From a virus (taxonomy: Duplodnaviria > Caudoviricetes), in IMG/VR virus record IMGVR_UViG_3300012936_000052, positions 1 to 39,504 of that record: DNA of 39,504 nucleotides, one strand, 5' to 3'. The notes beneath the pieces were generated by a model. The model did no database searches and was not told where the DNA came from. It was given only the letters and a program-made list of their open reading frames with translations. The position numbers and the translations under genes were made by a program. This document shows, in pieces, positions 1 to 39,504 of the stretch (its first letter is position 1; each line of letters starts with the position of its first letter).

Positions 1-123
1 GAAGAAGCAGAGCAGGAAACCGAAGTTGTCGAGGTTGAGGAACAACAAGACGCTAAAGTTACCATTACACCTGTTGAAACTACCGTTGAAGATGCCGACG
101 ATGACGCCGACGATGACACCGAA
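1..123 (+). repeat. Terminal direct repeat (identical to 39382-39504); circular-assembly overlap
   Basis: The 123 bp GAAGAAGCAG...GACACCGAA occur at both ends and fall inside the scaffold reading frame. Confidence 0.95.
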
Positions 124-993
124 GAGGAAGAGTCTGAGGCCGTTGAAAGCTGGATGCAAGAGGAAGTAGCGACTCCTGAAGATGATGGGGATTCTGGTTT
201 TAAGCCTAATCGTGAAGCGGCGGCTGTTCGCAAGAAATTAAAAGCCAAGCTACACGAGAAAGACGATGAACTTGAATCATTAAAAGCTGAAATCGAACGT
301 TTAAAATCTGGTTCGACAACTGCACCGCAAACTGAATTGAAGCGGCCGAAGTTGGAAGACTTTGATTATGACGAAGAAGCGTACAACGCTGCGATGGATG
401 ATTACTACGATAAACGGGTTGATACTAAACTCGAATCAAAGCAATCTGTACAACAACAGCGCGAAGCGGCAGAGCGTCAAAAGAAAGCGTTAGAAGAGGC
501 GGTAGACCGTCATTACACGCGAGCGGCGAAACTGGTTGAAGAAGGCAAGGTAAGCGAAGAGAAGTACACTCAAGCAGACCGAGCAGTCAGAGAATCATTT
601 GAGCGAATCGCTAAAGGTAACGGGGATAAGATTGTTGATTCCCTTATCAAAACACTTGACTCGTTAGGTGAAGGAAGTGAGAAAGTATTTTACCAACTAG
701 GCGTTAACCCTGCGAAGATGCAAGAGGTCGCGAATTTATTTGCAACTGACCCTAGCGGATTAAGCACGGTGGCGTACTTAGGCAAACTGCAAGCTTCTAT
801 TCAATCACCTACTAAACGTAAATCGTCAGCACCTGCGCCAAGCCCTGAGTTGAAAGGCAGTGGCAGCACTAAAACACCTGGTGAGGCGTTATTGAAACGC
901 TACAAGAAAGCCGGTAACAACGTGCAAGCTCGCCTTGATATCAAGCGAGAGGCAAAGCGACAAGGTATTGATACTCGCAATTGGAGCGATTAA
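1..993 (+). CDS. Capsid scaffolding protein (P22 gp8-like); begins at GTG 39331 across the circular junction, about 347 aa
   Basis: Frame 1 is open from base 1; acidic N-terminus, coiled coils, RPKLEDFDYDEEAY motif, basic C-terminal helix; lies between portal and coat genes. Confidence 0.85.
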   Translation, partial: EEAEQETEVVEVEEQQDAKVTITPVETTVEDADDDADDDTEEEESEAVESWMQEEVATPEDDGDSGFKPNREAAAVRKKLKAKLHEKDDELESLKAEIERLKSGSTTAPQTELKRPKLEDFDYDEEAYNAAMDDYYDKRVDTKLESKQSVQQQREAAERQKKALEEAVDRHYTRAAKLVEEGKVSEEKYTQADRAVRESFERIAKGNGDKIVDSLIKTLDSLGEGSEKVFYQLGVNPAKMQEVANLFATDPSGLSTVAYLGKLQASIQSPTKRKSSAPAPSPELKGSGSTKTPGEALLKRYKKAGNNVQARLDIKREAKRQGIDTRNWSD

Positions 994-995
994 TT

Positions 996-2273
996 ATGTC
1001 TATCACGGCAAACAAAGTAGCAGAAACACTTTTCGAGCAGCAGCTTGAAACCTATGAAGACCAAACGATGCTTATCGACAAGACGCAGGTATTCACCCCT
1101 GAGGGTGGTACTATGCAAAATGCTGGTAACGTTATTTGGAGACCAAAAGAACAACACAGACCAATCATTGAGGGTTGGGATTTAACAGGACAAGAGACTG
1201 GCATTATCGAAGAGGCTTACCCGGCTTATCTTGGTACGCCTAAAAACGATTTTGTATCTGTTCGTGTTGATAACATGCGTGACAAACATTACTGGGAAGA
1301 TGCGGGTCGTACTTCTGGCCGTCAGCAAGCAACTGAACTTAATAAGTCAATTGCTAACCTGATTGCGACTAGTGGCTCATTGCATTACCGCAGTAACACT
1401 GTATCTGGCTTTGACTTCATCAGTGAAGGTCAAGCCATTATGAATGAGCGTCAAGGTAAACACACTCAGCGTTGTTTTGTACTGAATGACCGTGATACAC
1501 GTAAATTCGGTCAAGACTTGGCTGGTCGTCAGACTGTACGTGGTCGCCCTGAGGATACATGGATGACTGGTCAAATCGGCTCTAACGTTGCTGAGTTTGA
1601 TTTATACACTGGCTCATTCTTGCCTAACATCGTTGGTGGCGTAGACCCTGCAACCACTACCACAGCGGCGGCAAGCTTTAAGCCTGAAGGTGGCACAGTA
1701 GCGGCTGATAGCTATGATGTATCAAACGTTGATTACCGTAAAGCAACTATCGCGGTAACTTCATCGGCTGGTTATAACGTAGGTGACAAAATCACTATCG
1801 CTAACGGTGGTACAACTATCAAGTCAGTTGGTCTAGCTGATAAAACAAACACTGGCCAAGCAATGACATTTACTGTTGTAGCCAAACCAGATGCAACTAG
1901 CATGACTATCATGCCTAAGCCTATCGCGCTAGATGATGGCTCACTGTCTACGCTTGAGAAGTCTTACGCTAACGTTGATACTACTATCACTAGTGGCGCA
2001 ACTATCAACCGCGTAAACACTGACGCTTCAGCACGTGCTAACCTATTCTGGGATAAAGACGCGATTGAGGTTGTTGGCGGTGAAGTGCCTATGCAAATGC
2101 TTGGTGACCTAGATGGTATGAAAGTGATTTCACAGCCACTGTCCAACGGCCTTAACATGTACATGGTTTACGATGCTAACATCGCTAACCTACAACTACG
2201 TTATCGTACATTTGTATGGTACGGGTTGACCATGAAAGACCCAAGCCGTGCAGGCGTTGCAACCACTTTCTAA
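996..2273 (+). CDS. Major capsid protein, P22 coat (gp5) family
   Basis: About 425 aa; MQNAGNVIWRP, GWDLTG, LGTPKND and NLFWDKDAIE resemble P22 coat motifs; GGAG RBS at 983-986 favours ATG 996; followed by a terminator. Confidence 0.92.
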   Translation: MSITANKVAETLFEQQLETYEDQTMLIDKTQVFTPEGGTMQNAGNVIWRPKEQHRPIIEGWDLTGQETGIIEEAYPAYLGTPKNDFVSVRVDNMRDKHYWEDAGRTSGRQQATELNKSIANLIATSGSLHYRSNTVSGFDFISEGQAIMNERQGKHTQRCFVLNDRDTRKFGQDLAGRQTVRGRPEDTWMTGQIGSNVAEFDLYTGSFLPNIVGGVDPATTTTAAASFKPEGGTVAADSYDVSNVDYRKATIAVTSSAGYNVGDKITIANGGTTIKSVGLADKTNTGQAMTFTVVAKPDATSMTIMPKPIALDDGSLSTLEKSYANVDTTITSGATINRVNTDASARANLFWDKDAIEVVGGEVPMQMLGDLDGMKVISQPLSNGLNMYMVYDANIANLQLRYRTFVWYGLTMKDPSRAGVATTF

Positions 2274-2286
2274 GTGAGTAGCAGAT

Positions 2287-2318
2287 AAAAAAATCCCCGC
2301 CTAAGTGCGGGGTTTTTT
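2287..2318. terminator. Bidirectional intrinsic terminator after the coat gene
   Basis: A-run, CCCCGC-ctaagt-GCGGGG hairpin, T-run. Confidence 0.85.
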
Positions 2319-2329
2319 ATTTTCTGAAT

Positions 2330-2369
2330 AATGTAGTACACTAATAACACAAAACATATCCGACCAGTG
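2330..2369 (-). promoter_or_regulatory. FadR-like box 1 with downstream -10 (TACATT)
   Basis: Minus strand CACTGGTCGGATATGTT (2369-2353), TACATT at 2335-2330; the box also abuts the RBS of ORF 2378. Confidence 0.55.
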
Positions 2370-2377
2370 AGGTTACT

Positions 2378-2623
2378 ATGAGCGCAATCTTATACAAACG
2401 CGTTGACGGTGAAGTAAAGGAATTTCGAGTAGACGCAGTGCGCGTCCATGCATTACTTCAAGACGGTTACTTTGCAAGCCCTGAATTAGCTGATGCTGAT
2501 TCAAATGAAACGGGCAAGCTTAGCAACGAGGAAGTGCGAGAGGCAGCGAAAGAAGCTGGTATATCAAACTGGAAAACCGCCAAGATTGACACTTTGAAGA
2601 AGAAACTCAATGAGCAAGACTAA
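2378..2623 (+). CDS. Small head-region protein with a C-terminal helix-extension-helix (HeH/Rho-N-like) motif
   Basis: GAGG RBS; LSNEEVREAAKEAGI...KIDTLKKKL; position between coat and gp4. Confidence 0.6.
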   Translation: MSAILYKRVDGEVKEFRVDAVRVHALLQDGYFASPELADADSNETGKLSNEEVREAAKEAGISNWKTAKIDTLKKKLNEQD

Positions 2624-3326
2624 AGGCGAGTTAGTTGCCGCAGCCTTCCGCAAAGCGCAAATCTCAGGCATAACCACACAGCCCACAGGTGATGAGCTTG
2701 CCGGTGCTGTGGAAACGCTTGAGGACATGATGCGCGAATTGCTAAGCAAAAACGCTTGCATTAATTACGAGTACGAAGATGAGCCATGCTTAGGCACTGA
2801 CAGCAAAATAGACCCTATGTGGTATCACGCTGTACAGTCGCGTCTTGCATTGCTTCTTTGTTCTGATTACGGTATCGAGCCAAGTGCAACGTTACAGCGT
2901 CAAGCTTCACAGGCATGGTCTAGCATGATAGGCAAGAAAACACTACCGCGGCAAAACGTACAGCCGCGCACAATGCCAAGAGGTAGCGGCAATACATCGC
3001 GCTTGGGTGTTTGGTCGCGTTACTATGGCGGCGACAACAGAGCGCCGATTGATTGCGATACCATAACGCTTGATGTAGGTGAAACATACCCGTTAACGGT
3101 TGACTTTGGTATTTTCTTAACTAGCGATGAAACGATTCAGAAATTTGAAATCCAAGAGATTACAGGCGGCATCACGCAAACCAGCCAACTAACAGAGGAT
3201 TTAAAAGGCGTTGAATTGGTTGTAACGGGTGTCAGCGCTGGCACTAATTCACTTGTAGTAAAAATCACAACTTCACTTGGCAGGGTTAACCTTGAAAAAG
3301 TGTGGGTAACAGTGAGGTCTGTATAA
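2610..3326 (+). CDS. Head-to-tail connector (P22 gp4-like) with a C-terminal beta-rich extension
   Basis: TKGELVAAAFRK, LEDMM, LA..LCSDYGIEP and MPRGSGN resemble gp4; about 95 additional C-terminal residues. Confidence 0.85.
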   Translation: MSKTKGELVAAAFRKAQISGITTQPTGDELAGAVETLEDMMRELLSKNACINYEYEDEPCLGTDSKIDPMWYHAVQSRLALLLCSDYGIEPSATLQRQASQAWSSMIGKKTLPRQNVQPRTMPRGSGNTSRLGVWSRYYGGDNRAPIDCDTITLDVGETYPLTVDFGIFLTSDETIQKFEIQEITGGITQTSQLTEDLKGVELVVTGVSAGTNSLVVKITTSLGRVNLEKVWVTVRSV

Positions 3327-4718
3327 TTGATTCCACTAATCAAAGGTCAGCGCAAAAGTAAGTACGATTACCGCGACAACCTACCAGTTAACATGACAGC
3401 GGTTGTGTCACAGATTGAAGGTGATACGGGTTATCTGTTAGCGCACGACGGTTTAACCGAGTTTGCACAAACAAGTGGTATAGCGCGAGGCGGTTATTTT
3501 AACGAGCGCCTTAATAAGCATTTCCGCGTATCGGGCAACAACCTTGAAAGCGTTGCGACTGATGGCGCGGTTGAGAACCTTGGCGTTATTGACGGTCAAG
3601 GTACAGTATCGTTTGCCGAGTCATTCAACAGCCTTGCAATTGTCGCAGGTGGTAAATATTACCTCTATGACGCAGCAGGATTGCAGGAAGTCACAAGCGA
3701 AAACTTGGGTGTACCGATAGACATTACATGGTTTAGTGGCATTTACGTGATGACTGATGGCGAATACTTGTTTAACACTGACCTACAAGACGAAACTGAA
3801 ATCCGCGTATTAGATTACGTATCAAGCGAGTTTGCGTCAGACCCAATCAAGGGGCTTTTGCGCACAGACAGCAATCAGATTGTAGCGTTTAACCGCTATT
3901 CAACTGAATACTTTTACTTTAACGCTAACAGTAACGTAAATGCTTCACCGCTCCAAGTGATACCCGGTAAATCAAACCGTATTGGCATTGTTGGTACGCA
4001 CTGTAAATGCTTTCTTGATGGCGCGATATTTATCTTAGGCGGGCGCAAAGATGAAAGTCCGTCGATTCACATTTTAAATGGCGCTAACGAGGCGACCATT
4101 GCGACACGAGAAATTGATAAAATTCTAGGCGAGTACACAGAAAGCGAGCTATCAGGCGCAGTGCTAGAGGGTAGAACCGTTGACCGCGACAAGTTTTTAC
4201 TGGTTCACTTACCACGCCATACGCTCATGTACAATCACACAGTCGGGCAGCAACAAGGTATAGCGGCAGCGTGGACGTTTTTAAAGACTAATGAAAATGA
4301 CACATGGCGCGGCATCTATGGCGTGTTTGACCCGCGCATCAGCAAGTGGGTGTACGGTGACAGGCTAGAAAACAAGCTTGGCTATCTTGACCAGCAAAGT
4401 TTTTCACAGTATGACGAGGCGCAAGAGGCGCTTATCTATACGCCAATCATCCCTGCCAAGCGTGTGAGCATAAATCAGATTCAACTTGATACCATGGCGG
4501 GTTACTCTGACCCTGCAATCAGCGTTGCCATGTCTATGTCATACGATGCAGTAACATGGGGCGAGGAACATTGGACGGTGGTGAGCAAGCCTGATAACTA
4601 CAATACGAATTACATCGTTAGGCGATTGGGGTTTGTTGCTCAGTCGTTTAGTTTGCGGTTTAGGTTTATCAGTAAAGATAAAATGGCGTTTTCGGGGCTA
4701 GTGATTAATGATAGATAA
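3327..4718 (+). CDS. Tail hub / DNA stabilisation protein (P22 gp10-like)
   Basis: IPLIKG...DYRDNLPVNM start, beta-propeller-like body, WGEE and RRLG near the C-terminus; synteny; TTG start after GAGG. Confidence 0.88.
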   Translation: MIPLIKGQRKSKYDYRDNLPVNMTAVVSQIEGDTGYLLAHDGLTEFAQTSGIARGGYFNERLNKHFRVSGNNLESVATDGAVENLGVIDGQGTVSFAESFNSLAIVAGGKYYLYDAAGLQEVTSENLGVPIDITWFSGIYVMTDGEYLFNTDLQDETEIRVLDYVSSEFASDPIKGLLRTDSNQIVAFNRYSTEYFYFNANSNVNASPLQVIPGKSNRIGIVGTHCKCFLDGAIFILGGRKDESPSIHILNGANEATIATREIDKILGEYTESELSGAVLEGRTVDRDKFLLVHLPRHTLMYNHTVGQQQGIAAAWTFLKTNENDTWRGIYGVFDPRISKWVYGDRLENKLGYLDQQSFSQYDEAQEALIYTPIIPAKRVSINQIQLDTMAGYSDPAISVAMSMSYDAVTWGEEHWTVVSKPDNYNTNYIVRRLGFVAQSFSLRFRFISKDKMAFSGLVINDR

Positions 4719-5010
4719 CATCCCTTCTTCACTACAAAAGCTTATCACGCTCAGTGACATTGCAAGCGCACAGAAGCCCGTTAAAGATGAAGATTACTTT
4801 CAACTTAAGCGAGACTATCAGAATTTAGTTAATGCGGTCACAGCGTTACTTACAGCGATTAATGGGGGTGAGTTTAGTCCGATTGAAGGCAGCGGAGACC
4901 CCAACGGCGTAACAGCGGCTAACTACTCGTTACTGTACATCGATACCGATGTTAACCAACTGCACTATAACCCTACCTACGGAGAAAACACCGGATGGAT
5001 TGCGTTATAA
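4708..5010 (+). CDS. Short tail needle/plug protein (gp26 position)
   Basis: Follows gp10; short coiled segment plus GSGDPNGV...LYIDT...NTGW tip motif. Confidence 0.6.
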   Translation: MIDNIPSSLQKLITLSDIASAQKPVKDEDYFQLKRDYQNLVNAVTALLTAINGGEFSPIEGSGDPNGVTAANYSLLYIDTDVNQLHYNPTYGENTGWIAL

Positions 5011-5348
5011 TTGATAAGAGCCAATTTATAGAAGTATTTGGTCGTGAAACTGAGAAACATGCTAGTTATTATAGCTTTGGTGGTGTCGTGTTTTCTGCCG
5101 TTAAGCGTGGCGGCGCTGTTGTTACACACGTAGGCTGTAAAAGAGAAAATATGAAGAATTTACGTGAAGCGTGTAGACGGTATTGTTATTACATGCTTAA
5201 CACCTTTGAATGGTGTAAGATGGTCATAGCGACGGTTGACCTAAAACGTCAATCAGTGATTAACCTTTGCCGTAAACTTGGCTTCATCGATACGGGTGAT
5301 TTTGAGTTTGAACACGGCATAGCTAAAGTAATGGTGAAAACAAGATGA
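4995..5348 (+). CDS. P22 gp14-like (GNAT-fold) virion assembly protein
   Basis: SVINLCRKLGF motif; position between needle and ejection proteins. Confidence 0.6.
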   Translation: MDCVIIDKSQFIEVFGRETEKHASYYSFGGVVFSAVKRGGAVVTHVGCKRENMKNLREACRRYCYYMLNTFEWCKMVIATVDLKRQSVINLCRKLGFIDTGDFEFEHGIAKVMVKTR

Positions 5349-6118
5349 GTTTTGTAGGCGATATTATAGGCGATATCACAGGCGCAAACAAAGCGGCTGA
5401 TGCGTCACGGGATGCATCACAGTTAAGCGCTCAATATCAGCGCGATGCTTTGGATTACCTTAAAACCAGTCAAGCGCCATTACTGGAGGCGCAACAGTTT
5501 GGTCTGTCTGGGCTAATGGATTACTTTGGCGGTAATCAGCAAGGTTTAGTTGACCAAGCGATGCAATCGCCTTACTACCAGTCAATGCTTGCACAAGGTG
5601 AAGAAGCAACACTACGCAATGCAGCAGCGACAGGTGGCTTACGCAGCGGTACAACACAAAACGCATTGGCGGCTAATAACCAGAATGTGCTTAACAGCGC
5701 AATCGGGCAGCAGTTGGGCGGCTTGCAGACATTGGCAGGATTCCAGCCAAATACGGCAGGCGTGGCACAAGCTACGGGTAATATCGGTAATACATTAGCG
5801 CAAGGCATTACAGCAGGCGCGCAAGCACAGCAAGTAGGTATGGGGCAGTTTCTTGGTCTTGGCGGCTCAGTGCTTCAAGGTATGGCTGCGGGTGGCACTG
5901 GCTTATTCTCTGATGTTCGATTAAAAGACGACGTTAAGAAGATTGGCAAAGTTAACGGCTATAACTGGTATTCATGGAAGTGGAACGACTTGGCTGAGGG
6001 CCTTGGCCTTAAAGGTGAATCGCAAGGCGTGCTTGCACAAGAAGTTGAACAGGTTAAGCCTGAATTAATCGGTGAGTCGCAAGGATATAAAACAGTTAAC
6101 TATGCGGGGATTGTGTGA
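5345..6118 (+). CDS. DNA ejection protein (gp7-like) with a C-terminal peptidase S74 chaperone-like domain
   Basis: Gly/Ala/Gln-rich body with AAATGGLRSG; C-terminus SDVRLK...W.W...QGVLAQEV...P...VNY. Confidence 0.8.
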   Translation: MSFVGDIIGDITGANKAADASRDASQLSAQYQRDALDYLKTSQAPLLEAQQFGLSGLMDYFGGNQQGLVDQAMQSPYYQSMLAQGEEATLRNAAATGGLRSGTTQNALAANNQNVLNSAIGQQLGGLQTLAGFQPNTAGVAQATGNIGNTLAQGITAGAQAQQVGMGQFLGLGGSVLQGMAAGGTGLFSDVRLKDDVKKIGKVNGYNWYSWKWNDLAEGLGLKGESQGVLAQEVEQVKPELIGESQGYKTVNYAGIV

Positions 6119-7332
6119 TGAATGGAAATCCTTTTTACGTAGAGCCATTGGGTGGCTTGGATTTAGGCCAGACCGTTGGCGGTATCTACAACGCCTATAA
6201 TAGTCGCCAAGAAATTGACGAGCAGAAGGCCTTGCAGCAAGCGCAAAAAGATGAAATAAAAGACTTAGCCATGAGAATGCAGCAAGGCGATATAGCAGCA
6301 GGGCAAGAGTTTTACTCCAAGTACCCTGAAAGAGCCGTCATGGTTGATAAAGGCATGGGTGTTAGAGATGCTAATCAAGCTAAGCAGATTGGCGGATTCT
6401 TTGAAAGGTTAATCGCTATACCAGACTTGCAAGGAAAGCGAGACTTCCTGCAAAAAACAGCAGGTAAGACGCCATTTACAATCGATGATGATTTGCTGGC
6501 TATGGATGATGAAACGCTTCAAAACAGCATTAATATCACTGCCCCAAGGTATCTGAACAAAGAACAGATTAGTATGTTGCAGGGTAGCTCTGGCGGCTCA
6601 ACTGTTGCGCAAAAAGACTTTCAGTATTACCAAGACTTACTTAAACGTGACCCAGAAGCGGCGAAAGCTTACGGCATGTCTAAAGGCTATGTTGAAACTG
6701 GACGTGACGCAGCCCCAACGACTGCGCAGAGAGATTGGAAAGAGTACCAACGCCTTAAAAAAGAAAATCAAGAGGAAGCTAGACAATACGGTCAAGCGGC
6801 TGGTTTTGTTTCTAAAGAAGGTCGTGAACTTTCATCTGGTTTGCAAAAGCGCTTATCAGAAGCAACAGACGAAGCGGTTAAGTCTAGCGCCAATGTTGTC
6901 AAGTATAACGACTTGGCATCACAGGTGGATGATGCAGACCTTCAAGGTGGTTGGGCTGGTCAAGCTGGCGAGGTCCTCAAAAACGTTACTGGACAACAAG
7001 ACTTTAGGTCTGAGCTTCGCAAGGATTATTACGCAATTAGAGGTTCAGAGGTTGTCAATAACTTACCCCCTGGCGCCGCATCTGATGCCGATATCGCTAT
7101 GGCAATGGCTGGATTCCCAGACCAGAATGCAAACGGCCAGCAAATAGCGTCTTTCTTGCGCGGTTTAGCCAAGATTAACGAATTCCAAAAGCAGTACAAC
7201 GAATTCAAAGCTAACTACATCAGCGAGAATGGTACAGAGAGAAACATGCTAAAGGCATGGAAAGATAAAGGCGTTGAATACCAAACTCCACAGCGCACTA
7301 TTGGCAAGTATCAAGTCCAAGAGGTTAACTAA
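6115..7332 (+). CDS. DNA ejection protein (gp20 position)
   Basis: 405-aa helical protein between the gp7-like and gp16-like genes; GAASDADI motif. Confidence 0.65.
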   Translation: MMNGNPFYVEPLGGLDLGQTVGGIYNAYNSRQEIDEQKALQQAQKDEIKDLAMRMQQGDIAAGQEFYSKYPERAVMVDKGMGVRDANQAKQIGGFFERLIAIPDLQGKRDFLQKTAGKTPFTIDDDLLAMDDETLQNSINITAPRYLNKEQISMLQGSSGGSTVAQKDFQYYQDLLKRDPEAAKAYGMSKGYVETGRDAAPTTAQRDWKEYQRLKKENQEEARQYGQAAGFVSKEGRELSSGLQKRLSEATDEAVKSSANVVKYNDLASQVDDADLQGGWAGQAGEVLKNVTGQQDFRSELRKDYYAIRGSEVVNNLPPGAASDADIAMAMAGFPDQNANGQQIASFLRGLAKINEFQKQYNEFKANYISENGTERNMLKAWKDKGVEYQTPQRTIGKYQVQEVN

Positions 7333-9551
7333 TGCCTACTTATGAGATTACCGACCCAGAGACAGGAAAAAAGCTAAGACTAACAGGTGATGCTCCGCCA
7401 AGTGAGCAGGAGATTCAGCAGGTTTTTTCTGAGTATTATGGCGTTAAGGAAGTTGAGCCAGCGCCTGAACCTCAAAGAGAAGGCGGTATTTTAGAGGGCG
7501 CTGGCGAGGCTATACAATCAGTTGGTGCTAACGTGTTGGGCGCTGTTGGCGCTGGCCTTGGCGGTATTTATGAGTTAATCCGCACAGGCGACACAGAAAA
7601 AGCAGCTGAAGCAGTGCGCTTTATGCAACAAGATATAGCCGATAGATTCGCACCAGAAACGCAAACAGGCGAAAGTATACTGCAAGGCGGCATGGAGTTA
7701 GCCGAAGCAGCAGGCAGAGGAATAAAAACTGCGCCAAGCATGTTAATTGGTGGCGCTGCCATGCCTTTTGTTGGGGAAGAGGGTGCAAGAGAACTTGCTT
7801 CTGATATTCGCAATAAACAAACGGGTGGAGTTGTAGGCCAAGGTGTATTTGAAGCTACTGGCTCACCACTTCTGGCAGCTGCGGCTGAAACATTAACCCC
7901 TGACCTATCAGAGGTTGCAACGGCTGGTGCTGGTGGGATGATTGCCAGAGGCGCTAGAAACTCAGCAGCAAGGCGCACGGGCGCTAACGTAAAACAGGCA
8001 GAAATAGAAGCGGCTAGAGCAGGTGGAGCAACTACACCAGTGCAAGGAAAGCCAGCCGAATCAGCGGTGCAGCGTACTGCGCAAGCAATACAGAAAGCCA
8101 CGCCAGAAGAAGTTGCGGCATTGGTTGATTCTGACCCCAAGATTTTGCAGGCGATTGACTCGCTTGAAATAGATGCTGAGCCTATCTTTTCACAGTTAAG
8201 CAGAAACCCGCAATACCGAGAAGTTGAGGGGGGTTTGCGCGCATTGCCTGGCAGCGAATTAAACGCACAAGCTAACAGGTTCATTGAAGCGACACGAAGA
8301 AAGGCAGATGAGTTAATTGAAACCTTTGGCGGAGTTAAAGATAAGGCGCTTTTGTCTGACCAGTTCAGAGAAGATACGTTGCGCACTATCGACGACTTAG
8401 CCGAATCAGCCAACGAGGTTTATTCTCAAATTGATGCAGGCGTTAAAAAGTCGGAAACAGCGATACCAGAAAGCACGATTGATTTTCTTTACTCTAAAGC
8501 GGATGAGTTAGGCGGCATTGATAATCTGCAACCTAAATTCAAAAAACTAATCAGAGACTTAGAAGAAAATCCAACTATCGGGCTAATTGACCAGCGCCGT
8601 AAAGATATGGGGCAAGCTGCATTTAAAAACTCAGGCTTGTTTAAGGATGCAGAAGAGGGTTTTGCAAAAGCTATCTATGGTCGATTAACAGACGACATGA
8701 ATGCAATCCTTGAAAGTAAAGGGATGAAAGAGATTAGCGACTCTGGCAAGGCACTTGTAAAAGAGCGTAAATTGTTGGAGGGAAATCTTCAATCTCTGCT
8801 AGGTAAACAGTTAAGCAAGGACTTGACAACGGTTATTGGCTCAGCGACAAAAGGATTGTCACAGGGTAGGGTTAGACAATTTACCGACACTATTAACAAA
8901 ATACCCAAAGAATACCGACAAAAGGCTGTTGTTACTTCTCTAAACGACGTTTTTAGAGGCCGCGGGCAAGGTATGGACGCATTCAATGCTAACGACTACC
9001 TAAAGTTTTGGAATGAGCTGCAACGAAACCCAAGAGCGAGAACAGCGCTATTTAAAGAATTGCCCAAAGGCTCTCGCGGTGCGCTTGCAGGGCTGGCCGA
9101 GATTGCAAAAGGTATAAACCAATCAGACCGCACGGTTATCCGCACAGGTGTAATACAGTCATTCTTTGAGCCTAACACTGGATTGGTTAGCAAGATGCTT
9201 GGTAATGTTGGTAGGGGTTTAGCAGCCACAAAAGCGGGGCCAGCAGGTAGCGCGTTATATAGCGCTGTGTCTGATTTGCTTTCACAGTCTACAAGCCCAG
9301 CACAAAGGGTTGCCACATTGATTGCCACCCCGCAGTTTCAAAATACTGTTAAAATGGCGATTAACGAAAAGATTACCAATCCAGCTAAAGCGAGTGCAAA
9401 ACTAAAAGCGGCTAACGAGAAGCTAAAGCGCACTAGGCAGTATCAAGCATGGGTGGAAACATTACCCGAAGCTGATAAACTAGCAGCACAAGCTGGATTT
9501 TTAACATACCTTGCAACGGTGGGCGAATCAGAAGATGACAATACTCAATAA
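7332..9551 (+). CDS. DNA ejection/transfer protein (gp16-like)
   Basis: 739-aa Ala/Gly-rich helical protein, last of the ejection trio. Confidence 0.7.
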   Translation: MPTYEITDPETGKKLRLTGDAPPSEQEIQQVFSEYYGVKEVEPAPEPQREGGILEGAGEAIQSVGANVLGAVGAGLGGIYELIRTGDTEKAAEAVRFMQQDIADRFAPETQTGESILQGGMELAEAAGRGIKTAPSMLIGGAAMPFVGEEGARELASDIRNKQTGGVVGQGVFEATGSPLLAAAAETLTPDLSEVATAGAGGMIARGARNSAARRTGANVKQAEIEAARAGGATTPVQGKPAESAVQRTAQAIQKATPEEVAALVDSDPKILQAIDSLEIDAEPIFSQLSRNPQYREVEGGLRALPGSELNAQANRFIEATRRKADELIETFGGVKDKALLSDQFREDTLRTIDDLAESANEVYSQIDAGVKKSETAIPESTIDFLYSKADELGGIDNLQPKFKKLIRDLEENPTIGLIDQRRKDMGQAAFKNSGLFKDAEEGFAKAIYGRLTDDMNAILESKGMKEISDSGKALVKERKLLEGNLQSLLGKQLSKDLTTVIGSATKGLSQGRVRQFTDTINKIPKEYRQKAVVTSLNDVFRGRGQGMDAFNANDYLKFWNELQRNPRARTALFKELPKGSRGALAGLAEIAKGINQSDRTVIRTGVIQSFFEPNTGLVSKMLGNVGRGLAATKAGPAGSALYSAVSDLLSQSTSPAQRVATLIATPQFQNTVKMAINEKITNPAKASAKLKAANEKLKRTRQYQAWVETLPEADKLAAQAGFLTYLATVGESEDDNTQ

Positions 9552-10713
9552 CACAGCAGTTTCACCAGAAAGCTTATTGCGGGTAACTAACCCGTATGAG
9601 TTTTTCGCAGACCCCGAAAAGCCCAAAGCGTTAGCGGGTGGTAAAGTCTATTTTGGTTTGCCGACTTACGACCCTGTGCAGCCAGAGAACCGCAAGCGTG
9701 TGTATATTGCGCAGGAAGACGGTGAAACGATAGCGATTGACCAACCCATCAGTTTAGGCAATGGTGGCGTACCGATGTATAACGGCTCACCTGTTATCTT
9801 ATTGGTTGATGGCCCTTACTCTATGCGCGTGCTGGATAAGAATGGTGCAAGTAAATACTATGCGCCTAAAGTCAATCAACTATCTAGTTCTGAGATTGGC
9901 TCACAGCCACGCACAGAGGTTTTAACACTAACGGCTGGCCAAAGTACGGTTACATTCTCAAACGTTGATGTAAGTACCGCTGTTTTTGATATTGCAGGCA
10001 ATGACGTAGACGACGGGCCGCTATTTCGCGATACGCATTACGCTATTGCGGACGGTGGTGCGGGCATTATAACGCTACTGCAAACCTATCCCGCAGGTAC
10101 AGAGATTCGCGGCAGGCAATTTGCGGCAGACGATACAACTAGCACAAGCGTTACCACCAACCTAAAACGATATACATTCCGCACAGTGGCAGAGGCTAAA
10201 GCTGCACCGCTAGAAATCGACGACGTTGTTGAGTTAATGGACTTGAATGATGTAGATGACGAGGAAGGCGGCTTGCGTTATCTAGTAGTAGACGAAGGTG
10301 CAGGCTCAGACGATGGGCTTAACTACATCACGCTAGATAATAACCTGCAACTTAAAGCGTATCGCTTCCGAAATCGCCTAAGAAGTTACAGCGAATCAGA
10401 GCTAACCGTTTCGCCTAGCGGCACTGAGTTAATTTTAGACGCAAGCCGGGCAACAGCATTTAAAGTTATCCTTGATAGAAATATCACTGACGTAAAAATA
10501 GTTAATCAAAACCCGATATCAGCTAACACGGTTTCGTTGAAGATTCGACAAGGTGCGGCGGGTAACTATACCGTCGCTTACCCATCAGTTGACTTTGGTG
10601 CAGCGGGTGCGCCTAGCATGTCAAACGGTGCGGCTAAAGAGGACATTGTTGTCTTTAGTGTGTATGCAGGCGGCAAGGTTTACGGCTCAGTATTCGGTCA
10701 GGGGTTTAATTAA
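9535..10713 (+). CDS. Tail adapter with a P22 tailspike head-binding domain and no catalytic beta-helix
   Basis: N-terminal NPYEFF...GKVYFG...DP...VYIAQEDG...QPI...GVPMYNG...YSMRVLD matches the head-binding domain. Confidence 0.8.
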   Translation: MTILNNTAVSPESLLRVTNPYEFFADPEKPKALAGGKVYFGLPTYDPVQPENRKRVYIAQEDGETIAIDQPISLGNGGVPMYNGSPVILLVDGPYSMRVLDKNGASKYYAPKVNQLSSSEIGSQPRTEVLTLTAGQSTVTFSNVDVSTAVFDIAGNDVDDGPLFRDTHYAIADGGAGIITLLQTYPAGTEIRGRQFAADDTTSTSVTTNLKRYTFRTVAEAKAAPLEIDDVVELMDLNDVDDEEGGLRYLVVDEGAGSDDGLNYITLDNNLQLKAYRFRNRLRSYSESELTVSPSGTELILDASRATAFKVILDRNITDVKIVNQNPISANTVSLKIRQGAAGNYTVAYPSVDFGAAGAPSMSNGAAKEDIVVFSVYAGGKVYGSVFGQGFN

Positions 10714-11066
10714 TGCTTGGTATTGGTAAAGGCGCGGGCGGGTATACAGCCCCGCCAGTTCCTCAAGATGTTAGCGCATCCATATCGCCTAGTAGTTTTG
10801 TTGGCGCATCCTCTAATGGCTCATATACCACGCCTTTTTTTAACGCGGTAGCGAGTAACGGTGTTGGGCCATTCACTTACTCATGGTCAATCGATGAGGG
10901 CATTGTGCAATCACCTAACAGCATTAAAACGCGAGTTGTTCTGTCAGGGTATAATAGATTTGTGCAAACCGTGTTAAGATTAACCATAACAGACACAGGT
11001 GATGGTAATAAGACAGCTAGCGCAACGGCTAACGTTTCCGTTTCGTTTGAGGACCAATTGCGATGA
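10713..11066 (+). CDS. Small Ig/PKD-like tail-associated protein
   Basis: ASNGVGPFTYSW...LTITD beta-sandwich pattern; translationally coupled within the tail operon. Confidence 0.55.
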   Translation: MLGIGKGAGGYTAPPVPQDVSASISPSSFVGASSNGSYTTPFFNAVASNGVGPFTYSWSIDEGIVQSPNSIKTRVVLSGYNRFVQTVLRLTITDTGDGNKTASATANVSVSFEDQLR

Positions 11067-13135
11067 AGAAATATTTAAACAGTGTGGTAGCAAAGTTTGA
11101 CACTACACAAAGCGGAAATGCGGCAACAGGCACAACAATTACAGTGCGCGATTCCTCAACAGGGCTTCGCGCTTCTTTGTTTAGTGACAATGGCGTAATG
11201 GCGTTGAGTAACCCGTTTACCGTTGATAGTAATGGCAACTATGAGTTTTACGTTGCTGATGGCCGCTATGATATTTATCAAGATGAAGGATTACCTTCTC
11301 AACTAGTGCTGCGCGATGTAAGTATATTTGATGTGTCGATTAATTTTGGCGCACCAAAAACAGTCACGGCGCTTGTTAGTAATATTTTCAACTTCGGTGT
11401 TGGCTCATTACTAACCGTTGGCGGCTACGCTTCACAAGGCGACGGCGGCACAGGGCAATGGATTAAAACCGCAGACACTGATACGGCCTCGCAGTCTCCA
11501 CTTGTAAGGCAAGACGGTACATTGACAGACCTACGCGGCGCAGTGTGGCGTTTGGTTACGTCTGGCGATTTAGACCCGCGGGCCGTTGGCTTCGTTGGCA
11601 TAGGTAATGAAACATCGGCTTTAAAGGCTGCGGTGGCTGCGGTGGGTGAAGGCGGTACGGTCAGGCTTGATAAGAAATACAACTTCACCATTGATGAGCT
11701 AGACACAAAATGCACGACAGTAGACTTCGCCAATAGTGAAGTAATAAGCGCAGCATTTGGCTTTGCGCTGTACTCAGAAGGCTCATTTTCAAATCAGGTG
11801 GCTGTTTCGTCAGTGTCAAGTAAAACCGTTATTGTCGCTGATGCGTCAGGATATAACGAGGGCGATGTGGTAAAAATCACATGCACCGATGAGCAACCTG
11901 ACTTTTGGGATGGTAATAGATATCTTGGGCAGTTTGCGACTATTGATGTACTTTCAGGTAACACGTTGACACTGGACCGTAAAATCCATGACTTCGGGCT
12001 TTATCAAAACAACGTAACTCTGTTTAAGTTGGATAAAAAGACAGCCAAGATATGCAACTTAACTATATCACCTGTTGCGTCTTACGCTGACCATGCCCCG
12101 CTAGTTACTTTCTTTTCACTGTACAAACCAGTGATGGAAAACGTAAATATTGTTAATTCAAAAGACGTAGGTATGAATTACATATCCTGCTATGGGTACG
12201 TAAACAAAGATTGTTCGGTTGTCAATAGTTTAGATAATGCAGTAACAAGGAATTTCGGTTACGGCATATATGACCAAAGTTGTGACGGTGGTTTTGTTAT
12301 TAATTACCTGTTCAACGGCGGTCGTCACGCTTTCACTAACGGCGGTGCAACATCAAGAGGTGGTCTTGATGAGCGTAGCGGGTATAGTACGAATTGCCGC
12401 GTAGTAGACAGTATTGCGAGAGCGGCGACAACAGGCGCATGGGATACACACCCAGGTTTCATTGATATTTCTTTTGAGAACTGTGAGGCTTATGACTGCG
12501 GCAACTTTGGACAGATAAGAAGCCGAAACGTTAGATTCATCCAGCCATTCGGTAGAGGCTTACAGGTTGGCATCGCTATGGCTGGCGGTCAAGTAGGTGC
12601 AACTATTAACCCTGCATCTGGTGCTGAGATAATAAATGCTGACCTAGAATACAATGAGACAGGCATAGCATATTACGAAGGAGACCCGCCAGCCGGTACA
12701 GACCCAGCGGAAATACGTATCGAGGGAGGGATATTTAAACCTTTAGGCAATTTTAGAGGGTTCTTACTAGAGGCTAGAAATTCGCCGATAATCGCAGAGA
12801 TAAAAAACGTAACCGTTAAGGTGCGCACGCTTGCTACTGACGCAATTATTTTTCTTGGTGTTCACGATGGGCACGAGGTTAATGTTAACGGGCTTGATGT
12901 ATTCGTCGAATCAAATTCTGGCGGTAACTTCGGCGTTGTTAGAGGTTCAAGCTCGTTTAGCGCAATATCGTATGACGTAAGTGTTCAGCGCGTCACATTC
13001 ACAGGCGTTGATAGCATGGACTTATCAGCGGCGACAAACATGGATGCGTACATTAACGATGTGCGTGCGAAGTCTGCAAATTCACTAACAGCGGTCATAG
13101 GCGGCACATCCCTAACATGGGGCGGCGCGGTTTAA
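11063..13135 (+). CDS. Tailspike / polysaccharide depolymerase 1
   Basis: N-terminal anchoring module (NPFTVDSNGNYEFYVADGRYDI), GDGG module, then a parallel beta-helix-like body. Confidence 0.8.
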   Translation: MKKYLNSVVAKFDTTQSGNAATGTTITVRDSSTGLRASLFSDNGVMALSNPFTVDSNGNYEFYVADGRYDIYQDEGLPSQLVLRDVSIFDVSINFGAPKTVTALVSNIFNFGVGSLLTVGGYASQGDGGTGQWIKTADTDTASQSPLVRQDGTLTDLRGAVWRLVTSGDLDPRAVGFVGIGNETSALKAAVAAVGEGGTVRLDKKYNFTIDELDTKCTTVDFANSEVISAAFGFALYSEGSFSNQVAVSSVSSKTVIVADASGYNEGDVVKITCTDEQPDFWDGNRYLGQFATIDVLSGNTLTLDRKIHDFGLYQNNVTLFKLDKKTAKICNLTISPVASYADHAPLVTFFSLYKPVMENVNIVNSKDVGMNYISCYGYVNKDCSVVNSLDNAVTRNFGYGIYDQSCDGGFVINYLFNGGRHAFTNGGATSRGGLDERSGYSTNCRVVDSIARAATTGAWDTHPGFIDISFENCEAYDCGNFGQIRSRNVRFIQPFGRGLQVGIAMAGGQVGATINPASGAEIINADLEYNETGIAYYEGDPPAGTDPAEIRIEGGIFKPLGNFRGFLLEARNSPIIAEIKNVTVKVRTLATDAIIFLGVHDGHEVNVNGLDVFVESNSGGNFGVVRGSSSFSAISYDVSVQRVTFTGVDSMDLSAATNMDAYINDVRAKSANSLTAVIGGTSLTWGGAV

Positions 13136-13150
13136 TATAAGGGTAACAAA

Positions 13151-15076
13151 ATGAAAAGATGGTCAACCGTACAGGATTTTATAGCTAACGGTAAACTACC
13201 ACCAAATGAAACCGTTGCAGCCTTTGAGGGGTTTGCTTCAAAGGGTGATGGCGGTGCTTCTTTATGGCTTGTTACTGGTGCTACTGGTACGCCTTCGCAA
13301 CCTCCTATACAGCGTGGTGATAATCTACTGACAGACACGACAGGCGCGGTCTTTAAGCCGCAGCTTGGCTCGGTGTTTTATTTTGACGGGACAAATCAGT
13401 GGTTTCCATCGCCATTCGGTGATAATGGTAACGGGATTTATCAGTATAACGGTGCGGGATGGAACTATTACGAACAAGCAGGTGGGGCTGTGCCTATCGC
13501 CGTTACTACTGGATTAATTACCAATGCGTTTAACTATGAGGTTGGTACGGCACTTTCGTTTACAGGCTACTCTTCCCCTGGCGATGGTGGTAGCGCTCAG
13601 TGGATTAAGACAAGTGAAACAGGCTCACAAAGTCAAAGCCCTGCTTTGCGTGGCGATGGTACGTTGACGGATGCGACGGGGGCGGTTTGGGAAATTGTTT
13701 CATCTGGCACGATTGATGTTTCTCAGTTGGGATTTATCCCCAACGGCGCGGATGATACTGACCAGCTAAATGCGTTATCTATGATTGTATCTCAAGGTGG
13801 CGATTACACGTTGTCAAAAGAGTACGAGGTGCAATCTAGGTGGCGAATCTCAAATGGCTCAGGGTTTAAGTTGAGATTCATAGGAGGTGGCAAGGTAACT
13901 AGGATTGGCGGCACATCTACGGTTTTCGAGGTGACGGATAGCAACAACTTTGAGTTGTTTAGCCCTGTAATTGATGGCGGTGGCGCAGGCGGTAATCACG
14001 GGATTGTTATATCCGATTGCAATGACAGTAGAGTCTATAACCCAATCGTAACCAATCATACAAACACAGGTATACTTGTTTTCGGTACAGTCTCTGACAC
14101 ATACGCTAGAAACTACATTTTCAATCCTGTTATCGACGGGCTTGGTGTTGCCAATAACGGAATACTTATAGGCGACCTGAACGACTCACATACCTACAAC
14201 GCATCGGTCAAAGGTTGTGCGGGGTCTCCAGGTATAGGCTTGCAGCTTAAAAATGAGTGCAGCAACTGCTCAATAACTGGAATAGTTGAAAATTGCTTTG
14301 TTGGTCTTGGTTTTGGGCGAGAGTCTGTTACCGGTGTCCAAAACTCAAAGGCTAGCGCAATAGTTATGGGTTGCACAGCGGGATTTCAAGCCAGCGGCGC
14401 ATCTGGCAATAGTGTAGATGTTAAAATAGATATGCTAGGCTCGGGTGAAAATGCAATCGACTGGCAACAAAACTGTAATAACAACTACACGGCGGCAGAA
14501 GTTCAGAATATGGCAGCTAGCAAATCTGTTGTTAGGCTGAGTGGTGATGCTGGAGTACTTCAAGATAACATAGTTGACTTAAACAATATTAAAGACATCA
14601 GTAGCTCAGCCATTGCTAACTTCGGCAGCACAGCAACGAGAAATACTGTTAATATTAAAAAATGGAATGCTGACCCCGCTGTTGTTGATGGCGTTATGAG
14701 TCGAGTTATAGATACCTCTAGCGCAGGCTCAAACACGATAAATTACAGCGACCAAACGGTTTATATAAACGAGGCCATAAGTGCAGGGGTTGTTGCTATA
14801 CAGAACAGAGGGGTAAAACTGCTCATAGTTGACACAGAAGCTAGCGCGGCAACTGGCGACCTAGACAGCATAACAGGAACTTTCTATGATGGTGATACTC
14901 TTATGGTTCGCTCACAGTCAAACGTGCGCGATGTTACCGTTAAGCATGGCGTTGGGAATATCTTACTCAATGGAAGCGCTGATTTTGTATTGTCTGGTGT
15001 AGCTGATAGCTTGCTCTTAATGTATAACGCAAACATATCAAGTTGGACGCAATTGAGCGGAAATAACGTGACTTAA
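13151..15076 (+). CDS. Tailspike / polysaccharide depolymerase 2
   Basis: Two GDGG modules, GADDT entry into an Asn/Gly-rich beta-helix (NHGI, NNGI, GIGL), C-terminal DTEASAATGDLDSI domain. Confidence 0.82.
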   Translation: MKRWSTVQDFIANGKLPPNETVAAFEGFASKGDGGASLWLVTGATGTPSQPPIQRGDNLLTDTTGAVFKPQLGSVFYFDGTNQWFPSPFGDNGNGIYQYNGAGWNYYEQAGGAVPIAVTTGLITNAFNYEVGTALSFTGYSSPGDGGSAQWIKTSETGSQSQSPALRGDGTLTDATGAVWEIVSSGTIDVSQLGFIPNGADDTDQLNALSMIVSQGGDYTLSKEYEVQSRWRISNGSGFKLRFIGGGKVTRIGGTSTVFEVTDSNNFELFSPVIDGGGAGGNHGIVISDCNDSRVYNPIVTNHTNTGILVFGTVSDTYARNYIFNPVIDGLGVANNGILIGDLNDSHTYNASVKGCAGSPGIGLQLKNECSNCSITGIVENCFVGLGFGRESVTGVQNSKASAIVMGCTAGFQASGASGNSVDVKIDMLGSGENAIDWQQNCNNNYTAAEVQNMAASKSVVRLSGDAGVLQDNIVDLNNIKDISSSAIANFGSTATRNTVNIKKWNADPAVVDGVMSRVIDTSSAGSNTINYSDQTVYINEAISAGVVAIQNRGVKLLIVDTEASAATGDLDSITGTFYDGDTLMVRSQSNVRDVTVKHGVGNILLNGSADFVLSGVADSLLLMYNANISSWTQLSGNNVT

Positions 15077-15080
15077 AAAC

Positions 15081-15103
15081 AAACCCCTTTATTGGGGCTT
15101 TTT
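15081..15103 (+). terminator. Probable intrinsic terminator after the tail operon
   Basis: CCCC-tttatt-GGGG followed by CTTTTT; short stem. Confidence 0.5.
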
Positions 15104-15147
15104 ATTGTGCGATACTAAAGGCTAATTTCAATATGAGGATGGTAAAA

Positions 15148-15204
15148 ATGGCAGGCGCTAAAAAAGGTACACGCGGTAAAACTGGCAGTAAGACCAAAAA
15201 GTAA
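15148..15204 (+). CDS. 18-aa basic micropeptide MAGAKKGTRGKTGSKTKK
   Basis: GAGGA RBS 8 nt upstream; stop lies 3 nt before the next ATG; below the ORF-track size cutoff. Confidence 0.5.
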   Translation: MAGAKKGTRGKTGSKTKK

Positions 15205-15207
15205 ATT

Positions 15208-15696
15208 ATGAACATCTGTATACTTCTGCTGTATATAGTAACCGTAATAATTGCAAGAAGCAGGTATTCGTCAGCCTGCTTTTTTGCTTTCCTAACTGTA
15301 TTATTGTTGCAATTAACATACAGTGAAGAAGTCACAAACAAGGAGATATACACATCCTTTTTCTTCTTCATGGCTCTATATCTAACAATAGCTTATTACC
15401 ACTTAAAACACTCTTTAATACTCCCATCGGTTGCTTGTTCTGCTATTGCGCTATACAGTCTTGTCTATGCCATTGATACAATTGCAAATTATGAAACACA
15501 AACATGGCTTTGGCACAATCATGAAAGTATTATCTTTATACTGCATATTGCTCTTATGTGCGTATCTATCCCAAAGTTCAATACCGCCTTGGCTAATTGC
15601 TGGCATAATTCTTTCAGGGTATTTACTAACATGCTACATATTCAGCTTAATCGTTATTGCAGTAAAAGGACGGAAGGCAAGGAGGGCTTTAAATGA
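15208..15696 (+). CDS. Multi-pass membrane protein, lysis region
   Basis: Several hydrophobic segments; AT-rich; overlaps the next start codon (ATGA-type coupling). Confidence 0.65.
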   Translation: MNICILLLYIVTVIIARSRYSSACFFAFLTVLLLQLTYSEEVTNKEIYTSFFFFMALYLTIAYYHLKHSLILPSVACSAIALYSLVYAIDTIANYETQTWLWHNHESIIFILHIALMCVSIPKFNTALANCWHNSFRVFTNMLHIQLNRYCSKRTEGKEGFK

Positions 15697-16025
15697 GCAA
15701 CGAGACTGAGCAGTTATTCAAAATGGTCGAGAAGCTAGAGAATCAACAAGCCGACACAAACGGCGAATTGAGAAACCTGTCACAAAAGATAGGCGACTTG
15801 GTAACGGTTATAGCTAGACGTGAAGTTCACGACGAAAATATGACTCGACGCATAGACGACTGCGAGAACAGATTAAACAACCACTCTAAACGCATTAATG
15901 CGCTCGAAGCTGCTCACGCTGGCTCTGTGGCAGAGCGAAAGCTTGTTGATTGGGTGATTAAGGCGGCTGTTGGTGTTGTAGTCGCTGTTGTGCTCTATGG
16001 GGCTTTTAAGAGTTATGGTGGCTAG
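15693..16025 (+). CDS. Coiled-coil protein with a C-terminal TM helix (holin/antiholin-like)
   Basis: GGAGG RBS; heptads then WVIKAAVGVVVAVVLYGAF; directly upstream of the endolysin. Confidence 0.6.
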   Translation: MSNETEQLFKMVEKLENQQADTNGELRNLSQKIGDLVTVIARREVHDENMTRRIDDCENRLNNHSKRINALEAAHAGSVAERKLVDWVIKAAVGVVVAVVLYGAFKSYGG

Positions 16026-16026
16026 C

Positions 16027-16413
16027 ATGTTTAAACTTAGTAAATCCTCACTACGAAACCTCGATAGCGTTCACCCTGAATTAGTGGACGTTGTTAAACT
16101 CGCAATTCAAATTACAAAAGTTGATTTTGGCATACCATCAACGGGCGGTTATCGCACCGCAGAAGCACAGCATAAACTTTTCCTAGATGGTAAATCTAAA
16201 GCGGACGGTTACACCAACAAATCATACCACCAAACAGGAAACGCAGTAGACGTATTCGCTTATGTTGATTGTAAGGCTAGTTGGCAACCAGAGCATCTTT
16301 CACAAGTCGCTTGCGCGATGTTAGAGGCTGCGATTAGGCTTGATGTTAATTTGAGGTGGGGTGGTCACTTCAAGAGCTTTATTGATATGCCGCATTTTGA
16401 GAGGATTGGATGA
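16027..16413 (+). CDS. Endolysin, peptidase M15 family (L-Ala-D-Glu peptidase type)
   Basis: FKLSKSS...VHPELV, GYRT...Q, SYH..GNAVD and WGG....DMPHFE zinc motifs. Confidence 0.92.
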   Translation: MFKLSKSSLRNLDSVHPELVDVVKLAIQITKVDFGIPSTGGYRTAEAQHKLFLDGKSKADGYTNKSYHQTGNAVDVFAYVDCKASWQPEHLSQVACAMLEAAIRLDVNLRWGGHFKSFIDMPHFERIG

Positions 16414-16853
16414 TGAGTTTTTGGGGTAAATTATTCGGCACTGACACTGCCATAGAAAAAACAATCGACACCGTATCGGCTGGGCTGGATAAACTCTACT
16501 ACTCTGATGAAGAAAAGGCAGACGACGCAAAGGCTGACAGGTCAGAAGCGCGTCAGATGGTAGTACAGTGGATGGCGGCAACTAGCGGCCAAAACCTTGC
16601 TAGGAGGTTTATAGCGTTATCAATAGTAGGCGTATGGCTTGGCATGTACGTTTCAGCTTCTATCGGCTCTATGATTGCTGTATGGGTTGACGGTAGAGAT
16701 AAGTGGCTAGAGACAAGCAATCTGCTATTTGAATTTGCTAACGGATTGAATGATGTTGTAATGCTGATAATAGCGTTTTATTTCTGCGCACCTTACATGG
16801 GTACTTTTGCTAACGGCATTATGGAAAGAATGGCGAGCAAGGGCAAAAAATAA
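16410..16853 (+). CDS. Holin-like membrane protein (3TM GTA-release holin-like)
   Basis: GLDKLYYSDEEKA, ARRFIAL, TM helices and IIAFYF; follows the endolysin. Confidence 0.7.
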   Translation: MMSFWGKLFGTDTAIEKTIDTVSAGLDKLYYSDEEKADDAKADRSEARQMVVQWMAATSGQNLARRFIALSIVGVWLGMYVSASIGSMIAVWVDGRDKWLETSNLLFEFANGLNDVVMLIIAFYFCAPYMGTFANGIMERMASKGKK

Positions 16854-16870
16854 CCCCGCTATTTGCGGGA
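16845..16870 (-). terminator. Terminator at the convergence of the late and leftward arms
   Basis: CCCGC-tattt-GCGGG with an A-run on its left (T-run on the minus strand). Confidence 0.6.
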
Positions 16871-17284
16871 CTTTGTCATAGCTTCAAGCGCCTCAAACGC
16901 TGAATTTATCTGCTCAGAATATTTATCTAACTCATTACCTTTAAGATTTAATTCTCTAGCCATTCTTGATACTGAGTTGTATTTTTTAACCAAATTGCTG
17001 TAATCGTTAGCTTCTTTGCTCTCATCTTTTACTGTTTCGGCTTTTGACCCATAAAATTGATTAATATCCTCACCTTCAATATAAACCCAGCTACCATCAC
17101 CAACTGGGCTACCATCTTCTTTTCTTAACTTTGTTCTTAGACCTTCAACTTCAAATTGTTTAGGCGTTACTTTTGTAACCTCTCTAGGAATAAAGAAAGT
17201 TTTTCCTGTTCTATTCCACCCTCCAATAGCTATTAACGTCTTAGTGTAAACCGTATCGCCAACTTTTACATTTACGAATTTCAT
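16859..17284 (-). CDS. Hypothetical protein, SH3-like beta-barrel N-terminus
   Basis: VKVGDTVY...EVTKVTPKQF; ATGA coupling to the upstream ORF. Confidence 0.7.
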   Translation of the reverse strand: MKFVNVKVGDTVYTKTLIAIGGWNRTGKTFFIPREVTKVTPKQFEVEGLRTKLRKEDGSPVGDGSWVYIEGEDINQFYGSKAETVKDESKEANDYSNLVKKYNSVSRMARELNLKGNELDKYSEQINSAFEALEAMTKSRK

Positions 17285-17415
17285 CTATTCACCCCATCCC
17301 ATTGTTTGCTGTTCTCACGTAAAACCGCCACAACTTGCTCTACGGTTATCTTTAACACTTGCGCTATATCTTGTACGCTATCGCCAAACCTGAAACGTGT
17401 CACTATTGAGTGCAT
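17281..17415 (-). CDS. 44-aa HTH-like protein (DUF433-like pattern)
   Basis: MHSIVTRFRFGDSVQDIAQVLKITVEQVVAVLRENSKQWDGVNR; AGGAG RBS; not in the ORF track. Confidence 0.65.
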   Translation of the reverse strand: MHSIVTRFRFGDSVQDIAQVLKITVEQVVAVLRENSKQWDGVNR

Positions 17416-17424
17416 GCTATTCTC

Positions 17425-17628
17425 CTATACTACGCTAACGGTTACAGAATTAAGTGAGTAATACCAACCAAATCCGCAAAGTGCATACGCGAGAACAAAT
17501 GCTACAATCTCGCCAAAATCAAGCTTTCTCCCTCCAACATTAACAGGAATAAAAACCATCGCGACACACATCAATGTGGGCCAAATGTTAAATAAAATCC
17601 AAACTAAAAAACCGATTACAGCTAACAT
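17425..17628 (-). CDS. Small two-TM membrane protein
   Basis: GGAG RBS before ATG 17628; two hydrophobic helices. Confidence 0.7.
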   Translation of the reverse strand: MLAVIGFLVWILFNIWPTLMCVAMVFIPVNVGGRKLDFGEIVAFVLAYALCGFGWYYSLNSVTVSVV

Positions 17629-17650
17629 ATCAATCTCCAAAAATAAAAAA

Positions 17651-17772
17651 ACTGGTTGCGGTTAAGGTCAACGCATAACTTCGATTCGCATAATCATACA
17701 ACGTTGACGAGTTGCGCTAATCATCAAGCGACTATTGGGCTTGATTATTGGTTAATGAAATCCGCAACCAGT
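17651..17772 (-). ncRNA. Candidate structured RNA (three-way junction)
   Basis: 11-bp closing stem ACTGGTTGCGG/CCGCAACCAGT, two internal hairpins, T-run downstream on the minus strand. Confidence 0.5.
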
Positions 17773-17782
17773 GTAAAAAGAA

Positions 17783-17848
17783 ACCGCCTAGACAAAGACC
17801 ATGTTAAACAAACCGATTATGACAGGATTGTCTGTAATTCTAGGCGGT
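17783..17848 (-). ncRNA. Second candidate structured RNA element
   Basis: 10-bp stem ACCGCCTAGA/TCTAGGCGGT enclosing a GACA/TGTC hairpin; followed by TTCTTTTT on the minus strand. Confidence 0.4.
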
Positions 17849-17854
17849 GTGAAA

Positions 17855-17947
17855 CTAATACCCGCAATACATCAGTATCGCTATTGTAGCACCCGCAATC
17901 AGTACAGTTTTGAGTTGCGCCTTTCTGTTAATGTCTGTGCTTCTCAT
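17855..17947 (-). CDS. 30-aa single-TM peptide
   Basis: MRSTDINRKAQLKTVLIAGATIAILMYCGY; GGAG RBS; not in the ORF track. Confidence 0.55.
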   Translation of the reverse strand: MRSTDINRKAQLKTVLIAGATIAILMYCGY

Positions 17948-17986
17948 ATTTCACTCTCCGTTTTAAGCTACTGCGAGTCTGCTCGT

Positions 17987-18343
17987 TTATTTAATTGACT
18001 TGTAAGCCCACATCATTCTGTCTGATACGCTGCAATCAAGTCGCTTTCTTTCCATTCGCCCGTGATTCCACTCCCTAAAGAGCAAGCCGCGAACATCGCC
18101 TATTGAAACCGATACGCCACAGTTACCTAAACCGCTTTTAGCCATTTCCCGCATTAGCTCATGCGGAGTAAGGTATTTATCCTTGCAGTGGTAATGCGCG
18201 TTTATCTGTCCTTGAAATATTGGGGTGCCGTTATTTCTGTCGTAAGCGCCAATTGTGCCAGCTAGGAAAATCTCAGCTAGCTTTTTACCAAGCGCCGGAC
18301 TTTCCTTGCACAACTGTTTTAGGCTTGTTGGTTTTTGGTTCAT
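17987..18343 (-). CDS. Hypothetical protein (possible winged-helix C-terminus)
   Basis: 118-aa ORF in the leftward operon, GAGG RBS. Confidence 0.65.
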   Translation of the reverse strand: MNQKPTSLKQLCKESPALGKKLAEIFLAGTIGAYDRNNGTPIFQGQINAHYHCKDKYLTPHELMREMAKSGLGNCGVSVSIGDVRGLLFREWNHGRMERKRLDCSVSDRMMWAYKSIK

Positions 18344-18345
18344 AA

Positions 18346-18498
18346 CTAAGCCTCAGTAATAAACATTAGACTGCCTTGGGCGCAACCCATAGCCATCATC
18401 TTTTTGCGCGCCTCAGCTTTGCTTGATGCCTCTACGCGAACATGTTTGCCATACTTGTTAAACCATGTAGCTTCGAAAAAACCGTAATAAATTTTCAT
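18346..18498 (-). CDS. 50-aa hypothetical protein
   Basis: MKIYYGFFEATWFNKYGKHVRVEASSKAEARKK...; GGAGA RBS; not in the ORF track. Confidence 0.7.
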   Translation of the reverse strand: MKIYYGFFEATWFNKYGKHVRVEASSKAEARKKMMAMGCAQGSLMFITEA

Positions 18499-18563
18499 TC
18501 TCAATCTCCGTTTCAATCAATCAACACCCGCACAATACAACATAATGCGGGTGTTTAGCCTTA

Positions 18564-18818
18564 TTAGTAACCGCCTGACGCGATTCTTAACCCACCATCC
18601 GCGCAATCAAGAACATAAAAAGGCCAGTAACCTTTACCGTTAACACCTCCAGAAGGGTCTCTAACTTCAAGCCATGTTTTTATGCTATCCATGCCTACAT
18701 GGAAGTTTTCAGGTTGGTCATTCTCCTGAATATCAAGAACAGGCATATCAGCCAAGGTAGTTGGCTTTAGTTTTGCGCCAATCTTTTTGGCGTATTCAGA
18801 AAGTGTAATTGCTTGCAT
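18564..18818 (-). CDS. Hypothetical protein (moron-like cassette)
   Basis: GGAGA RBS, own promoter upstream, hairpin downstream. Confidence 0.7.
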   Translation of the reverse strand: MQAITLSEYAKKIGAKLKPTTLADMPVLDIQENDQPENFHVGMDSIKTWLEVRDPSGGVNGKGYWPFYVLDCADGGLRIASGGY

Positions 18819-18846
18819 TTCTTATCTCCCGTTGATTTATGCTGCT

Positions 18847-18886
18847 AATGTAACACCTAATGCGGGTGTGACATATCCGACCAGTT
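18847..18886 (-). promoter_or_regulatory. FadR-like box 2 with extended -10 (TGtTACATT)
   Basis: Minus strand AACTGGTCGGATATGTC (18886-18870), TACATT at 18852-18847, upstream of ORF 18818. Confidence 0.65.
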
Positions 18887-19325
18887 ACCTAAGACGCAAC
18901 TCACTATCATTAATCCCGCGCGTGCCACGGTCTGATTCGCGCAACTCTTCCACCTGTACGATAGGTAAGTCGCTGTGAGACTCTTGTATAATCATCTGGG
19001 CCACTTTGTCGCCTGCTTTAAGCTCAACTGTGTCATGGCCGTGATTGATTAGCGAGACCATTACTTCACCGCCGTATCCTGCATCCACAACTCCTACTAG
19101 TACGTCTAAACCCCATTTAGCTGCTAGCTTGCTGCGTGTGCGTATATGGCCGAAATAACCGTATGGAATACCAAACGCTAACCCAGTACCAAGTAATGCG
19201 CGTTGACCTGGTTGTAAAGTTACGCTTTCACGGGTGCGCAAGTCTAAACCAGCATCGCCTAAGTTGGCCGACTTTGGAATATCAATGTGCTCGTATAGTT
19301 TTTTGATTTGCAATGCTGCTTTCAT
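18885..19325 (-). CDS. dut: dUTPase (trimeric)
   Basis: AGLDL, RSKLA, GVVDAGYGGE, GDKVAQ and RGTRG motifs I-V. Confidence 0.95.
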   Translation of the reverse strand: MKAALQIKKLYEHIDIPKSANLGDAGLDLRTRESVTLQPGQRALLGTGLAFGIPYGYFGHIRTRSKLAAKWGLDVLVGVVDAGYGGEVMVSLINHGHDTVELKAGDKVAQMIIQESHSDLPIVQVEELRESDRGTRGINDSELRLR

Positions 19326-19365
19326 CTTCCCTCACTTGGGCGCGTGGTGCGCCCTGTTAAATAAA

Positions 19366-19839
19366 TCAAAAAGGTATATCGTCGCTATAATTAGCTTGAC
19401 CTTGTTGTTGTTGCTGCATTGAACATTTTGCAACGTTTTGCCCTTGTGCTTGCGGCTGCTGCTGGCTTGTCTGCGATTGTTGTGGTTGCTGGTAATTCCC
19501 GTTTTGAGACTGGCTTGCGCTACCCTGCAAGGTTAAATCCCTAACCATTAGGTTTAGCTTAGGGATTATTTGACCGTCATTTTTGGTAAAGGTATCAACA
19601 TCAACCGAACCACTAACGGAAACCTTTTGGCCTTTAACTAGGTATTGTTGAAGCGCCTCGGCTTGCTTACCCCATACAGCACAATCAACCCACAGCGTTT
19701 CTTTGTTTCCGTTTTGGTCTTTCTTTTTCTTGTCTACTGCAAGAGAGAAATTAACCACCGTTATCTGGCCTTGGTTACCGTTAACGCTGTTGACTCTACA
19801 ATCTTGACCGATATTACCCGCAAATGTTGCGTTATTCAT
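19366..19839 (-). CDS. ssb: Single-stranded DNA-binding protein
   Basis: OB fold (GNIGQD, WVDCAVWGKQAE...YLVKGQKV), Q-rich linker, DDIPF tail. Confidence 0.96.
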   Translation of the reverse strand: MNNATFAGNIGQDCRVNSVNGNQGQITVVNFSLAVDKKKKDQNGNKETLWVDCAVWGKQAEALQQYLVKGQKVSVSGSVDVDTFTKNDGQIIPKLNLMVRDLTLQGSASQSQNGNYQQPQQSQTSQQQPQAQGQNVAKCSMQQQQQGQANYSDDIPF

Positions 19840-19840
19840 T

Positions 19841-20290
19841 CTACTTTGCTCCGTTTTTTACTTGGTTGTATGCGTATTTTGCTATCCAGTAAGCATCGCG
19901 TATATCTTCGTTTGTGCGCCCTGTGTAGCCCGTTAATTCTGCAAATAATTTTGCGTTATTCTTGGTTTGCTTGCCGATACCAGGCGGCACAAGTATTATA
20001 TTTCCGCCGTGGTGTTCAATGTAATCTTGAATGATAGTGGCCGAAGCTTTAACCATCCCCACATTTTGCGCTATTCGCGATTGTACAGCTTGACCGCCTT
20101 TGCGATTTTTGGCGTAAATGGTTTTTATTGCGTTGACGTTTTCTAGTGCGAAAATATGGCTGCCAGAAAGGCTTTCGACTTCATTGAGCAGACAGCATGT
20201 TTCCCATGCTGCAAACTCAAAACCATCTTCATCAAAAAAACAAATGCCCGGCTTTCTCATATCCGGGTCGATGCCGATTATTTTAATCAT
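19841..20290 (-). CDS. RuvC-like Holliday junction resolvase / RNase H-fold nuclease
   Basis: IIGIDP, FALE, NEDIRDA acidic motifs. Confidence 0.75.
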   Translation of the reverse strand: MIKIIGIDPDMRKPGICFFDEDGFEFAAWETCCLLNEVESLSGSHIFALENVNAIKTIYAKNRKGGQAVQSRIAQNVGMVKASATIIQDYIEHHGGNIILVPPGIGKQTKNNAKLFAELTGYTGRTNEDIRDAYWIAKYAYNQVKNGAK

Positions 20291-20909
20291 CTAAAAAATC
20301 CTCTGCAGAGTTTTTCGGTGCCGGTTCATCAGCTTCACCAAATGACCTAATAGTTTGGCGCTGCTCCTCGGTCAAGGTGCCAGTTTGCTCGCAACGAGTA
20401 ATGACCTGCTCCGGTGTAAACTCTCCACCTTTAATCATTTTCTCCATTGCTCCCAATGCCGCGTTAAACTTTTCAACTGGGTAAGGCGGTTTTTGTTGTT
20501 TCTCTAGTTTTTCTACGGTGTAGGTTTTCTTCTTTCCGCGAGCCTCAGATACTTTAATGGTTGCGGTGCCTTGAATATCTGTCATGCCGTTAATGCGTAA
20601 TCCGCCAGTTTCCTTACCTGCATATACAACCGTCATTTCGTTGTATAAGCGCAATTGACGGCCAATGTATAAGTTGCCATCCTCACCCCATAGTTGAGTG
20701 ATAATGCGCCTTTGTGTCTTACATGGCTTGAATGGTCTGCCACTATCACCTTCATAGTTAATATAGAAAGCGGGGTTTCTTTTTGGGTCAAGATAGCGAA
20801 CTACGCCGGTGATAGTTATTAGCTTTTCACCATGCAATAAGTCATCACCGTTAAGGCGGTCTGACTCTGGCACCACAGTATCAGAAAGGTTTGAAATATC
20901 ATTAGTCAT
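20283..20909 (-). CDS. Putative recombination (single-strand annealing) protein
   Basis: SDRLNGDDL...PFKPCKT.RR...WG...GGLRI; sits between the RecE-like exonuclease and the resolvase/SSB; function inferred from context. Confidence 0.5.
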   Translation of the reverse strand: MTNDISNLSDTVVPESDRLNGDDLLHGEKLITITGVVRYLDPKRNPAFYINYEGDSGRPFKPCKTQRRIITQLWGEDGNLYIGRQLRLYNEMTVVYAGKETGGLRINGMTDIQGTATIKVSEARGKKKTYTVEKLEKQQKPPYPVEKFNAALGAMEKMIKGGEFTPEQVITRCEQTGTLTEEQRQTIRSFGEADEPAPKNSAEDFLDD

Positions 20910-21735
20910 CGAATGTCACCTCCATATCGTCACGGCCAAAAATTGGGAAAACCTCTTCATACACCCAATCATCAGTTTTAAATCTTCTCGAATACTCACC
21001 AAGGTTATTGAGCATATCATCCCAAAAGCCAAGTGTTTCTAATTCGCCGCGTGTTATTGTGAATACGCTTTGTGGATATTTGCCAAGCTCTATTGTTTTT
21101 TGGCTCAAACCAAACTTGTAGGTATCAACCGGTTTGCCGTAAAACTTTGACATGGTGTAAATGTAAAACGCTGCAGTATGCCCGTAATCGAATTTGAATA
21201 GCGGGTTTTTCCACTCTACCGGTTCGCGCCAGTCGCTAATTGATGTAGTGCTTTTTAAGTCACCGATAAAACCATGCTTTTCAAATGCATCAACATCAGG
21301 TCTGCATTTAAGCCAGATTTCAAACTCATCATCGTAAACAAATATTGATGATTCGCGATCGCCTTCTGCAGTTAAAAATAAATTCATTGCAGGGTGGCAA
21401 AGCGCACTCGCTTGCATGATTCTAATTTGTTCGGATTCAACCTCGGTTAGCACAACTTTGTCGTGGTTGTCGTTAACCTCTTTAATAAATGTCTTTGTTG
21501 TTCTGCCTGCAACGCTACTAACAAAAACATCATCATCAAATTTCTCTGGCTCCAACAGTGCCGTATGCAATGCGGTGCCAAAGTCCTTTGTTGCAACCTT
21601 TGAGTTGTCAACCGGTGCCACTTTTGACCAAGTGTAATCAGACGGGTTTTTCTTAACCATTAGCAAATCAGAGTTTGCTACGCCTTCCATTTTTCTGTAC
21701 TCATCGTTGCTTATAAACAGCTTTTGATTTTTCAC
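20902..21735 (-). CDS. RecE/exonuclease VIII-like PD-(D/E)XK nuclease
   Basis: FGTALHTALLEP, KCRPD, DLKST motifs; GTG 21735 best fits the GGAG RBS (TTG 21741 is an alternative). Confidence 0.88.
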   Translation of the reverse strand: MKNQKLFISNDEYRKMEGVANSDLLMVKKNPSDYTWSKVAPVDNSKVATKDFGTALHTALLEPEKFDDDVFVSSVAGRTTKTFIKEVNDNHDKVVLTEVESEQIRIMQASALCHPAMNLFLTAEGDRESSIFVYDDEFEIWLKCRPDVDAFEKHGFIGDLKSTTSISDWREPVEWKNPLFKFDYGHTAAFYIYTMSKFYGKPVDTYKFGLSQKTIELGKYPQSVFTITRGELETLGFWDDMLNNLGEYSRRFKTDDWVYEEVFPIFGRDDMEVTFDD

Positions 21736-21769
21736 TTTCAATCTCCATCACTTTTAATTAAGTGTAACC

Positions 21770-21798
21770 ATATTAATCAATAAAAAAGCACCCGTCAA
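21770..21798 (-). promoter_or_regulatory. Sigma70-type promoter for the recombination genes
   Basis: TTGACG-17 bp-TAATAT on the minus strand; overlaps an AAAAAGCA/TGCTTTTT inverted repeat. Confidence 0.7.
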
Positions 21799-23627
21799 GA
21801 TGCTTTTTCTTCTCTTCCTGTTCTAAACTTTTTACGGTTTATGATACTAAATCCTTTATCGTTTACCCGGTGCGTAATCTCAACAGGTGTATCGAACATT
21901 GCTTTATTTCTTATCACATCGACAACCGTCCTTGTTCGTGCCATTCCGTTTCTAAAATTCCTGCCTTGAATATGTTGTTCAATAAACTTGTACCAACGCG
22001 CACGTTGCACTCTATCGTCATTGCATACATCGAAATACTCCTTTGCCACTTCGGGGTATTCCATGCCATTCTTTTTGTAAGTGCTTTCTAACTCATACGA
22101 AACGCACAACTTACCGGTGCCGGTTTCTGTGTAGTGCATTTTTCTAACTGGCTTATAGTCCGCGTCAGTGTACGCCTTTCTTACTAACTTGCTGTTAGGG
22201 TCAATCATCACGGCACCGCAATTTCTGCAATTTTGTGCTGTTGGTGAGTTTTCCGTTTCACAGTTTAGGCACATGGTAGATTTAAAAAAGTGCTCGCATC
22301 TACCATCATCTGATTGGGTGTCACCACCGATGCATCGAACCGCAAATTCACTATTAGCTGTTTTACATTTGGGGCATTCTATCTGATTATGCTCTTGTTT
22401 TGCTTTTGCTGCAGTGGCTTTATCAATTATTGGGTCGTCGTAAATGTTGCCCATTAATTCCAGGGTATCGGTGTAGTCCAAAATTAGCGCATCGTCTTTT
22501 TTTAGCCCCGCGTCGATTTGCTCAGGTTTTAACGTGCGCAATACACGGCCTAAAAGCTGGATAACTAGCGTTAAGCTGCCAATCTTTCTCAATATCACGC
22601 TGGTATCTAGGCGTGGAATATTTATACCGGTGGTCAAACATCCAATCTGTATTAGGTATTTAATTTTACCGCTTTTTGCATCTACTAGTATGCGGCGGCG
22701 CTCTTTTGTGCTGGTTGAATCTGTCACTATCCCCCAGCTACCATCAGGTAAGCATTCAGAAACTTGTTCACAGTGTTTCTTGCTGGCGCATGTAATCATA
22801 ACTCCAAGACGGTCTTTTGTTCGGTGTATAACTTCCTCCATAATGGATTGCGTCATATCTTTGTCTTTGGTTATTTTGCGGCCCATCGCCTGCAGTTCTT
22901 TTTGCGTGTAATCGCCTGCTCCTTCTTCGTTCTTATCAAACTCCTTTAAGTCGTAATGATGATTTTCATCACCAAAGCCGAAAACAGGATTAACCAGGAA
23001 TCCTTCGCTGATTAATTGATATGTTGAAACGTTGCTCAACTCATGTTTCCAAAAATCACCGTATACGGTTTCGCTGCCTCTGAATGGTGAACCTGTATAA
23101 CCGATTATTCTCAGTTTTTGGTTGAGCGAATAAAAGTGGGTTATTATTATGGCAAACTGGCTATATTTGGTTTTTCCGTTTTCGTCCTTGTTTTCGTATA
23201 TGTCGAAACCTTTTTGATGCTCTTCACGGCATAATAAAACGTCCTTCCAATTAACCATGTGGGCTTCATCAATAGCCAAGAAGTCAACGCGGTAATTAAA
23301 ATGCTCCTGTAATGCTCTACACACTGAACCTTCTGTTCCAAACACTGCAGGGTAAAAAGTAGAGGCGCGATTAAGTGAGGCGCTAAATATTGAGCACTTG
23401 CCACCTATAAAGCGGTAATCATCAGAGTTTTGTTCAATCAGCTCACCTTGCCTAGCAAGCACAACGGCTTGACCGCCTTTATCAACCACATGCTTAACAT
23501 CGAAAGCAATAGAAATTGTTTTACCTGCACCAACGGTCATGTTGTGCAATGCTGGCTCGTTAGTCTTGCGGCAATGGTTGATAGTGGCTTGGTGTGCGTC
23601 TTTCTGGTAGTATCTAAGTTCAATCAT
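21795..23627 (-). CDS. SF2 DEAH helicase (RadD/YejH-like) with C-terminal zinc ribbons
   Basis: TVGAGKT, DEAH, TGSPFR, LTTGIN, QLLGRVLR, several CxxC; ATG 23627 overlaps the upstream stop. Confidence 0.92.
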   Translation of the reverse strand: MIELRYYQKDAHQATINHCRKTNEPALHNMTVGAGKTISIAFDVKHVVDKGGQAVVLARQGELIEQNSDDYRFIGGKCSIFSASLNRASTFYPAVFGTEGSVCRALQEHFNYRVDFLAIDEAHMVNWKDVLLCREEHQKGFDIYENKDENGKTKYSQFAIIITHFYSLNQKLRIIGYTGSPFRGSETVYGDFWKHELSNVSTYQLISEGFLVNPVFGFGDENHHYDLKEFDKNEEGAGDYTQKELQAMGRKITKDKDMTQSIMEEVIHRTKDRLGVMITCASKKHCEQVSECLPDGSWGIVTDSTSTKERRRILVDAKSGKIKYLIQIGCLTTGINIPRLDTSVILRKIGSLTLVIQLLGRVLRTLKPEQIDAGLKKDDALILDYTDTLELMGNIYDDPIIDKATAAKAKQEHNQIECPKCKTANSEFAVRCIGGDTQSDDGRCEHFFKSTMCLNCETENSPTAQNCRNCGAVMIDPNSKLVRKAYTDADYKPVRKMHYTETGTGKLCVSYELESTYKKNGMEYPEVAKEYFDVCNDDRVQRARWYKFIEQHIQGRNFRNGMARTRTVVDVIRNKAMFDTPVEITHRVNDKGFSIINRKKFRTGREEKAS

Positions 23628-24418
23628 AATAATCTGTCTCGCTTTTGCAGTTGTTCGCCATCCCATAAAAGATGGTTCATTTCATAACACAGCCAGTCAT
23701 CATCTGAGGGGGTAATGACTGGCTTTATTTTTAAGCCTCCATTATTCCATTTGCATACGTATTTAAAAACAACGTCTGTAAAGCACACAGCAACGTTTAA
23801 ATTGAATCTTGATGCAATGGCGTACCCATCTTTCAAAGTCGTCACAGCGGCCCATTTATCACCGTTATTCTTTGCGATTCGATAGAAGCAATCGTAAGAA
23901 ATACCACCGGCAACAAAAATAGGCGTTTCTTTGTCGTATGGCTCAAAGTGAACAAGGTTTTTTAATTCGCCGTCTGCAGTCATTAAGGGCAAATAAACTT
24001 TTCCGCTTTTTGACTTGTAGTAATCATCAATTGGATCGCAATTCGCCAATATCTGATTACACATTTCTGGTTCTTCGCAATGGTCGTCTAATTGTCTTGC
24101 TCTTGGTGCCCGCTTTTCGTTTCTCGCTATTTTTTCGGGTGAGGTCATTTCAATTTCACCACCTAGCGACTTGATAGCGTCGACAAAATCCATTTGTGCA
24201 TATTCCGTCAACCAGTCAATAACATCACCTTTGGCGCCACAACCAAAGCAATAGTAGAACTGCTTATCTTCGCTAACGGTAAACGATGGCGTTTTTTCAC
24301 TGTGGAAAGGACAGCAAGCAGTATAGTTTTTGCCGTTCTTTTTTAGTCGTACATAGCTGTCAATAACGTCAACTATGTTTGCCTGGCGTTTAAGTTTGTC
24401 TATCTCGTGCTTATCCAT
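23624..24418 (-). CDS. Primase-like protein: DnaG CHC2 zinc finger plus degenerate TOPRIM-like region
   Basis: CPFHSEKTPSF...CFGCGAKGDVI; C-terminus lacks an evident EG motif. Confidence 0.85.
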   Translation of the reverse strand: MDKHEIDKLKRQANIVDVIDSYVRLKKNGKNYTACCPFHSEKTPSFTVSEDKQFYYCFGCGAKGDVIDWLTEYAQMDFVDAIKSLGGEIEMTSPEKIARNEKRAPRARQLDDHCEEPEMCNQILANCDPIDDYYKSKSGKVYLPLMTADGELKNLVHFEPYDKETPIFVAGGISYDCFYRIAKNNGDKWAAVTTLKDGYAIASRFNLNVAVCFTDVVFKYVCKWNNGGLKIKPVITPSDDDWLCYEMNHLLWDGEQLQKRDRLL

Positions 24419-24420
24419 AG

Positions 24421-24621
24421 CTAGATACCGTGACGCGATGCTATTTCGCGCTTTTCTTCTTTGCTAAGTGAGCCTGTAAATGCAGCGTGATAAATCTTGC
24501 ATCCTTTCACGCTTTGGTTTGCAATCTTTTCAATCTCACCAAATGAGCACTTACCCAAATAAATCCAACCTGAAAAATCACCACTGCTTTCAACTAGCAC
24601 ATCATATTGTTCAATCATCAC
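24421..24621 (-). CDS. Hypothetical protein
   Basis: 66-aa ORF coupled between replication genes, GAGG RBS. Confidence 0.65.
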   Translation of the reverse strand: MMIEQYDVLVESSGDFSGWIYLGKCSFGEIEKIANQSVKGCKIYHAAFTGSLSKEEKREIASRHGI

Positions 24622-26177
24622 TTTAACCTCGGATTAATAAAAACGGTTTGACCATCTAACACGCAGTAATTAAGTTGTTCTAGCTTCGGTATAACCTCCT
24701 CTTTTATTTTTCTGGTCATGTTGCGAGAACCTTTGAACGGCTTTTTGTTCTTCACTAAATCACGAATGGCGGCAACCGTTGTTTTTGTCTTGCCACGCGA
24801 TGCCATGCCTTGAATTACCTCAATCATTTTATTGACCTCTGAGTTTGAACCAACATAACCCATATAATCAGCGCTATTGATAAACGTTTTAGCTAGTTCG
24901 TCAAAGATGCTCATAGCCCAATAAACGTAATCGTCTGATATGGTTTTATTGCGGTCTGCTCCATCCTGCCATTGGTCAATAGTGTGTAGGACTGCAGCTA
25001 ACTTTCTAACCTGCTTATCAGCTTTACCGATAAAACCAGTTGTTAGGTTGTGGCTGTTTTCGCCATCATCGCGCATTGTTGGCTCTAAGCGTTGCTTGTA
25101 GTCACGCAACACACTTTCCGCTGCTTGGCTGAAATTAAGCGTCACTTTCTTTTCATTGACGATGTTGGACACAAGTTGCACATAACGCTCATACATCGAA
25201 TTATCAAAGCTATATTTTCGGTAATGGTCGCGACTACCTAAGTTTGATTTTTCTGACAGCATTAAAAATCGCTCTGTTAAACCTCGACCACTGGCACCTG
25301 CGGCAAGCAATGTATCAATGGTATCATCCTGGGCGATTACGCTAATTGATGCGCGAACTTCACCGGTATAGCCGTTACGGCTTACCCGGTCAGATGCATA
25401 CCACTCACCATCCCAAGCCTTTAGCAATAGTTCAACGTTAGACTTATTTTGGCCGTCACCATAAACGCTGCCCACAACCACATTAACCGCTTCGGCCTCT
25501 GCAGATACGATGTTAAACATGCCATCGTTTTTATCTAAGCCCGCGTCAATTGCTTCAATGGTTGAGTTGGTTACTGCAGGCGACCATTTAGGTATTTCAT
25601 TTAGTCGAATCAACTTTTGTTCAATCTGGTCTACTATTTCCTCCTCGTCGTATTTATCTTTACCTTTACCAATTCCATCAAGCTGTCTTTCTAACCTTTT
25701 AACTTCACGCTCTAATTGTCCGCGCTCTTTCTCGTGAACTTCATTTAAAGATTTGTACGCTTTCAATATCGGCGTGAATAATCGACGGTTAACTTCTGAC
25801 TTACCGGTACTTGGTGGTTGAGCGGTTATGACGTAAAGGCAAACCGGCAGTTCTGAAAAGCCGTATTCAATGTTAAACGATTTTGTCATGGCTGACGCGA
25901 CACAACCAAGTCCATGCAAAAATATTGTTGACGATGGGAATTGCAAATATCCCTTAATGCCTTTTGCTAACTCCGTCATTAAATCACCACGCTGGCTAAC
26001 ACAAATATCGGGTGACTCTATCTTTTTGGCTTCGCTTGCATCTTTAGGCTCAGGCCATAGCGAAGGCTTGTTTATGTGAGCGCTACCAACATGAACAGCG
26101 GCAATGTGATTAGGCACGTTATTCGCTGCAGCATAGTCAAGCACATCATCCATTATCGGTGCGTTGTTTTGGTACAT
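24618..26177 (-). CDS. DUF3987/YfjI-family ATPase, putative replicative helicase
   Basis: LYV...QPPSTGKS Walker A, LLKAWDG...RVSR, GRGLTERFL, C-terminal winged helix ending INP. Confidence 0.8.
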   Translation of the reverse strand: MYQNNAPIMDDVLDYAAANNVPNHIAAVHVGSAHINKPSLWPEPKDASEAKKIESPDICVSQRGDLMTELAKGIKGYLQFPSSTIFLHGLGCVASAMTKSFNIEYGFSELPVCLYVITAQPPSTGKSEVNRRLFTPILKAYKSLNEVHEKERGQLEREVKRLERQLDGIGKGKDKYDEEEIVDQIEQKLIRLNEIPKWSPAVTNSTIEAIDAGLDKNDGMFNIVSAEAEAVNVVVGSVYGDGQNKSNVELLLKAWDGEWYASDRVSRNGYTGEVRASISVIAQDDTIDTLLAAGASGRGLTERFLMLSEKSNLGSRDHYRKYSFDNSMYERYVQLVSNIVNEKKVTLNFSQAAESVLRDYKQRLEPTMRDDGENSHNLTTGFIGKADKQVRKLAAVLHTIDQWQDGADRNKTISDDYVYWAMSIFDELAKTFINSADYMGYVGSNSEVNKMIEVIQGMASRGKTKTTVAAIRDLVKNKKPFKGSRNMTRKIKEEVIPKLEQLNYCVLDGQTVFINPRLK

Positions 26178-26179
26178 GA

Positions 26180-26425
26180 TTACACTCCGAACCATTCATT
26201 CACATCAGGGCGCATTTGCTCTTTTGTGATTACTCCTTTTACTTTCTCGTGATTCTCTAACTTGATTGCTGCAGTTGCGCTGATTTTGCCTCTACGGAAC
26301 CATTGGTAAACGGTTTGCCTATTAACCCCGCAAGCTTCAGCCATTCTTGTTTTGTTAAAACCAAAGCACCTCCAAACTACGCCTAATGCTTTTCTGTGTT
26401 GCTCTTTTATTTCTGGTGAATACAT
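26180..26425 (-). CDS. Cro/YdaS-like HTH protein
   Basis: KTRMAEACGVNRQTVYQW..RGKIS...MRPD. Confidence 0.82.
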   Translation of the reverse strand: MYSPEIKEQHRKALGVVWRCFGFNKTRMAEACGVNRQTVYQWFRRGKISATAAIKLENHEKVKGVITKEQMRPDVNEWFGV

Positions 26426-26435
26426 TTATCTTCTC

Positions 26436-26684
26436 CTAGTTCCAACTTTCAATATCAGGTCTGCAATCTTTCTTTTTGATTGCGTTATTTACCTCCGGTG
26501 AATCAAGCAATTTCTGTACGCTCGTTTGAGATATAAAACCTTGCTTATACCACTTTTTTGCAGTCTCACGAGAAACGCCGGCAGCCTTTGCAACATTAGC
26601 CAGGTGATTACCGAAGCGAGCAAAGATAAAGTTTGTTGCAACTCTTGCTCTATGAATGTCAATTTTTGTAGCCCACTTGTTCAT
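26436..26684 (-). CDS. Cro/YdaS-like HTH protein (paralogue of the neighbouring gene)
   Basis: LANVAKAAGVSRETAKKW..QGFIS...CRPD; AAGGAG RBS. Confidence 0.8.
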   Translation of the reverse strand: MNKWATKIDIHRARVATNFIFARFGNHLANVAKAAGVSRETAKKWYKQGFISQTSVQKLLDSPEVNNAIKKKDCRPDIESWN

Positions 26685-26714
26685 GGTTACTCCTTTTGTT
26701 TAAATGGGGTTTTA

Positions 26715-26743
26715 ATAGTAAACATGCGTTACCATTATTTCAA
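26715..26743 (-). promoter_or_regulatory. Sigma70-type promoter of the replication operon
   Basis: TTGAAA-17 bp-TACTAT on the minus strand. Confidence 0.7.
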
Positions 26744-26749
26744 TAGTTA

Positions 26750-27120
26750 TTTTGGAAATAAGAAATAAAAGGATTTTTCTGCCCATTTAAGGATGTAAAA
26801 GGGCATTTTCTGCCCGCTCTACAGGCCGCGTTTTTAAAGGGTTTTATGTCTAAATAAGGAAATAGGATAGATAGATAGAGTACTTTACTTACTTACTATT
26901 ATATTTATATGTAATAGGGGTGTATTTTATTTTTAGGTATAGAGGGGGTGTACTGGCAATAGCCCAACATCCTTTTTTTGGCAAGAAAACCAGTAATGGC
27001 AAGGGCTGCAGCGTGGGCAAACAGTATCCTTTTTTCTTCCTTTTTGGTGGCTGATTTGTCCTTTTGCACCCAAAATATGCTTACCCATTAAAGAAATTTA
27101 TGAATAAGTGGGTTATTTAT
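26750..27120. other. Candidate replication origin / control region
   Basis: Longest non-coding stretch; AT-rich core with ATAG and ACTT microrepeats, flanked by AAGG repeats on the left and CCTTTT repeats on the right. Confidence 0.55.
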
Positions 27121-27122
27121 AA

Positions 27123-27161
27123 AGTTTAGTTATGGGTTAGAAATAACAGATCCGACCAGTA
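27123..27161 (-). promoter_or_regulatory. FadR-like box 3 with -10 (TAAACT), firing leftwards into the origin/replication arm
   Basis: Minus strand TACTGGTCGGATCTGTT (27161-27145), TAAACT at 27128-27123. Confidence 0.55.
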
Positions 27162-27179
27162 AATAAACCACAAAAAGTG

Positions 27180-27207
27180 CTGACAACAAAGCGTGAAGTG
27201 CTATTAT
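27180..27207 (+). promoter_or_regulatory. Rightward early sigma70 promoter
   Basis: CTGACA-16 bp-TATTAT with a TGn extended -10. Confidence 0.7.
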
Positions 27208-27254
27208 ATACACATACCAACGAGGCAACGAACAAAAACATTGGAGATTGAGAA

Positions 27255-27395
27255 ATGAACATGGATACACTAGCTAAGCAGTCACTTGAAGCAGTAATGG
27301 AAATTACTGGCACTGATGGAAAAGACGCACACACACAAGAAATTGCTTTCAAGCTTGCATGTGCAGCAATGGCGCAGGAGGTAGCGAGCCGTTAA
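27255..27395 (+). CDS. 46-aa first early protein
   Basis: GGAGA RBS; MNMDTLAKQSLEAVMEITGTDGKDAHTQEIAFKLACAAMAQEVASR; not in the ORF track. Confidence 0.72.
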   Translation: MNMDTLAKQSLEAVMEITGTDGKDAHTQEIAFKLACAAMAQEVASR

Positions 27396-27406
27396 GGTTC
27401 GCTTTT
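27383..27406 (+). terminator. Hairpin/weak terminator after the first early gene
   Basis: AGCGAGCC/GGTTCGCT stem followed by a short T-run. Confidence 0.5.
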
Positions 27407-27411
27407 GTCTT

Positions 27412-27693
27412 ATGGAGGATTACAAACAAGCAGCGCTAAACCTGTTTCCTAATAAATGGGTTGAGGTTAGTGATAATTTCAAAATTGACAACAACGCAGG
27501 AAAGCGAGCAGTCGCCGAGGAAGTATTCAAGGCTGTTTTCGATAAGCTGAAAACTGAGCATGTAGCCGATTCTGTGGCTAAAGCTTTTCTTCGCAGAGCC
27601 TCTAAGTGGGGCACTGATAACAACGGTATTAACGCGGCTAATATGTCAACTGCGTTAATGGCTTCAATCATAGCGATAAGGGATGACGAATAA
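27412..27693 (+). CDS. Hypothetical early protein
   Basis: 93-aa ORF, TAATG coupling to the next gene. Confidence 0.65.
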   Translation: MEDYKQAALNLFPNKWVEVSDNFKIDNNAGKRAVAEEVFKAVFDKLKTEHVADSVAKAFLRRASKWGTDNNGINAANMSTALMASIIAIRDDE

Positions 27694-27878
27694 TGACCCC
27701 CCTAAAAACCCTACTAACCGAATACCCTAGTCAACTATCATTCGCCAGGGCTTACGACATCCACCCGTACCAGCTTAGACGGTGGCTCGATAACGACGCG
27801 CATGTGGATGGTGAGGGTAATGTTTATATACGCACTAAGGGGAAGTTGGTTAAAACAATTGGAGAACAAAACAAATGA
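27693..27878 (+). CDS. Small HTH-like protein
   Basis: SQLSFARAYDIHPYQLRRWL. Confidence 0.65.
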   Translation: MTPLKTLLTEYPSQLSFARAYDIHPYQLRRWLDNDAHVDGEGNVYIRTKGKLVKTIGEQNK

Positions 27879-28447
27879 TTGATGTGAATTGGGATGATAA
27901 CGCAAAGGCGGCGGTTAATACTTATAACGACTGGGCGCTTGAGAATGATTTAGGAATACACGCTTTCTTTGAGCATTTGACAAACAATGGTCACACACAA
28001 CCAAAAACCGTTGCGGATGCGGTGGAGGTTTTCGGAGCTAAATGGCCTAGCAGTAGATATAATTTTGCTTGGTGGGATTCTGACACTGAACAAATGCTAC
28101 TTGGGTGCAATGAGACAAGCGACACTGTATGCACCCGCGCCGAATTCGAAGAATATGTGAAAGAGCAAGAGGGCGAGGAGTGGACGCATGTGGTTAATTT
28201 CGGATTTAGCGAACAAGCACAATGCAAAATCATCAGTGAGCACGGTGATTTCTTGTGGGTGAAAGTTGATGGTGCTGGGTGCCCAGCCACTTACAAGAAA
28301 AGCGAATTAAAACCCATCAAGCCGACGATAAGCAAAGATGCAAAAAGACAACTAGAGCTTTATGTTCAATATCGAGTTGATAAGTACGGCGACTACGCTA
28401 TGAAATCCGACCTATCTGATTACATGTCTCATCACGACATAATCTAA
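27875..28447 (+). CDS. Hypothetical protein
   Basis: GGAG RBS; 190 aa; VCTRAEFEE motif. Confidence 0.75.
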   Translation: MIDVNWDDNAKAAVNTYNDWALENDLGIHAFFEHLTNNGHTQPKTVADAVEVFGAKWPSSRYNFAWWDSDTEQMLLGCNETSDTVCTRAEFEEYVKEQEGEEWTHVVNFGFSEQAQCKIISEHGDFLWVKVDGAGCPATYKKSELKPIKPTISKDAKRQLELYVQYRVDKYGDYAMKSDLSDYMSHHDII

Positions 28448-28485
28448 CTGGTCTAATCTGTTAAGCGCATCCTACGTGTTAAGGT
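28446..28485 (+). promoter_or_regulatory. FadR-like box 4 with extended -10 (TGtTAAGGT)
   Basis: AACTGGTCTAATCTGTT (28446-28462), TAAGGT at 28480-28485; overlaps a TAAGCGCA/TGCGCTTA hairpin. Confidence 0.55.
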
Positions 28486-28512
28486 GCGCTTAGTTTTTAA
28501 AGGAGATTGAAA

Positions 28513-28887
28513 ATGAAATCGTTAATTGAGCATTTAAGTGAGAATCCACTGCAAGTAGCACTTGTTGAGAATGAGGAGTTGAGAGAGCAGCTAGCAAATG
28601 CTAATGAAGAAATAAGTTCGCTACAAAAGAGCAATGATGATATGGGGACGGAATTCAGCAACCTTGAGCGTCATTATAAATATTTAGCAGAAAAAGAAAG
28701 AGATTCGGCTAACGTCTTCCGGTCGGAATTGGAAAAAGCCAATGCAAACCTTAATGATCTATGCGAATCATTAGAATGGTCACTGGGATGTCATAACTTT
28801 GATAAGCGAGAAATGCCAGAAGCATACGAGTTATGGGAAGATTGTTACTCTACACTTGAGCGAATACGCAAGGAGTTAGCAAAGTGA
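28513..28887 (+). CDS. Coiled-coil protein, paralogue family member 1
   Basis: AAGGAG RBS; LREQLANANEE...ERIRKE. Confidence 0.75.
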   Translation: MKSLIEHLSENPLQVALVENEELREQLANANEEISSLQKSNDDMGTEFSNLERHYKYLAEKERDSANVFRSELEKANANLNDLCESLEWSLGCHNFDKREMPEAYELWEDCYSTLERIRKELAK

Positions 28888-29069
28888 AAGCAACAATATT
28901 AGTGCGAGATTTGGTTAAGCTTATCGCCAAGCATGGTGATTTGGATATGCGCGTTGCAGTTGATGTAGGAAATGGTGCAGCGGTTGAGGCGAGAGCTAAG
29001 TGTGTTGACGAAGTTAGCAACGATAAGCAGGGCGTATTTGCATTCGAAATCTACGGAGAAGAACAATGA
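28884..29069 (+). CDS. Hypothetical protein
   Basis: Coupled GTG start after AAGGAG; LIAKHGDL motif. Confidence 0.7.
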   Translation: MKATILVRDLVKLIAKHGDLDMRVAVDVGNGAAVEARAKCVDEVSNDKQGVFAFEIYGEEQ

Positions 29070-29323
29070 TAAACGAACAAGAACTAGCCCAGGCGGTTGA
29101 GCGCTTGCGTGAGGGTGATGATAACGGGTTATTGGTTAAGTACGACAAGGTAATGGAAGTTGTGATGCATAACGACGTGTTTGTGTATGAGATACTAGAC
29201 GACCTGTTAAATGGGAATCTTGAAATGGCAAAAAGCCAGCTTGATGAGCTATTTGAAGATACTGCGGCGATGCTATTACGCGAAGCATACAGAACAAAAC
29301 TAGAGCATGAAGCGGGGTTGTGA
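29066..29323 (+). CDS. Acidic hypothetical protein
   Basis: GGAG RBS, ATGA coupling. Confidence 0.7.
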   Translation: MINEQELAQAVERLREGDDNGLLVKYDKVMEVVMHNDVFVYEILDDLLNGNLEMAKSQLDELFEDTAAMLLREAYRTKLEHEAGL

Positions 29324-29766
29324 TGAATTACGAAAGCATGAGACTAGGCTGTATAGAGTGGAAGGGATACAAGAATAAGGATGGCTATGGCTCTAAATTT
29401 TATAATGGAAAAGTTAGAAGGGCTCACAGGCTGGCATACTGCAATGATAAAGGTATAGATATAGAAAGCATAAATGGGAAGGTTGTTATGCACCTTTGTG
29501 ATAATCCATCATGTGTTAATCCTGAGCACTTAAAACTATCTACTCAAGAAGAGAATATAAAGGACAGGTGCGAAAAAGGAAGAACAGCAAGGAATTATGG
29601 AAATAAAAATCAAGCAAAGCTGACAATGGAGAATGCTGAGGTTATTTTAAATATTTACAGGAAAGGGTGCAAAGAGTTCGGGTGCAATGCCCTATCAAGA
29701 AAACTTGGCGTTTCGCCAGCAACAATACACCATATTGTAACTGGAAAGAATTGGGGGTTGGTATGA
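29320..29766 (+). CDS. HNH endonuclease (homing type) with C-terminal HTH
   Basis: CIEWKG...GYG, AHRLAY, VMHLCDNPSCVNPEHL...EN. Confidence 0.92.
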   Translation: MMNYESMRLGCIEWKGYKNKDGYGSKFYNGKVRRAHRLAYCNDKGIDIESINGKVVMHLCDNPSCVNPEHLKLSTQEENIKDRCEKGRTARNYGNKNQAKLTMENAEVILNIYRKGCKEFGCNALSRKLGVSPATIHHIVTGKNWGLV

Positions 29767-30119
29767 ATTATAGTGATTGTTCAGATTTTGAGATTAATAG
29801 GCGTGTTGCTGAGTTGCTTGGTAAATTTGAGTATGTCTCAGACTGTAATCATAATGGCGGTAGCGCTGTGCTGTGCTACTCGCTTAGAGCTTGCGATGAG
29901 TACGACCCCTGCAACAACCCAAGCGATGCTTGGTCGATTATTGCTGAGAATAAGATTGATATAGAATTACCGCATGAAGAGGTTAACCAGATAGGATTTG
30001 CAAGCAATCACTTTGAAGGTGTTGTGCATGAGATAATGCCGAATGATAACCCACTACGCGCCGCTTGTATCGTTTATCTTATGATGCAGGAGGGTAAGCA
30101 ATGTTTGGCCAGCCAATAA
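29763..30119 (+). CDS. ninX: NinX-family protein
   Basis: MNYSDCSDFEINRRVA, YDPCNNPSDAWSII.ENKI, NPLRAACIVYLMM; ATG 29763 overlaps the HNH stop. Confidence 0.8.
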   Translation: MNYSDCSDFEINRRVAELLGKFEYVSDCNHNGGSAVLCYSLRACDEYDPCNNPSDAWSIIAENKIDIELPHEEVNQIGFASNHFEGVVHEIMPNDNPLRAACIVYLMMQEGKQCLASQ

Positions 30120-30325
30120 CAAAGCCAGCGCAGCATAAAGCAACTTATACCATCAGTGAGCTGCTTGCTGAGTTCGACAACGACAAGACCGCACTAGCTA
30201 AATCGCTAAACGTCAACCGCAGCACAGTGCGAAAACATGCGCCGCTAGGTGAATCAAGCCATGTAGTTTTGAGGAATGGCGATAAGTACAAGTTGTACGT
30301 TATAACTAGGTTAGGTGGCGATTGA
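30101..30325 (+). CDS. NinH-like HTH protein
   Basis: TISELL...KTALAKSLNVNRSTVRKH...HVV..NG. Confidence 0.65.
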   Translation: MFGQPITKPAQHKATYTISELLAEFDNDKTALAKSLNVNRSTVRKHAPLGESSHVVLRNGDKYKLYVITRLGGD

Positions 30326-30543
30326 TGCGCCACTTAATCGAGCAATTGCGCCATGCTAAGAAAGAGCAAGGCTTAACACACGCAGAGCTATCACACAGAA
30401 GCGGCGTTGGATTCAACACGATAAAGCGATGGTTTTACAAGCATGGCACACTACCAAAAGCGGCAGACTTAGAGGCTGTCGCTAATGTGCTGGGGTATCG
30501 ACTTGGACTGGTCAGAGTTGTTAGTAATACAGAAAGCGAGTAA
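30325..30543 (+). CDS. XRE-family HTH regulator
   Basis: QGLTHAELSHRSGVGFNTIKRW...P...LEAVANVLG. Confidence 0.85.
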   Translation: MRHLIEQLRHAKKEQGLTHAELSHRSGVGFNTIKRWFYKHGTLPKAADLEAVANVLGYRLGLVRVVSNTESE

Positions 30544-30546
30544 GGT
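30506..30546 (+). promoter_or_regulatory. FadR-like box 5 with -35 TTGTTA / -10 TAAGGT
   Basis: GACTGGTCAGAGTTGTT (30506-30522) in the 3' end of the XRE gene; TAAGGT at 30541-30546. Confidence 0.55.
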
Positions 30547-30570
30547 TTAGTTTTTACAAGGGAGATAGAT

Positions 30571-31023
30571 ATGAATAATATATGTGACTTTATGACAAAA
30601 GAAGAGCTTGATAACGCTCTAATTGAAAGAGATAGCCTACGCGCACAACTAGAAAATGCTAATGAAGATTACAAAGCGCTTTTCTCAGCTTTTGAATCAT
30701 GCCAAGACGAATTAAAAAAGGCTAATGATCGTGTGAAGGAGTTGGAGGTTAGATACTCTGAACTTCGCAATAATGTCGGGATTTCTTCGGCTAACATTGA
30801 ATTAGAAATGAACAACAAAAACCATAGAAATAAAATCCTAAGTCAAGCAAAGATTGAGGTGCTTCAAAAGATAAAATCAAAAGCTGTTGACCTAATGCAT
30901 AAAAATTGGATTATTAGTCAATCTCCCAGCGTAGAAAAGTTGATGGAGCAGCCCGTTTGGTTAAGCACGGATATTATTGATTCAGAAATAGAACAACTAC
31001 GCAAGGAGCAGGATAATGAGTGA
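30571..31023 (+). CDS. Coiled-coil protein, paralogue family member 2
   Basis: LRAQLENANED...EQLRKEQ. Confidence 0.78.
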   Translation: MNNICDFMTKEELDNALIERDSLRAQLENANEDYKALFSAFESCQDELKKANDRVKELEVRYSELRNNVGISSANIELEMNNKNHRNKILSQAKIEVLQKIKSKAVDLMHKNWIISQSPSVEKLMEQPVWLSTDIIDSEIEQLRKEQDNE

Positions 31024-31411
31024 TAAATACATCAAAGAAATAACGCAAAATATCCCAAATAATGAGCTAAACGCAGCATGCGATGCCTTGATGAATAACA
31101 GCTTAAATGAGACCTCAGATTATGAAGAAGTCTCCATGGAAGAGCTTAATGAGTACATTGAAGGGCTTGAGTGTCAGGCGGAAGAACTTCGCACACAACT
31201 AGCAAAGGCTAATGAGCGTGTTGCTAAATTAGAGCGCGAAAACACAAACGGGAATGCAGCCGCAGAGCTTCTTATTTGGTGGGCGAAAAAGTTAAGTAAT
31301 GCGCCGAATGAGGATTTGAAAGAGGTCATTAGAATTGGTTACAAGCGCATTGTTAATTTGGCCAATTTAATAGGTGAAGAACAACTACGCAAGGAGCAAA
31401 ACAATGACTAA
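31016..31411 (+). CDS. Coiled-coil protein, paralogue family member 3
   Basis: LRTQLAKANER...EQLRKEQ. Confidence 0.78.
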   Translation: MSDKYIKEITQNIPNNELNAACDALMNNSLNETSDYEEVSMEELNEYIEGLECQAEELRTQLAKANERVAKLERENTNGNAAAELLIWWAKKLSNAPNEDLKEVIRIGYKRIVNLANLIGEEQLRKEQNND

Positions 31412-31862
31412 CACAGAAACAATGATTAAAGCGCTTCGGGTGTTATCGGAGGATATACAGAGCGGTGACGGTGTAGCGAATGCTTGTGTTGCTGACGCTG
31501 CCAATATGATTGAAAACATGAGCACACAACTAGCAAAGGCTAATGAAGAGTATAAAAACCTCTTTGAGATATTCGAAAGTTGCCAAGCAAGAATGTTGAG
31601 ATATAAATCAGCAATAGATGAAGAATGTGTTTTGTGGGATTTCACAGTAGACGAGAAAGAACCAAGAAAAAGCATTCAAAGGCTGCTTGACATAACAGAC
31701 GCTGTTGCTAGAGATCCTGATGTAAATAGCAAGGCTAGGAAATTCGCCATAGAGAATCAAATTAAGGGGGCTAAGGCTTTGATTTATGCCTTCCCGCTTA
31801 ACGCTTGTGACCAAATGAAAGAATGGGTAGAACAACTACGCAAGGAGCAAACCAATGATTAG
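31404..31862 (+). CDS. Coiled-coil protein, paralogue family member 4
   Basis: ATG 31404 after AAGGAG; LSEDIQSGDGVANACVADAA, TQLAKANEE...EQLRKEQ. Confidence 0.78.
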   Translation: MTNTETMIKALRVLSEDIQSGDGVANACVADAANMIENMSTQLAKANEEYKNLFEIFESCQARMLRYKSAIDEECVLWDFTVDEKEPRKSIQRLLDITDAVARDPDVNSKARKFAIENQIKGAKALIYAFPLNACDQMKEWVEQLRKEQTND

Positions 31863-31992
31863 CTTTACAAACTACGTGTTATCAAACCCGCTTGTCGTGT
31901 ACGGCATCGGTGCAGCTATGGCAATTATCTGCTTTGGCGGAGCTTTGGCGGTGGGTAGTATTGTCCGTGCGGTGGCGAGGAAGGAAAGATAA
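31855..31992 (+). CDS. 45-aa membrane peptide
   Basis: MISFTNYVLSNPLVVYGIGAAMAIICFGGALAVGSIVRAVARKER; AAGGAG RBS; not in the ORF track. Confidence 0.7.
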   Translation: MISFTNYVLSNPLVVYGIGAAMAIICFGGALAVGSIVRAVARKER

Positions 31993-32174
31993 TGGGTATT
32001 AAACTTAGAGCGATTCCACTGTTGTTTATTTTTATACCGATAACTTTGTTCTTGTTTTTATGTAGCGCGCTTGGGTATTGTTTTTTGTGGTTAGGCTCAG
32101 TGCTTAGCGATATTGGAAGTATAGCAACACCGCCCTCAATGAAGCGTGTCATGGTGTGGATGAAAAAGGATTAA
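31992..32174 (+). CDS. 60-aa membrane peptide
   Basis: TAATG coupling; long hydrophobic segment. Confidence 0.7.
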   Translation: MGIKLRAIPLLFIFIPITLFLFLCSALGYCFLWLGSVLSDIGSIATPPSMKRVMVWMKKD

Positions 32175-32176
32175 TA

Positions 32177-32521
32177 ATGCTTGATTTTATTAATGAATAT
32201 ACTTACGGCTGGCATCTGTTAATTGCCTTATGTATCATTTTCACAGTTCCAATTTGTTTTTTTATTGGCGAATGGCGTAAACCAATAGTGCCTAATGACG
32301 ATAGGTTAATTGATATGCCTGATAACATAGAAAGCCCAGAGCATTTTTCGCAATGGATTGATTCAATAGACCTAGACAAGCCAAAAAGAGTTGATGAAGT
32401 GCAGGGTTTGAAGGATTTCTTGGAAAGAGAGATTAGCTCAGGAAGATTAGTTGTGGGAGACCCGACGAAGAGTGTAATTAAAGGGTTAAAAGGTAGCTTT
32501 GGAGTTAAGAAAAGATGCTAA
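32177..32521 (+). CDS. Single-TM membrane protein
   Basis: AAGGA RBS before ATG 32177; WHLLIALCIIFTVPICFFIG. Confidence 0.7.
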   Translation: MLDFINEYTYGWHLLIALCIIFTVPICFFIGEWRKPIVPNDDRLIDMPDNIESPEHFSQWIDSIDLDKPKRVDEVQGLKDFLEREISSGRLVVGDPTKSVIKGLKGSFGVKKRC

Positions 32522-32697
32522 CCCCACAATTCGCATACATGCACCAAGGTCGCAAGCTATACAAGACAATCAAAGGCGCTAACACAACGCATGAAGCTAT
32601 CAATGCCTTCACACAGCACATGAAGCAAACGCACAACGTTGATGTGATGCATGTTAAATATCCGTTTGACTTAAAGTATGTGCCGTGCAATGATTAA
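32515..32697 (+). CDS. Hypothetical protein
   Basis: GGAG RBS; last gene before the terminator. Confidence 0.65.
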   Translation: MLTPQFAYMHQGRKLYKTIKGANTTHEAINAFTQHMKQTHNVDVMHVKYPFDLKYVPCND

Positions 32698-32742
32698 ACC
32701 CGTTGGCAATATCTCCCAATCCACTGCCAACACTTCCCACAT

Positions 32743-32768
32743 AGCCTGCCTAGCGCAGGCTTTTTTTT
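32743..32768 (+). terminator. Intrinsic terminator ending the early rightward arm
   Basis: AGCCTGC-ctagc-GCAGGCT followed by a T-run. Confidence 0.88.
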
Positions 32769-32815
32769 GTGCGTCTTTAAGCGTATACTAGCCTCATAAA
32801 CACAAAGGCGCATAC

Positions 32816-33955
32816 ATGGCTTACTATCTAGCATTCACATCCGGCAGCGAGTACGTTGATATAACATCACCAATATCAGTCAGCGGTGACGGGGTGTTAG
32901 CTGAAATTGATTTTGTTTACAAAGGTGCATCAAACAATGTTATCTGTGGCGGCACATCATTCAGTGATTATTGGCGTATAGACAACGATAACCAGTTCAG
33001 AATATCAATTGCAGGTAGCTCCAATAAAGCAAAACTTATATCGCCTCTAGTGGTTGGCAATAGGTACATGCTCAAGCTTGTGCGTACTGGCTCTTCGGTA
33101 GAGGTAAGAGATTCAACAAATACGGCGATAACAAGCGCTACAAACCTAAATGCTAATCCTTTTGTAATCGGTAAAATCGGCTCTTTCCATAACGGCTCTT
33201 CAAACCTAACGATGGACTTGTACGGTTTCAAGGCTGGCTCTGAGACTTACAGCCCAAGCCTTTCAAATGGAACTGGCAATATACTGCCAACAGTGTCAGG
33301 CTCAAATCAGGGTGTGTTAACCAACTTCCCAACCGACAACAACCAATGGGTATTCTACGATGATGGCGGCGGCTCTGTTACGGCTAATGTGACAGAAACA
33401 AGCGACAGTGCGACAGAATCTAGCGCAATATCAATAACATCCAACATAACAGCGCAAATCACAGAAACCTATAGCGATGCAGCAGAGTCAAGCACTGCAT
33501 CGATAACAACGCTTGTAACAGCTAGTGTGACTGAGCTTTCACAAGACGCGACAGAATCAATCGCGGCTACGATTACTAATAACCTGGTAACGCTTAACGT
33601 CACAGAGATAGCGCAAGATTTCACGGAGTCGGTTAGCGCGACGGTAGCGGGTAAGGTTAGCGCGTTAGTCACAGAATTCACAGCGGATGCGTCAGAATCG
33701 TCAACGCTATCAATCAGTGCTAACATAAGCGCAGCAGTAACGGAAATAGCGCAAGACTTCGCTGACAATATCGGCGTTAATGTAGTTGGTAGTTTCACGG
33801 TAGAGGTCACAGAAGCCACGGTTGATTTCGACGATGCGTGTTATATCCAGTTGCCAGTTCAGCGACTAGTGGCGCGTAAAACAATTTCAGTAAACAGTAG
33901 GCGGAGTGGCACAATTAGGGTTACACGACGCAATCACGTAATAAGGGTTAAATAA
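32816..33955 (+). CDS. Putative virion fibre: lectin/LamG-like head, seven ~23-aa Thr/Ser/Ala repeats, Arg-rich tail
   Basis: Beta-rich N-terminal ~185 aa, repeats of V/I-T-A-x-V-T-E-x3-D-x2-E-S, C-terminal RKTISVNSRRSGTIRVTRRNHVIRVK. Confidence 0.6.
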   Translation: MAYYLAFTSGSEYVDITSPISVSGDGVLAEIDFVYKGASNNVICGGTSFSDYWRIDNDNQFRISIAGSSNKAKLISPLVVGNRYMLKLVRTGSSVEVRDSTNTAITSATNLNANPFVIGKIGSFHNGSSNLTMDLYGFKAGSETYSPSLSNGTGNILPTVSGSNQGVLTNFPTDNNQWVFYDDGGGSVTANVTETSDSATESSAISITSNITAQITETYSDAAESSTASITTLVTASVTELSQDATESIAATITNNLVTLNVTEIAQDFTESVSATVAGKVSALVTEFTADASESSTLSISANISAAVTEIAQDFADNIGVNVVGSFTVEVTEATVDFDDACYIQLPVQRLVARKTISVNSRRSGTIRVTRRNHVIRVK

Positions 33956-34353
33956 TGTCACAACGTTCAGTAGCAGAATGCAATGCAGCGCTAGGTGCGA
34001 GAAACACGCTAGCAAACGGCGGCTCAGTAGAAATCAGAAGCGGCGCACCCGCTGATATTGATAGCGCGGCAACAGGCTCAGTGCTTGTTACGTTTCCGCT
34101 AGGCAATCCTGCTTTTGGTGCGGCAAGTAACCGCACTTCTAGCCTAAACCTACCGGCAGCAGTAACAGCGAGCGCAGACGGCACAGGCGCACCGTATCAC
34201 TATGTATTAAAAGATAGTGGCGGCAATGTACTGCGAAACGGCACAGCAGGCACAGCAGGTACAGACATGATTCTTAGTGCTGCAACGTGGTCGGCTGGAG
34301 ATGATGTAGAAATCACTGCATGGACCACATCAGAGGGCAAAGGGATCAACTAA
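33955..34353 (+). CDS. Small Ala/Gly/Thr-rich virion structural protein (fibre subunit-like)
   Basis: EIRSGAPADIDSAATGSVLVTFPL..PAFGAAS...GTAGT.GTDMIL; TAATG-coupled to the fibre gene. Confidence 0.65.
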   Translation: MSQRSVAECNAALGARNTLANGGSVEIRSGAPADIDSAATGSVLVTFPLGNPAFGAASNRTSSLNLPAAVTASADGTGAPYHYVLKDSGGNVLRNGTAGTAGTDMILSAATWSAGDDVEITAWTTSEGKGIN

Positions 34354-34595
34354 TGTTCACACCGATAGTTGGTATCTATCGGTTCGGTGAGAAAGGCGGT
34401 ACATACGAATCAATGATAACGGTAACGTTTTATGGTAGTGAGGCTACGATTAACGGTTTATGCACAGGTATAAGCAAGTCGCAGGCTCGCAAATTCGTAA
34501 ATGATATGTGCTTGCTTGGTGTTCACACGCTAAGATATAAACGAAAAGGCAGGTTAAAGGTCGTGCATATACGAGAGAAGTTAACATGCGAGTAG
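34353..34595 (+). CDS. Hypothetical protein
   Basis: ATG 34353 coupled to the previous stop; basic C-terminus. Confidence 0.6.
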   Translation: MFTPIVGIYRFGEKGGTYESMITVTFYGSEATINGLCTGISKSQARKFVNDMCLLGVHTLRYKRKGRLKVVHIREKLTCE

Positions 34596-35137
34596 GCAAC
34601 AAAGAGACTAAGCCAAGGGTGACGAGGAAGTACAAGACAGCCGATGAATTGCAAGCGGCGATTGATGCTTACTTTGCTAATCCTCACGAAAAAACCATCC
34701 TGTACAAAGGCGAAGAAATACGCGTCCAAAAGGTGACGGTTGAGTATATCGCCATTCATCACCTTGGGTTTAAGTCTAAGCAGTCGCTCTATGACTACCG
34801 CAATCGATACCCACAAGAGGGTTACGACGAGGTAATTAATAACCTTATTGACCAAGTTACCGACTATTGGAAGTCGCAAGGTGAAAACGGTAATGCGACA
34901 TTTGCGGCGCTTATGGTTTCTACGCTTGGTCGCGATAAAGAGCGCATCAAATTCGATAAAGAATCAACAGCACTCCAAAAGGCTAGACTACTGCTAGAGA
35001 AGGCAGGTAAGAGCGAAATATCGCTCGACACCATGCAGAAGCTAATGACAGGAGTTAAAGCTGAATCAGACATAAACAAAGTTGACGAACTTGAGAGGCT
35101 TGTACGCGAATTGGCAGATATGGCGGGGATTAAATGA
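34586..35137 (+). CDS. terS: Terminase small subunit
   Basis: KYKTADELQAAIDAYF...LGFKSKQSLYDY (gp3-type N-terminus); directly upstream of TerL. Confidence 0.8.
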   Translation: MRVGNKETKPRVTRKYKTADELQAAIDAYFANPHEKTILYKGEEIRVQKVTVEYIAIHHLGFKSKQSLYDYRNRYPQEGYDEVINNLIDQVTDYWKSQGENGNATFAALMVSTLGRDKERIKFDKESTALQKARLLLEKAGKSEISLDTMQKLMTGVKAESDINKVDELERLVRELADMAGIK

Positions 35138-36810
35138 GCATAGCCGCACTACGTAAGCAAGTTGACCAAATAGCGCCAATCATTAAAGCGCAATCGGGCA
35201 ACGTAGAGGAAACCGTTTACGGCGTAGTGGATAGAATCAACGAAGATGGTACGCCACACTTTATCCGCAAGTGGAAAGGTGTAATCGGCAACATGCGACC
35301 AACGGATGAGGAGCCGACCATTTACATCATTGAGAAACTAGAGCCTGTCATACTCACGCATAAGAAGTATAAATGCCTATACGGCGGCAGGGCTGGCACC
35401 AAATCCATCATGGTAATGGATACGGTTGTCGGTGACGTTAACGCCAACGGCTCTAAAGTGTTTGTGCTACGTGAGCGCATGAAGTCGCTTAAAGATACCA
35501 TTTACGCGGGTATTGTAGGTCGTATCGATGCGCTAAAAATTAAAGGATTTACGCCTGTTCCGTCTGAGCGTGAAGTGCGCCACAAGAACAGAGGCAAGAT
35601 AACGTTTGGCGGTATGCAGAACATTATCGACATGAAAGGCTCATTCGAATACAAATACTTCTTGATGGAAGAGGCAGCGCGAACAAGTCAGCAGACCATT
35701 GATACACTAGGTCCTACATTACGTGGCGTTGATGGTGCAGAGCTTATCTATGTATGGAATCCAGAATCAGCAAATGACCCTATGAGTCTAGAGTTTATCG
35801 TGCCATTCCAGGCGCAGTTAGACAAAGACGGTTATTACGAGGATGACTATCACATGGTTATCAAGGTAGGTTTTGAGGATAACCCGTGGTTTATGCACGA
35901 CCAATCACTACGCGAAGAATACGAGAAAGACTTGCAGAAGAAAAATGAGGGGCGTATGAGCGAATCGCGTTTCAACCATATCTGGCACGGGGCATTTAAC
36001 GATGACATTGATAACAGTGTTATCAAAGCAGATTGGTTTGATGCGTGTATTGATGCGCATCAAAAACTGGGCTTCGAGGCTCGCGGCGGTAAGGTTGCAG
36101 GCTTTGACCCGTCAGACGTTGGTAACGATGCAAAAGGTTACTGCTTACGCCATGGTGTGGTTTTTACTGATGTGCGCGAGATTGATGCGGAAGACGCGAA
36201 TAGAGCCTTTGACATTGCTTCACGTGATGCTAATGCTTCGGGTGTTGATACATTTGGTTGGGATTGTGACGGCATGGGCGCTTTATTGCGTGATCAAGCG
36301 GTTGCGAACTTTCAAGGCACGAAAGTGCATACTTTCATGTATAAAGGCTCTGAGGGCGTACACAACCCCGAAGCAGTATTTAAACCCGTTGGCGAGTATC
36401 ATATCCGTGACAGTAAAAAGAACAAAGACGTATTTGGCAACAAGAAAGCGCAAAATATTATTAGCTTTGCAGAGCGTGTATACAAGACATGGGAAGCGGT
36501 AGTGCACAAAAAGTATATTGACCCTAGCGAGTTGGTTAGCTTTGACAGTGATAAGATACCCGCTAACTATCTACAAAAGCTAAGGTCAGAGGCGTGTCGT
36601 ATGCCGTTAAAGCCAGCCGATACATTTAAGTTTTACACTAAGCAAGAAATGCGTAACGGCATTAAACAGCAGGACGGAAGCAAGATAGTCATACCATCAC
36701 CAAACCTATTTGACGCGGTGGTGCTATCTTTTGACAATAGTGCTAATATAACGCAAAGCAGAGTAAACAAAACACATAGGCCACAAGCCATGCGACCAAT
36801 GGGGCGTTAA
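35134..36810 (+). CDS. terL: Terminase large subunit
   Basis: GGRAGTKS Walker A, FLMEEA Walker B, PTLR, WNP, GFDPSD nuclease motif, SPNLFDA. Confidence 0.95.
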   Translation: MSIAALRKQVDQIAPIIKAQSGNVEETVYGVVDRINEDGTPHFIRKWKGVIGNMRPTDEEPTIYIIEKLEPVILTHKKYKCLYGGRAGTKSIMVMDTVVGDVNANGSKVFVLRERMKSLKDTIYAGIVGRIDALKIKGFTPVPSEREVRHKNRGKITFGGMQNIIDMKGSFEYKYFLMEEAARTSQQTIDTLGPTLRGVDGAELIYVWNPESANDPMSLEFIVPFQAQLDKDGYYEDDYHMVIKVGFEDNPWFMHDQSLREEYEKDLQKKNEGRMSESRFNHIWHGAFNDDIDNSVIKADWFDACIDAHQKLGFEARGGKVAGFDPSDVGNDAKGYCLRHGVVFTDVREIDAEDANRAFDIASRDANASGVDTFGWDCDGMGALLRDQAVANFQGTKVHTFMYKGSEGVHNPEAVFKPVGEYHIRDSKKNKDVFGNKKAQNIISFAERVYKTWEAVVHKKYIDPSELVSFDSDKIPANYLQKLRSEACRMPLKPADTFKFYTKQEMRNGIKQQDGSKIVIPSPNLFDAVVLSFDNSANITQSRVNKTHRPQAMRPMGR

Positions 36811-38859
36811 ATGCTAGACTTTCAAGACTTAAAGCGGATGCAAGAAAAAGCGTATCAACATGGTTATGATACGCGCTTGAAGGCCGCAGACGACATGCTG
36901 TTTGCATGGGTAACGCAATGGGATGATGAATATCTCAATGGCACTGACTTAGCCACTCGCTTTGAGTTTAACATTATACGAAAGGCGCAAAGGCAAATTC
37001 TCACCGATTTGGTGCTTAACCCTATTCAAGTCGATTTCGACCCCGTTGACGACACGTTTGAAAAAGCTTCTGAGATTATGGATGGTGCGTATCGTGCCGA
37101 TATGCGTAACAACAAATCACAAGAGGCTAAGAAGAATGCCAACCAAGAAGCGGTTGTGTGTGGTGTTGGCGCATGGCGTTTAACAACCGAGTATCGCAAT
37201 AATCTTGAAGATGACGACAGGCAGCGAATCATACGTGAGCCAATCTTTGAGGCTAACAACCGTGTGTTTTGGGATCCGAATGCGCAGCTAATCGACAAGT
37301 CAGACGCTAAGTATGTGGCAGTGCTTTACCCTTACTCATTTGACGCTTATAAGGAGCTATGCGAAGAGTTGGGCTGTGAATATACGCACCCGTCAAGCTT
37401 TGCAGAGCCTGAGCATAGTTATACATTCCCATGGATTGGCGCAGAAGACAAAGTTAATATCGTTAAGTTTTATCATCGCGTATTGAAGAAAGTTAAGCAT
37501 TACACCTTTGCGGATGAATTTGGTAATCGTCGTGTATTGCAGCAAGACGAAGTTGACGAAGATGATTTAATCGATGGTGGCTTTGAGTTTGAATCAGAGA
37601 AAACCGTTAAGCGTTACGTCGTTACTGAGTACATTGCAAGCGGTGCCGGCATTATGGCTGAAAATCGTATTGCGGGTGAGCATTTACCTATTATCCCGCA
37701 GTATGGTGAGCGTCAGTTTGTTGAAGGCGAAGAACATTACGAAGGTATTGTACGCCTAGCTAAAGACCCGCAGCGTTTACGTAACTTCCAAATGTCATAC
37801 CTAGCCGACATTGTGAGCCGTAGCGGTAGAAGCAAGCCAATCTTCACCGACGAGCAGATTGCAGGCTATGAGGATATGTATAACCTCAATGGGCCTGATA
37901 ACAATTACCCGTACCTAAAGCAAAACCATTACGACAGCAACGGTCAGCCTTTACCTGTTGGCCCCGTTGGTCAAACGCCTGACGCAAACGTGCCTCCTGC
38001 ATTAATGGCGGCAATGGCTGAATCGCGCGCAGCGGTGGACGACGTAGCAAGCCCAGGTTTACCGCAGGACATCACTGACCCGTCATTGTCTGGCAAAGCC
38101 GTGCAAGCATTGCAGAAACGCTTAGATATGCAGTCTTATACGTACCAAGACCACCACAAGTACGCTATGCGTCGTGACGGTGAGGTGTATGCATCAATGT
38201 TCCGTGATGTAATGGACAGTGAGCAAGAGATTGTACTTGTTCAGCTTGACGGCACTACATCGAAAGAAACGATTAACAAAGCCGAGATTGATTGGTCAAA
38301 TATGCAAACGCAGATTGTCAACGATGTGCGCAAGATGATGTTTGATGTGTATGCGGATATTGGTCCATCGTTTGAATCGGTTAAATCGCAAAACCGTGAA
38401 GAGTTGAAAGAATTAATCAACGGATTACCACCGGGCGACCCAATGCGCAACATACTATTAAACGAGTACCTGACCATGCTCGAAGGTTCGCACATGGAAG
38501 ACGTGCGCGACTATGCGCGTAAACAGTTAATTCTTCAAGGCATCAAGAAGCCAGAGACACCAGAAGAAGAGCAGATGCTAATGCAGGCGCAGCAGAATCA
38601 ACAGCCTGATGCGCAAACGCAAGCCTTACTTATGGAAGGTCAGGCGAGAATGCAAGAAGGTCAAGCGGCGATTATGAATGAAGAGAATGACCGCATCAAA
38701 CTGCAAATAGACCAATATAAAGCTGACACAGACCGCCAGAAAGTAATTATCGAAGCGCAGAAAGCAGGGTTACAAATGCGTGATATTGCGGTGAGTACAC
38801 AAGGAAAGCAAATCGACAATGCAATGAAACTAAGGCAAGGTGTGAGCGAGGGGCGTTAA
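36811..38859 (+). CDS. Portal protein, P22 gp1-like
   Basis: QWDD, YRADM, GVGAWR, WDPNA...DKSDA, YEGIVRLAKDPQRLRN, Q-rich C-terminal barrel. Confidence 0.93.
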   Translation: MLDFQDLKRMQEKAYQHGYDTRLKAADDMLFAWVTQWDDEYLNGTDLATRFEFNIIRKAQRQILTDLVLNPIQVDFDPVDDTFEKASEIMDGAYRADMRNNKSQEAKKNANQEAVVCGVGAWRLTTEYRNNLEDDDRQRIIREPIFEANNRVFWDPNAQLIDKSDAKYVAVLYPYSFDAYKELCEELGCEYTHPSSFAEPEHSYTFPWIGAEDKVNIVKFYHRVLKKVKHYTFADEFGNRRVLQQDEVDEDDLIDGGFEFESEKTVKRYVVTEYIASGAGIMAENRIAGEHLPIIPQYGERQFVEGEEHYEGIVRLAKDPQRLRNFQMSYLADIVSRSGRSKPIFTDEQIAGYEDMYNLNGPDNNYPYLKQNHYDSNGQPLPVGPVGQTPDANVPPALMAAMAESRAAVDDVASPGLPQDITDPSLSGKAVQALQKRLDMQSYTYQDHHKYAMRRDGEVYASMFRDVMDSEQEIVLVQLDGTTSKETINKAEIDWSNMQTQIVNDVRKMMFDVYADIGPSFESVKSQNREELKELINGLPPGDPMRNILLNEYLTMLEGSHMEDVRDYARKQLILQGIKKPETPEEEQMLMQAQQNQQPDAQTQALLMEGQARMQEGQAAIMNEENDRIKLQIDQYKADTDRQKVIIEAQKAGLQMRDIAVSTQGKQIDNAMKLRQGVSEGR

Positions 38860-39056
38860 GCCCCTTCTCTTAGATTAAAACCCTTCTCCCAATCCGCAGC
38901 CTCTATCGGGTGATAGCCGTAAACCTCTTCCCACATAATGTCGAAGTGCGTATTCATTAAACCTATATCGTCGTTTTCGTATCGTGCGCCGTTGTACTCG
39001 TTGATTACGGATTTAGTGCAAAGCTTTGCTCGCATTTTGTTTGCTTTGTCGTTCAT
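38856..39056 (-). CDS. Hypothetical protein (antisense moron)
   Basis: MNDKANKMRAK..., 66 aa; ATG overlaps the upstream TGA. Confidence 0.6.
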   Translation of the reverse strand: MNDKANKMRAKLCTKSVINEYNGARYENDDIGLMNTHFDIMWEEVYGYHPIEAADWEKGFNLREGA

Positions 39057-39184
39057 AACTTCACACCCCACTTTTCACGTAACGCGCTGTAATGTTCACG
39101 GCGCTTATCGGCTTTCTCTTTTTGAATGGCTTTATAGATGCGGCGTATCATCGCCTAACGGTTTAGCTTTTGTTCGTAGGTCAC
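39053..39184 (-). pseudogene. Small basic ORF interrupted by an in-frame TAG
   Basis: AAGGAGA RBS, GTG 39184: MTYEQKLNR*AMIRRIYKAIQKEKADKRREHYSALREKWGVKL. Confidence 0.5.
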
Positions 39185-39213
39185 AATCAATCTCCTTTGT
39201 TTTATTTCCGTAA

Positions 39214-39254
39214 AAACTAGCATTAAGGTACACGCTTTACAAGTCTGACCAGTT
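39214..39254 (-). promoter_or_regulatory. FadR-like box 6 with -35 TTGTAA / extended -10 TGcTAGTTT driving the moron
   Basis: Minus strand AACTGGTCAGACTTGTA (39254-39238), 17-bp spacer, TAGTTT at 39219-39214. Confidence 0.65.
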
Positions 39255-39265
39255 GGCGCTATACT
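39236..39265 (+). promoter_or_regulatory. Rightward promoter for scaffold/coat
   Basis: TTTACA-18 bp-TATACT; box 6 covers its -35 end and spacer. Confidence 0.55.
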
Positions 39266-39330
39266 TAACCTACTCGTATATGTCCGAGCATAGACATAGA
39301 TAATTAATCGTTACACTACGAGGATAAAAA

Positions 39331-39504
39331 GTGGCAGAGAAATTAACGCTTGCAGAGCTGAAAGCTAAAAACGCAGCGGAAGAAGAAGCAGAGCAGGAAA
39401 CCGAAGTTGTCGAGGTTGAGGAACAACAAGACGCTAAAGTTACCATTACACCTGTTGAAACTACCGTTGAAGATGCCGACGATGACGCCGACGATGACAC
39501 CGAA
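39331..39504 (+). CDS. N-terminus of the scaffolding protein (continues at base 1/124)
   Basis: GAGGA RBS, GTG-AEKLTLAELKAKN, in frame with 1..993. Confidence 0.85.
   Translation, partial: MAEKLTLAELKAKNAAEEEAEQETEVVEVEEQQDAKVTITPVETTVEDADDDADDDTE
39382..39504 (+). repeat. Terminal direct repeat copy of 1-123
   Basis: Exact sequence identity. Confidence 0.95.

Follow-up and report, generated by a model that had tools for sequence, protein, structure and literature searches.

The host regulators which phages are known to exploit include those for DNA damage and for the cell cycle, and promoters in which a fixed box takes the place of the -35 element are known from the MotA box of T4 and the C/Mor promoters of Mu, whose activators are phage-encoded. 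The closest described counterparts of the promoters presented here are those of the fatty-acid regulator FadR. The Shewanella protein binds its own fabA site, binding is reversed by acyl-CoA, and loss of fadR brings fabA expression down to about 40%, as described in PMC4537474 and PMC4273635. The fadL gene of E. coli is described as FadR-repressed (PMC3460868), and names of regulon genes are given in PMC5343134. Amongst phages, sites for the host master regulator CtrA are described in promoters of unrelated phages infecting Alphaproteobacteria, where they are proposed to report the state of the host ("lytic deferment") and where binding and regulation are experimental (PMC9437464). In the case of GIL01, a promoter is wired to the host sensor LexA, and a small phage protein modulates this control (PMC4551915). 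A literature search, which covered few subscription journals, brought up no report of phages with FadR sites.

The window analysed here, which is the whole stretch of 39,504 nucleotides of the IMG/VR record IMGVR_UViG_3300012936_000052 (Caudoviricetes), contains six FadR-type boxes: box 1 at 2353–2369 (- strand), box 2 at 18870–18886 (-), box 3 at 27145–27161, box 4 at 28446–28462 (+), box 5 at 30506–30522 (+) and box 6 at 39238–39254 (-). All six 17-mers of the original prediction are present at these coordinates and on the strands it gave, and its placing of them in intergenic DNA or gene ends is correct. Box 1 (flanked by the major capsid gene and ORF 2378), box 3 and box 6 (between the portal and scaffold genes) are intergenic, boxes 2 (where the dUTPase gene ends) and 4 overlap a stop codon, and box 5 lies within the final codons of the HTH gene 30322–30543. 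Like the sites of the FadR-activated promoters of E. coli fabA/fabB and S. oneidensis fabA (PMC4537474, PMC4273635), they span 17 bp, keep the left half intact and have TGTT at the end of the right half. The pattern ACTGGTCNNANNTGT, itself derived from the six boxes, matches six times with at most one mismatch, against 0.49 ± 0.72 expected (100 shuffles, maximum 3). The likeness to FadR sites was also borne out by a matrix that is independent of the boxes, built from seven published gel-shift probes (PMC4537474 Table 2, PMC3460868 Table 2). Amongst 78,976 17-mers the six boxes take ranks 1–6, with six matches scoring at least 15, where 200 second-order Markov nulls average 0.275 and never exceed 3, and they are still the top six sites when the four fadL/fadD probes alone are in the matrix. 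All six agree with a AACTGGTCnGACCAGTT-like 17-bp operator when scored against validated sites, with 3–4 mismatches to the palindrome, compared to 3–8 for the published probes. Two further ACTGGTC words, at 1566 (+) and 8364 (-), are found inside coding DNA and without the right half.

Counting from the A of ACTGGTC, the first base of the TAnnnT hexamer is number 34, 34, 33, 34, 35 and 35 for boxes 1 to 6, as predicted, and five of the six boxes stand 17–18 bp ahead of a weak -10, which is a fabA-type spacing. The distance is 17 bp for box 1 (TACATT, 2330–2335, -), box 2 (extended, TG-T-TACATT, 18847–18852, -) and box 4 (extended, TG-T-TAAGGT, 28480–28485, +, within an inverted repeat at 28463–28491), and 18 bp for box 5 (TAAGGT, 30541–30546, +) and box 6 (extended, TG-C-TAGTTT, 39214–39219, -). 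The proposed -40-like placing over a weak -35 thus holds for five boxes and fails for box 3, where H6/1, G128 and G161 do not keep the leftward hexamer (16-bp spacing). What is conserved together with box 3 in these three phages is a rightward consensus sigma70-like promoter (CTGACA-16-TATTAT with TG, 27180–27207, +; consensus score 10 of 12, tied best in 26000–39504), the predicted start of which is about 61 bp downstream of the centre of the box. Origin transcription from this box, originally proposed as a possibility, is therefore unsupported and was rejected. Downstream of the rightward promoter is an ORF of 46 aa with a ribosome binding site (RBS; 27255–27395, +), conserved in G161 and followed by a terminator-like hairpin (27383–27403).

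The same geometry emerges beyond this genome. Scanning IMG/VR with the box alone, a TAnnnT was found exactly 17 bp away in 24 of 70 non-redundant matches, while each of the other offsets from 8 to 29 accounts for at most three. The 87 box contexts collected represent 45 flank families, in which the spacer is almost without information and the box nearly invariant, the latter being partly circular since the search pattern defined the box; C is found at position 3 in 87/87 and at position 8 in 86/87, both positions included in that pattern. The -10 hexamers are poor, with a single TATAAT amongst the 45 cassette families, and 22 of these families have an extended -10 (TG at -15/-14). Extended -10 cassettes may fire without an activator. 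No dominant -10 offset was seen amongst 110 contexts when a promoter on the opposite strand was sought at a fixed distance from the box, although in a few families a consensus -35 of this kind is found at 9 bp or 16–18 bp from the box. A sigma54 or other alternative-sigma promoter was rejected against the consensus sequences as generally known, the GG-N10-GC spacing being absent.

The individual cassettes differ in what they precede. Box 1 is an empty, vestigial antisense moron promoter which drives no gene in this genome: its -10 abuts a terminator-like hairpin flanked on either side by A/T runs (2289–2320, after the capsid gene), and the moron, which follows with its RBS in G128 and G139, is absent here. 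Box 2, the position of which after the dUTPase gene is kept in PB15 and XX1924, is followed by accessory genes of unassigned function (16859–18818, -; 84, 56, 118, 71 and 141 aa, plus small ORFs). A copy of its spacer and -10 without the box is found near 18550–18500. Box 4, identical in PB15, G128, G139, G141, G151 and G161, precedes a coiled-coil ORF, small ORFs, an HNH nuclease, a NinX-like gene and two HTH ORFs (28513–30543, +), and box 5 precedes three coiled-coil ORFs and small ORFs (30571–32761, +), a set closed by a terminator-like hairpin (32743–32761). Box 6 leads into an antisense moron (38856–39184, -) consisting of a 43-codon ORF, which has an in-frame stop at codon 10 and is open in G128 and G139, and of a second ORF, intact and about 66 aa long. 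On the + strand, the same box occupies the spacer of a TTTACA-18-TATACT site directed at the scaffold gene. The idea that the boxes are promoters of accessory morons therefore needs amending at box 1, which has no moron, and at box 6, where only the second ORF is intact; two of the six cassettes are empty or have a broken first gene. Similarity to relatives starts or stops at the edges of boxes 2 and 4.

The box class is present in the cultured phages PB15, XX1924 and H6/1, which infect Alteromonas and Pseudoalteromonas, and in 38 IMG/VR records, with up to eight copies. These carriers are diverse (PB15 and XX1924 are siphoviruses, H6/1 is a podovirus, and the IMG/VR records range from 34 to 47% GC), so that, as for CtrA, unrelated phages with a common host group have such sites at promoters. 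Twelve further cultured relatives, amongst them two Alteromonas and six Vibrio phages, lack the array. An Alteromonas-like host is suggested for the window by its dUTPase, 93% identical to that of PB15/XX1924, and its endolysin, 84% identical to that of H6/1. Parts of the region are also present in 11 marine metatranscriptome runs; the four examined are assembled contigs of up to 35 kb, largely from relatives, which carry no information on start, strand or level. No regulator gene shared as a cognate partner of the box was found amongst 28 box-carrying records: no protein of the window is found in more than 11 of them, and its HTH genes are found in 2–6 (tblastn, E 1e-3, a search that included fragmentary records and could overlook very distant homologs). 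This sets the boxes apart from the MotA and Mu C/Mor classes.

On the host side, 120 of 121 genomes from the putative host families have a fadR scoring above the TIGR02812 cut-off, and the DNA-contact residues (listed according to PMC4259882) are present in three FadR proteins. The gene is absent from three of four tested metagenome-assembled genomes with box-bearing phage contigs, which stand alone and may be mis-binned. The host fabA promoter has the box, 18 bp and a TAAnnT at 29 of 30 loci sampled. The phage promoters resemble it in their 18 bp to a TAnnnT -10 and in box 5, which has one mismatch to the commonest host-family fabA site over positions 2–17. They differ in that 17 bp is commoner than 18 (three of the five class II phage sites, as against 18 bp at all 29 host fabA sites), in the extended -10 of about half of them, and in lacking a FabR operator, which host fabA spacers carry; the phage spacers are unconserved. 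This absence indicates that the phage promoters work like fabA promoters and are not copies of them. They differ from fabA/fabB also in being multicopy, in preceding non-lipid genes and in being predicted from sequence. The 17-bp spacing has parallels in hosts at the predicted sites of malic enzyme and fabV, and the phage-type architecture is found upstream of fadL in Shewanella and Photobacterium; in a GTDB scan with this architecture, 8 of 23 matches are upstream of fadL-like genes and 7 are on phage-like contigs. Within the host families a scan gave 30 matches compared to 11 with a reversed control, and 16 of the 30 adjoin fabV or malic enzyme or lie in the interval of fabG and fabF. The box-only pattern is overall unenriched in 301 host-family genomes (51 matches versus about 57 in the control). 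Of its matches, 27 of 30 examined are intergenic, and 12 adjoin genes for acyl-CoA thioesterase, acyl-CoA dehydrogenase, FadH-like or FabH-like proteins or malic enzyme.

The match to FadR sites, together with the fabA-like spacing of 17–18 bp, makes it likely that host FadR binds the boxes, and it probably activates the early and accessory promoters, from which acyl-CoA would release it. Binding could also result in repression, with the box covering the -35 of extended -10 promoters that are self-sufficient, fatty acids then acting as inducers; at box 6, FadR could in this way block the rightward scaffold/capsid promoter, the box being inside the TTTACA-18-TATACT spacer on the + strand. The TG found in 22 of 45 cassette families would suit such an arrangement, as would the shared architecture ahead of fadL in Shewanella and Photobacterium, this gene being FadR-repressed in E. 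coli. Repression, however, tolerates operators at varied positions, while the spacing here is constant at 17–18 bp, in the geometry of FadR-activated fabA and ahead of poor -10 hexamers, and the offset to an opposite-strand promoter is not fixed; we therefore consider it rather unlikely. An activator encoded by the phages themselves, either a Cro/HTH protein or a small FadR-like DNA-binding head, appears improbable. Five HTH-like ORFs are found in this genome, and a small GntR-type head is found in five box-carrying phages (G128, G131, G157, G161 and PB15), four of which have the HGK wing of FadR, with the head gene downstream of a box in G128, G161 and PB15 (in the last around 28542–28808 of KX982260). 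Of 20 box-carrying genomes that are complete or from cultured phages, only 4 nevertheless have such a head, the HTH genes of the window are found in at most 6 of 28 records, and the motif marks fatty-acid genes of the hosts. As originally noted, there is no GntR-type gene in the window, whether searched with Pfam or with profiles made from host FadR and from the phage heads, which points to a host factor as the reader of the boxes. Weak GntR matches in G136 and G147 were not confirmed on profile search. ORF 17987–18343 (no Pfam or PHROG family, Atlas matches below 0.9, in 4/28 records) was rejected as a hidden regulator, as was ORF 27875–28447, which is in 10/28 records and also in two box-less Alteromonas phages, and is therefore not the factor.

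Another host regulator of the GntR family, such as PdhR, would be a conceivable reader, since operators of the FadR subfamily look alike. Four of the 30 host box matches are about 200 bp upstream of pdhR-like genes, and one phage head is slightly closer to PdhR (E 1.2e-4) than to FadR (8e-4), although this single-sequence search does not separate the two, a PDB profile search of the head was circular as it included host FadR, and a search for homologs of the G161 head gave a single protein. The operator adjoining host pdhR starts is AATTGGTAAGACCAATT, whereas in the phage boxes both position 3 and position 8 are C and the half site is ACTGGTC in place of an AATTGGT-type half site; with host matches clustering at fatty-acid genes, PdhR is hardly credible as the reader. 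The cassettes might finally be constitutive sigma70 promoters in which the box is the relic of a captured host promoter, serving as recombination homology for swaps of accessory genes. This would agree with the breaks in similarity at boxes 2 and 4, with the two empty or broken cassettes and with the box-less copy near box 2. It is very improbable given the uninformative spacer next to a near-invariant box in 45 families (partly circular, as stated above), a phage left half nearer to the FadR palindrome than that of the host fabA site, and the missing FabR operator.

We thus retain activation by host FadR as the best explanation. The claim that the phage borrows this regulator stands as far as the fabA-like FadR-type boxes and a host factor, strongly supported by comparison, are concerned, and is to be corrected for the origin and for the genes at boxes 1 and 6. 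A FadR dimer would sit at about -38/-39 across the TTG of a poor -35 and recruit the sigma70 polymerase (class II), and at box 3 it would be centred near -61 relative to the strong rightward promoter, as an activator or a repressor. Long-chain acyl-CoA would free FadR from the phage boxes. Box, spacer, -10 and RBS would together form a portable cassette, moved by recombination before changing accessory genes. The predicted signal is acyl-CoA, rather than the cell cycle reported by CtrA, and the boxes, known from sequence alone, are dispersed as single cassettes. In comparison with LexA, which represses in temperate phages and responds to DNA damage, the geometry implies activation and no integrase was seen in this genome; the FadR-like head of relatives may modulate host control, as the small protein of GIL01 does. 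Least certain is whether the phage has been selected to read lipid status or merely uses an abundant activator.

Tentatively, marine phages that infect Alteromonas, Pseudoalteromonas and their kin, and that exchange genes in a network, could have their early and accessory promoters under the host's acyl-CoA sensor, which the sensor-less heads would override in some members and on which this phage would depend wholly through its host. The box may serve as a marker for promoters and accessory-gene slots, and may help to place uncultured phages with a host group. With the same promoters present in three cultured phage-host pairs (PB15, XX1924 and H6/1), the proposal is open to direct tests. A lipid-metabolism sensor in this role would bring a nutrient signal into phage control, linking fatty-acid supply to phage expression in abundant marine copiotrophs, and the infection programme would then shift when the host feeds on lipids, as in blooms, on particles or from lysates.

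The six FadR-type 17-mers of the window (boxes 2369, 18886, 27161, 28446, 30506 and 39254, named by coordinate) and their hexamers lie exactly where the original prediction placed them, and the box pattern matches six times against 0.49 expected. A FadR matrix built, independently of the phage boxes, from seven gel-shift probes printed in PMC4537474 and PMC3460868 ranks them 1 to 6 among the 78,976 17-mers of the window, with 0.275 matches expected at that score, and they remain the top six sites when the matrix is reduced to the four fadL/fadD probes. The 39.5-kb virus record is complete, with direct terminal repeats, and combines P22-like head, portal and ejection genes with a replication module of T1 type. 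Its genes include two that are Cro-like and three further HTH-like ORFs, and no match to an integrase was found among them. At the nucleotide level the closest cultured phages are PB15 and XX1924, both of Alteromonas, and H6/1, a phage of Pseudoalteromonas. The dUTPase shares 93% identity with the PB15 and XX1924 enzymes and the endolysin 84% with its H6/1 counterpart, from which we infer an Alteromonas-like host.

With the box as the sole query, IMG/VR yielded 83 loci, or 70 non-redundant contexts, 24 of which have TAnnnT exactly 17 bp downstream, in most cases with a ribosome-binding site (RBS) and start codon next; all other offsets from 8 to 29 account for at most three contexts each. From the IMG/VR scans, 44 promoter-looking loci were hand-picked, spread over 38 records with one to eight boxes each, and 25 of these records (one in part) were joined with three cultured phages and the window. 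The -10 is found at 17 bp in 61 of the 112 unique contexts of this set and at 18 bp in 26, counts that are partly circular because the records were selected for one such site. These 87 contexts form 45 flank families, 22 of which carry TG at -15/-14. The genes that follow are mostly small and vary between phages, some being recombination or methylase-like. Another geometry is seen in relatives at seven loci (L371, L321, L328, L373, L318, L324 and L344), where a consensus -35 lies on the opposite strand, 9 bp from the box, which is upstream of it and centred at about -52. A TAGTGTACTA palindrome overlapping the -10 is common to the post-capsid cassettes of the window (2336-2345), PB15, XX1924 and the IMG/VR records G128, G151 and G161.

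Host genomes show parallels. Of 121 host-family genomes, 120 carry fadR. At 29 of 30 host fabA loci a box is followed by a FabR-type spacer of 18 bp and TAAnnT, the window boxes differing from host fabA sites by 1-5 mismatches. A GTDB-wide scan for the phage box/-10 architecture returned 23 matches: eight before Shewanella and Photobacterium genes that resemble fadL (one verified by Pfam, the remaining seven called by a common N-terminus), seven on phage-like contigs inside MAGs, one before a Pseudoalteromonas gene of no known function and seven within genes of unrelated taxa. A looser box-plus--10 pattern gave 30 matches in the host family versus 11 in the control, 7 before fabV, 5 before malic enzyme and 4 between fabG and fabF. 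The FadR regulon members in the available part of PMC5343134 include fadL in Shewanella, and neither fabV nor malic enzyme. fabV and malic enzyme promoters with a FadR-type box in activating geometry are found at L256-L258, L260, L261, L263, L264, L266, L267, L271, L272, L284 and L424. Without the -10, the box shows no enrichment across 301 host-family genomes (51 versus about 57 in the control); of 30 inspected matches, 27 lie between genes and 12 adjoin an acyl-CoA thioesterase, acyl-CoA dehydrogenase, FadH-like, FabH-like or malic enzyme gene. FadR-type boxes also precede pdhR-like genes by about 200 bp (L428, L430-L432) and, by about 140 bp, a type II dehydroquinase gene (L413, L414), which is often followed by accBC.

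Within the window, boxes 18886, 28446 and 30506 lead accessory operons with ribosome-binding sites. The 18886 spacer/-10/RBS cassette recurs without a box at about 18550-18500 (minus strand), upstream of the 56-aa ORF; the matching cassette has a box in G128, G129, G151 and G161. At 28463-28491 the spacer and the DNA past the -10 make up an inverted repeat with a T run behind it, and similar arrangements are seen after other boxes; the cassette may therefore double as a terminator of upstream transcripts or contain a second operator. Box 39254 would drive an antisense moron, whose first ORF (39184-39053, minus strand, 43 codons) is interrupted in frame by an amber codon at position 10 and is stop-free in G128 and G139; the next moron ORF is intact in the window. 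On the opposite strand this box occupies the spacer of TTTACA-18-TATACT, a site that points toward the scaffold gene. The scaffold gene, with its GTG start at about 39330, is split by the terminal repeat (window 39378-39504 and 1-993). Box 2369 is an empty slot in the window; in G128 and G139 the same -10 and the terminator are separated by about 780 and 450 bp. Box 27161 is kept with a rightward consensus promoter, at about -61, in H6/1, G128 and G161, where the leftward hexamer is not conserved, so that the origin transcription predicted from this box did not hold; the replication operon has a separate sigma70-like site at 26743-26715. Left of box 27161, a 32-40 bp element (27062-27101) is 92-100% conserved in PB15, XX1924, G128, G139, G141, G151, G152 and G161 despite differing replication modules, and is possibly an origin or packaging-related signal.

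Siphoviruses and podoviruses are both among the box carriers, as are a 142-kb record and one of 37% GC that has eight boxes. Among 28 box-carrying records, some of them fragments, the most widespread window protein reaches at most 11 and the window HTH genes 2-6, and as predicted the window has no GntR-like frame. Five relatives (G128, G131, G157, G161 and PB15) do encode a FadR-head-like, GntR-type winged-helix ORF of 83-89 residues, located at 28542-28808 in PB15 (L001, unannotated in its record), 16946-17209 in L315, 15912-16163 in L334, 2028-2276 in L337 and 1462-1725 in L395. Four of the five have FadR's HGK wing, and the head points toward the FadR family, although one single-sequence search did not separate FadR from PdhR. 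The head occurs in 4 of 20 complete or cultured box-carrying genomes and lies downstream of a box in three, and is therefore an accessory gene. We regard a phage-encoded activator reading the boxes as improbable, and reading by some other GntR protein as very improbable; the operator adjoining pdhR is a different word from the phage and host box. That the boxes are a constitutive relic is judged marginally less probable than a phage activator; the spacer between box and -10 holds almost no information across the 45 flank families. Repression of the phage promoters by host FadR is somewhat more plausible than these, yet still unlikely. The FadR site of E. coli fabA is located at -40, and its 18-bp spacing is visible in the probe sequence. 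PMC4537474, PMC4273635, PMC4259882 and PMC7148568 describe fabA as activated by FadR, FadR as released by acyl-CoA, and a site bound by Shewanella FadR that is four bases from the class of the commonest phage boxes.

Two results run against host FadR as the reader. fadR is absent from three of the four MAGs tested that contain box-bearing phage contigs; two of these contigs equal the IMG/VR records G139 and G131 in length, which makes mis-binning likely. No box array was found in twelve other cultured relatives. One of them is Pseudomonas phage AH02, whose capsid is 66% identical; the Pseudomonadaceae are not known to be among the FadR-bearing groups, and a table in PMC5343134 likewise places them outside. 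Two Alteromonas phages and six from Vibrio are also among the twelve, and the trait is therefore lineage-limited.

The original prediction of host FadR as activator is partly supported: the match, the spacing, the distribution, the host parallels and the lack of a GntR gene in the window are seen directly. Host FadR, bound at about -38/-39 of the phage promoters, would probably recruit sigma70 polymerase to their weak -10 elements early in infection. Phage promoters under a host regulator are already known, for example with CtrA (PMC9437464) and LexA (PMC4551915); our literature search, with most subscription journals outside its coverage, did not turn up any report of FadR sites in phages. 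The boxes mark a promoter class that is real, widespread and open to testing, and host lipid status may, more tentatively, be the signal under selection.
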